Assembly: GCF_963921235.1 (NCBI RefSeq)
Contig: NC_086097.1
Coordinates: forward strand, 152,150,001 to 152,214,000
From: Mobula hypostoma
Taxonomy: Eukaryota
DNA: 64,000 nt
Reading direction: 5' to 3'
The translations under genes were made by a program, and so were the position numbers. Shown here in pieces: positions 1 to 64,000 of the stretch. The number at the start of each line of letters is the position of its first letter. The first letter of the stretch is position 1. The notes under the pieces are model-generated. The model worked only from the letters and a program-made list of their open reading frames with translations. It made no database searches and had not been told where the DNA came from.

Positions 1-147
1 TGATACTGAAGATTATTAATTATAGAATTTCTCTTACTTAGATATTAGTTTTATGTGTGAGAAGGTCAAGAATGGGTGCAGAGGAGGTTTACAGGAAGAA
101 CAAATCTCCAATTTTGTGAAAAGACTGAAGGATCAGGGATTGGATTC

Positions 148-3100
148 AGAAACAAAGAAACATTGATACATAGAAATATAGGAAACCTACACCACAATAC
201 AGGACCTTCAGGCCACAATGCTGTGCCGAACATGTACTTACTTTGAAAGTACCTAGGGTTACCCATAGCCCTCTATTTTTCGAAGCTCCATGTATCTATC
301 CAAGAGTCTCTTGAAAGACCCTACTGTATCTGCCTCCACTACTGTCACCACCAGCCCATTCAACGCACACACCACTCTCTGCATTTAAAAAAAAACTACC
401 CCTCAAATCTCCTCTGTACCTACTTCCAAGCACCTTAAAACTGTATCCTCTCGTGTTAGCCATTACAGCCCAGGGAAAAAGCCTCTGACTATCCACACGA
501 TCAATGCCTCTTATCACCTTGTACACCTCTATCAGGTCATCTCTCATCCTCTGTTGCTCCAAGGAGAAAAGGCCAAGTTCACTCAACCTATTCTCATAAG
601 GCATGCTCCCCAATCCAGGCAACATCCTCGTAAATCTCCTCTGCACTCTTTCTATAATTTCCACATCTTTCCTGTAGTGAGGTGACCAGAACTGAGCACA
701 GAACTCCAAGTGGGGTCTGACCAGGGTCCTATATAGCTGTATCATTACGTCTCGGCTCTTGAATTTAATCCCATTGTTGATGAAGGCCAATGTACCGTAT
801 GCTGCCTTAACCATACAGTCAACCTACGCAACAGCTTTGAGTTTCCTATGGACTTGGACCCCAAAATCCCTCTGATCCTCCACACTGCCAGGAGCCTTAC
901 CATTAATACTATATTCTGCAATCATATTTGACCTACCAAAATGAACCACCTCACACTTATCTGGGTTGAACTCCATCTGCCACTTCTCAGCCCAGTTTTG
1001 CATGCGATCAATGTCCCACTGTAACCTCTGACAACCCCCCACACTATCCACAACACCAGCAATCTTTGTGTCATAAGCATATTTACTAAACCCATCCCTC
1101 CACTTCCACATCCAGGTCATTTATAAAAATCACAAGGAGGAGGGGCTCCAGAACAGATCCCAAGGCACACCACTGGACACAAACTTCCATGCAGAATATG
1201 ACCTGGCTACAACCATTTTGCTTTCTGTGGGCAAGCCAACTCGGCATCCACAAAGCAAGGTCCTCTTGGATCTCATATCTTCTTACTTTCTCAATAAGCC
1301 TTGCATGGGGTACCTTGTCAAATGCCATAGACACCACATCTACTGCTCTACCTTCATCAATGTGTTTAGTCACATCTTCAGAAAATTCAATCAGGCTCGT
1401 AAGGCATGACCTACCTTTGACAAAGCCATGCTGACTATTCCTAATCATATTATGCCACTCCAAATGTTCATATACCCTGCCTCTCAGGATCTTTTCCATC
1501 AACTAACCAACCACTGAAGAAAGACTCACTCTTCTATAATTTCCTGGGCTATCTCTACTCCCTTTCTTGAATAAGGGAACAATATCTGCAACCCTCTAAT
1601 CCTCCAGAACCTCTCCTGTCCCCGGTGATAATGCAAAGATCATTGCTAGAGGCTCAGTAATCTCCTCCCTCACCTCCCAGAGTAGCCTAGGGTATATCTC
1701 TTCCAGTCCTGATGACTTATCCAACTTGATGCTTTCCAAGAGCACCAGCACACCCTCTTTCTTAATGTCTATATGCTCAAGCTTTTCAGTCCGCTGTAAG
1801 TCATCCCTACAATTGCCAATGTCCTTTTCCGTAGTGAATACTGAAGCAGAGCATTCATTAAGTACCTCCGCTGTCTCGTCCAGTTCTATACACACTTTTC
1901 CACTATCACACTTGATTGGTTCTATTCTCTCACATCTCATCCTCTTGCTCTTCACATACTCGTAGAATGCCTTGGGGTTTTTCTTTAATCCTGCTCACCA
2001 AGGCCTTCTCATGGATCCTTCTGGCTGTCCTAATTTCATTCTTAAGCTCCTTCCTGCTAGCCTTACAATTTCCTGGTCTTTTTGAACCTTTCGGTAAGCT
2101 TTTCTTCTTGACTTGATTTTCAACAGCCTTTGTACACCATGGTTCCTGTACCCTACCATCCTTTCCCTGCAATGTACATATGCAGAACTCCACACAAATA
2201 TCCCCTGAACTTTTGCCACATTTCTGCCATATATTTCCCTGAAACACCTGCTCCCAATTTATGCTTCCAAGCTCCTGCCTGATGGCTTCATATTTCCCCT
2301 TACTCCAATTAAATGCTTTCCTAACTTGACTGTTCCTATCCCCTTCAAGGCTAGGTTATACTTATACTTTATACTTTATTGTCGCCAAACAATTGATACT
2401 AGAATGTACGATCATCACAGCAATATTTGATTCCTCACTTTGCGCTCCCTGGAGTACAAATTGATAGTAAATATTAAAAATTTAAATTATAAATCATAAA
2501 TAGAAAATAGAAAAATAGAAAGTAAGGTAGTGCAAAAAAAACTGAGGGGCAGGTCCAGATATTTGGAGGGTATGGCCCAGATCCGGGTCAGGATCCGTTC
2601 AGCAGTCTTATTACAGTTGGAAAGAAGCTGTTCCAAAATCTGGCCGTATGAGTCTTCAAGGTCCTGAGTCTTCTCCCGGAGGGAAGAGGGGCAAAAAGTG
2701 TGTTGGCTGGGTAGGTCGTGTCCTTGATTTTCCTGGCAGCACTGCTCCGATAGCGTGTGGTGTAAAATGAGACCAAGGACGGAAGATTAGTTTGTGTGAT
2801 GTGCTGCGCCATGTTCACGATCTTCTGCAGTTTCTTCCGGTCTTAGATAGGACAACTTCCATACCAGGTTGTGATGCACCCTAGAAGAATGCTTTCTATG
2901 GTGCATGTATGAAAATTAGTGAGGGTTTTAGGGGACAGGCCAAATTTCTTTAGCTTTCTCAGGAAGTAAAGGCGCTGGTGGGCCTTCTTGGCAGTGGACT
3001 CTGCTTGGTTGGACCAAGTCAAGTCACCTGTGATATTGACCCCAAGGAACTTAAAGCTTTTGACCTGTTCCACTTGTGCACCACCAATGTAAATGGGGCC

Positions 3101-4501
3101 GTGTGGTCCGCTACTCCTTCTGAAGTCAACAACCAATTCCTTCGTCTTGCTGACGTTGAGGGATAGGTTATTGTCTTCACACCATGCCACCAGGTTCTTA
3201 ATTTCCTCTCTGTACTCAAACTCATCATTACCCGAGATATGGCCTACAATTGTGGTATCATGAGCAAACTTATATATTGAGTTCGATAGAAACTTGGCTA
3301 CACAATCATGTGTGTACAGTGAGTACAGCAGGGGGCTGAGTACACAGCCTTGTGGGGCATCAGTGCTCAGAGTGATTGTATAGGAGAGGAGTGATTAAAG
3401 GAGATAGAATTGTGATTGCCATCTCCAAAATGTTCTCCCACTGAGAGACCTGACACCTGAGCAGGTTCATTTCCCAATATCAAATCAAGTACAGCCTCTC
3501 CCCTTGTAGGCTTATCTACATATTGTGTCAGGAAATCTTCCTGAACATACGTAACAAACTCCTCCCCAACTAATCCCCTTGCTCTAGGGAGATGTCAATC
3601 ATTATTGGGGAAATTAATATATCCCATCATGACAACCCTGTTATTATTGCACTCTTTCAGAATCTGTCTCCCTCTCTGCTCCTGGATGTCCCTGTCACCA
3701 CTGGGTGGTCTATATATACAGTAGGGTTATTGACCCCTTCCTGTTCCGAACTTCCACACACAGAGACTCAGTAGACAATCCCTCCATGTCTTCCTCCTTT
3801 TCTGTAGCCATGACACTATCTCTGATCTGCAGTGCCACGCCCCCACCTCTTTTGCCTCCCTCTCTGTCCTTTCTGAAACATCTAAAGCCTGGCACCCTAA
3901 TTATCCATTTCTGCCCCTGAGCCATCCAAGTCTCTGTAATGGCCACAACATCATAGCTCCAAGTACTGATGGATGCTCTAAGCTCATCCGCTTTGTTCAT
4001 AATATTCCTTGCATTAAAGAAGACACATCTCAAATGATCAGTCTGAGCGCAATCTTTCTCTATCACCTGCCTATCCTCCCTCTCACACTGCCCACAAGCT
4101 TTCTCTATTTGTGAGCCAACTGTCCCTTCCTCCGTCTCTTCAGTTCAGTTTCCACCTCCCAGCAATTCTAGTTTAAACTCTCACCAATAGCCTTAGCAAA
4201 CGTCCCTGCCAGGATATTGGTCCCCCTTGGATTCAAGTGCAACCCATTCTTATTGTCCAGGTCACACCTGTCCCAAAAGAGGTCCCAATGATCCAGAAAT
4301 CTGAATTTCTGCCCCCTGCTCCAATCCCTCAGCCACACATTTATTCTCCACCTCACTCTATTCCTATACTCAGTCACGTGGCACAAGCAGTAATCCTGAG
4401 ATTACTACCCCTGTGGTCCCTGCTTCTCAGCTTCCTTCGTAACTCCCTGTAGTCTGTTTTCAGGACCTGCTCCCTTTTCCTACCTATGTCATTGGTACCA
4501 A
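148..4501 (-). mobile_element. CR1 LINE, 5'-truncated and degenerate (end of ORF1 esterase, APE, RT, 3' UTR), interrupted by a Rex1 insertion at 2359-3394
   Basis: Minus-strand ORF fragments appear in CR1 order: RINVWLRDW...LDHWDLFW (ORF1 end), FFNARNIMNKADEL...VAITETW (APE), QHGFVKGRSCLTSL, AFDKVPH, LYRTLVRPHLEFCAQFWSP, ERVQRRFTRMLPGL. The 3' tail is made of TTCTATGT-like repeats (acatagaa on +). Many stops and frameshifts. Confidence 0.95.
2359..3394 (-). mobile_element. Rex1/Babar-type non-LTR retrotransposon, 5'-truncated, nested in CR1
   Basis: ORF WCEDNNLSLNVSKTKELVVDFRR...VKSFKFLGVNIT...KKAHQRLYFLRKLKKF (RT C-terminus/DUF1891-like). The minus strand has an AATAAAG(TATAAAG)n-like tail. 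The host CR1 resumes at 3395; TTA flanks both sides. Confidence 0.88.
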
Positions 4502-4689
4502 TTTATTGAAGTAGTAAACCAAAAGCAAGCTCTTCTAAATTATGAGTTACTCTCATGAACTAGATGGTGAAAGACATCTTCCTTTGTTAAATGGACTGTC
4601 AAAGGAATTTGACAGATTTAAGGATACAGTGACTGCGGTCACACAAAGGATTTTGTCGTCATATTTTGCTCTTGATTAAAAACTCAGTG

Positions 4690-5837
4690 GCAATTTCTCA
4701 GTTGGTCATGTTGTGGATAGTGTAGAAGGTTATTGTTGGTTACAGCAGGATGCAGACTGGATGACGAAATGGGCAGAGGAACGGTGAATGGAGTTCAGTC
4801 TGGAAATGTGTGAAGTGATCCACTTTGGAAGATTGAACTTGAAGGTTGAGTACAGGGTTAATAGCAGGATTCTTTGCCGTGTGGAAGAACAGAAGGTCTA
4901 TGGGTCTAAGTCCATTGATCCTTCAAAGTTGACATGTAAGTAGATAAGGTGCTTAAAAAGGCATATGATGTATTGGCTTTCATTAGTCGAGGATTGAGTT
5001 TAAGAGCTAAGAAGTAATGTCGCAGCTCTATAAAACTCTGGTTAGACCAAATTTAGTGTATTGTATTCAGTTCTGGTCACCCCAGAATAAGAAGGATGTG
5101 GAAGCTTTAGATAGGGTGCAGAGGAAATTTAACAGGATGTGTTTGGATTAGAGAATATGTTTTATGAGGAATGGTTGAGCAAGCTAAGGCTTTTCACTGT
5201 GGAGTGACAGAGTATGGAAGGCAACTTGATAGAAGATTATATGGTAGAGTGGACAGCCAGGGCCTTTTTATAGACAATAGGTGCAGGAGTAGGCCATTCG
5301 CCCCTTCGAGCCAGCACCGCTATTCACTGTGATCATGGCTAATCATCCACTATCGGTATCCAGTTCCTGCCTTATCCCCATGACCTTTGATTCCGCTATC
5401 TTTAAGAGCTCATCCATCTCTTTCTTGAAAGCATCCGGAGACTTGGCCTCCACAGCCTTCTGGGGTAGAGCATTCCATATATCCACCACTCTCTGGTTTT
5501 TATTCCCGCCCCCCTCCCCCCCCCCCCAGGACAAGAATGGCCAATACTAGAGAACGTCCATTTAAAGTAAGTGGAGAAATTCTCAGAGATATGTCAGAGG
5601 TGGTTTTTAAACAGAGTAGTGGGTGTCTGGAACACACTGCTGGGGGCAGTGGTAGAGCCTGATACAATAGGGAAATTTAAAAGACTCTTAGATAGACATA
5701 AGGATGTAAGAAAAATTGAGATTGAGTTGTGCAAGAGGGAAAGGTTAGATTGATCTTGCAGTAGATTTAAATTGGTCAGCACAACACCATGGGCTGAAGA
5801 ATTTGTACTGTGGTGTACAAGTTCTTCCATATTCTAT
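4690..5837 (+). mobile_element. Older CR1 3' fragment, interrupted at 5272-5496
   Basis: Degenerate CR1 RT C-terminus (tgtgaagtgatccactttgga, ctctataaaactctggttagacc, RVVGVWNTL) and a 3' UTR ending ttctatg. Confidence 0.85.
5272..5496 (-). mobile_element. Short CR1 3' end with 7-bp TSD
   Basis: QRVVDIWNALPQKAVEAKS on the minus strand. TTTTTAT occurs at 5265-5271 and 5497-5503. Confidence 0.85.
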
Positions 5838-7319
5838 GAAATCATGTTCCATAAAGGCCAACAGTGGCTTACAAATTTTATTTATAAATGTCATTCTAGC
5901 AATTGGAAAAAGGCAAACTTAGATGATTGAAGAGCCAAAAGGGAACCGAAGAGAAATTTTTTTACATGATGTTGACAAGATTTGAAAATGCGTGAATGGT
6001 GGAGTGTGATCCCATAGGAGCATTCACAGGGCAATTTAACATATACTTGAAAGGGACGGAGCTGAAGGTTTCTAGTGACAAAGGTGAGTCATAGAGTGAA
6101 AATCTGAAGTGCAAGGGAAGGCAAGATTTAATGTCCTACTACAACTAGGCTTTTCATTGCATTTTGAGCCCATTTTAATAAAGCTTTTCCATAATTACTC
6201 AAAATGATTTTACTCTGGATCCACAAAAGGTATTCAAGAAAGGTTGCTTGACCCATGCCTTTAGGATTTATTGATATATAGACCCTCATACAGAGAGAAC
6301 ATTCTGGAATAATACTCTATCCAGTGATCTTAAGATTTTATTAATTAACTTATATATCTTTGGATTAACTGGTTTCAATATCTATAACACAATTTCTTAG
6401 ACATTAAGGAAATATAAAGACTGACAAGGAACAAGTGGTAAATGGTTGGTTGCATGAGTAACCATTATGTTTCCAGTTATTATTATCTGAACAGCATGCG
6501 TGGATGATTGGGGTATATCACTGACATGACACCAATTACTGATCCTAGGAAGAGCGTTTATAGTGGAATTGTTTCATTGATTATGTACACTATGACGAGT
6601 AATAAAGTTATCTACCATTCACGAGAGTAGCCCCCCACACCCCACCGAGGATTATAAGTTTTCTTCTTATTTAAGGCTTTTCTTCCATAACACCTAAAGT
6701 ACTAAACTAATGTCTGGAAATACAAGTGAATGGTGGAAAAGCTAGAAGAAAATCATAAGAGTTTTTGGCAATATGAGGAAGAGTACTCTTAAGGATTTTT
6801 GTCATTATCAGATAGAGTTGAAAACATTTTTCAGTTGTCTCCCTAGTTTAGCAGGATTTTTAAACCTAATTGCTATTACATGATTTATCTCAACCTCTTA
6901 TTCTTTTCAGCCTTGGGGCTGTAGCTTTGATTAATAAATGTCCAGGTCTTTTTCAAGCCACTAGCATCACATAATTTGTAGAAAGCAAGTCATTAGCAAG
7001 GTATGTGCATTTGAATGAGTACTTTCTTTCAACAGAGTTTACAATGCAAAGGAAAGGTTGCTCAGCCCATCATTTCTATGACATGTTTCCCATTTATATA
7101 CCTCCATTTGTCTTTATTTATTACAGGGATTGTTTCTTTCGCAATTTCATGGTCCATTCTTCCACAAGCACTCTCACTAGTCTTATGATACTTACCCATA
7201 AAATCACAGGAGATGCGGCAGCTGCCCTGTTACCTCTTCCTCTCGCAACCTAGCCTCATGATATTACATATATTCCCGTTGCCCTATACGCCCTACCCAC
7301 CATCCTCTCTGCAAACATA

Positions 7320-7391
7320 CAGCACTGTGCAAAAGTCTTAGGCACCCTAGGTAAACTGTATATATGTGTCTAAGGTTTTTGCATAGTACTG
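7320..7391. mobile_element. Tc1/mariner-type mini-MITE (72 bp)
   Basis: CAGCACTGTGCAAAAGTCTTAGGCAC ... GTGTCTAAGGTTTTTGCATAGTACTG are imperfect 26-bp inverted repeats flanked by TA on both sides. Confidence 0.8.
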
Positions 7392-7393
7392 TA

Positions 7394-7665
7394 GGTTAGC
7401 GTGAAAGGTAAAATATTTAAGGAAAACTTGAGGGGAAATTCTTCACTCAGAGGGTGGTGCAAGTGTGGAATGAGCTGCCAATGGAAGTGGTAGATGTGGG
7501 TTCAATTAAAATATTTAAGAGAGGTTTGGATAGGTACGTGATTGAGAGGGGCATGGGGGGGTGGGGGCTATGGTCCAGGTGCAGGTAGATGCGACTCGGC
7601 AGAAAAACAGGTTGGGATGGACTAAAGGCATGATTCTGTGCAGTGTGCCTCTCTTGACTCTGACC
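7394..7665 (+). mobile_element. CR1 3' end fragment
   Basis: ttcttcactcagagggtggtg...tggaatgagctgcca (FTQRVV..WNELP) followed by CR1-like 3' UTR. Confidence 0.75.
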
Positions 7666-9032
7666 CTGACCCTCTTGGGGACACTGAAGATCTCTTAATA
7701 CTTCCTGTGAATCCTCGAACAACCTACAAAGTCTGCAGTCATAGCTTTTACTTGACACCTGACTTTCTCAACATTCTGCATTGCCGAGCCGGCCTGAACT
7801 GCTGTCATCAGTTATGCACTGCTGTTGAACAGTCAGGGTAGCCTGAGCTATATGGCACTGCAGAATAATTGATTCTGTAACTCTGATATCCTTCCTGCTC
7901 TTATATCCTTTCATCCAAATTAAAGGTTGATGATAAAGCAGTTTCAATGGATACATTATTTTTCACTTAATATGTAATTAAACCCTGCATTAGACTGTCT
8001 AAAATAATGAAATAACACATTTCTTATTTTATAAAAGAAAGTTGAAATTTCAGAAAGATCTCTTACACAACAATTATTTTAAGAACTGTGCAGTGTTTGT
8101 TCCTTGGGACATTACATATTCTCAAAGCACAGCCAACAGGGTGAAGGCAGGTCTTGCCACTAGCCATTGACTATATTTTAAGCCAACACATATCAGCTTT
8201 GACTCGTGCTTGCTGTATATTTCCCCTGAATTTAGCATTATTTCTGGGTTGTTCTGTTAAAAGCAGAAAGCATGACTAAGTCAATAGGGGGTTTAAAAAT
8301 TGTTTTGACATTTAAAGACTTTTTCTAAGAAAGGTTGAATGGAAATAGGGGGGTATTTTCAGTAGGCAGAGAATGTGTATCTGGAAGGATTTGTAGTCTG
8401 TGGTTAATAATTGCCATGAAAGATCAAAGAGAGAAATAATGACTCTCAGTTCTTCAATATGATAGGCCAGAGTGTGAAAAAATCTGGCCTGGGGTAGAAT
8501 CCAGCAGATGAGAAGATACTTGAGTTTGTAGCTTTAGGAAGTCATCAGTCACAGTGAATTAAATAACTATAAAACAATAACTCCTATCTTCCTGTGGGCT
8601 ACGAGAATCATAAATGTGCAGTGACATAACCCCCTGCATACTATTACAGGACCTTTCTCATCCATCAGCCAATCCTAACTCAGGGAACTTGCCAGAATGT
8701 GATGTAATTGCTTATTAATTGACCTTCTGTACCCATTCAGAAATGTGTCTGTTTAACCACTTGTCGATTGTGCAGTGAAAGCCATTTCAGAATACTGTTT
8801 CATATAATTTATATCACAAACTGTACAACATGACACTATTCACATGGCACACGCAGCCAGCATCCTTTGGAAATATGTTCATGTCTCAGAAGTGGAGGGC
8901 AGCTGACAGCTACAAGATAAAGAGATTTTATTTTTAATTTTAGAGACAATGTTACTTTCTGCTGGGTTGGCTGAAGCTGATGGAGAAACAGGCAGATTGC
9001 TATGCTGTTCAAAAGAAAGGCCAATGAATGGT

Positions 9033-9160
9033 AACACGAGGAAATCTATCTCTTTTTTCAGTTAGTCCTGATGAAGGGTCTCGACGCGAAACGTCGACTG
9101 TACCTCTTCTTATAAATGCTGCCTGGCCTGCTGCGTTCACCAGCAATTTTTATGTGTGTT
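9033..9160. mobile_element. Penelope-derived mini-insertion (inverted 3' end plus hammerhead segment) with 13-bp TSD
   Basis: GCCAATGAATGGT occurs at 9020-9032 and 9161-9173. The interior matches the PLE terminus at 42465-42575. Confidence 0.85.
9064..9100 (+). ncRNA. Minimal type I hammerhead ribozyme motif (stem II damaged)
   Basis: AGTC CTGATGA A GGG TCTCGA CGC GAAAC GTC GACT: intact catalytic core boxes, stem I AGTC/GACT, palindromic ACGT stem III. Confidence 0.75.
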
Positions 9161-9319
9161 GCCAATGAATGGTGATTGGCCATTTGTCACTTCAAGGGCT
9201 AAAATCCAGCAGTAATCTTTGAATGGAATACACTTGTAATTAACACCTTCAATGACCTTTTCCTTAGTTACCTACACTTCTGAATGAGCACTTGAATCAC
9301 AAAGACATTGTAAACTTAA

Positions 9320-9786
9320 AGCCCAATTTATACTTCTGCGTCAAATATACGCCGTAGATACTGTGTACTCTTCGCCGTAGGGTGACGTGCACCTCCGCAA
9401 AAATGTAACTCGCGCATCGTGGCGACGCAGATTGCAACAACTGTGATTGGTCCACTTGGTAGCATCGCATTTCCTCCTACGCATTTCCGGTTGCTTTTCT
9501 CCGTCTTGTCTGTACACTGATGTGAAATAAATGGTTGGAGATGATGAATCAAATCGTCAAATCTACCTGCCGACATCCGAAAATATTTGAAATGCATTTC
9601 CTCGTCCATGTCTCTCATGAAGAAACTCAACACAGTGGCATAGAAACCCCACTGCCAACTAGCGTTTTGGCGGTGAATTGCAGAGCGACGCAGACACAAC
9701 TACGCATACTCGCTATGGCTCAGGGCTACGCAAAAGTATAAATCAGGCCTACAGTGTAGCCCGTACACACAAGTATAAATCAGCCT
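9320..9786 (-). mobile_element. PIF/Harbinger internally deleted DNA transposon
   Basis: Terminal inverted repeats (TIRs) AGCCCAATTTATACTT / AAGTATAAATCAGCCT match at 13/16, with TAA on both flanks. The minus ORF contains [26 protein letters not shown], like the N-terminal FRMS motif of Harbinger/HARBI1 transposases. Confidence 0.85.
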
Positions 9787-10829
9787 TAAGGCAAAGTGCT
9801 GGCAAAATCAGCTCAGTATAGGTTCGTACTTAATGGTTGACATAAGATAATGGATCAAAGGGCCTGGTTTTGTGCTATATGACCATGACTTGATGACATC
9901 TAAAGTGGACTTCCAAATACTAATGTGAATGCAGTTCATTAATGTTCTGTACAGAAGAGAAGCTACCATGCTTACCTGGACTGGCTAGCATGCAACTTCA
10001 ATCCTGTACTATTGTAGTTGTTTCTTAAGTTTCCTTTGAGGTGGTGTAGGAAGCTCATGGTTATTCTAATTGTAATCTAAATATTATAAAACCAAATGAA
10101 CCAATTAACACCAACTTTATATATAAAACAATTGCTACATTTGGAGCATATCAGGCAGCTCAGACTTCAACATTCATGAGGATCTGTGGTCCATAAGAGG
10201 CAGTAGGATTGTACTTCACTTCAATCTGCAATCTCATATTTTGACATGTTCCTTATTTGCCATGTTGCTAGGAGATTACTACTGTGGAAGAATATACTGG
10301 GGGCAGCAGTAAACATACTTCAAAGTGATGATCCAGCCTGTGAATCCACAACATGAGATTAAAATACATACTGCTGACAGAATTATGCAATTCCAAAGTC
10401 AATTGATACATCAAAGATTGCAGTCCAGTCACATCCATTAATAAGTTTGCAGTGGGCAGTTAACTCGCTGATGAGATGACCAAGGTGCATATATATCCCC
10501 ATATTCAATAATGATGAGAGCTGTTTGAATGACAGTTGTGATGGTACTGTGGCACAGACACCAGTGCTGCTGTCTCATCGCCCCATCATTACTGACCTTC
10601 AGTGTTGTCTGTGAAGAGCATGCATGTTCTCATGTCCTATATTCATCGGCCTGTGTTCAGTATGAAGTGAATGGGTGGCATTTAGAAAGCACTGCCGTGG
10701 CTGTGGCAGAGGTGGTTTCCATTGTAGCACTGCTTACCTGTAAGTATGTGGTGGATGATGGGTTCCTCTTGGCCTCTTGGGTTAATTGACTAACTAGTAA
10801 GCTAGTGAGTAGTAGAATCTGAAACCCCA

Positions 10830-11210
10830 GAGAGCTGTGAACACAGCTCAGCACATCACGGAAAAAAGCCTCTTCTCCAAGGACTCTGTCTTATACGTCT
10901 CACTGTGTCAGTGAAGCAGATAACATGATCACAGACCACTCCCACTTTAGTCATTCCCTTTTCTCCCTCCACCCATTAGGTAGAAAATACCAAAACCTGA
11001 AAACATCAGGGCTCGAGGAAGGCTCCTATCCAGTTATAAGACTATTAAACGGTCCTCTAGTATGATAAGATGGACTCTTGACCTCACAATCCACCTAGTC
11101 AAGGCCTTACACCTTAATTTATACCTGCTGCACTGCATTGACTGTGTAATTGTAACACTTTATTCTAATTCTTTTATTGTTTTCTGTAATTGTTTTATCC
11201 TCTTCTCCTG
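10830..11210 (+). mobile_element. Old Rex1/Babar 3' fragment
   Basis: gtgaacacagctcagcacatcac...cattcccttttctccctcc matches the C-terminal region of the Rex1 copies at 2588-2818 and 57200-57280. Confidence 0.6.
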
Positions 11211-11738
11211 TAGCTTTGCAAGATTTCCCACACAGCGTATTGTATTGATGCAATGTGACAATGGAATCCAAATCAGTCACAGCCACAGGCATTCCAAACT
11301 CCACTCATTCACATAATGCAGATGATATGCTCTCAATGAAGAACAACTTTATTACATCCTATTTTCCTGGTGCATCCCATCTACAAAACTGAGGATTAAC
11401 ACAATCTGATCAATCACCCCCACTCTCATTCATAAGTAAAGGGATGGAAACTTATTTGCAGTGTCCTCAAGTAGCACCCTCACATTAATTATGCCTTCAG
11501 TGTTGCTTAGTTTGAGTTTTGCCAGGATCACATCATAATCGAATTAGTCCAAATATGTACAATAATAAAACTGAATTCCACTGTTAAAGTGACTGTCTGA
11601 TTTCCTGCCAACAGCTAATCATTATTATAGTTGTTCAAAGCTGGTTATCAAAGCTCCAGCAGATTATTGCGAATATTTTTCAGTGCATTGTCCCGGATCT
11701 CCCATTTAATGCTGCTACATCAGATCTTTCCTTTAACA

Positions 11739-12318
11739 TGAAACACTCTGGTTGAGTCGGCTGCTTAAATCTAGGGAAGACCATCTCTAGCTCAGCCAGA
11801 CATGTAACATTGAGGCTCGAGCCCACGCCAAAGCCCCCTGTTTGTTTGAATACAGTGTGATTCGTTACTTTGTTACAACTAAGTGCCACAAGAAAACAGA
11901 CGGTACACCGTACACAATTAAAAGATTTAGCTTTATAATTCTTAATTTGACTAAAGGGTTAGTAAAAAAAGATTAAAACAAGAAAAGGGCCCATTTTAAT
12001 GAAACAATCTAATGTGCACAAGTTGGAGCTCATGGTTTCCCCTTCACCAATCCTCCTTTGATCTCCCCCCGGGCCTTGTCGAATCACGACGCCGCTCCAG
12101 GACGTATCTTATGACCTCTTCTCTCTGCCGTCTTCTCTTTTCATCTCCTTAACAAAAGCCCCAAACCCAACTTTAGTATCCCTCACCAGAGAAACCGCCC
12201 TTTAATCTGGCCATCCTAATTGGGTGGCACACAATTCTCTTATCTTCAACAGTAACCCAAACAAGCAGCTTGCACAGAACAGCACAAATGAAATACAGAA
12301 CAGCATAACAGTAAAAAT
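11739..12318 (-). repeat. Gypsy 3' LTR (inner ~25 bp and polypurine tract deleted)
   Basis: Direct repeat of 17809-18390, starting TGAAACACTCTGGTT on +. It lacks the GAACCAGGGCATTATTACA terminus seen in the other LTR. Confidence 0.9.
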
Positions 12319-12403
12319 AGTCATATCCTCATGACTTTGAAATAATTTGTCATCCCGTCAATAACAATAACATTTTCAAAGGAATTTCGTGATGTCAGAA
12401 CCT

Positions 12404-15400
12404 TCAATGCATTTGTAAAAATATAGTGATATATCTCAATAGGGGGATAGCCGTAGCACTCTTTCCCCCCGATGCTACATAGGCCAGCCTAACTGGGGGC
12501 CTCCCGATCCTTTGAGACCTCCTTACCCTGTCATCTACATCTTCAGGTTGTGACACTCTGTTGGATGCTGCTGGTCTATATGGTGAGGCCACCCCCAGCC
12601 TATCACACATGCCCTCCTGCAACTCTGATCCCTCTGCCACTTGGCTGAACCCCGTTCCATCACCTGCCTGAGTGTGAGAAGGGTTGGACACCTCTTCCTC
12701 AATCAGTGGGGAGTTAGCAAAAGGCAGCATATACCACACCTCCATTTCCTCCGAATCCATATCCCATTCAGGGGCGGGGGGCAGTCTAATCTTTCCTACT
12801 GTTGGTCCTTCAGTCACTCCGCATCACTGTATGGTCCTCTTACTAGGTGTAGGCTCCAGGTCGGGCTCTGGATCAAGCCGCACCTCTTGTCCCAGAGGCA
12901 GAAGGTGGTTCCAATGGAGAATCTTGACAGACCCATTCCCATCCTCTGGTTTCACCCAGAAAACTGGTACGTTTGGCATCTGGCTCTCCACTACATAGTG
13001 CATAGCCGCCCAGCCGTCAGCCAGCTTATGCTTCCCAGTCAGCGCCAAATTTCTTACAAAGGACTTGGTCTCCCAGCATGAGTTGGGAGAAACTAACCTT
13101 TTGATCATACCTCCTCTTATTTCTTTGATTCTCCTTGGCAGCCACCACCTCAGCTAATTCATAAGCCTTTTTCAGCTCCCTTCTCATATCAGACACAAAC
13201 TTCAGATAAGTCTTTGGTGGTAGGTCTTCCTCGCCAGTCCTAAAACGAAGGTCGATGGGCAACCTCGCCTTGCACCCGAACATCAGATAATATGGCAAGT
13301 ACCTGGTAACTTCATTTCACGTACAGTTGTAGCAGTGGACCAGATGTCCAATATGTTGACTCCACTTGTTCTTGCTGATTTGCAATGTTCTAAGCATGTC
13401 TAGTAAGGTCTGATTAAACCTTCTGGGCTGGGATCACCCTGCAGGTGATAAGGCATAGTCCTTGACTTCTCGACTCCAAGCATGCTCAGTAAATTATGTA
13501 TGAGCCTACTCTGGAAATCCTGTCCCTGATCATTATGTATTCCTGCGGGGAGGCTGTAATAAGTGAAATACTTCTCCCATAATACTTTGGCCACCGTGCA
13601 TGCCCTCAGATCCTTGGTAGGGAAAGCTTGCACATTATCTGGTGTAGCGATCCGTAATGACCAGGACATTCGTCATGTTGCTGGTATCTGGCTCTGTTGA
13701 CAGGAAATCCAGACACACCAGGTCAAGGGGCCCCGCACTCTGAAAATGGGACAATGGAGCAGCCCTCGTGTGCAGTGTTTCGTCCGTATGCACGACCTAC
13801 TGTATTCTTCAACCTTTGGCTTCATTCGGGGCCAGTAAAACTGGTGTCTGAGCCATCTATAGGCCTTTTCAACCCCCAAGTGGCCAGAATCATGATGAAG
13901 TGACTTCAACACAATCCTCCGATACTTCTCAGGCAGAACCAGCTGGGAACGCCGAAGCCAGTTCAGAAGTGAAGTGACCCAGTATGGGATCTGGTTCTGC
14001 AGCTCCAATCTGGGCCACTCTCTCAGTAATTGAGACACCGCTGTGTATTTCGTCCTCTCCACTTGGGCACTGTCTCCCTTTTCGTCCACTGACCAAGTGA
14101 TACCAATGCCCAGGTCATCATACTGAGCAGCTGCCACTTCCCCAGGACTCGATTCTGGCAATTGGTTTGCTCCAGTGTAGTCAGGTTACAGTAAGCTTGT
14201 AGAATGGCACTATCAGAAGCTCCCGATTGATCCACCGCTCGATCCTGTCCAGTCCTTCCCTTCCCTCTGCCTTCACCGTAATAGAAAACTGGCACATGGC
14301 TTCCACTCCCAGGGCAGCATCCTCTCCTACTCTTCATCCCTCTCCAGGCCTTCATGCACATGTCAGGACAAAGCATCAGCACTGGTGGTTTGCAAAAGCC
14401 AGTACAGGCACTTGTGTCAGCAGCTCCTTCAGCGACTGAAAGGCCTCTTCTCATTTTGCATCCCACCTCGCTCCAAAAAGCTCTGAAGGACTAAGATAAT
14501 CCTTACCCTCCTCTCCTTTTGGCCTTCTCCCTTTCTTCCCCCAAGGGAGGGTAACCACACGGAAGATGATTTAAAGGGAGGCTCACTTTCGCATAACGCT
14601 TCATGAACATCTGATCGTAACCACAGAACCCAAGGAACGAGCGCAAAGCGCTCACATTCAGAGGCCTTGGCCACGTGGTCACCGCCTCTATCTTAGATGG
14701 ATCTGTAGTTACTCCATCCTGTGAGACTTTGTCTCCAACATAGCGGACAGACATCTTGCAGAACTGGCACTTGTCCAGGGAAGGTTTTAAGCCTTCAGCT
14801 TTCAGGCGGCCCAGAACCTTCAGTAGCCTCGCTTCATGTTCCTCCAAGGTGGGTTCAAACACTATGAGGTCATCCAGATACAGCAATACCTCAAGCAAGT
14901 TCATATCCCCCATCGTTTCTCTATGACCCGCTGGACGGTTGCAGGGGCTCCCGATATGCCCTGTGGCATCTTTACGAACTGGAAGAATCCCAGTGGACAT
15001 TTAAATGGCGCCTTCTCTTTGTCAGCCTCACTCATGGGGATCTGGTAATATCCACTCCTCAAGTGCAGCATACTGAACCACTTTGCACCATTCAGATAGG
15101 CCAGCACATCTTTGGTCCTCGGGATCATATACTGGTCAGGGACAGTGTGCCCGTTCAGAGTCCTACAGTCCACCCACATTTGTACTTTCCCATTCTTCTT
15201 CTTGGCCACTACTATTGGGGATGCATTAGGCCTTCTGGACTCAGTGATGATCGCAGTTTTCTTCAGCTTCTACAAATGATGCCAAACGTCTTCCACCTCT
15301 GCAGGAGACAGTCACCACGACTTTCCTCTGAACGGGGTGTCAGCAGTTAACTTTCCGTTTTTTGAAGAGAGATTCTCCCTAGATTGAATCACAGGGTCAC

Positions 15401-16260
15401 TAGACATTATTGTCATTGGGAAGAGATGCACCAGGGGCTTCACCTGCTCGAAGGCGACCTCCCTCTTCATAGTGTTCCTGGCAATCACTGCCATCCTGCT
15501 CGCCTGTACAACCGAGGGCTTCTGCGGTTCAGGCCTCACCAGTCCCCCAGCAGGTAGGCCCAGCTTGTCTTTGTGATCTTCCAGAGCATCCACCAAGAGG
15601 GCCTAGGCCTCAGGCATTCTGGGAAATTTGGGGTCTCCCATCACTCTCGTAACTTCCCTGGGCCGTAAAATGTTTGGCTTGGACTGAGTGAACCACAAGT
15701 CCCTCGTGTAAGCTCATTATCTGGCCTAACACCGCCAAGCACTTCCTCAAAACTAGCTCGAAACACCGGGTGAACAGTCAATGTTTTCAGAAGGCTCTCG
15801 CCAGCCTTCTTGCAGATCCCAATGATCCTCCTCACAACAGGAGTATTGGTCCCCACAAGAATTAAAACGCCGCCCTTCTTAGTGGGGTCCGGACAAACCA
15901 GCAGTAATATATCAAGCACCTCAGCCACTCCCATGTTGGCCTCCGAAAACTCCAGCTTCACTGACAAATAACCATCGTACGGATTATCATCCGCACTAAG
16001 ACCCCAGATCTCTAGTGCACTGAGTGGTGTCAATGGTAAGTATATCAGATACAGGTTCTAAAACAAATGGTACAGCAAAGTGACCTGTGACCCTGTGTCA
16101 AATATGGTTCTACCATAAATACCCTCCATCCATAATGATACACTGGAGCTTGGCCTTACTAAGCCTTCAGGAATAGGGCTCTTTGCTTTAGGGTGTTCCT
16201 TAATAAATTGCTGAAAACTTGTTTTCCCCTCCCCACCCCGAGAAGCCAGGCCGTTCTCTC
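12404..16260 (-). pseudogene. pol: Gypsy pol remnant (PR-RT-[RH deleted]-IN)
   Basis: Fragmented ORFs 15641-16033, 14901-15209, 14503-15000, 13673-14161, 13400-13669, 13026-13298 and 12824-13108 carry recognisable PR, RT and IN motifs. Confidence 0.9.
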
Positions 16261-16269
16261 ACTGGGTCT

Positions 16270-17680
16270 CTTCTAAGTTTCCCGATATCTCTCTCTGTTT
16301 AGGCACCTGGGGGCTCACTCTCCGAAGGGTTTCCCTTGTTCACACTCCCACCTGAAGTGTTCCTCTTTGCCACAGTTATAGCAGACAATCCCAGCCGCTC
16401 CCCTTCTTGCAGGACCCCGGCTGCTAGCAGTCCTCTGCGTAGGTCATCTCGTTAGGGGGTCTGCCTCCCTATCAGCTTCAGCATACGGGGGGGTGGCGGG
16501 GGAGAGCCACACACCCTGATAACAACCGGGACATCTCAGTTCTCAACTCTGCCACCATCTCCTTTACCACTCCCCGGGGTGGATTCTCAGTGGTCACTCG
16601 ACACAGGGAGCTACTACCGAGGACTGAGCCCTGCTGATGGAGCCACCCCCGCACCTCCAATGTGCGGGCCTCCTCTCGTACCTCAACAAATGAGGGAAGG
16701 GGACACATCTTGCAAGAGAGTCGGAGACCCTAAGCAATTAGTTCCTGGGACTGGGTGCCTTTCGCTAATTGGTCCATTTTTAGCTGATCCACCTCAGCCG
16801 CCTGAATGGCCGCTCGATGCCATAAGCAATTTAGTTGCCTCTTTAGCTGAAAAACGTAGGCTGAAAGCTTCTCCCCCTTCATCTGACACATGTTCTGAAA
16901 CCCCATCATGAGCTCCATTGGGCTTCCCGTCACGCCACACACCTTCTCTAGTGCTTGCATGTGGGTCGCAGAAGTGGCAAGGGGGTTCTGTGCCTTTACA
17001 GCTCTCACTGCGTCAACAGCTTGCCCACTCAAACTCTCAACCAATCGAAGTTGTTTCACATCATCAGAGCACTGCCATAACTGAGAGGTCTGCTCCAGCC
17101 AAGACTCATACTCCTCTTCCCTCTCAGGGGTGGGCTTCAGCCCAGAGAACATTCTCAGCTTTCGAAAGCTAGGACCCTCTGTCTGGGCACTGGGCCATTT
17201 ATTCGCCAGGGAGGTAAGGGCTGATACCAACTCAGAAGTCCCACTCTTCGCTGGGGGCCTTATTAGACATTCTAAATCAGACCAATCCTTCCCCTCGCTC
17301 CACAGAAATGGAAGCAACCTGTCTTTGAAGTCTCCGCCCCCAGCTATGGGAAATTCGGCTTGTGATTGGTTCCGCTGTCCTACACTCTCCTCCTCCCGGA
17401 AAGTATGGACAGCCCACAGCCACCTCTCCCAGGGCCCCATTAGTACCAGGCAGTTCCACTGCCATTATGTCAGCACTAGTCTGGACCAAAACAAAGTCTT
17501 CTCCTGCCATTTTATCAACCCTCCGCTCCACAATCGTAGCCTTTCCTATGGCTTTAACAGTACCTAAAGTTTGAATTAACAATTCTTCAGGGAAACAAAT
17601 GTCTACCCCACTCAACACGCATGCATTCGTTGCCAGTAACCCTATGGATTCGCACCACCACTTACCCCTGCAGCATCCAT
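16270..17680 (-). pseudogene. gag: Gypsy gag remnant, PNMA/Ma-antigen-like
   Basis: N-terminal WCESIGLLATNACVLSGV...VLVQTSADI, capsid-like RKLRMFSG...RLVESLSGQA, and a CX2CX4HX4C knuckle near 16345-16390. Frameshifted. Confidence 0.85.
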
Positions 17681-17786
17681 AACCACATATTATAATTACT
17701 TTACCAGACAATAGTTTAGCACAGACTTAAACACACAACCCACTGGATCAATGCACAGAGTAATCACACAGCATCCAATGAAACCG

Positions 17787-17805
17787 ATTCCGGATGATAC
17801 CCCCA
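17787..17805 (-). promoter_or_regulatory. Primer-binding site, tRNA-Pro-like
   Basis: The minus strand reads TGGGGGTATCATCCGGAAT, 3 nt after the 5' LTR, resembling the tRNA-Pro PBS TGGGGGCTCGTCCGGGAT. Confidence 0.7.
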
Positions 17806-17808
17806 CAA

Positions 17809-18410
17809 TGAAACACTCTGGTTCTGTCAGTTGCATAAGTCTCGGGAAGACAATCTCCGGCCCTGCCAAACGTGTGAGATTGAGGTGTAAGCTCACCCCA
17901 AAGCCCCCTGTTTGTGTGGATGCTTTGTGATTCGTTACCCTGTTACAACCAAGTGCCAGGAAATAACAGGTAGTACACCACATACAATTAAACGATTTAG
18001 CTTTATAATTCTTAATTTGACTAAAGGGTTAGTAAAGAGAGAACAAAAAACAAGAAGAGGATCCATTTTAATGAAACAGTCTAATGCGCACAAGTTGTAC
18101 CTCATGGTTTCCCCTTTGCCGATCCTCCTTCAATCTCACCCCAGCCTTCTTTGAATCATGGCCCTGCTCTGGGTCAAATCCTACAACCTCTTCTCTCCTG
18201 TGTGTTCTCTCTTCATCTCCTTAACAAAAGCCCCAAGCCCAACCTTAGTGTCCCTCACCAGAGAAACCTCCTCTTAATCCGGCCATCCTAATTGGGTGGT
18301 ACACAATTCTCATCTTCAACAGTAACCCAAACAAGCGCTTGCAGAGAACAGAACAAATGAAATACAGAACAGCATAACAGTAAAAAAAAATGAACCAGGG
18401 CATTATTACA
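17809..18410 (-). repeat. Gypsy 5' LTR
   Basis: TG...CA termini with imperfect terminal inverted repeats (TGAAACACTCTGGTTC / GAACCAGGGCATTATTACA); adjacent to the PBS. Confidence 0.9.
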
Positions 18411-19114
18411 TAATCTCAAGTGAGATGTTTGTTTATGATTATACAACACTTAATTATCTAACCTAATCTAATCTCCTCAGAGAACAAAATAGTCTAGGCC
18501 TTCACACTGCAAATCTCAATAACATTTAGGTGTGGGAGGATAAGTGGCAGGTAACATTTATGTTCATTTCTACAAAAGAAGATTCCAGTCACCTCCCTTT
18601 GAGATTTAATGGTACTGAAGTGGCTTCGATTAACAAGCTGCAGTCATCCGGAAATGTATCAGGCATCTAAACATCGTAGCTACAAGATGTCAGAATCTCC
18701 TTCAGCAGAACTACCATGGGGACTCAAGAAAATAGTTTACATTATCTCTCCAAGATAATAACCATCAATCATGAGAAGGAATTTCTGTAGCATCTGTTTA
18801 CTGTCCCATCAAATAATTTCTTTCACCCATTTTGCACTACAATCCAAAGTGAATTTCAGTCCAAAGTGACGTCATATATTAAAGTAAGAGTGTAAAATAG
18901 ATGAGCAAAATAGCCTTAAAAAGTGGAAAGGGTAGAAAAGAATCTTGAGCATTGTCAGCACATTTTGGAAAAACCAGAGCTAGGTCATTCAGATGTGAAA
19001 TTTGGAAACAATTTTTGTATGCTGATGGGAATTTGGAAATGACAGGCTGAAAATGCAGAGGTACCTGACTTGATGGTTGTTGTTGAAAGTAGTATTAAAG
19101 AGAAGAAAATATAG

Positions 19115-19400
19115 AAATTAGCTTTATTTGTGTAAACTACACCAAACCATCAAAATATATACGTCATTTGCATCAATGACCTACAAAGTCCAAAGATATG
19201 CTGGGGCAGGCCGCATGTTGCCATTCTTCAGGCATCAACGTAGCATGCCCAAAGTTAACTAATCCTGACCCTAATCCGTGTGTTTTTGAAATGTGCAAGG
19301 AAACTGGAACACCTGGATGAAACCCACTCAGTCACGGGGAGAGCATACAAAGTTCTTACAGACAATGGCACTGTAAAGCATTGTACTAAATGCTGCACTG
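19115..19400 (-). mobile_element. Degenerate V-domain SINE
   Basis: ggaaactggaacacctggatgaaacccac...ggggagagcatacaaag is the reverse complement of the V-SINE central domain; similar to 36183-36400. Confidence 0.65.
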
Positions 19401-20424
19401 TTTAATTGAATTGCAATAATACAGCTATATTTCTAGTATTTCTTTGAAAGTCTGGCTTCAAGAATAACATAACCGAGGAACATAGGATTAAGTTGAGAAG
19501 TACAAGTAGACCATCTGACTCCTCAAGTCTTCTCTACTATTCTAGTCATTCTCTGTGGCTCTATTCTCTTGCAGATAGATATGCATTGACATACAAAATA
19601 TAGCAGGACTTTTTAATGGCTAGAAGAAAACTATGACACTGTTAACATTTATTAAAAATGAGAACTTCCAGTTCCAGCATATGGAATAGTATAAAAATAA
19701 TAATTTTATTTAACTTCTAAAGGTTTACTTTTTGTAAAGCAGTAATATTTGTGAGCACATAGTCAGAGGTAATGGTAAAAACCAACTTGTAAATTAAACT
19801 TAACTCACAGCTTTCTTTTTAAACATTGAAAACACTTGCTTCTATTTCAGTCCAGTGGAATCCAAGCTGCTGATAGGCCAAAGTGAGACTCAAACAGTAC
19901 ATGATGCGCAAGACAGTTGAGTAAACTGGTAGGACATGTGGGCTTTCAATAGCTTATGCGAGGTTTCTGTCTGCTCCCAATAAAGACTCAATGTCACCCT
20001 AAATGCCCCTTCTCTGTTTTTATCAGTTTTGGCTGACTAACATTTCACTTCCAATTTTCTGGATATTTTAATAATCAATTAGATCTTGTAAATGTTTAGA
20101 TTTTAACTGATTGGTGATAGCTTTTCAACAGTCTTTGAATACACATGCGTATATCACTTTTTCAGATGCAGATTTAAAATCTCAAGGAAAAACTTTAGGA
20201 ATTGAACCAAACCATTTTAGTGTCACTTTAAACTGATCAAAATCTCCTTTGTTATACCAATTAATGTGCTTGCAGTTTTGTTATTTAGATTTGTTAATTG
20301 ATAGGTCTAATGGATCATTAACGGAAATGTTCTGGCCATCAAACACTATCTTTCAATAATTAACTCTCCCCTGACTCCCCACCTAATTAATTCCTAAAGC
20401 AGAACACAGCATGGATGATAATAA

Positions 20425-20900
20425 GACCATAAAATAGAGGAGCAGAAGTAGGCCATTCAGCCCATCAAGTCTGATCTGCCATTCAATCATGGCTAATCCA
20501 ATTCTTCCAATCATCCCCACTCCCCTACTTTCTCCCCATACCCTTTGATGCCCTGGCTAATCAAGAACCTATCTATCTCTGCCTTAAATGCATCCAATGA
20601 CTTGACCTCTACAGCTGCTCGTGGCAACAAATTCCATAGATTTACCACTCTCTGACTAAAGTAATTTCTCTGCATCTCTATTCTAAATAGACGTCCTTCA
20701 ATTCTGAAGTCGTGCCCTCTTGTCCTAGGCTCCCCTACCATGGGAAATAACTTTGCCATATCTAATCTGTTCAGGCATTTTAACAGTCGGAACGTTTCTA
20801 TGAGATCTCTTTCATTCTCCTGAAGTCCAAGGCATGCAGCCCAAGAGCTACCAGACATTCCTCATACAGTAACCCTTTCATTCCTGGAAATATTCTCATA
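20425..20900 (-). mobile_element. CR1 3' fragment
   Basis: DLIETFRLLK...TRGHDFRIEG...FSQRVVNLWNLLP, then a CR1 3' UTR (gaatgg...ggcctacttctgctcct). Confidence 0.88.
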
Positions 20901-21049
20901 AGTAAACAAGAAAAATTTGACAATACTTTTCCATCCATCCGATTGTGTTACTTCCAGTAAGATGGTGACGAGTTTGGACGTAGTGGCCTTTCGGGTCCAA
21001 CCAAAGGTTTTTTTTTTACAAAGGTTGGACGAGTAACGCCTTATATTCT

Positions 21050-21490
21050 ATCAGGGTAACCTCTAACCCATGGCATGAACATTGATTTCTCAGACTTCTG
21101 GAAATGCCCATCCCCGCCATTCCCCATTCCTGTTTCCCTCTCTCACCTTATCTCCTTACCTGCCCATCACCTCCATGTGGCGCTCCCCCTACCTCCCCTT
21201 TCTTCCATAGTCTTCTGTCTTATATTAGATTCCTCCTCCTCCAGACCTTTATCTCTTTCACCAGTCCACTTCCCAGATTTCAACTTCACCCCCTTCTCCC
21301 AGTTTCACTTATCACCTCCCCTCCCCCTACCTTCTTACAGACTTCTCCTCTTCATTTCCAGTCCTGAAGAAGGGACTAACCCTAAAATGTCGACCGTTTA
21401 CTTTATTCCATAGATGCTGCCTGGCCTGCTGGGGTCCTCCAGCATTTTGTATGTGTTGCTTTGGATTTCCAGCATCTACAGATCTTCTCA
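21050..21490 (+). mobile_element. Penelope-like element 3' fragment with degenerate hammerhead (21360-21394)
   Basis: GMNIDFS ORF terminus as at 42150-42178, a pyrimidine-rich UTR, then AGTC CTGAAGA AGGG ACTAA CCCT AAAAT GTC GAC (GAAA box mutated). Confidence 0.8.
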
Positions 21491-21494
21491 CCTT

Positions 21495-22192
21495 TTTTTT
21501 CTTTACTAAATGTCTTTTTAATGATCGCAAGACCATACTGGACTCCAATACTGCAGGTCTACCTCATCAATGAGCTGCTCGTTGATTGGAGGAACTAGAC
21601 GGGGTGTTGAAGGAGCCAGGCTGAGTTTGGAGGTGCTGGACTGGGTGCAGACTGTGTTGCTGCCTGCTACAGGAAGGCATTGAAGGCTTCAAAGTTGGTG
21701 CGTGAAGGCGGCATGCAGTATAATCATGGGTGATTGTTGTAGACATTTCTCTTGTGATCGCAAGACCCTGCTGGACAGGGATAATGTAAGATGTTGCAGG
21801 CTTGTTACCCTTATTTAGTGACAAGACAGGTAGCAGGGAAGCTGCATAGCCTCGGTTGTAGCAGGGTCTAGGCCTCATGCCACAGGTTTGCCTGCTCCTA
21901 CAGTCCAGGCGAGGAGAAGCCGGAGACGGTGTAGCACAGTGTCCATGCTCAGATAGGGGGCTGGCCTCTGCCATCAGTGATGGAATAACAGGCTGGATTG
22001 CAGTGGCTGTGCACTTTCGAGAACTGCACCGTCAATTGGTGGGCCAGGTCGGTCAGGGACTTGGGCTAGGCATATGTTTTCTTATGCTACAATGTTCTTT
22101 TCGCTCATCCAGAGGAACGCAGTTTTGTTTGGCACTATTCATGTATGCTTAAATGATAATTAATCTTGAATTTGATTTGATTTTGATTTGAA
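21495..22192 (+). mobile_element. Unclassified non-coding interspersed repeat ending in (TTGA)-type tail
   Basis: GC-richer block with an internal repeat of gatcgcaagacc and a tail ttgaatttgatttgattttgatttgaa. It probably begins near 20958 and is split by the PLE fragment. Confidence 0.4.
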
Positions 22193-23474
22193 TTATCCAT
22201 ATAAAAAGTACAATGACTTAGGTCCCCTCGTATGACCTCCTCTTCCTAGATGAGAGCGATGAGACTGTGACTTAATTTTCTCTCGAGTAAGTTTTATAAT
22301 CTCAACAGGTTCACTCTGATCCCAAAAGCAGGTTGCTTGCCAATTGATAACTGGCCTTAATGATTTCATGAAAGTCATATGAACAAATTTCTGTACTGAG
22401 ATCAGTGGTTTCATTTATACCATGGGCCAGTCTGATCGCAGGAGAGGCAAGTTTCCTGAAGCCTGACCCTCTTGAAATGGTATCTCTCGATTCTGTTTCC
22501 ACAGTATCTTATAGTGAATCTGATCCACCCAAATGTAACTTTATATCTAAATCTCAGTGGATGGGGAGACAAGGTCATAGAATAGTGATGAAATATATTT
22601 AACCTTAAATTCCAAGAAATGCAACCAGACTAATTTTAAAAAGTTAACTTTTGCAGAAGTAGGGACTTTCTAAGCCAGTTCTGTTTCTGATACTCTCTTT
22701 TATATAGTGCTGCCCAGAGGCCACAGACCTATCAAAATTCGGACAACAATTTTCTTGACGGCTCTTATTCTGTCTAGAATTTCATGGACTTGAACATGAA
22801 ATGCTTCTTTGAGGTTTCTGCCACATTTTAGAAGCTGGGCTCCTGTTTAATAGTGAATGAATATTCAGCCACTGATGTACACTGTCAGTCTAAGGTCATT
22901 TGTCATGGCTGCTGGCAGACTTCCATATGCACACAGGAATAAATCTGAGTCATGTCTTTTATTCTGACAAGAATGTCAGTGTTATTTATCACAGTCTTGT
23001 TTAGTGGCTCAATTGGAGTATCTCTGCTCCTGCAAGGCACCATAAGGTGTCAGCACATGTTCCTGGTGGCTACATCACAACAACTCTTAATATTGGACAG
23101 GACGATTGGAAAGTACTGCACATTCCTATTTTTTTTCTTTTTTCTGAATTTTCTAGCCAAAAGGCAGTGTCAAATTTAATCTGCCATTTCAGGTGGACAT
23201 CAAAAACCTAAGGGCACTATGTCCAAAAAAAATGAGATGCATTTTTTTCAGTACTTTTAACATTATGTAGTCCTTCACCAACAAAATTAAAATATCTAGT
23301 ACAGTATATTTAGACAGTAAGTTTGTGAGAGTTTGCTGAGCTTGAATTAGCCATTGTTTTTCCTTCATTGCAACAGAAAGTACATTAAAAAAAAAATGGT
23401 TCTAGACTGCGATGTACTGAAATTGTGAGCACATCTACACAGAGCGCTGTCGCAGGGAAGTAGCATCCATTATA

Positions 23475-25560
23475 AGACTATAAGATATAGGTGCAAAATT
23501 AGGCCATTTGCCCCATCGAGTCTGCTCCACCATTTCATCATGGATGACCCATCTCCCTCTCAGGTTCAATCTCCTGCCTTCTCCCCATATTCCTTCATGC
23601 CCTGACTTGTCAAAAATCTATTAACCTCTGCATTAAAAATATTTAGTGACTTAGCCTCCACAGCCATCTGTGGCAATAAATTCCTGTATCCCTTAGTACC
23701 CTGACCAATCAAGAATCTATTAACCTCTGCCTTAAATATACATACTTGTCCTCCAATCTTGCCTGTGGCAAAGAACTACACAGATTCACCACCCTCTGGC
23801 GAAAGAAATTCCTCCTCACCTCCATTCTAAAAGGATGCCCCTCTATTCTGAGGCTGTGTCCTCTGGTATTAGACTGTCTCACCATAGGAAACATCCTCTT
23901 TACATCTACTCTATCAAGGCTTTTCACAATTCGATAGGTTTCAATGAGGGCACCCTCATTCTTCTGAATTCTAGTGAATACAGGCCCAGAGCCATCAAAC
24001 ACTCTTCATATGACAAGTCATTTAATTCTGGAATTATTTTTGAGTACCTCCTTTGAACTCTTTCCAGTTTCAGCCTATACTTTTGAAGAAAACATGTGCA
24101 AAACTGCTCACAATACTCCAAGTGAAACCTCACCAGTGTTTTATAAAGTCTCAGCATTACATCCTTGCTTTTCCATTCTAGTATTCTTGAAATTAATGCA
24201 TTTGCCTAACTCACTATAGACTCAACCTGCAAAGTAACCTTTAGGGAACCCTGCACAAGGACTCCTAGGATCTGATACTTTCTAGGATATGGGGCGCAAA
24301 TCTGTTGCCAATATTCTAATGGCAGTCTGACTAGTGTCTTATAAAAGCTCAGCATTATCTCCTTGCTTTTATATTCTATTCCCCTTTGAAATAAATGCCA
24401 ACATTGCATTTGCCTTCTTTACCACAGACTCAACCTATAAATTAACCTTCTGGAAGTCTTGCACGAGGAATCCCAAGTCTGTCTGCAACTCTGATGTATG
24501 AACCTTTTCCCCATTTAGATAATAGTGCCCTCTATTGTTCCTTTTACCAAAATGCATCATCAAATCGTTGATATGTAATGTAAAAAGGATCGGTCCCAAC
24601 ACACACCCCGGTGGAATACCACTGGTCACTGGCAGCCAATCAGAAAGGGCTCCCTTTATTCTCATTCTTTGCTTCCTGCCAAACAGCCACTGTTTTATCC
24701 ATGCTAGAATGGTTACTGTAATACCATGAGCTCATAGCTCACTAAGCAGCCTCTTGTGTGGCACCTTGTCAAAGTCCTTCTGAAAATCCATGACACAACA
24801 TTAGCTGATTCTCCTTTGTCTATCCTGCTTGTTATTTCTTCAAGGAATTCCAATAAATTTTCCAGACAAGATTTTCCCTTGAGGAAACTATGCTAACTAT
24901 GGCCTATTTTATCACTTGTCTCCAAGTACCCCGAGAAATCATCCGTAATAATCGACTCCAACAACTTCTGAACCACTAAGGTCAGGCTAACTGGCCTATA
25001 GTTTCCCTTCTTCTGCTTCTCTCCCTTCATAAAAAATGGTGCGACATGTGCAATTTTCCAGTCTTCTGGAACCATTACAGAATCTAGTGATTCTTGAAAG
25101 ATTATTACTAATACCTCCACAATCTCTTCAGCCACCTCTTTCTGAAGCCTGGGATTTACACCATCAGGTCCAGGTTACTTACTTATCTTCAGGCCTTTTA
25201 ATTTCGTCAGACCCTTCTCCTGGGTAGTGGTAACTTCCCACACTTCATGACCCCTGACATCTCGAACTTCCACCACATTGCCAATGTCTTCCACAGTGAA
25301 GACTGATGCAAAATACTTAGTTCATTCACCATTTCCTTGTTCCTCATTACTACCTCTCCAGCATCATTTTCCAGCAGTCCAATATCCACTCTCACCTCTC
25401 TTCTACACTTTATGTATCTGAAGAAACTTTTGGTATCTTCTTTAGTATTATTGGCTAGCTTGCTTTCATATTCCATCTTTACCATCTTAATGACATTTTT
25501 ATTTGCCTTCTGTTGGTTTTAAAAAGTTTCCCAATCCTCTAACTTTCCACTAATTTTTGC
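23475..25560 (-). mobile_element. Older CR1 LINE, rearranged and degenerate
   Basis: LYKTLVRFHLEYCEQF, VTSGIPPGCVLGPILFTLHINDL, VPEDWKIAHVAPFF...GNYRPVSLT; the 3'-UTR segment and the LYKTLVR segment are each locally duplicated. Confidence 0.88.
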
Positions 25561-26677
25561 ACCCTTTCTATGGTTTCCACACCTTCCTGTGGTGAGGTAA
25601 CCAGAACTGAGCACAGTACTCCAAGTGGGGTCTGACCAGGTTCCTATATAACTGCAATATTACCTCTCCGTTCTTAAACTCAGTCCCACGGTTGATGAAG
25701 GCCAATGCACTGTTCGCCTTCTTAACCACAAAGTCAACCTGCACAGCAGCTTTGAGCGTCCTATGGACTCAGACTCCAAGATCCCTCTGATCCTCACACT
25801 GCCAAGAGTCTTACCGTTAATACTATCTTCTGCCATCATATTTGACCAACCAAAATGAACCACCTCACACTTATCTGGGTTGAACTCCATCTGCCACTTC
25901 TCAGCCCAGTTTTGCATCCTATCAATGTCCCGTTGTAAACTCTAACAGCCCTCCACACTATCCACAACACCCCCAACATTTGTGTCATCGGCAAATTTAT
26001 TAACCCATTCCTCCACTTCTTCATCCAGGTCATTTATAAAAATCACAAAGAGTAGGGGTCCCAGAACAGATCCCTGAGGCACACCTCTGGTCACCGACCT
26101 CCATGCGGAATATGACCCACCTATAACCACTCTTTGCCTTCTGTGGGCAAGCCAGTTCTGGATCTACAAAGCAAGGTCCCCTTGGATCCCATGTCTCCTT
26201 ACTTTCTCAATAAGTCTTGCATGGGGTATCTTATCAAATGCCTTGATAATATCCATATACACTACATCTACAGCTCTACCTTCATCAATGTGTTTAGTCA
26301 CATCTTCAAGAAATTCAATCAGGCTGGTAAGGCACGATCTGCCTTTGACAAAGCCATGCTATTCCTAGTCATATTATGCCTCTGCAAGTGTTCATAAATC
26401 CTGCCTCTCAGGATTCCTCCATCAACTTTCTAACCACTGAAGTAAGTCTCATTGGTCTATAATTTCCTGGGCTATCCCTACTCCCTTTCTTGAATAAGGG
26501 AACAACCTCCACAACACTCCAATCCTGCCCCCCCCCCAAACAGTTGTGCCCCGTTCAAACCGCTGAAGAAATAACTGTCACCTTTTCAACTCTGCTCGCT
26601 TTTAAACTCTTCCCACTGTTTCATTGGCCGACCTCCGCGCGCTTGCGCAGTCGTGCCCCATTCAAACCGCTGAAGAA
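25561..26677 (-). mobile_element. CR1 (young family) RT fragment joined to a CR1 5'-terminal segment
   Basis: GVPQGSVLGPLLFVIFINDL...KFADDT. Positions 26540-26677 match the 5' end of the CR1 at 44329 (TTCTTCAGYGGTTTGA..GGGGCAYGACTGCGCAAGCGCG). Confidence 0.85.
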
Positions 26678-26679
26678 GT

Positions 26680-28565
26680 AAGTTCATCTACCTTATTCCA
26701 TATAGTGCATGCATTGAACTATAACACCTTTAGTCATGTGTTCACCCTTTCTGATTTTGTCGACCTTTCACATTGCAGCTCATCCTATTGACTGCAATTT
26801 TGCTCTATCTTCAGCCTCTCGTCACTACACATTACCTCTGTTTGTAAACCAGCCACCTCATCTTCAGCACTATCATTCGCCTTTCCTACAATACTTCTTG
26901 CATTGAAACATACACAGCTCAGGACACTATTCGCACCATGCTCAACCTTTCGATTCATAACTTTGTCTGATGTCGTACCAACATCTGCCACCACAACCTC
27001 TCCACTAACTGTTCTGGCAATCTGGTTCCCATCCCCCTGCAATTCTAGTTTAAACCCCACTGTGCAGCATTAACAAACCTTCCCGCAAGGATATTAGTCC
27101 CTCTCCAGTCCATATACTGTGCAATTCAAATATACTTTGAATCCTGTATTCACCCTTTTTGATTTTTTTTTCTGCATTTTACATTGCAACTCATCCTGTT
27201 GACTGCAACTTTGCCCTTTCAATATCCTCGCCTCACTACACATTGCCCCTGTTTGTAAACCAGCTACCTCATTTTCAGCACTATTATCTGCTTTTCCTAC
27301 AAAACTTCTTGCAATGAAATGTAGGCAGCTCAGGTCAGCAGTCATACCATGCTCAACCTTTTGATTCCTAACTTTGCCTGTGATTTTACCAACCTCTCCA
27401 CGAATTGTTCTAACACTATGGGTTCCAGCCCCCTGCAACTCTAGTTTAGACCACACTGTGCAGCATTAACAAACCTTCCTGCTAGGATATTAGTCCCGTC
27501 CGTTCAGGTGCAAACTGTCCCTTCTGTACAGGTCTCAGCTTCCCTAAAAAAGAGCCCAATGATCCAAAAATCTTATGCCCTCCCTCCTCCACTAATTCCT
27601 TAACCATGTATTAAACTGCATAATCATTCCAGTTCTAGCCTCACGAGCACACAGTGGGGGTAGCAATCTTGAGATCACAACCCTGGAGCTCTTGCCCTTT
27701 AACTTAGCACCTAACTTTCTGAATTCCCTTTGCAGAACCTTGTCACTCATTCTACCCACGTCATTGGTACCTAAATGGACATGACTTCTATCTGTTTGCC
27801 ACCTGGGAATCTCGTTCTCACCCACAGAACCTCCTGTCCATTCCCGTAATTAATGAATCCCCTATCACCACAGTGTGCCTCTTCTCCCCTCTTCCCTTCT
27901 GAGTCACAGAGGCATACTCAGTATAAGAGACACAACCACTGTGATTTTCCTTTGTTAGGTCAACCCCTCCGACCGTATACCTGTTGTTGAATGGGATATC
28001 CGCACGTACTCTGCACTGGCTCCTTAACCCCTTTTCCCTTCCTGACTGTCACACAGTTTGCTGTGTTCTGCACCTTGGGTGTAACATCTTGCTATATGTC
28101 CTATCTTTCATCCCCTTAATTCATTGAGTTCCGGCTCTTAGTGTGGACTGTTAGAAACCACAGCTGGAATTGCTTCTCACAGTTGTAGTTGTCAGGGACC
28201 TTGGAGGTGTCCCACATCCCACAAGAGGAGCATTCACTTATCCTGCCTGGCATTTCTAGCAGAGCAGATGTAAAGAAGGGAAGGAAACAAAAACTTGAAC
28301 TTTCCTCTTCTTTTGCTTTCTCTGACTGAAGCCTCTCTCTGTGGAAGCCCCGATGAGCGAAAGCGGCAAGATCACAACTCTGACTGTCCGGTCAGACGAT
28401 GCTTGCTGCAATGATGACCGCAGCACTTGTCTTTGCCCTGCCCTCCTTTAATTTGCTCTTGCTAATCAATCCCAAATGCCGATTGGTAGCTGGTCAAAGC
28501 TCTTCTTCGCTGCTGTGACCCACTGCTGCCTTTTGTACTCAAGCAGTGGACCTGATTTAAGTCCT
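26680..28565 (-). mobile_element. CR1 5' region (ORF1 esterase, ORF1/ORF2 junction) with ~400-bp tandem duplication
   Basis: VHLGTNDVGR...VVISRLLP (SGNH esterase-like). Two paralogous units ELQG...KVEHG...ARS.VGKA..SAE.EVAGLQT lie at 26785-27060 and 27094-27456. Confidence 0.8.
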
Positions 28566-28654
28566 CTCCTCTAAAAATTTCCGATATTTGTATTGGCCTC
28601 TGGTTAAAGCTCTTTTCTTTTTTATCAAGGCCATGCTCCCATCTTGCTGCTGCC

Positions 28655-29065
28655 AAGGTACAGGAGCCTCAGGAGCTGCACCACCAGGTTCAGGATATTT
28701 ATTAGCCCTCAACTATCAGGCTTTTGAACCAGAGAGGATAACTTCTGTTAACTTCACACCCATTACTGAAATGGTCCTGTAAACAATGGACTCACTTTCA
28801 AGTACACTTTACCTTATATTCTCAATATTTATTGCTTGTTTATTGTTACTATTTCTTTTCTTTATCTTTCTTTTTGTATTTCCAGTTTGTTAGGTTTGTT
28901 TTGCACATTGGTTGTCGGCCATCCCATTGGGTGCAGCCTTTCATTGATGCTCTTATCTTTCTTGTATTTACTGTGATTGCCTGCAAGAAAATTATTTTCA
29001 GGGTTGTATATGGTGACATATATGTACTTTGATAATAAATTTACTTTGAACTTTGAATTTTGAAG
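28655..29065 (+). mobile_element. Rex1-like 3' end or derived SINE-like repeat
   Basis: tacaggagcctcagg...accaggttcagg...atcaggcttttgaac (Rex1 C-terminal motif) with tail aataaatttactttgaactttgaa. Confidence 0.6.
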
Positions 29066-29579
29066 TGTCCATTATAAATACAGAGGTTCTTTCATTTTTT
29101 TTTTGTTTTGTCCCAGTGGCAATGTCAGAGTAAGACAAATCAGTACCCTGTCTGTTTGAAGGCAATGTAATTGTACTTGTCCTTCCCCCTGGTATTGATC
29201 ACTGAACAGGGACATGACACTTCATGCATGGTGAGCAGTTGCAAAATGCACTGAAGCACAAAAGTTTTCCATGGGCCTGTCCCTCTCTGAGAATCTGGAA
29301 AATAAAAGATCTTTATTTTGGGAAAGGAAAAGAAACAGGTGTAGCAATATGCTTGGATTATAATGTACTACAGAATTGTTGTTTTGCACTAATTGTTGTC
29401 ACAGTCCAATTATTTCCAATTATAAGCATTGACTCTATCAACATCTGGTTACCAATATAATTTTGTTATAGAGGATGATACATTCACAATTTGCATTTAA
29501 ACTAAAATATTAAACACTGCAGAAATTCAAGACTCCTATATCCTATTGAATAAATCCAAAATGAGGGTATCAGGAGCAG

Positions 29580-29693
29580 CGCACACAAAATGCTGGAGGA
29601 GCTCAGCAGGTCATGCACCATTATGGAGAGGAATAAAGAGTTGACATTTCAGGCTGAGAGCTTTCATCATTTCCAGCATCTGCACAATTTCTT
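29580..29693. mobile_element. Older Penelope-derived mini-insertion (inverted hammerhead segment plus 3' end)
   Basis: The minus strand reads TGATGA AAGC TCTCAG CCT GAAAT GTC AAC, followed by forward tttccagcatctgcac. Flanks GTATCAGGAGCAG (29567-29579) and GTGTCAGGAGTAG (29694-29706) match at 11/13. Confidence 0.72.
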
Positions 29694-31561
29694 GTGTCAG
29701 GAGTAGTTAAACTTTGAAGATAATTTAGCCTGAAGTGGGAGTATTATGAATTTCCCATAAATATAGCCAAATGATAAATCTTTATACTGTAACCCAGCTG
29801 ATCAGTTAAAACAATTAAGTCTAAAAAGGGGCTTAAAAAAATTACTTGCACAAGATGATTAGATTCTACAGCGACCTGCTAAATCTAGGAGAAATTAACC
29901 TGCGAAGTAAGTAATTGTGGACCATATTGTGTTTGGATCTACGTGTTGGATTCAGTGGACCATCATTTTTTGTGAACCTTTCCTCTCTAAAGACATTGAC
30001 TCTTATTGGCATATACAGTACTTGTTTATATACAGATACCACACAGAACACCTGCTCAAGTTACAAACTTCATAATCTTGAGACTGCATTATGGAATGTT
30101 AAACGCTTGGGCCAGAATTTTGGTTCTACAGAAATTCCTCTCTCAGGTGATTACGTGAGGTCAGGTATTGAAGAGGAACATTTATATAAATCATAATAGG
30201 TATTGTCAAATGTAAGGAAGATTTTGAATAGTGACTTTGATCTGGAAGATGCCCACTGCAATGTGTTAATCAATAAGGGGAATGATGAATGATTTGTATA
30301 CTTCCTACCCTGGTGACACTGATGCTGCAGACTGGCAGACAGCTTGGTGTTACTATTAGCACAGACCAGGGTATTCTAGATCATAAACATTGCTTTAAAA
30401 CAAACAGGAAGAACCATGCAGGAGGACATCACTTTGGGATGAAGTCCTCAACAGAACACAAATAATGAGCCATAGAATCTCACTCATTAAGGGTTGAGTA
30501 ACTCACAAGTTGCTGACTCCGTGTGCCAGTAATATAAACAGCATTATACCAGTAATATACCAGTAATATAAACAGCATTATAAAAAGTGTTTACAGTGTA
30601 GGATATTGAGTGAGGTAATAGATAGAGGGGGGTGAGGGGGCTGACTGGTGTGATTGATCAGATTAACTGACTGGGGAAGAAACTTTTAAGATGGCACAAT
30701 GTTTTTGTTTTAATAGCCCTATAATCATATCATCTCTGCAACCAAACTCTTGATAAACGTTTCCATAGCAATAGCCTCTCAGTGCACACTGAGGCTGTGA
30801 AAATTGCAATGTAACTGCAAGCATTCCTTTTCTTCAAAAAATGCAATGTCCACTTATGACCCTGATCCCACAATTTCCCTGACAGTAATCATATGGGTAT
30901 CTTCACTGTTGTTGGAACCTTTCTATCCTATGTTACTGTGACCATGACAGCCTTCCTCAAGTATGCCCAAAACTTGGGAATTTGCCTCAAAAAATGGTAC
31001 AATATGCATTCTATTCTCAGAATCTGGAATCAACCCTAGTGTTCATAAACCTGTCTCCCTAATGGTTCAGCTTCACCCAATACCCTTGTACTTACAAACA
31101 ACTGAAAGCATTATGAACTACGTTTTGCAGAATATTTTGTATTCTCGGAAAGTACCATAGCATGAGTGGATGAGTTGCACATCCACAGTAAAAGCATCTC
31201 AATTACTATGCATGGATTACCTATGTTTGATTAACCTGCAGCACCCCAAAAAAGGGAAAAAAGTGGGTTCTAAAATTAGGTTTCTAAGTGTTGGAAAATG
31301 AAAACAGGATCTGAGTCACCAACATAAAATATATAGTCACTCTCTTGAACTTAACAAAGCCGTCAAGAAGAAGTAATATACCCATTAATAGAATTACATG
31401 TTATAATTAACACTGCTAAAGCCATGATTATTCCCTCTTCTTCACCTTATCTAGCATCATGATGATTTGCTTAAAAATTACAGTAGCTTAAAAGGTTGCA
31501 GTTAACCTGACCTTTTGGCTAGGAATACCTGTTCAATCCTCCTATGGGAAACCCTTTCAGT

Positions 31562-32170
31562 TACATATAAACATAGAAGCATAGATAACCTACAGCACAA
31601 TACAGGCCCTTCAGCCCACAATGCTGTGCTGAACATCTACATACTTTAGAAATTACCTAGGGTTACCCATAGCCCTCTATTTTTCTAAGCTCCATGTACC
31701 TATCCAGGAGTTTCTTAAAAGACACTATCGTATCCACCTCCACCACTGCTGCCGGCAGCCCATTCCATCCACTCATCACTCTCCCCATAAAAAAAAACTT
31801 ACCCCTGACATCTCTTCTGTACCTACTTCCAAGCACACTAAAGTTGTGCCCTCTCGTGCTATCCATTTCAACCCTGGGAAAAAGCCTCTGACTAGCCACA
31901 TGATCAATGCTTCTCATCATCTTATACACCCCTATCAGGTCACCTCTCATCCTCCGTCACTCCAAGAAGGAAAGGCCGAGTTCACTGAAGTTATTCTCAT
32001 AAGGCTTGCTCCCCAATCCAGGCAACACCCTTGTAAATTTCCTCTGCACACTTTCTGTAGTTTCCACGTCCTTCCTGTAGTGAGGTGACCAGATCTGAGC
32101 ACAGTACTTCAACTGGGGTCTGACCAGGATCCTGTGTAACTACAACATTACCTCTCAGCTCTTGAACAGT
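31562..32170 (-). mobile_element. CR1 3' fragment (same family as 148-4501)
   Basis: MRGDLIGVYKMMR...SQRLFPR...TRGHNF; acatagaa tail. Confidence 0.92.
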
Positions 32171-32679
32171 TCTTGAATACATTCTTACAGTTAAGAAAGT
32201 ATTACCTTTACAACTGAGTTGGAAAATTGAGGAACGGCAATAACTGTGGTATAATCATTAAGTGCCTTAATTGTATATCACATGAAAGAAAGAGATACAA
32301 TGATGGTGACATGTGACTGTTGGTAGGAGACCAAGCAAGAGAAATCTAACTTACACAGAAATGAAGGAAATTGACCATATCTGAGAATCTGTAATGAAAT
32401 TCTAATAGCATAATTGCTGGGAACAACTTACTACTTTGTCATGATTTTAGGTTTGTGTCTAAATTTGGTGCCATGGAACAACCTTAGTCCCGAACGAAGC
32501 AGTATTAAAAACATGGAATTAGTCCCCTTATGTAGCTTTAAAATCACATGCTCTTTTACCCAACTAATAGAGCAGTAGATGTGATCTTCTCTGCACACAG
32601 GCTCAAGAAAAATGTGGGGAGCAACATTTGTTTCTGTACATGATCTTTTTCGACATCACTCAAGCCTTTGACCCCATCA

Positions 32680-34120
32680 ATAGATCAAAAGGTGCAGGAG
32701 TAGGCCATTCGGCCCTTCGAGCCAGCACCGACATTCACTGTTATCATGGTCGATCATTCACAATCAGTACCCTGTTCCTGCCTTCTCCCCATATCCCATG
32801 AGTCCGCTATCATTAAGAGCTCTATCTAACTCTTTCTTGAAAGTATCCAGAGAATTGGCCTCCACTGCCTTCTGAGGCAGAGAATTCCACAACTCTCTGG
32901 GTGAAAAAGTTTTTCCTCAACTCCATTCTAAATGGCCCACCCCCTATTCTCAAATTGTGGCCTCTGGTTCTGGACTCCCCCAGCATCGGGAACATGTTTC
33001 CTGCCTCTAGCGTGTCTAATCCCTTAATAATCTTATATGTTTCAATCAGATCCCCTCTCATCCTTCTAAATTCCAGTGTATACAAGCCGAGTCGCTCCAA
33101 TCTTTCAACATATGACAGTCCCGCCATCCTGGGAATTAACCTCATGAACTTCCGCTGCACTCCCTCAATAGCAAGAATGTCCTTCCCCAAATTTGGAGAC
33201 CAAAACTGTACACAGTACTCCAGGTGTGGTCTCACCAGGGCCCTGTACAACTGCAGAAGGACCTCTTTGCTCATGTACTCAACTCCCCTTGTCATGATGG
33301 CCAACATGCCATTAGCTTTCTTCACTGCCTGCTATACCTGTATGCTTACTTTCAGTGACTGATGAACAAGGACACCAAGATCTCATTGTACTTCCCCTTT
33401 TCCTAACTTGACACCATTCAAATAGTAATCTGCCTTCCTGTTCTTGCCACCAAAGTGGGTAACCTCACATTTATCCACATTAAACTGCATCTGCCATGCA
33501 TCTGCCCACTCACCAAACCTGTCCAAGTCATCCTGCATTATCTCAACATCCTCCGCACATTTACACTGCCACCCAGCTTTGTGTCATCTGCAAATTTTCT
33601 AATGTTACTTTTAATCCCTTCATCTAAATCATTAATGTATATTGTAAATAGCTGCGGTCCCAGCACCGAGCCTTGCGGTACCCCACTAGTCAACGCCTGC
33701 CATTCTGAAATGGACCAGTTAATCCCTACTTTTTGTTTCCTCTTTGCAAACCAATTTTCTATCCATGTCAGTGCCCTACCCCCAATACCATGTGCTCTAA
33801 TTTTGCCCACTAATCTATGTAGGACCTTATAAAAGGCTTTCTGAAAGTCCAGGTACACTACATCCACTGGCTCTCCCTTGTCCATTTTCATAGTTACATC
33901 CTCAAAAAATTCCAGAAAATTAGTCAAGCATGATTTCCCCTTTGTAAATCCATGCTGACTTGGACCAATCCTGTTACTGCTATCCAAATGTGCCGCTATT
34001 TCATCCTTCATAATTGACTCCAGGATCTTCCCCACCACTGATGTCAGGCTAACTGGTTTATAATTCCCTGTTTTCTCTCTCCCTCCTTTCTTTAAAAGTG
34101 GGATAACATTAGCTACCCTC
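32680..34120 (-). mobile_element. CR1 LINE, second subfamily, well-preserved RT 3' half
   Basis: QHGFTKGKSCLTN...VYLDFQKAF...SGVPQGSVLGPQLFTIYINDL...KFADDTKLGG; LYRALVRPHLEYCVQFWSP. Confidence 0.95.
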
Positions 34121-34839
34121 CATTACAAGACACTGTGGATCAGACCAAAATTCAGCTGCCTACAGAAATTCCAGCTTACATTTGTTTTGAGGGATTTACA
34201 ACAAACCACTCTTATTAAAGACCGGCATCAAATGTGGCTGCTTCAATGCTCCAATACTTTTGTCAATCTTTCTCACGGGACTTAACTCCAAAAAATTTCC
34301 TTGGGGATTCAGAACAATTGGGAACCAATTCAATTTATGGTCAGTATACTGCTGAATCACAGACACTGGAACCTCAGTACAGACAGTCACTGCGTCACAT
34401 GGAAGTTCTCTTCCTGATTACTGTCTGTAAACTGATTTATCTGCAAGTCAGAAATGTCAATTTTTAATAATAATCCATATCATATCATTTTACATACACT
34501 TGTTATTATTCTTTCCTTTCATTGAATAATTATTTTAAGATTACTCAAAACAAAAATAATGAAATATATACTGTACCCAGGTATTAATGAATACCATTAA
34601 ACATCATCATTATTATTATTACTTGAAAAAATGTATGGAAGAATTTGTATAACATCAAATATCCAAAAACTAGGTCTTTTATAAATTGGGAAGTTCTTGT
34701 CATCATTCTGCTATATGCAAATAATGATTGAATTTCCATAGTCTTGGAGGCTAATGCATTGTCAATCTGCTCATCAAGGATTAGTCTTACAGTTAATGCC
34801 TACAGGACCAGGGTCCTTTCTCCACTTGTCCCTTCTATA

Positions 34840-35650
34840 CTAAAGTGTGTTCTGACAATAAAGGTTCATGATGTGACTTTGGAAATTGGAGACTACATCT
34901 CATATCTTGAGGAGTCCCTTTTTATGAAGCCAGACATTGATAATCAAATTCACTATCACCTTCAACGCGCCAGCACAACTTTTAGTCTATTGACATAAAG
35001 GCTACCTGAATATTAGGACTTCAGGGGTGACACAAAACTTATGGCCTATCCTGGACATTCTCTCTTCTTCCTTCTCCCATTGGGCAGAAAATACTAAAGC
35101 CTGAAGGCACTTATCATCAGGCTCAGAGAGAGCTTCTACCCCACTGATATCAGGCTCTGGTACCTCTTGTACAATAGGATGAACTCTTGACCTCACAATC
35201 TATGTCATTATGACCTTGCACTTTAATATTTACCTGCCCTGCACTGCACTTTCTCACAGCTTTTTCACTTTATTCTTCATTGTTATTGTTTCATCATTTC
35301 ATTGTTTAATGATCTGATCTGTATGAACAATTTGCCAGACAGGCTTTTCACTGTATCTTGCTGCAAGTGACAATAATAAACCAATACCGTTCCATATGAT
35401 TTTGAGACCAAAACTAATTAACATTAACTTCTTAAAGTGCTAAGAAAACAGACAACAAGACCCTTTCGCAGACCAACATCTCCATTACTCAGGCCCTAGT
35501 TACACTTATTTGGCTACACTGGGCAGGCCATGTCATTTGAATTTCCAATGCTGGATCCCTGAAACAGACAGACTATTTCATATTCTTATTATCAGAGAAG
35601 GTTACCAAGCAGACAGAGGAGAAAAGATTTAAGTGTGTGCTTAAAGCTTT
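34840..35650 (+). mobile_element. Old RTE-clade LINE fragment, split by a Rex1-like 3' fragment (~35045-35390)
   Basis: DYISYLEESLFMKPDIDNQIHYHLQRASTTFSLL aligns by eye with FTYLGSILSHTVNIDAEVNNRIAKASAAFGRL of the 47744 ORF. The downstream tgggcaggccatgtc is the WAGHV motif. Confidence 0.65.
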
Positions 35651-36182
35651 GAAGTGTAACTTCCTTATTGCTTCTGGCTTATGACTTTTCTAGCAGGAGG
35701 AGCCCTGTGGATGTTTCTGAACTATCAAGGTTAAGCATCAGGACCATGCACAACCTTTGGGTAGGTGATGGAAGGAGCAGGTCACCTGACTGGCTACCCA
35801 CCCCCTCTGTCACGTCAGGCACCCCTAGACCCCTCCTACAAAATCAGAGTGAAGCAACTCATTTTAATTCCAAAGAACTGCCCTAGTAGAAGAAAATAAT
35901 AAAGACCATCTAACTTTAGCATGGTAATAAATAAGTGTTAAATAGAATTTCAGGGTGAAACCCCCCCGGGAGCAGCTCTGAAAATACAGTATAAAATTTT
36001 GAACAGTCCAGCAAAGCTAGAGCTAAACATAATTTCAAAATAAGTGGAAAGAGAGAGGTAAAGTGACTCTAGTTGTAAGCTATACCTCAGGCACTAAGTG
36101 AACTGTTCTCAATCTGCTTTAAGCAGCTCTGCTCCTACGGTAAGTGTTCGACCAAAGAAAATGTACTTATAATTATTATTTT

Positions 36183-36400
36183 TTTTTAGCTGGAGATAAA
36201 GCATGGTAAAAGACCCTTCTGGCCCAACGAGCCCAAGCCACACAATTACACCAATGTGACCAATTAAACTACTATTCATATGGTTTTGGAATGTGGGAGG
36301 AAACTGGAACACCCAGATAAAACCCATGAGGTCATGGGGAGAACATACAAACTCTTTACAGACAGTAACGGAGTTGAACCCAGGTCGCTGGCGCTGTAAT
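36183..36400 (-). mobile_element. tRNA-derived V-domain SINE (HE1-like)
   Basis: The minus strand has a B-box-like GGTTCAACTCC, the V-domain gtatgttctccccatgacc...ccagtttcctcccacattcc, and a CR1-like tail gggccagaagggtc. Confidence 0.75.
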
Positions 36401-36730
36401 GCTCAAAGTTCAAAGTACATTTATTACTGAAGTATGTACAACCTTGAGAGTTGTCTCCTTACAGGCAGTCTCAAAACAAAGAAACCAATTGAAAGAGACT
36501 GGGAAACAGCTAATGTGCAAAAAAAAAGAACAAATCATGCAAAAAAGTAAATAACATTCAAAACTAAAGTTCACAAAAGTGATCCCACAGCCATGAAGCC
36601 AGTTGTTCGTTATAGCCCGTCTAGGAGCCTATCATTTGCAGGCCACATCCTCAGTTCAATGAGCTAAACACCAGCCTGTCCCTTATCTCCTGTCCTGACA
36701 CCCTGGCCTTTTCAATCTGGCCTGGCATTT

Positions 36731-39700
36731 AGAAACACAGAAACATAGAAAACCTACAGCACAATACAGGCCCTTCGGCCCACAAGACTGTGCTGAACAT
36801 GTCCCTACCTTAGCAATTACCAAGGGTAACCCGGAGCCCTCTATTTTTCTGAGTTCCATGTACCTGTCCAAGAGTCTCCTAAAAGACCCTATCTGCCTCC
36901 ACACCATCACTGGCAGCCTATTCCACCCACTCACCACACTCCCTGTGTAAAAAAAAAACGTACCCCTGACATCTCCTCTGTACCTACTTCCAAGCATCTT
37001 AAAACTGTTCCCTCTTGTGCTAGCCATTCCAGCCCTGGGAAAAAGCCTCTGACTATCCACACAATCAATGCCTCTCATCATCTTATACACCTCTATCAAG
37101 TCCCCTCTCATCCTCTGTTGCTCCAAGGAGAAAAGGCTGAGTTCACTCAACCTGTTTTCATAAGGCATGCTCCTCAATCCAGGCAACATTCTTGTAAATC
37201 TCCTCTGCACCCTTTCTATGGTTTCCGTATCCTTCCTGTAGTGATGCGATCAGAACTGAGCACAGTACTCCAAGTGGAGTCTGACTAGGGTCCTATAGAG
37301 CTGCTACATTACCTCTCGGCTCCTAAACACAATCCCACAATTGATGAAGATCAATGTACCATATGCCTTCTTAACCACAGAGTCAACCTGTGCAGCTGCT
37401 TTGAGTGTCCTATGGACTCGGACCCCAAGATCCCTCTGATCCTCCACACTGCTTAGAATCTTACTGTTAATACTATATTTTGCCATCATATTTGACCTAT
37501 GAAAATGAACTACCTCACACTTAACTGTGTTGAACTCCATCTGCCACTTCTCAGCCCAGTTTTACATCCTATCAATGTCCCGCTGTAACCTCTGACAGCT
37601 CTCTACACTATCCACAACACCCCCAACCTTTGTGTCATTAGAAAATTTACTAACCCATCCCTCCACTTCTTCATCCAGGTCACTTATAAAAATCACAAAG
37701 AGCACTTTTCCCAGAACAGATCCCTGAGGCACACCTCTGGTCACCGACCTCCATGCAGAATATGACCTGTCTACAACCATTCTTTGCCTTCTGTGGGCAA
37801 GCCAGTTCTGGATCCACAAAGCAATATCACTATGGATCTCATGTCTCCTTACTTTCTCAATAAGCCTTGCATGGGGTACATTGTCAAATCCATATACACT
37901 ACATCTACTGCTTTACCTTCATCAATGTGTTTAGTCACATCCTCAAAGAATTCAATCAGGCTCGTAAGGCACGACCTGCCTTTGACAAAGCCATGCTGAT
38001 GATTTCAAATCATATGATGCCTGTCCAAATGTTCATAAATCCCTCCCTTCAGGATCTTCTCCATCAACTTACCAACCACTGAAGTAAGACTCACTGGTCT
38101 ATACTTTCCAGGGCTATCTCTACTCCCTTTCTTGAATAATGGAACAACATCTGCAACCCTCCCATCCCCATTGATGATGCAAAGATCATCGCCAGAGGCT
38201 CAGCCATCTCCTCCCTCGCCTCCCACAGTAGCCTAGGGTACGTCTCGTCCGGTCCCATGACTTATCCAACTTGATGCTTTCCAAAAGCTCCAGTACATCC
38301 TCTTTCTTCATATCTACATGCTCAAGCTTTTCAGTCCACTGTAAGTCATCCCTACAATTGCCAAGATCCTTTTCCGTAGTGAATACTGAAGAAAAGTACT
38401 CATTAAGTACCTCTGCTATCTCCTTCGGTTCCATACACACTTTTCCACTGTCACACTTGATTGGTCCTATTCTCTCATGTCTTATCCTTTTGCTCTTCAC
38501 ATACTTGTAGAATGCCTTGGGGTTTTTCTTAATCCTGTCTGCCAAGGCCTTCTCATGGCCCCTTCTGGCTCTCCTAATTTCTTTCTTAAGCTCCATCCTG
38601 CTAGCCTTATAATCTTCTAGATATCTATTATTACCTAGTTTTTTGAACCTTTCGTAACTGCTACTTTTCTTCTTGACTAGATTTATAACATCCTTTGTAC
38701 ATCACAGTACCTGTACCCTACCATCCTTTCCCTGTCTGATTTCAACGTACCTATGCAGAACTCCATGCAAATATCCCCTGAACATTTGCCACATTTCTTC
38801 CAGACATTTCCCTGAGAAAATCTGTTCACAATTTATGCTTCTAAGTTCCTGCCTGATAGCCTCATATTTCTGCATCCAATTAAATACTTTCCTAACTTGC
38901 CTGTTCCTATCTCTCTTCAATACTATGGTAAAGGAGATAGAATTGTGATCACATTCTCCAAAATGTTCTCCCACTGAGAGATCTGACACCGGACCAGGTT
39001 CATTTCCCAATACCAGACCAAATACAGCCTCTCCTCTTGTAGGCTTATCTAAATATTGTGTCAAGAAACCTTCCTGAACACACCTAACAAACTCCACCCC
39101 ATCTAAACCCCTTGCTCTAGGGAGATGCCAATCGATACTTGAGAAATTAAAATCTCCCACCACAACAACCCTGTTATTATTACACCTTTCCAGAATCTGT
39201 CTCCCTATCTGCTCCTCGATGTCCCTGTTACTGTTGGGTGGTCTATAAAAAACACCCAGTAGAGTTATTGACACCTTCCTATTCCTAACTTACACCCACA
39301 GAGTCTCTGAAGATAATCCCTTCATGTCTTCCTCCTTTTCTGCAGCCGTGACACTATCTCTGATCAACAGTGCCACGCCCCCACCTCTTTTGCCTCCATC
39401 CCTGTCCTTTCTAAAACATCTAAAGCCTGGCACTCAAATTAAACATTTCTGCCCCTGAGCTATCCAAATCTATGTAATCGCCACAACATCATAGCTCCAA
39501 GTATTCTACGCTCATCCATTTTGTTCATAATACTCCTTGCATTAAAACAATCGGTCTGAACGAGTCCCTTCTCTATCATCTGCCTGTCCCCTTTTTGTAC
39601 TGTCTCCAAGCTTTCTCTATTCGTGGCCCAACCGCCTCTTCCTTCGTCTCTTCAGTTTGGTTCCCACCCCCCAGCAATCCTAGTTTAAACTCTCCCCAGT

Positions 39701-39898
39701 AGCCTTGGCAAAGCTCCCTGCCAGGATATTGGTCCCCTGGGATTCGAGTGCAACCCGTCCTTTTTGTACAGGCCACTCCTGCCCCAGAAGATGTCCCAAT
39801 GATCCAGAAATCTGAATCTCTGCCCTCTGCTCCAATCCCTCAGCCACGCATTTATCCTCCACCTCACTCTATTCCTATACTCACTGTCACAGGCAGTA
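36731..39898 (-). mobile_element. CR1 LINE (ORF1 end, APE, RT, 3' UTR), degenerate
   Basis: RINAWLRDW; LLGVFYRPPNS...VVVVGDFNF...EHFGECDHN (APE); GVPQGSVLG; RRFTRMLPGL; agaaacatagaa tail. Confidence 0.95.
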
Positions 39899-41566
39899 AT
39901 TCCTCAGTAATTTTCTCAGCTCGTTGGTCACTTTCAGACCTGGGCACTTCCACTTCAATATGCTCTCTGGCCAGCACTCCAGCACCTCGATTTGGCCTGC
40001 ACCTGACCTTTCTAATCTGGCTCACTGCTTAAATTGGTCGAATATTGACTTTTCCTTGTTCTCGGGCCTGGGCCCTACTGCCACAACTTTGCCTCGCCTT
40101 GGATATGCCACTTCAGATCAGCTCCCAGCCCACTCCAGCAATGGACAAGCATTAACTCATTGCTCGCCTTTGAGCTCGAGCTTTGTTGCCTCTATTCAAC
40201 CTGAATACACCGCTCTGCAAACATGCAGAACCTTCAGGACTTCAGTTCACACCTCAAAAATGCTAGGTCATACCAGCAATTGAAAAGCTCAGCTCTGAAA
40301 GGGAAGTTACAGGCTATTGAGCGCGGTGATATTTTTCCAGGAAAAGGGTGAATAGTAGAGTAGTTAGTAGTTTTGATTTCTGCCAGCAAGGCATCGCTGT
40401 GTTTGACCAGCGCCATTTTAAATTGGACAAATAGTGTTATGGTAACCATTACATGGTGCTGCCCCAGTATATATATCTTTTACATGTCTGGAGCTCCACA
40501 AAATAATTTACAGCAACTAATAATTTCTGAAGTATAATCACAGCTGTTTTATAAATATATATGATAGTAAAATTTCACAGATAGCATGAGAAAAACATGT
40601 TAAATGCAGAATAAGGTTTGCTTTGGCTGTTGGAGCACAACCCTGACCTTCCTTGGTGTACAAATTTTACTCATACCTAAATGAACAGATTTTTAATTTT
40701 TCCTCTAAAAGGTCAACAATATAAATTTCTATCAAAGCTCCACTGAAGGGAAAAGTTCCTGAAATTGAATTGGAACCAGTAACACAATTGTTCCAACATA
40801 CTTGGTTAAATTTGTAAGAGGCTCATTTTGAATGAATTGAGCAATAGCATTGACTTTTTCAACTTTGTGCTATCTCTGGTTTCAAATTATGTTGCAGATA
40901 TGCAGGTCATTAGTAGTGTGCATTTATTGCTTCACAAAAATTTCAGCTAGTTGTCTCATATTTTCTGGCAAACAGCATCACAGTCAGTTGGATTTCAAAA
41001 CTGCCAGGACAACCAGTCCCTAGTGTAGCCTCTGTTTATTCAGAATCAAAACAACCTAACATCTGCTTATGTAGATAACTGTAGTAACTGATGCAACCTA
41101 AATAAAGAGAAATTATATGCAGAAATTGAGTTGGATTTAGTAAACCATATTTATAGCTTCAGACTTCTGTTGCTACTTGAGTACATTGAAGTTTATAATC
41201 ATATGCTGAGCCTGGCTTATTAATGAAATACAACAATGGATTATTGCATATCATCAAGTACAAGATGAGACCTATTCATTGTATTTTATTAAATCTACAA
41301 ATGGATTATTCTTTGAGTATGCAATCCGTCTATATTTAATATTTTTCTGTGTTCTTAGAAAATTTCCACCTTTGATCTCTGTGTGCATGATACAGAATCA
41401 ATTTAATTTACTCCAAAACAATTAGAAAGAAAAGCAACTCTAATGCAAAGTTGGCATTAGGGCTTGCCAAGTTTACCTTTACAACCAGGAAAACAAACTA
41501 TTACTGGCATAGACTCAAAAGACCCAATAGCCTCCCTCTATTTGTTATGAAAATATCAGAAAAGGA

Positions 41567-42178
41567 ATGGGGCTGGAATGGAATGCGCAAGGCGGGTCAG
41601 CAGTGGAACCTATTCTCCGTAACTTCCGCCACCTCCAACGGGATCCCACCACTAAGCACATCTTTCCCTCCCCCACTCTCTCTGCATTCCGCAGGGATCG
41701 CTCCCTACATAACTCCCTTGTCCATTCGTCCCCCCCATCCCTCCCCACTGATCTCCCTCCTGGCACTTATCCGTGTAAGCGGAACAAGTGCTACACATGC
41801 CCTTACACTTCCTCCCTTACCACCATTCAGGGCCCCAAACAGTCCTTCCAGGTGAGGCATCACTTCACCTGTGAGTCGACTGGGGTGATATACTGCGTCC
41901 GGTGCTCCCGATGTGGCCTTTTATATATTGGTGAGACCCGACGCAGACTGGGAGACCGCTTTGCTGAACATCTACGGTCTGTCCGCCAGAGAAAGCAGGA
42001 TCTCCCAGTGGCCACACATTTTAATTCCACATCCCATTCCCATTCTGACATATCTATCCATGGCCTCCTCTACTGTAAAGATGAAGCCACACTCAGGTTG
42101 GAGGAACAACACCTTATATTCCGTCTGGGTAGCCTCCAACCTGATGGCATGAACATCGACTTCTCTAACTTCCGCTAA
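41567..42178 (+). CDS. Uninterrupted 203-aa ORF encoding PLE GIY-YIG endonuclease (first ~15 codons probably from flanking DNA)
   Basis: ORF track plus GIY-YIG motifs VIY...YIGET and conserved R, E and N positions. Translation in vivo is not shown. Confidence 0.6.
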   Translation: MGLEWNAQGGSAVEPILRNFRHLQRDPTTKHIFPSPTLSAFRRDRSLHNSLVHSSPPSLPTDLPPGTYPCKRNKCYTCPYTSSLTTIQGPKQSFQVRHHFTCESTGVIYCVRCSRCGLLYIGETRRRLGDRFAEHLRSVRQRKQDLPVATHFNSTSHSHSDISIHGLLYCKDEATLRLEEQHLIFRLGSLQPDGMNIDFSNFR

Positions 42179-42608
42179 GGCCCCACCTCCCCCTCGTACC
42201 CCATCTGTTACTCCTTTTTATGCACACATTCTTTCTCTCACTCTCCTTTTTCTCCCTCTGTCCCTCTGAATATACCTCTTGCCCATCCTCTGGGTCACCC
42301 CCACCTCCTTGTCTTTCTTCCCGGACCTCCTGTTCCATGATCCTCTCGTATCCCCTTTTGCCTATCACCTGTCCAGCTCTCGGCTCTATCCCTCCCCCTC
42401 CTGTCTTCTCCTATCATTTTGGATCTCCCCCTCCCCCTCCAACTTTCAAATCCCTTACTCACTCTTCCTTCAGTTAGTCCTGACGAAGGGTCTCGGCCTG
42501 AAACGTCGACTGCGCCTCTTCCTATAGATGCTGCTTGGCCTGCTGCGTTCACCAGCAACTTTTATGTATGTTGCTTGAATTTCCAGCATCTGCAGAATTC
42601 CTGTTGTT
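41611..42608 (+). mobile_element. Penelope-like element (Neptune-type), 5'-truncated: Zn-knuckle linker, GIY-YIG endonuclease, 3' terminus with hammerhead
   Basis: Open frame with CKRNKCYTC, GVIYCVRCSRCGLLYIGET..RLGDRFAEH and LGSLQPDGMNIDF; terminus ...ttccagcatctgcagaattcctgttgtt. Confidence 0.92.
42476..42512 (+). ncRNA. Minimal type I hammerhead ribozyme motif (best-preserved copy); predicted cleavage after C42507
   Basis: AGTC CTGACGA AGGGTCTCGGCCT GAAAC GTC^GACT: complete core, stem I AGTC/GACT, short stem II, loopless palindromic stem III. Confidence 0.85.
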
Positions 42609-42939
42609 AGAGAGCAATAACTTTGTTTCCTGATCTGTGCTAGTTTAGCTTTGTGATAGTGCCTCCAATATCACCAGCAAGACCAGGCTACAAAGAGGAA
42701 GTACACGGCAAATGTGCATACCTTTTAAAGACTTATTCAGAAATCACTGCCTTATCAAGGGAATAAAAAGACAGTGTTGAGAATGCATCTTAAAGGACAA
42801 CTGGTAAAAATCAGTCTCTACTTGAAAGCAGTCGGTACTCTTGCAGGAACTTGGTAAAATAGTTTATTGCTGTCACTTATACTGAGTACAGTGAAAAACT
42901 TTGATTTGCATGCCATATAATATAGATAATTTCATCACA

Positions 42940-43440
42940 TAAGAACAAAAAACAGGAACAAGGAAAGATCGTCTGACCCATAGAGCCAGATCTGCCATTC
43001 AACAAGATCATGGCTGATCTGGCCATGAATTCAGCTCCATCTACCTGCCTTTTCCCTATAATCCTTAATCCCCCGTCTATGCAAAAATCCATCTGTGTCT
43101 TAAATATATATAATGATGTAGCTACTACTGCTTCCCTGGGCAGAGATTTCCACAGATTCACTGCTCCTTGGGGAAAAAAAGCAGTTTCTCCACATCTCCC
43201 TCTTAAATCTGTTCCCCTGCATCTTGAGGCGAGGGCTCCTAGATCTAGTTTCACCCATCAGTGGAAATAACTTTCCTGCTTCTACTTGTTCATACCTTTC
43301 ATAATTTTATCTATCTTTATAAGATTCCCTCTCATTTTTTTGAATTCTAGTGAATATAGTCCCAGGCAACACCATCTCTCCTCATCTCTGGAATCAACCA
43401 GGTGATCTCCTCTGCTCTGCCTCAAAAGCAAGTATATCTT
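42940..43440 (-). mobile_element. CR1 3' fragment
   Basis: LGLYSLEFKKMRGNLIK...FFPQGAVNLWKSLP plus 3' UTR. Confidence 0.8.
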
Positions 43441-43959
43441 TGCGTTATGATACGCACTCAACCACGCCAGCCTCTGGAATTTCAATGCTCTCACTTTCCA
43501 GAGTATGGCTAGCTGGCGTGGCCCCTTTAAGGATTCAGGACCTTCCCACTAATTGGCTGCCATGTTTAGGTGCCAGGATTTCAGTACTTAAGGAGCACCT
43601 GGATGGAAGTTCAATGCTCAATCGTAAGCGCAACTTGGATTATTGTCTAGTCATTTTTAGTGCTCAGTTCTCCTTTCAGTCTTGATCCTATCCAACACTT
43701 TGGTCCTAGCCATCCTCATCAGGGTCTCTCATCATAGTTCCAGCCACAGACAATTGGCACCTAGTTCCAAAGGTGCAAGGACGATTTGTAATGCCTCATT
43801 GCTGTTGTCTGATGATATGGCGTTGAACTCTGATTTGGCCACTGTTTCAATGGAAGAGCCTAGTGAACCTATGGAGGAGACTCTGAGGTCTGTCGAATCA
43901 CCCCTGGATCCTCAAAGAAAGGTTCAGAGGTAATTGCAACTCCCAGACTGTTTGAAATC

Positions 43960-44328
43960 CCTGCCATCTACAAGGACTTGGAAGAGATCTTCAGCAAGGG
44001 AAAGCCCTCGATTCTTCCACCACACCAACCCTACAACTCTGCTGCAGATCTACTGCCCACTATTTGTCCTCTGCAGGGTTGATTGTACACGCTGTCAGGC
44101 CTAGAGAGATGCACTACAGAGGGGACATAAAAGAGGATCTTCTCTTGCCCCATGATTCATTTGTCCCTCCACTTCACCAGTCATATGTGATTCTTCTCTG
44201 TACAGAAAAAGGATGGAAGCCTGTGGCTACGCATCGATTACAGAGGGTTGAGTTGCATAATGGTCAAGATTCATTACTCCTTCTGCTCATGAACACTCCC
44301 TTTGAGTTTCTCCAAGGGGCAAGAGTCT
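43960..44328 (+). mobile_element. Sushi/chromovirus-like Gypsy pol remnant, left part
   Basis: Manual translation gives YKDLEEIFSKGKPSILPPHQPYNSAADLLP...KDGSL..IDYRG...LMNTPFEFLQGARVF, typical of the RT N-terminus of Sushi-type elements. Confidence 0.75.
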
Positions 44329-47011
44329 TTCTTCAGTGGTTTGATCAGGGCATGACTGCGCAAGCGCGTGGATGTCAGACAGGTAGAACAGCGAGAAGAA
44401 TTTAAAAGGAGTTGGCTTTATAGAGCGGGTGACAGAGTAGGAAGGCTTTGGCTTAATGGGGCTTCACCGATAATGGGTTGAGGCGAGTTAGGTTGCCTGT
44501 GTAGAATACAGACAGGAAGTATGTGAGTGAGGCCGGTGTTCTGTGCTCAGTGTCAGATGTGGGAGGTCCTGGAGACTCCCAGCCTCCCGGATGGCCACAT
44601 CTACACCAGGTGCGTTAAGCTGCAGCTCCTTAGGGACTGAGTTAGGGAACTGGAGATGCAGCTTGATGACCATCATCTGGTCAGGGAGAGCGAGGAGGTG
44701 ACAGAGAGGAACTATAGGCAGGTAGTCACATCAGGACCACGGGAGACTGACAAGTGGGTAACAGTCAGGAGAGGGAAAAGCAAGAGGCAGATGCTAGAGA
44801 GTACCCCTGTGGCTGTACCCCATAACGATAAATACTCCGGCTTCAGTACTGTTGGGGGAGATGGCCTATCTGGGGGAAGCAACAGTGGCTGCGCCTCTGG
44901 CACGAAGTCTGTCCCTATGGCTCAGAAGGGCAGGAAAAGGAAAAGAATGGCAGCAGTGATAGGAGATTCTATCGTTAGAGGGTCAGACAGGCGATTCTGT
45001 GGATGCAGGAATGAAATGTGGATGGTAGTTTGCTTCCCAGGTGCCAGGGTCCGGGGTGCTTCTGATTGGGTCCACGATATTCTGAAGTGGGAAGGAGAAC
45101 AGCCAGAGGTCGTGGTATATATTGGTACCAGCAACATAAGTAGGAAAAGGGAGGCAAAAGAGGTGGAGGTGAGGTACTGTCAATCAGAGATATTGTCACT
45201 GCTGCAGAATAGGAGGAAGACATGGAGGGATTGTCTATGGAGTCTCTGTGGGTGAAAGTTAGGAACAGGAAGGGGTCAATAACTCTACTGGGTGCTTTCA
45301 AAAGATCATCCAATAGTAACAGGGACAGATAGGGAGTCAGATTAGAAAGGTGTAATTATAACAAGGTTGTTGTGGTGGGAGATTTTTATTTCCCAAATAT
45401 TGATTGGCATCTCCCTAGAGTGAGGAGTTTAGATGGGATAAAGTTTGTTAGGTGCGTTCAGGAAGGTTTCTTGACACAATATGTAGATAAGCCTACAAGA
45501 GGAAAGGCTGTACTTGATCTGGTATTGGGAAATGAACCTGATCTGGTGTCAGATCTATCAGTGGAAGAGCATTTTGGAGATATTGATCACAATTTTATCT
45601 CTTTTACCATAGCATTGGAGAGGGATAGGAATAGACAAGTTAAGAAAATGTTTAATTGGAATAAGGGTCTATCAGGCAGGAACTTGGAAGCATAAACTGG
45701 GAACAGATGTTCTCAGGGAAACGTATGGAAGAAATGTGACAAATGTTTGGGGGACTTTTACATGGAGTTCTGCATTGGTACGTTCCAATGTGACAGGGAA
45801 AGGATGGAATGGTACAGGAAATGTGGTGTACCAAGACTGTTATAAATCTAGTCAAGAAGCAAAAAAGAGCTTACAAAAGGTTCAAAAAACTAAGTAATGA
45901 TAGAGATCTAGTAGATTATAAGGCTAGCAGGAAGAAGCTTAAGAATGAAATTAGGAGAGCTAGAAGAGGACATGAGAAGGCCTTGGCGGACAGGATTAAG
46001 AAAAACCTCAAGGCATTCTACAAGTATGTGAAGAACAAGAGAAGAAGACATGACAGAATAGGACCAATCAAGTGTGACAGTGGAAAAGTGTGTATGGAAC
46101 TGGAGGAGATAGCAGAGCTACTTAATGAATACTTTGCTTCAGTATTCACTATGTAAGATGATCTTGGCAATTGTAGGGATGACTTACAGCAGACTGAAAG
46201 GCCTGAGCATGTAAATATTAAGGAAGAGGATTTGCTGGAGCTTTTGGAAAGCATCAAGTTGGATAAGTCACCAGGACCAGACAAGATGTAGTTCAAGCTA
46301 CTGTGGGAGGCGAGAAAGGAGATTGCTGAACCTCTGGTAATGATCTTTGCATCATCAATGGGGACGGGAGAGGTTTCAGAGGATGGAAGTGTTGCAGATG
46401 TTGTTCCCTTATTCAAGAAAGGGAGTAGAGATAGCCCAGGAAATTATAGACCAGTGAGTTTTACTTCAGTGGTTGGTAAGTTGATGGAGAAGATCCTGAG
46501 GATTTATGAACATTTGGAGAGGCATAATGTGATTAGGAATCATCAGCATGGCTTTGTGAAAGGCACGTTGTGCCTTAGGAGCCTGATTGAATTTTTTGAG
46601 GATGTGATGAAACTCATTGATGAAGGTAGAGCAGTAGCTGTAGTGTATATGGATTTCAGCAAGGCATTTAATAAGGTACCCCATGCAAGACTTATTGAGA
46701 AAGAAAGGAGGCATAAGATCCAAGGGGACCTTGCTTTGTGGATCCAGAACTGACTTGCCCACAGAAGGTAAAGAGTGGTTGTAGACGGGTCATGTTCTGC
46801 ATGGAGGTCGGTGACCAGTGGTGTGCCTCAGGGATCTGTTCTGGGACCTGGATGAGGAAGTGGAGGGATAGGTTAGTAAATTTGATGATGATACAAAGGT
46901 TGGGGGTGTTGTCGATAATGTGGAGGACTGTCAGAGTTTACAGCGGGACATTGATAGGATGCAAATCTGGGCTGAGAAGTGGCAGATGGAATTCAACCCA
47001 GATAATTGTGA

Positions 47012-47160
47012 CAGCAACACACATCAAAGTTGCTGGTGAACAGAGCAGGCCAGGCAGCATCTCTAGGAAGAGGTACAGTCGACGTTCCGGGCCAAGACCC
47101 TTCCTCAGGACTGATGTGTGTTGCTTGAATTTCCAGCATCTGCAGAATTCCTCGTGTTTA
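47012..47160. mobile_element. Penelope-derived mini-insertion with perfect 13-bp TSD, nested in CR1 RT
   Basis: CAGATAATTGTGA occurs at 46999-47011 and 47161-47173. Positions 47012-47114 are the inverted PLE terminus; 47115-47160 are the forward extreme 3' end. Confidence 0.9.
47076..47113 (-). ncRNA. Minimal hammerhead motif (GAAA box mutated to GGAA)
   Basis: The minus strand reads CAGTC CTGAGGA A GGG TCTTGG CCC GGAAC GTC GACTG. Confidence 0.65.
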
Positions 47161-47603
47161 CAGATAATTGTGAGGTGGTTCATTTTTGTAGGTCAAATAA
47201 GATGGCAGAATATAGTATTAATGGTAAGACTCGAGGCAGTGTGGAGGATCAGAGGGATCTTGGAGTCCGAGTCCATAGGACAATCAAATCTGCTATGCAG
47301 GTTGAGTCTGTAGTTAAGAAGGCATAGGGTGCATTGACCTTCATCAATCGTGGGATTGAGTTTAGGAGCCAAGAGGTAATGTTGCAGCTATATAGGACCC
47401 TGGTCAGACCCACTGGGAGGACTGTGCTCAGTCCTGGTCACCTCACTATAGGAACGATGTGGAAACCATAGAAAGGGTGCAGAGGAGATTTACAAGGATG
47501 TTGTCTGGATTGGGGAGCATGCCTGATGAGAATAGGTTGAGTGAACTCAGCCTTTTCTCCTTGGAGCAACAGAGGATGAGAGGGGACTTGATAGAGGTGT
47601 ATA

Positions 47604-50080
47604 TGGGCTTCACATTCTGCCCATGAGAAGACCCCAAGGGCAGAAGACTGCAAAGAGGCTGAATGTCTCCAAGCTGAAAAGCAGCAGGGTTGCAGAAGAA
47701 TTCGTCGATGACCTTGAAGGCAGACTGCTAGACGCACCACAGGATGACGGGACCAGCGTTGAGGAACAGAGCCTTCAGAGACGCTGTCTACACTACCGCC
47801 CTCGAACATCTCGGACCAGCAACCCAAAGAAACCAAGACTGGTTCGATGAGAATGATGAAGAAATACAGGCACTACAAACGGAGAAACATCAACATTACA
47901 GAGCACATCAGAATGACCCCACGTCGCTAGCCAAAAAAGATGCCTTTACCAACGCAAGAAGAAAGGTGCAGAAAAAACTTTGCGAGATGCAGGACAGCTG
48001 GTTCAGCAAGAAGGCTGATGAAATCCAGGGCTATGCAGACAGCCACGACATAAAGCGCTTCTACGATGCGCTTAAGGCTGTATACGGACCCCAGTCCTCC
48101 GGCTCCTCACCCCTCCTCAACGCAGATGAGACGCAGCTGCTGACAGAGAAGAAGCAGATTCTGGATCGGTGGTCTGAGCACTTTAACAACGTCCTTAACC
48201 ACCCTGCCGACATCAACAACGAGGTCATTGCCCGCCTGCCCCAGGTAGAGATCAACAAGAACCTCGACACCCTCCCAACAGTAGATGAAGTCAGGAAGGC
48301 AGTGAAGCAACTCTCCTGTGGCAAAGCACCAGGACCCGATGCAATCCCTGCTGAGGTATACAAAGCAGGAGGCCCTGTCATGATGCAAAAGCTGACTGTA
48401 CTCTTCCAGTCCATGTGGAAAAAGGGACAGGTCCCGCAACAGCTGAAAGATGCCAGCATAGTCCACATCTACAAGAGGAAAGGCAACCGCCAGTCTTGCG
48501 ACAACCACCGAGGCATCTCCCTCTTGTCCATTGCGGGGAAGATTCTGGCCCGCGTCCTGATCAACCGCCTTCTCCAACATCTTGAGCAAGGTCTGCTCCC
48601 AGAAAGCCAGTGCAGCTTCCGTGCTGAACGTGGGACTGCAGACATGATTTTTGCTGCGCGCCAACTCCAAGAAAAATGCCAGGAGCAACACAGCGACCTC
48701 TTCGTGACCTTTGTCGATCTAACCAAGGCTTTTGATACGGTCAGCAGAGAAGGCTTGTGGAAGATCATGGAGAAGTTTGGCTGCCCCAGCAAGTTCATCA
48801 CAATCGTCCGGCAGTTCCACGACGGTATGATGGTGAAAGTTCTGGATGACGGTGACGAGTCGGAGGCCTTCCCGGTGACAAATGACGTCAAACATGGCTG
48901 CGTTCTTGCCCTGACTTTGTTCAGTATGGTATTCTCTGCCATGCTGACAGATACCTTCCGTAACTACGAAGAAGGAATCCACGTCAGGTACAGGACTGAC
49001 GGCAGGTTGTTCAACCTTGGGTGCCTGCAGGCAGTTACGAAGGTGCAAGAGACTGTCATCAGAGACTTCTTGTTTGCTGATGACTGCGCACTCAACACCA
49101 GCACAGAGCAGGAGATGCAGCGTGAAATGGACTGCTTCTCACAAGCCTGCGACAACTTCGGACTCACTATCAGCACCAAAAAGACCGAAGTTAGGTACCA
49201 GCTTGCCCCAGGAAAGCCATACCAGGAGCCGCGCATCACGATGAAGGGCCAGAACCTCCAGGCAGTCGACAACTTCACCTACCTGGGCAGCATACTCTCT
49301 CATACAGTGAACATAGACGCTGAGGTCAACAACAGGATCGCCAAAGCCAGCGCCGCCTTTGGGAGACTCCGTGAGAACGTCTGGGAGCGGAGAGGACTCA
49401 GCCTTACCACCAAGCTGAAGGTCTACTGTGCAGTGGTCCTTACCACCCTCCTTTACGCCAGCGAGACCTGGACTGTCTACAGCAGACACGCCAAACAGCT
49501 CAACCACTTTCACCTGAGCTGTCTCCGCAGACTCCTCTACATCAGGTGGCAGGACAATGTCCCTGACACGGAAATCCTGGAACGAGCTGGGCTCTGCAGC
49601 GTCCACACCCTCCTGCTGAAAGCCCAAGCCAGGTGGGCTGGACATGTGGTCAGAATGCCAGACAGCCGATTGCCTAAGCAGCTACTGTACGGAGAACTGT
49701 GTCAGGGCAAGCGCTCAGTCGGGGGGCAGAAGAAACGTTACAAAGACTGCCTCAAAGTGTCCCTCAAAGGCCTGGGTGTCGACATCAACACGTGGGAGAC
49801 GCTTGCCCTCGACCGTCCAGCTTGGCGCAGCAAGATCACCACAGGAGCCCGTGCAGCTGAAGTCAGGCGCATCATTGAGGCGCAACGAAAGCGTGCTGTG
49901 CACAAGGCCCGAGCAGCATCCACTGCCATGACAGCACCCACCCACTTGTGTCCCACATGTGGGAGAGCCTTCAGGGCCCGGATTGGCCTCATCAGTCATC
50001 TCCGGACCCACAGCCACCAATCTCCCATTTGACTTTGAAGCCATGGTCATCTTCGACTACGAAGGACGAACAACAACAAC
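47604..50080 (+). mobile_element. RTE-clade LINE (BovB/RTE-1-like), 5'-truncated, young
   Basis: Long open RT frame, short 3' UTR and (CAA)n tail. It splits the CR1 motif gaggtgtataagat, with ATA on both sides. Confidence 0.93.
47744..50032 (+). CDS. RTE ORF remnant: reverse transcriptase plus C-terminal C2H2 zinc finger (762 aa open; APE missing)
   Basis: GKAPGPDAIPAE, NHRGISLLSIAGKILAR, FVDLTKAFDTV, LFADDCAL, FTYLGS, RWAGHVVRM, CPTCGRAFRARIGLISHLRTH. Confidence 0.85.
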   Translation: MTGPALRNRAFRDAVYTTALEHLGPATQRNQDWFDENDEEIQALQTEKHQHYRAHQNDPTSLAKKDAFTNARRKVQKKLCEMQDSWFSKKADEIQGYADSHDIKRFYDALKAVYGPQSSGSSPLLNADETQLLTEKKQILDRWSEHFNNVLNHPADINNEVIARLPQVEINKNLDTLPTVDEVRKAVKQLSCGKAPGPDAIPAEVYKAGGPVMMQKLTVLFQSMWKKGQVPQQLKDASIVHIYKRKGNRQSCDNHRGISLLSIAGKILARVLINRLLQHLEQGLLPESQCSFRAERGTADMIFAARQLQEKCQEQHSDLFVTFVDLTKAFDTVSREGLWKIMEKFGCPSKFITIVRQFHDGMMVKVLDDGDESEAFPVTNDVKHGCVLALTLFSMVFSAMLTDTFRNYEEGIHVRYRTDGRLFNLGCLQAVTKVQETVIRDFLFADDCALNTSTEQEMQREMDCFSQACDNFGLTISTKKTEVRYQLAPGKPYQEPRITMKGQNLQAVDNFTYLGSILSHTVNIDAEVNNRIAKASAAFGRLRENVWERRGLSLTTKLKVYCAVVLTTLLYASETWTVYSRHAKQLNHFHLSCLRRLLYIRWQDNVPDTEILERAGLCSVHTLLLKAQARWAGHVVRMPDSRLPKQLLYGELCQGKRSVGGQKKRYKDCLKVSLKGLGVDINTWETLALDRPAWRSKITTGARAAEVRRIIEAQRKRAVHKARAASTAMTAPTHLCPTCGRAFRARIGLISHLRTHSHQSPI

Positions 50081-50272
50081 ATAAGATAAGGAGAGGCATT
50101 GATCATGTGGATAGTCAGAGGCTTTTTCCCAGGGCTGAAATGGGTAACATGAGAGGCACAGTTTTAAGGTGCTTAGAAGTAGGTACAAAGGAGATGTCAG
50201 GGTTAATTGTTTTACGCAGAGAGTGTTGAGTGCGTGGAATGGGCTGCCGGCAACGGTGGTGGAGGTGGATAT

Positions 50273-50352
50273 TTTAGATTAGATTAGATTAGATTATGAG
50301 GACACTCAGTCCTTGTTTATTGTCATTTAGAAATGCCTGCATGCATTAAGAA
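50273..50352 (-). mobile_element. 80-bp non-LTR 3' stub with (AATCT)n tail and 6-bp TSD
   Basis: GGATAT occurs at 50267-50272 and 50353-50358; (TTAGA)4 on +, AATAAA on minus. Confidence 0.7.
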
Positions 50353-50519
50353 GGATATGATAGTGTCTTTTAAGAGACTCCTGGATAGGCAAATGGACCT
50401 TAGAAAAATAGAAGGCTATGGGTAATCCTAGATAATTTCTAAGGTAAGGGCATATTCAATACAGCTTTGTGTGCCTGTATTGTGCTGTAGGTTTTCTTTG
50501 TTTGTATGTTTCTATGCTT

Positions 50520-50592
50520 AGTATTCTTGAAGCTAGACTTGCAGAGTGTGTATAATCTGGTCCACGTAAAGGAGAACGACGAGCCCAAACAG
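50520..50592 (+). mobile_element. Sushi-like Gypsy RT remnant, right part
   Basis: Translates VFLKLDLQSVYNLVHVKENDEPK, the expected continuation (F.KLDL..AYNLVRI..GDEWK) of LQGARVF at 44328. Confidence 0.75.
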
Positions 50593-51261
50593 TGGTAGAA
50601 GCGGCCCATAGCAATGAGATTTCTCACAAGTTAGCAACTCTTGTTTAAAAGGAGAGCTTCACAGGCATTCAAGCTCATTCCGATGCCCTAATCAGCAGCA
50701 GGAGCGTACCACAGTGACACAGTTTCTCCCGGGTCAGCAATGCTTGTTTAGAAGTATGGAAGGGATATGCAGAGCAGCCATTGTTTGGAGTAGGCCAGTA
50801 GTGAGAGTAGGAGTGTCAGGCTTTGGCTCAAAGGAGGCTTCAGCTCGAAAGAGGCATTGGCTGTGGGTGAGCTTCTGTTAAGGTTCCATTTTTGTTTACT
50901 CTTACCATTCCTGAAGTATTACATAGCTGTTGTGTGTTCTTCATGCCAGATGTTGGAGTCCCAGAGTCTCCTAGGAAACTACATCTGTATGAAGTGTATC
51001 CAGCTGCAGCTCCTTGAAGACTGTGTTAGAGAGCTGGAGCAGCAGCTGGACAATCTTTGGCTTGTACAGAAGAGTGAGGAGATGACCAATCAGAATTACA
51101 AGGAAGTAGTCCCCCCGAAGTTGCAGGAGGCGAGTAGCTGAGTGACTGTCAGGAGAAACAGAAAGGCAAGTAGGCAGTAAGTGGAGAGCACCCCTGTGGG
51201 TATTCCCCTCAATAACTAAGTATATCGTTTTAGGTACTGTTGTGGGGATAGCCTCCTAGCT

Positions 51262-52007
51262 CAGGGGTCCCCAACCTTTTTTGCACTGCGGACCGGTTTA
51301 ATACTGACAATATTCTTGCGGACCGGTCGACTGGGGGGTTGTTCAAGTAGGGTTAAACTCACCTCAACATGTCTTTTACAGTTAGGTTTGCCAACTTTCT
51401 CACTCCCAAATAAGGGACAAAAGTAGCAGTCAAATCCCGGGACACTTTACCACAAAAAGACTACCATGACCATGAAGCCTTGCGCGGGCACTTGTGTGCG
51501 CATGCGCGTACGTGCCAATTTTTTTCCACAAATCAGTTTTGCCTTCATCTTCCCGACAACACTGTACATACATTATTTTTACTTTATATAGGCTGTGTAC
51601 TTATCATATCATTCCTGCTTTTACTATATGTTAGTGTTATTTTCATTTTATGTGTTATTTGGTATGAATTGGTAGGTTATTTTTTTGGGTCCGGGAATGC
51701 TCAAAGATTTTTCCCATATAAATTAATGGTACAGTAATTGCTTCTGCGCCTTACGCCATTTTGGCACGAAAGGTTTCATAGGATCGCTCTACCTTAGCGT
51801 GGGAAATACGGGTCAAGGGCGGTCCCATATGGGACAAACCAAATTAGCCCAATATACGGGATGTCCCGGCTAATACGGGACAGTTGGCAACCCTATGTTC
51901 AAGTTCAACAGTGTGTGACAGGGAATGAGGAGAGGTGCAGCTGACTCGTATCGTTTCCTCGCAGCCCAGTAGCACGTGCTTTGCGGCCCGGTGGTTGGGG
52001 ACTGCTG
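51262..52007. mobile_element. hAT (Charlie-like) non-autonomous element with 8-bp TSD, carrying nested DNA elements
   Basis: TIRs CAGGGGTCCCCAACC / GGTTGGGGACTGCTG; flanks TCCTAGCT and TCCTAGAT match at 7/8. Confidence 0.85.
51348..51895. mobile_element. hAT (Blackjack-like) element nested in the Charlie-like element
   Basis: Ends TAGGGTT.../...GTTGGCAACCCTA; perfect 8-bp TSD TGTTCAAG at 51340-51347 and 51896-51903; subterminal GGGACA repeats. Confidence 0.8.
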
Positions 52008-53164
52008 TCCTAGATGCCTCCAGATGCCACAGAGACTAGGTTACTGGCATTGAGCATGGGCCCGTGATGCAGAAGGGAAAGAGGGAGAAGAGGGGAGGGG
52101 TAGTGATAGGGGGCTCAATAGTCAGGGGAACAGACAGGAGATTCTGTGGAGGTGAACGGGACAGCTGGATGGTATATTGCCTCGCAGGTGTCAGGTGCTG
52201 AAGGATGGTTGTAGTTGGGAGCTGAATGTCCAAGATTAGACATTGTATCGGAGGGATTGGAAGGTTGGCAGAGTGGTTAGCATGGCTCTGTTGGTAAAGA
52301 ATGGCATCAAATTAGTAGAGAAATGTGACATAGGATCAAAAGATGTTGAATCCTTGTAGGTTGAGTTAAGAGACCACAGGGGCAACAGGACCCTGATGGC
52401 CATTATATACAAGCTTCCCAACAGTAGTTGGGATGTGGATCACAGATTACAACAGGAAATAGAAAAGGCGTGGCCAAAGGGCAACAATATGGTAGTCATG
52501 GGAGATGTAAACATGCAGGTTGATTGGGCAAGTCAGGTTGGAAATGGATCTCAAGAGATTTAGGTTATTGGATGCCAACAAGATGGCTTTCTAGAGCAGT
52601 TTTTTTGTTGAGCCTACTAGGGGATCAACTATAATGGATTGGGTATTAAGTAATGAACCAAAGGTCATTAGGGAGGTTAAGGTAAAAGAACCCTTAGGAG
52701 TCAGTGATCCCAATTTGATAGGGAGACAGTAACAGTATTTCAGTTGAGTGAAGGAAATTACAGTGATATGAGAGAGGAGTTAGCCAGAGTAAATTGAAAG
52801 ATGCTGGCAGGGATGACAGCAGAGCAGCAATGGTGTCAGTTTCTAGGGAAAATAAGAAGATGCAGGATAGATGTATTCCAAAAGAAAGAAATACTTAAAG
52901 GGCAAAATATTACAACTGTGAATGATGAGGGAAGTCAAAGTTAATCTAACAGCAAATAACAGGCTATACAACAAAGCAGAAATTAGTGGGAAAACAGAGG
53001 ATTGGGAAGCTTTTAAAACCCTACAGAGAGCAAGTAAAAGAACTATTAGGAAGAAAAAGATGAAATTTGAAAGCAAGCTAGCAAACAATATCAAAGTGAA
53101 TAGTAAAAGCTTTTTCAAGTGTGTAAGAAAAAATAAAAGAGAAATGATAATTGATAGAGGACTT

Positions 53165-54110
53165 TGAATTTGAATTGACTTTACTTACATCCTTCATACA
53201 TGAGGAGTAAAAATCGTTACATTATGTCTCTGTCTAAATGTGCAATGTGCAATTTATAATAATTTCTAATAAATAGTATGTACTAAGGACAGTCAATAGA
53301 AATACAATTGTATCAGCCTGAATTAATCAGTCTGATGATCTGGTGGAAGAAGCTGTCTCAGAGTCTGTTGGTTCAGGCTTTTATGCTGCCGTACCTTTTC
53401 CTGGATGGTAGCAGCTCGAACAGTTTGTGACTGGGGTGACTTGGGTCCCCAGTGATACTCTGGGCCCTTTTTACACACCTGTGTTTGTAAACGTCCTGAA
53501 TAGAGGGAAGTTCACATCTGCAGATGCACTGGGCTGTCTGCACCAACCTCTGCAGAATCCTGCGATTGAAGGAAGTACAGTTCTCATAACAGGCAGTGAT
53601 GTAGCCAGTCAGGATGCTTTCAACTGTGCCCCTGTAGAAAGTCCTTAGGATTTGGGGACCCATACCAAAATCCTTCAACTGCCTGAGGTGAAAGAGGCAC
53701 TGTTGTGCTTTTTTCACCACACACCCGGTATGTACAGACCACATGAGATCATTGGTGATCCAAATGCTGAGGAACTTAAAGCTGTTCACCCTCTCCACCC
53801 CAGATCCATTGATGTCAATAGGGGTTAGCCCGCCTCCATTCCTCCTGTAGTCCGCAACCAGCTCCTTTGTTTTTGCAACATTGAGGAAGAGGTTGATTTC
53901 TTGAGACCACTGTCAGGGTGATAACTTCTCTGCAGACTGCCTCCTTATGATATGAGATAAGGCCAATCAATGTAGTATCGTCAGCAAATTTAATTAACAG
54001 ATTGGAGCTGTGGGTGGCAACACAGTCATGGGTATACAGAAGGAGGGGTCTTAGGACACAGCCTTGAGAGGCACCTGTGTTGAGGGTCAGAGGGGCAGAG
54101 GTGAGGGAGC
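53165..54110 (-). mobile_element. Rex1/Babar fragment
   Basis: ERVNSFKFLSIWITNDLMWS...KKAQQCLFHLRQLK...FYRGTVESIL; tail ttgaatttgaattga on +. Confidence 0.88.
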
Positions 54111-56711
54111 CTTAATAGGGCAAGAAATTGGAAACCTTAATGAGATATGTCAAAGAATGGATGATCTGCTCACTACCAAAACACTTTGTACTTCAATTAT
54201 TTCCTCATGGGGGTATTAGAAATTTATGTCAGTTAACATTTGGTTAGAATTTGAGGAAAGTACCTCCAGTTCACTTAACCCTCAAAACCAGTAACTGCAA
54301 GAAAGCATTCCAATTTTGAGTTGGGAGGAGCATTTTCTTATCTATAGTAGTGTCCTTCGACCACCAATTTACATTTAATGAACCATTATTCGTAAAAGAG
54401 ATGGAGGGAAACTGATTTCACTGACAAGGTTGCCTGTATCCTTGCTTTCAATTTTTTATTTTTTTTCAATATCTATAATTTTGAGGAAGATCTTGAAGAT
54501 CTGTCTGAATTTATGAATAATATAGTCATACATACATACATATATATAATACTCACAGCACAGATTAAGAGAATTTGGCCCGTCATTCCCATACTGGCTT
54601 GAGTGCTATGCTTATTCCCGCAAGCTAATTTTGTCCCCATTCCCAAATCCTCTTGTACTGACCTAATTTCCTTTAAAATTACTTATGGGTTCAGCTTTCA
54701 GGACCTTGCTGGGCTGAGCATTACAGGGACTCTAATAATTTTGTGTGAAAAGATATATCTACAAATATCTCCATTTTCACTCGAGCATCTTTTGCCAGTA
54801 ATTTTAAATATGTAATATCTGTTAATCATTTACAAGTATTCATTGCTAGTGGGCCTCTTTATGATATTTTGCCAAGCTCGCTTTCTAAACACAGCAGCTG
54901 CCATTTGTAAGACCACAAACAGATATAAGTAAACTTCCAACTAGTATTCTTTTGTTTAGCTTCTGGACATAAGCAGGAGTCAGCCTTCAGTTCTTAACAT
55001 GTAAGCAGAAAGCAATAATCTGTTTGAAATTAAATACTGTCTACAGAGCAGTTTTGCAAACAAGCTCTCTGTATAGCAGATGATCTGTCTGCAGACAGTA
55101 ACTGAATTGGATTTCTTGGTACTCAAAACATACAGTATAAGACACTGGGTTACTGAATTTGGGTTGTTTCAAAACAGTCAATGCTGACTAAGTTGCTCAG
55201 TTCAAGGAAACTTGCAGACCACATGGAAACAAACATTTAACTGATCTATTTATGTTAGGAGTTTTATGTATTCATGGAAGTTAGCTTCCAAACATTAATT
55301 GTGAAAATGCATCTCCAAAAAACGTTTAGACTTTGTAAAAAAGGGTATCTGAGGAAATATCATATGCATCTGAAGTCATCCATGTGGTAAAGAAACTGTA
55401 TAAATGTAGCTAGCAGTTCAGGCTCATTAGGAATGGTTAACAAAACATCAAGCAACATGAAAGAAACACATGGTGAGCTAGAACCTACTCCTCTGGCTTC
55501 AATTTCTGTGACAGTTAAATTTGTTCACCTACATTGTTGCTGTGTCTTTTTATTTTACAGGAATTATACCTGTGTTTTGGGAATCCTTTGTGTTCTAGAA
55601 ATGCTTCATGTTTTAGAAATGGTTGGTAATTTGGAAATGTTGACGATAGAAATCCTGTGTGAGTTTTAAATGTGGTTTAAGAATGTTGTTTGGATTTAAA
55701 AATGTATCACGGAAAATAAGTAAACAGAGTTTTAAACTACTTTGTTAAGTGTAAGCATCTTTTCCTTGACAGGAAGAGGGTACTCACCGATCAATAAGTG
55801 GGTATTGGCATCTAAAACTGCCATGGAGAATAACCAGGGAAGTGAACTAGGTTTTGAAGATTGGCCATTTACAGTATAGCCTAGCTTTGCAGAGAGTACT
55901 TGTAGCTATTTACATCCACAGGGCTTAAGGTTTTTGTTTGAGTTTAGAGCTTCATGGTCAACAAACCCAATATCGCAGCTACAAATATATTGTTGGGAAA
56001 AAAAATCAGCAAAGCTATATGGAAAGAGCAGGAGAAAGTCAAACAAGATAATCCTTTCAATGACTCTATACACACACACACAATGGGCCAAATGTTCTGT
56101 ATTCTAATGCCAAACTGGAATCAGTTTTGTGCTGTCATCCCATGTCAATCAGGCATTGAGTTGCATCCAACCAAACTTCACTTAGAGGTTTCAATGTTAT
56201 TTGTCGGCACAGTGATAGACTTAAGTTTTTATGCTCTATAAACAAAGTTCGCAATAATCCCATGTGGTGGCCTGAAGGCATGTATATCAGAAGACTAGTG
56301 ACAATATTCAATTTGACAATACATGGCTAGTCTGAGACCCAACAACAAATGATGAAAGTGATTTAATCCTATTATCAACCTGCTGCAGGGTATATTGCAA
56401 ATGGCTTTCAGAGATTAATTATCTTGCTAAAATATTTGGGTAACCCCATCTCAGAAAAGCTTAAAATATTTCATTAGATGCATCTGTTTTACTGAAGCAA
56501 ATGTAATCCTTCAGAAATGATAAATGTCAAGTTAGTTTTCATTAGATTCTGTCATTTATTTCACTACAGCTGAGGAAATTTATCTCTTGTTAAGAAGCAA
56601 AGTCAAAAGACACCTCTCCCTGTCCAGCTGGTGGATCTCTGCCAGGAAAGCATCAAGGACTGTAGGAGCTGTTTATTCAACAACAAAGGGACAAACATCA
56701 ACTAACAATCA

Positions 56712-57280
56712 CCCATGACTGTGTAGCCAAGTTTCCATCGATCTCAGTGTATAAGTTTGCTGATGACACCACAATTGTAGGCCATATTCGAGTAATGATG
56801 AGTTTGAGTACAGAGAGGAAATTAAGAACCTGGTGGCATGGTGCAAAGACAATAACCTATCCCTTAACTTCAGTAAGATGAAGGAATTTGTTGTTGACTT
56901 CAGAAGGAGTAGCGGACCGCACAACCCCATTTACATCGTGCTGTGCAAGTGGAACAGGTCAAAAGCTTTAAGTTCCTTGGGGTCAATATCACAAGTGACC
57001 TGACTTGGTCCAACCAAGCAGAGTTCACTGCCAAGAAGGCCCACCAGCACCTTTATTTCCTGAGAAAGCTAAAGAAGTTTGGCCTGTCCCCTAAAACCCT
57101 CACTAATTTTTATAGATGCACCATAGAAAGCAATCTTCTAGGGTGCATCACAACCTGGTATGGAAGTTGTCCTGCCCAAGACCGGAAGAAGCTGCAGAAA
57201 ATTGTGAACACAGCCCAGCACATCACACAAACCAATCTTCCGTCCTTGGACTCACTTTACACCGCACGCTGTCGGAGCAG
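56712..57280 (+). mobile_element. Rex1/Babar fragment, same family as 2359-3394
   Basis: VEQVKSFKFLGVNITSDLTWSNQAE...KKAHQHLYFLRKLKKF; aagtttgctgatgac (KFADD). Confidence 0.9.
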
Positions 57281-57510
57281 AGCTGACGTTTTGGGCCGAG
57301 ACCTTTCATTAGGATTGGAAAAAAAGATAAGAATTCACAGTAAGATGGTGGGTGGATGGGAGTGGTAGGTGATAAGTGAAACTGGATAGGGGAAGGTGTG
57401 AAGTAAAGAGCTGGGAAGTTGATTAGTAAAAGAGCTAATGGACTGGAGAAGGGAAATCTGATATGAGAAGACAGGCCATGGAGGAAAGAGAAAAGGAAGG
57501 AACATCAGCT
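57281..57510 (-). mobile_element. Penelope-like 3' UTR fragment with degenerate hammerhead
   Basis: The minus strand reads CTAATGA AAGG TCTCGG CCC AAAAC GTC AGCT, preceded by a pyrimidine-rich UTR. Confidence 0.7.
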
Positions 57511-58354
57511 AGATACTTTGCTACTGATATTATGCCATGATCCATGTTGAAAAATTCATGGATAAAGCATATTGTTAATTGTGATTCCTGTATAGTTAAA
57601 AATCCCCTCCATATTGAGTGCATAGATTCCCACATGAATATCACTAACTTGATCAGGATACAATAACATATTCATTGTACCAGGAAACACAAAGTGTTAG
57701 GAAAGTTTTTCTTCAGATATAGAAAAGTTGTAAGTTAAAATTAGCTGCTGGATCCCGATTTAAATTCATGAATTGTGATAAAATAAACTCTTGGCTTGGC
57801 AACTGTTGTGGCCGTGGAGTAATCATTTTAGTAACCAATCTTACATTGGACTTCATAAAGACAGCAATAATTAATGACTAAGAGTTTGATAATCCAAATT
57901 ACTGAAAAGAATATAAAAAAAGGAATATTTGCCTTTACTGCATAAGTAGTCTGCAGTATTGCCACCAGGTCCTATACTATACAGCACTCTGCAGTATTGC
58001 CTACATGCTTTTGCACATTGTCACGGCGATCAACTCCAACATAATGGATTCTTCACGTGCAGTGTGCAGTAAAGTCCAACATCGAGAGAAGCTGAGAGAT
58101 GATTCATTAACTTGGGGCTCTGGTAACTGCAGCACTGCTCTATCATCAGTGTCTTCCATGGCCTCAGGGAGGCTTCTTTGGATTTCTCATTACCTTATTC
58201 CTCCTCTTCCGCTCTGATTTTCCCCTCCTTTCAGGATCACCTTGGGCAGAATAGTACAAGTTCCTGCCAGGTCTTTGGTGTCTCTGACTAATCATCTTAA
58301 AATCAATGATATTGGTGGAGAAGTAGGTTACTAGACAATACAACTACTTCCAGA

Positions 58355-59087
58355 GGGAAAAAAGAATCTCTGGTGGAACTCAACAGATCAAACAGCACCT
58401 GTGGAGGAAGAGAGATGGTTGGCATTTTGGGTGAAGACCCCACATCAGTCCTGTGTGATTTTGAATACCATATTAAATTAGCCACAATATTACTTAATTC
58501 TGATTTGGCCCATTCCAACATGTCGGTCTATGGCCTCCTCTATTGTCACAAAAAAGGCCACGCTCATTTTGGAGGAGCAACACCTCATATTCCATCTGTG
58601 TATCCTCCAATCTAATAGCATGAATATTGATTTATCTAACTTCCAGTAATTTCCCCTCCCTCCCCTACATTCTTTTTCTATTCCCTGTTCTAATCCTCCT
58701 CTCAACCCTTCTCCTCTCATCATCTACCCACTTGATAGTAATGGGTATAACTATCCTCTTCCTTCACTTTCCTCCCTGGTCTATTGTCCTCTCCTATGAG
58801 ACTCCTTCATCTTCAGCTCTTTACCCCCTCCACCTATCACTTCCCAACTTCTTATTTCTAGCCCCACCGATCCAAATACTCCTTCACCTGGTTTCACCAA
58901 TCAGCTGTCAGCTTGAACTTCATCCCCTTCCTCCACCTGCTTATCCTTTCCAGTACTGATGTATGGTCTCAGCCTAAACACTGAATGTTTATTCCTTTCC
59001 ATAGATGCTTTCCAACATGCTGAGTTCCTCCAGCATCTGTGTGTGTTGCTCAAGATGTGCAGCAGCTGTAGAATATCTTGTGCTTAT
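58355..59087 (+). mobile_element. Old Penelope-like element: inverted hammerhead segment (58355-58452) plus forward GIY-YIG C-terminus and 3' terminus
   Basis: HSNMSVYGLLYC...ggaggagcaacacctcatattc...agcatgaatattgat; degenerate hammerheads near 58425-58450 (-) and 58952-58987 (+). Confidence 0.72.
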
Positions 59088-59162
59088 GATTACAGTCTTC
59101 TTTCAGAAGCTACAATAGTGCATTTGTAAATCTTCAAAGTTATAAAATATCTTTGAATTGAC

Positions 59163-59748
59163 AGGGGCATCAGTTTAGGAGCAGAGAGGCAATATTGCAG
59201 CTGTATAGCACCCTGGTCAGACCCCATTTGGAGAACTGTGCTCAGTACCAGTTACCTCACTACAGGAAGGATGTGGAAACCATAGAAATGGTGCAGAGGA
59301 GATTTACAAGGATGTTGCCTGGATTGGGGAGCATGCTTTATGAGAATAGGTTGTGTGAACTTGGCTTTTTTCCCTTGGAGTGACAGAGGAAGAGAGGTGA
59401 CATGATAGAGGTGTATTAGGTGATGAGAGGCATTGATCATGTGGATAGTCAGAGGCTTTTTTCCAAGGCTGAAATGGGTAACACAAGAGGGCACAGTTTT
59501 AAGGTGCTTGGAAGTAGTTACAGAGGAGATGTCAGGGGTAAGTTTTTTACGCAGAGAGTGGTTAGTGCGTGAAATGGGCTGCCAGTGACAGTGGGGGAGG
59601 CGGATATGATAGAGTCTTTTAAGAGACTCCTGGATAGGTACATGGAGCTTAGAAAAATAGAGGGCTATGAGCAACCCTCGGTAATTTCTAAGATAAGATG
59701 TTCAGCACAGCTTTTTGGGCTGAAGGACCTGTAGGTTTTCTATGTTGT
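59163..59748 (+). mobile_element. CR1 3' fragment
   Basis: QLYSTLVRPHLENCAQY...VQRRFTRMLPGLGSM; tail ttctatgtt. Confidence 0.92.
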
Positions 59749-61141
59749 TTTATATCTCCCTCTCCAACTGGATCCTTGACTTCCTAATTAGGAGGAGGGA
59801 TCAGTGTTGGAAAAGGTGAGCAGCTTGTAGTTCCTAGATGTCAACATCTCTGAGGACCTCTCATTGAAACCTATTGAATGTTGAAAGACCTCAATAGAGT
59901 GGATGTGAAGAGGATGTTTTCTATGGTGGTGTATATAATATTAAAAAAAAATCAAATTTCACATCTTATGGCAGTGATATTAAACCTGTTTCTGATTCTG
60001 ATTAGGAAAAACATAAGCATTCTGTTTCCCTGTTCTGGAAAGCTGGGAGACAAAATGTTGGAATGGTGTTATATCTTTCAATGAAAAGATGCTGGCATCT
60101 TCTTTCATGAAAGTAGTAGCAGGGCATTTAGAAAGTCATGATACACATTTGCTGAACCGGCAGGCTTTTATAAAATTGATAATGTGCTTATCACTTTAGT
60201 GTGGTTCTTTGAGATTGAGACGAGCATGTCCAACAAACCTTGCAAGTCAAAGGTTAATTGGTTCCAAATTAGTATGGGCATCAAAAGTTACAGGAGAAGG
60301 AAGAGAATGGGGTTGAGAAGGAAAATATGTTGGCCATGATAGAACAACGAAGCAGAATTGCTTAATTCTGTCCTATGTCTTATAATTTTATGGTTTTATA
60401 TTGATGGCCCTCTCCTTCACAACTGCACAACACTACAGCTAAATAATGTGACTAATCAAATCTTCACTCTTTCTTTCTTTTCCTTCTTTAACTGCTGGCA
60501 CTGAAAGAAATGTTTACCTGGACAATCCTTGTCAAAAATCTGTCAGAGACATTCCTTCTATTCTGACCAACCATACTCTTTCCTTCATATTTTTTTTCTC
60601 ACTTTTCTGTTTTTGGTTTCTCTGCTCATGTTCCTGTTTCAGATTCTGAACAATGCAGGTTACTTGATTATAACATTCCTGTTGATTGGACCCTATAGTG
60701 TCACTAATTGGTTGCCACAGTTTCTTCTATATTTAAACATACTTCAGTGGCCAAAAAGACATTTTTTTCCCTTTTTGACATTTCCTGTTATCTGTACAGA
60801 GATAAAATATCAGGAACTGAAGTGAACATTATATGGATTTGTGTGGCTCCTGATGTCATTATATATAGAGAACAAAAAATATTAATTAGCTTGATCTTAC
60901 AACTATAATATAGCCTCACATTATCCCAAGAATGATGGTAGCAGATTCAATCAGTTATTATGTAGCTTTTTGTAGCTGTCAGGAAGCAGTTAGAACAATC
61001 TTTCATGGAGCTGACAGCATGAGCAGTTTCAGTGAGATATTAGACGGAGATCGAGATAGAGAGGGGCCTGAAAAGTGAAGACTTCCAATCATTCACTAAA
61101 AATCCATTAAAATCTATGGAAAGCAGAATATATATTCACTC

Positions 61142-61388
61142 TAGACACTAGGCACTAGAATACTACAGCACAGTACAGGCCCTTCGGCCCTCGATGTTGT
61201 GCTGATCCTTATATTCCTTTAAAAAGCTTACTAAACCCACACTACCCCGTAACCTTCTATTTTTCTTTCATCCATGTGCCTGTCCAAGAGGCTCTTAAAT
61301 ACCCCTAATGTTTTAACCTCCACCACCAGCCCTGGCAAGTCATTCCAGGCACCCACAACCCTCTGTGTAAAAAAACTTACCCCTGATA
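61142..61388 (-). mobile_element. CR1 3' end
   Basis: SGVSFFTQRVVGAWNDLP plus 3' UTR gggccgaagggcctgtactgtgctgtagtattctag. Confidence 0.85.
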
Positions 61389-61439
61389 AGTTCAATAAGG
61401 CAACATACTGAACCATATATCTATAATAAATTTAAGAAC

Positions 61440-62500
61440 TGCATAAAGAGAGGGAAAAATGGAGGTAGTGTACATGGGTTCATTCTCAACTCAGAAACTG
61501 ACGGTGGAGGAGAAAACCGTGTTCCTGAAGTTTTGAGCATGTATCCTTAGGCTCCTGTTCATGATCCTTGATGGTAACAATGAGAAGAGGGCATGTCCTT
61601 GGTGATGGAGGTAACGAATGATGGATGCTGCCTTTTTGCAGCATCTCCTTTTAAAGATGTTCTTGTTGCTGGGGAGGCTGGTGCCCATGATGACTGAGTT
61701 TGCAAACTTCTGCAGCTTTTTCCAATTCTGTCCAATGCCCCCTCCATACCAGACAGTGATGCAACTAGTAAGAATATTCTATAGAAATTTGTGATTCTTT
61801 GGTGTCATACTAAGTATCCTCAAACTTCTGATAATAAAGCTGCTGTCATGCCTTCTTTGTAATTGCATTAATATGTTGGGCCCAGGATAGATCTTCAGAG
61901 ATGCTGACATCCAGGAACTTGAAGCTGCTCACCCTTTCCACTGCTAATCCCTCAATGAGGACTGTTGTGTGTACCCTTGACTTTTCCTTCCTGAAGTCCA
62001 CAATCAATTCCTTGATCTTTCTGACATTGAATGCAAGGTTGCTGTTACAACACCTCCCAAACAGCTGATTTGTCTCACCTCTGTACACTTCCTCATCATC
62101 ATCTGAAATTCTGCCAACAATAGTTGAGTCATCAGCACATTTACAGATTGCATTTGAGTTCTGTGTAACCACACATTTGTGGGTGTAGAGAGAGTAGAGC
62201 AGTGGGCTAAGCATGCATCCTTGTGGTGAGCCAGTGTTGACTGTCAGCGTGGAGGACTTGTTATTTTGGATCCACATTGTCTGTAGTCTCATGATGACAA
62301 AGTTAAGGATCCACTTGCATGTACAGAGGCCAGGTTTTGGAGCTTGTCGCTCAGTACTGAGGGTATGATTGCTTTTGAACATGAGCTTTATTCAACATTC
62401 AGTAGGAATTTCAATTGTTCAGGTGATGCAAGGCTGAGTGCAGAGCCAGTGAGATTGCATCCGCTGTTGCCCTATTGAAGTGATTAGGCAAATTGCATTC
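61440..62500 (-). mobile_element. Older Rex1/Babar RT fragment
   Basis: NTGSPQGCMLSPLLYSLYTH.C...KCADDSTIVG...KELIVDFRK...SFKFLDVSISEDLSW. Confidence 0.88.
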
Positions 62501-62554
62501 TAATCTAATCTAATGTATTTTTTCCTGATCTCAGAATTGGATTCAAAGATCTTA

Positions 62555-63122
62555 ACCTCTGCATCTGTACAAAGATTTGGTTAGGCTGCACTTGGAATAT
62601 TGTGTGAAAGTCCAGTGCCCTGTTAAAGGAAGGATATGGAGGGTTTAGAAAAGCTGCAGAATGCATGATGTTAGCTGAATTGGATAGAAAGAGCTACTGT
62701 CTAAGAGAAGGTTGGTCAAACTTGGGTTGTCTTCACTTGAGCATTGAAGGATAGAAGTTTATAAGACTACAAGAGGCATAGATCAGGTAGACAGAATCTA
62801 TTTGCCAGGATAGAAGTGTGATATACTAGAGGACATGCAAGGTGGGGGGGGGGGGGAAATGTTTAAAGGAGATGTATGGGGCAAGGTTTTAACACAGGGG
62901 GTGGTAGGTGCCTGAAATAGGCTTATGTGGTGGGGGGGATGGTAGAATCTTATATGGAGGTGGCATTTAAGAGACAGTTAAGTAGGCACATAAATATTCA
63001 AGTAATGGAGAGCTATGGATTATGTGTAGCAAGAAGAATTTGTTTAATTTGGCATGATGTTCGATACCGATATTGTTGGATGGAGAGCCTGCTCCTGTGT
63101 GGTACCGTGCTCTGTTCTATCT
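62555..63122 (+). mobile_element. Old CR1 3' fragment
   Basis: ttggttaggctgcacttggaatattgtgtg, actagaggacatg, gtggtaggtgcctg, tail gtgctctgttctat. Confidence 0.75.
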
Positions 63123-64000
63123 GATATCCCTGGAGTACTTTAAAGCTATGCTGACAGATGCCATACCAAACTTAATTACTCAAAGTTTCATACATTTCCA
63201 TTGTACCTCTTTACAATGATGTTCCTTTCTACCTTTGTGCCTGATTCTCTATAGTTATTGGAAAGTTTTATCATCTTATATCAAAAAGAAAATTACAAAA
63301 TATTTTCAACTCCTCTGGCATCATATTATTTATTATTAACTTCCTATTCATTTTCAAAGAGACCAAAATTTTCATTAGCACTTTGTTAATTTTTCCCACA
63401 ATTAAAAGCTCCTATTGTACTCATGTATATTTCTTATAGCAATCCTTAGCTGGAAGTTAAAGTTTTCCTCATCATTTTATCTAATAACTAATCTTTACAA
63501 TAATGTATTTTTTCTTTCAATTTAAAACATACTTACTTTTCTGAGTTAGCTATGAATGGATCACCTTCCAAGGAATCTTCATTTCACAGTAAAAAATATT
63601 CTTTGTTGAGAATTATGAAATATATGTCACTGCTCATCTGCCATTTTAACACTTCCCTGGACATTTTTCTGTCCGGATAAGTTGACCTTGCCTGTATTTC
63701 TTGCCTTCAACTGAGTTTCAGATGTTAGTCTGAAATCTAAAATTTGTACTGTGACCATGTGAAATTCCATGATTGTACAATAAATTCTTCCTAGAATGCA
63801 CTTTACCATAGGCCCATGGGTCTCCCTAAGTCAGAGTGCTCTTGGACTACCTTTACCAAAAGACGGCACCATCACCTTCTCATAGGCAGTTAGGGACAGC
63901 AGTTTTACGAGAGTGCCTACATGCTGGAAACCGAATAGAAAACAACTAATTCTCTCATTACACTTGACTAGATACAAAATTGCTTGGCTGCATAACACCA

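Follow-up and report, generated by a model that had tools for sequence, protein, structure and literature searches.

The window analyzed here, a stretch of 64,000 nucleotides from contig NC_086097.1 of Mobula hypostoma, carries insertions that are, to judge from a finger in the protein linker, copies of a Neptune/Nematis-type Penelope-like element (PLE) and of its older relatives (Table 1). One 21-mer of the element has 92,809 exact matches in the genome. Element coordinates are counted back from the end of the tail, with -1 at window position 42609, CTGA at -130 and the pLTR end at -36, followed by a tail of 35 nt. The family A copy comprises the GIY-YIG C-terminus (frame stop at 42178), a pyrimidine-rich 3' UTR and a hammerhead, with the pLTR ending at 42574 and the tail occupying 42575-42609. 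This hammerhead is intact and of the minimal type-I form, with CUGANGA and GAAA boxes, helices I and II and no helix III, and its cleavage is predicted after 42507. The helix I/II fold was recovered in the MFE structure, the stability of the 135-nt hammerhead region was not unusual (z -0.86), and an Rfam scan of the window returned nothing at the gathering threshold. A predicted 3'-splice-site-like sequence terminates at the foot of helix I, where bases 42476-42477 correspond to A-134/G-133, the genome-wide peak of 5' ends. The old-family copy beginning at 21022 was absent from the list of the first-pass annotation.

Table 1. Element-derived features in the window (strand "." marks features without orientation).
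Feature	Position	Strand	Remarks
Insertion 1, left TSD copy	9020..9032	.	13 bp
Insertion 1, tail arm	9033..9047	-	last ~15 nt of the 35-nt tail
Insertion 1, pLTR arm	9050..9160	+	about -148 to about -38/-36; hammerhead core CTGATGA at 9068
Insertion 1, right TSD copy	9161..9173	.	
Old-family 5'-truncated copy	21022..21497	+	ORF end, pyrimidine tract, decayed hammerhead, tail
Insertion 2, left TSD copy	29567..29579	.	11/13 match
Insertion 2, pLTR arm	29580..29669	-	older family; core C3 missing
Insertion 2, tail arm	29670..29693	+	
Insertion 2, right TSD copy	29694..29706	.	
Family A single-arm 5'-truncated copy	41611..42609	+	-998 to tail end
Predicted 3' splice site look-alike	42456..42477	+	branch-point-like heptamer, pyrimidine tract, two AG dinucleotides
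Minimal type-I hammerhead	42476..42511	+	helix I 42476-42479 / 42508-42511; core 42480-42486; GAAA 42500-42503
Insertion 3, left TSD copy	46999..47011	.	in LINE; variant base in both TSD copies
Insertion 3, pLTR arm	47012..47112	-	-134 to -35; end exactly on the 5'-end peak
Insertion 3, tail arm	47114..47159	+	-46 to -1
Insertion 3, right TSD copy	47161..47173	.	
Insertion 4, arm	58355..58448	-	pLTR arm, old and decayed; 68% to family A and 72% to the arm beside it
Insertion 4, copy	58450..59087	+	old, 5'-truncated, decayed hammerhead and tail

The three short insertions (9033-9160, 29580-29693 and 47012-47160) that the first-pass annotation had described as a hammerhead-bearing segment joined in opposite orientation to the element's 3' end are real. 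A longer fourth one (58355-59087), grouped with them at the time, may not be a single event: its arms are identical at 58 of 80 aligned bases, the hammerheads are decayed in both, and scoring of the flanks for a target-site duplication (TSD) found none. The copy and the neighboring arm may be separate insertions. All four inverted arms do stop within about 20 nt of the CTGANGA box, as read from the sequence. The size of 115-150 bp represents the low end of the range, with only 7 of 76 sampled inverted insertions at ≤150 bp, 46 at ≤260 bp and the largest at 2.6 kb. The pLTR arm of insertion 1 matches family A at 89%, its final GC being common to the TSD, and insertion 2 belongs to an older family (80% to family A). 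The hammerhead motif is broken in insertions 2, 3 and 4; insertion 2 lacks C3 because its pLTR arm begins at -129, inside the CTGANGA box, and insertion 3 has GGAA in place of the GAAA box.

In the genomic copy L102, a frame of 923 aa matches RVT_1 (E 5e-5), and the C-terminus in the window matches GIY-YIG (E 2e-4), both below the Pfam cut-offs. L102 is frameshifted ahead of the nuclease, and L103 and L104 keep both domains in one frame, i.e., the single ORF with reverse transcriptase (RT) and C-terminal GIY-YIG endonuclease that characterizes EN+ PLEs. The structural features of this group, namely, a pLTR from a partial tandem, a 30-40 bp tail and an inverted 5'-truncated copy, are likewise present; L102 has the layout pLTR-tail-ORF-pLTR-tail with a unit of ~3.5 kb. 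The translated linker contains a C-x4-C-x2-C finger, in agreement with the CX2-5CxxC motif upstream of GIY-YIG by which the accessible text of PMC8557442 defines the Neptune/Nematis type. This predicted finger argues against Penelope/Poseidon. The candidate full-length tandem L061 was ruled out as two separate stubs, and an apparent cluster of ends at -1039 proved to be an artefact of a deletion private to the L102 reference.

The TSDs of insertions 1 and 3 match at 13/13 positions, as annotated; the 11/13 match of insertion 2 is present as written, but its scorer value of only 7 was reached by 16 of 400 shuffled flank pairs. In the genome-wide samples, which are biased toward young exact-match copies, a TSD was detected in 62 of 76 inverted insertions at a cut-off reached by 1 of 400 shuffled flank pairs. 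The mode was 14 bp, and 50 of the 62 measured 13-15 bp, which bears out the proposed narrow length distribution. With a GC content of 36.5%, the TSDs indicate an only mildly AT-rich target preference. Insertion 3, the sole site with empty paralogues, shows a true duplication. Its 13-mer occurs once in the LINE paralogues, and across 31 distinct motif contexts (its own site included) the variant base is G in 24 and T in 1. Since both TSD copies carry this rare T, the direct repeat did not pre-exist. A search among the fetched loci for the paralogous left flanks of insertions 1, 2 and 4, which would have provided empty sites, found none.

The outer ends of the two arms are fixed, the pLTR arm ending at -39..-35 in 50 of 62 cases and the tail arm being centered on -1. 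Both ends match the continuation of the element in a primer-like manner, over 1.65 and 1.17 nt on average, compared with 0.52 and 0.33 nt after shuffling (exceeded in 0 of 500 shuffles). Among 70 two-arm insertions, the pLTR arm is longer in 35, the tail arm in 17, and both are equal in 18; since either arm can be the longer one, a simple fold-back on one cDNA is excluded. The arms agree in length class (short/short 50, long/long 13, mixed 7; p 2e-8) and in subfamily alleles (342 of 371 vs 58% shuffled). Use of the same RNA molecule for both arms is inferred from alleles and lengths, because only 5 non-CpG private variants are common to both arms versus 88 found in one; agreement of this kind would also be expected from one active source locus whose enzymes are coupled.

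The ribozyme was originally assigned a structural role, its proximal fold setting the template switch or a self-priming fold-back akin to the self-priming described in PMC3846280. Helix I/II complements indeed occur at joints, with -134/-102 (via the helix I complement) in 7 and -120/-102 in 5 of the 30 loci of the -102 set, several joints are palindromic, and the arm ends lie ≤10 nt apart in 18 of 70 pairs. Such joints nevertheless concern a minority of ends (404 matches at -102 vs 3,488 at -134), the arm lacking the tail exceeds its partner in length in 35 of 70 insertions, and the -134/-102 joint is found with the arms in either role, so that a self-folding single cDNA cannot provide the tail. 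Furthermore, the breakpoint cluster is not a property of inversion, given that, of the 113 arms for which no inverted partner was detected, 15 end in the same 3 nt. Overall, a junction set by ribozyme structure is improbable.

Nor is there support for protein-free ribozyme cassettes that spread by themselves. In 91 of 161 short arms the catalytic core is missing its beginning, and the 5' strand of helix I is whole in only 54; most minis are without a complete hammerhead, and the term cassette was an overstatement. A self-propagating non-autonomous family, SINE- or retrozyme-like, could be seen in three family A copies within 2.3 Mb (L421-L423) that have one joint plus an extra base and the same arm roles, and in rare tandem hammerhead units (L389 and L387). 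The three copies differ, however, in subfamily alleles and TSDs, and their joint pattern has only 10 genome matches, mostly in unrelated contexts. Just one pair among the 70 two-arm insertions has a common junction, and there the arm roles are flipped. The minis are independent events, and a propagating family is very unlikely.

The 5' ends peak at two bases, A-134/G-133, at the foot of helix I and ~30 nt upstream of the cleavage site. Genome-wide start counts are 275 at -140, 699 at -135, 3,488 at -134, 3,541 at -133 and 618 at -129. The breakpoints are therefore strongly non-uniform, as the clustering first noticed in the window had suggested, with a hazard of 0.056 per nt at -135..-133 versus 0.0009 at -201..-1000. 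In 8 of 30 loci, among which one duplicated site counts twice, a single arm directly adjoins the TSD with its end at -133. A cap-derived G at -135 was sought in 100 listed -134 starts, where a hand tally gave 34 G and 66 A with 42% G expected (p 0.13), hence no sign of a cap; in a sample of -133 starts, G preceded at -134 in 2 of 8. A small number of arms, 4 of 267, end at -148, where a stop at a lariat branch point would fall. A spliced template, in which the AG ahead of the hammerhead would have received an exon from upstream, was rejected as the source of the peak on account of the lack of a common upstream sequence and of the single arms adjoining the TSD within a few bases. Neither the -134/-133 peak nor twin priming of PLEs was found reported in the literature searched, which consisted of titles and main-text passages, mostly from outside the subscription journals.

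If hammerhead-cleaved RNAs served as templates, the breakpoints would mark self-cleavage, and starts at the first base of the cleavage product are in fact enriched (404 at -102 vs 109 at -99). Yet most short arms run past the cleavage site, and the -102 set consists of 27 inverted joints and 3 mutated long arms among 30 loci, with 0 adjoining host DNA. Cleavage was also dispensable in vitro according to the accessible part of PMC11167929, and we give this explanation hardly any credence.

Stalling of the RT on a longer RNA, caused by a factor bound at the peak base (such as splicing factors on the AG, or a protein of the element itself on the hammerhead), would suit the branch-point-like heptamer, pyrimidine tract and AG that terminate exactly at the peak. 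In the available text of PMC4209133, a Drosophila virilis intron end maps to the 5' end of helix I, and a per-molecule block would likewise couple both arms. Long copies, in contrast, cross the same sequence in the upstream pLTR: copies holding the ORF start stop within -170..-110 in 6 of 44 cases, compared with 113 of 219 (p 2e-6). In 25 insertions, the copy resumes in the 5' region of the ORF (+33 to +1288) and passes through the tail a second time. The two ends are ≤12 nt apart in 13 of these 25 (5.3 expected by shuffling), and the second does not reach beyond the first in 22 (13.1 expected), the exceptions being L151, L363 and L367; some of the joints may reflect deletions already present in the source element. 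Such insertions co-terminate elsewhere, too (-258/-246, -174/-172 and -88/-88), and a stall appears unlikely. The read-through of the peak by copies with the ORF start, together with the common end of the two passes, is indicative of a physical 5' end of the RNA rather than a stall or a ribozyme-set switch. This putative 5' end of the RNA is deduced from genomic copies. Among 60 long copies, only 2 begin at -136..-132; such scarcity of near-full-length copies with a start at the peak counts against a simple one-promoter model.

We favor, with a probability of roughly 65%, two-nick priming on one RNA with run-off at its 5' end and head-to-head joining. The GIY-YIG nuclease would nick both target strands ~14 nt apart, and the 3' end of each nick would prime reverse transcription of one RNA, one at the tail end and the other at the pLTR end 35 nt inside. 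Both cDNAs would run off the RNA 5' end at the hammerhead foot (A-134/G-133) and be joined head to head by microhomology or end-joining. A single nick, or the loss of one cDNA, would leave a stub of one arm whose 5' end is unchanged, and templates beginning further upstream would yield long arms. Hammerhead cleavage would be unnecessary, helices I and II merely providing microhomologies. Priming at the 5' pLTR-ORF junction of the RNA, use of the same molecule and the mode of joining are deduced from the copies. Within this model, the RNA end is a little likelier than even to be a transcription start, and trimming back to the ribozyme or a bound protein has slightly less than even odds. The peak site resembles the initiator consensus YYANWYY. 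The two outer ends fit the anole element of PMC11167929, for which the accessible text describes two internal RT starts and two-strand extension in vitro. That element belongs to the Poseidon clade, whereas the one studied here has a Neptune/Nematis linker. More tentatively, Penelope mRNA might start at the hammerhead foot and be primed from both nicks at distances of only ~100 and 133 nt from the point where it begins, which would make most insertions strong-stop-like run-off products; an RT jump from the RNA end to the ORF start of the same RNA could then create tandems of pLTR plus ORF start and give birth to non-LTR retrozymes.

For the integration of PLEs, and for the origin of their inverted ends, their tail and thousands of solo hammerheads, the present family yields precise predictions that lend themselves to the existing in vitro system: a nick spacing of 14 nt, a single start site for each nick, an RNA end at A-134/G-133 and dispensable cleavage. 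The model also suggests how tandem retrozymes could arise from Penelope elements.

In L1 twin priming, a second nick primes a second cDNA, resulting in an inversion with microhomology at the joint; the arms described here differ in that their starting points are fixed, with 35 nt between them, and in that they overlap over most of their length. For EN+ PLEs, the inverted 5'-truncated copy and the one-sided 30-40 bp tail have already been published (accessible parts of PMC8557442, PMC3846280 and PMC2377424). Shared with our element are RT plus C-terminal GIY-YIG, the pLTR, the head-to-head arm, the one-sided tail (35 nt here), the TSD, microhomology or palindromes at the joints and solo pLTRs. 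The TSD measures 8-10 bp in single rotifer examples versus a mode of 14 bp here, and the available text of the same reports explains inversions by self-priming and describes no single-base 5'-end peak. The Poseidon element of Anolis carolinensis (PMC11167929, available sections) is alike in vitro with respect to two internal RT starts bounding the tail, cutting and extension of both DNA strands, unneeded hammerhead cleavage and a predicted dimer; it represents another clade, and those sections mention neither a distance between the nicks nor head-to-head joints nor an end produced by run-off. In metazoan PLEs, minimal type-I hammerheads (PMC4209133, accessible text) have the same pLTR motif, occur mostly as solo copies and were previously noted as opposite-strand pairs 100-700 bp apart; cleavage and circular templates were proposed there, whereas the ends found here precede the cleavage site. 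Non-LTR retrozymes (bioRxiv 10.64898/2026.07.22.740005, available part) are PLE-derived, protein-free, hammerhead-bearing units of ~300 bp, of which L389 is a 310-bp tandem. Head-to-tail units with a full hammerhead each exist only at rare loci outside the window (L389 and L387); the window minis are head-to-head and do not form a propagating family. An arrangement of head-to-head arms with a tail on one side is a known architecture; the contribution of the window is to confirm it and to supply some discriminating tests, not to reveal a new system.

The three short insertions of the window belong to a Penelope-like element (PLE) of the Neptune/Nematis type, family A, and its older, diverged relatives. 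In the 3.48-Gb source genome, a 21-mer from the pLTR has 92,809 exact matches, and one from the 5' region of the ORF, just beyond the tail, has 399. A full unit of ~3.5 kb at locus L102 is ordered pLTR-tail-ORF-pLTR-tail. Pfam matches to RT and GIY-YIG were weak; DKG, the cysteines within GIY-YIG and a CX2-5CxxC linker are all present in the translations, and the linker marks the element as a putative member of Neptune/Nematis, not of Penelope/Poseidon. Four long copies (L155, L166, L364, L381) carry an identical internal rearrangement near +887, which suggests a sub-lineage of one source element.

Features of the element (positions counted backwards from the tail end) and repeats in the window
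Feature	Position	Identity
pLTR end	-36	
Hammerhead cleavage site	-103/-102	
Hammerhead core	-130	
Helix I foot	-134	
Insertion 1	window 9033-9160	
Insertion 2	window 29580-29693	
Insertion 3	window 47012-47160	
Insertion 4	window 58355-59087	
LINE-family copies	window 160-2350, 25558-26526, 36730-39900, 45150-47603, 59172-59746	80-89%

Insertions 1 and 3 match the first-pass annotation, each with a perfect 13-bp TSD. Insertion 3 lies in a LINE; since LINE paralogues have the 13-mer only once and the base shared by both TSD copies occurs in just one of the 31 motif contexts (this site among them), the repeat arose on insertion and did not pre-exist. The TSD of insertion 2 (11/13) stood, with the arm starting inside the catalytic box and the family being an older one. 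Insertion 4, described as a longer example of the same layout, does have two arms, but these are decayed and only 72% alike, no TSD was found at its flanks, and it may represent two separate events. Several copies of one LINE family dominate the repeats of the window.

A wider sample combined the first 100 matches of the pLTR 21-mer (first 3.1 Mb of contig C1) with a thinned pattern for tail-less pLTR ends on contigs C1 and C2 (90 fetched among 100 listed places; 665 matches in total). It yielded 184 insertions at >=85% identity; young copies are favoured by either selection, and the pattern for tail-less ends also demands a pLTR-ended arm. With 19 insertions at locus edges excluded, a TSD was detected at 62 of the 76 inverted insertions and at 34 of the 89 others. 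Among the former, lengths were narrow, as proposed, with 14 bp (n=24) more common than 13 bp (n=10), 15 bp (n=16) or other lengths (n=12); given chance extension of repeats, 14 bp is likely the true mode. The two arms have different outer ends: one arm runs to the end of the tail, the other stops at the end of the pLTR, and a short target-element match lies at each. Two locus pairs (L341/L342, L428/L429) are, to judge from their near-identical flanks, duplicated sites rather than separate insertions.

The longer arm of an inverted insertion can be of either kind, the two lengths are coupled, and both arms carry concordant subfamily alleles. Together with an anole element for which PMC11167929 reports cutting and extension of both strands in vitro, from two starts bounding the tail, this makes two-nick priming the simplest reading: both nicks would prime reverse transcription on one RNA, and the two cDNAs would then be joined head-to-head. 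We infer that both arms were copied from the same RNA molecule. Joints of the sampled two-arm insertions are nearly all unique, so the short copies (minis) are separate events and not a self-propagating family; to call them ribozyme cassettes overstates the case, the hammerhead being incomplete in most minis. Three inverted minis within 2.3 Mb (L421-L423; G000:C1, 28.0-30.3 Mb) have one joint and an extra base in common, and differ in TSDs and alleles despite that joint.

Arm ends concentrate at A-134/G-133, the foot of helix I: 28 of 267 arms end at -135..-133, a per-base rate ~60x that upstream, and 99 extend past -200. Genome-wide, per-base patterns requiring two non-matching upstream bases counted 3,488 starts at -134 and 3,541 at -133, with 275 at -140, 699 at -135 (no more than expected from chance T before a -134 end) and 618 at -129. 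Among 30 loci caught by each of the two peak patterns, 4 (-134) and 7 (-133) belonged to older families, some of them long arms altered by point changes; corrected family A counts are nearer 3,000 and 2,700. The clustering of breakpoints noted at first is real, but it is no property of the inversion, as single arms, without an inverted partner, peak there too. A few hammerhead-core-like extra bases often precede the -134 start (L271, L276, L286, L292, L296, L299), as if RT had re-primed on nearby RNA once the end was reached. Near the cleavage site, 404 starts fall at -102 and 109 at -99. This excess gives no sign of hammerhead-cleaved templates, because it consists of inverted joints via helix I or II complements: 27 of 30 loci in the -102 set are inverted and none of the 30 has an arm abutting host DNA.

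The peak could reflect a sequence-intrinsic stall or a physical RNA end. Of 90 loci examined with an ORF start, 60 were classed long; their upstream pLTR reaches -110 in 44, and just 6 of these stop before -170 (5/42 without four two-pass insertions), versus 113 of 219 terminal arms stopping in the compared interval. In 25 hand-picked two-pass insertions, whose copy picks up again in the 5' region of the ORF and recrosses the tail (those that pick up inside the ORF, or at no recognisable place, being omitted), the first end lies at -135..-133 in 8. The second end is <=12 nt from the first in 13 (matched by 1 of 20,000 shuffles) and not beyond it in 22, beyond in 3. Read-through and paired ends fit better with a physical RNA end, and L376, L383 and L388 show that RNAs with such an end can extend 1.2 kb or more into the ORF. 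A plain promoter model, in which the peak is the transcription start of the element RNA, is counted against by the lack of a cap-derived G at -135 among -134 starts and by the mere 2 of 60 long copies starting at -136..-132.

With respect to known systems, L389 (G000:C2:157815300-157818900) is retrozyme-like: four hammerheads in tandem at a 310-bp period, in units differing by 1 nt that run from ~-139 in the pLTR through the tail and ORF start to ~+181. L387 holds a two-unit tandem of 262 bp. Such tandems could have arisen by repeated jumping, on a circular template, or through tandem amplification at a later stage. Directly before the hammerhead, window 42456-42477 contains a branch-point-like heptamer, a pyrimidine tract and AG; the heptamer is perfect in ~42% of long arms, and the layout also occurs in older families. 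As read from the sequence, it agrees with D. virilis, for which an intron end is reported to coincide with helix I. Our literature search turned up neither the two-base peak nor twin priming in PLEs; earlier papers already describe the layout, the tail, solo pLTRs and hammerhead pairs on opposite strands. The first reading was partly right: the pattern is real, and the architecture is of a known PLE type, with useful mechanistic detail added.
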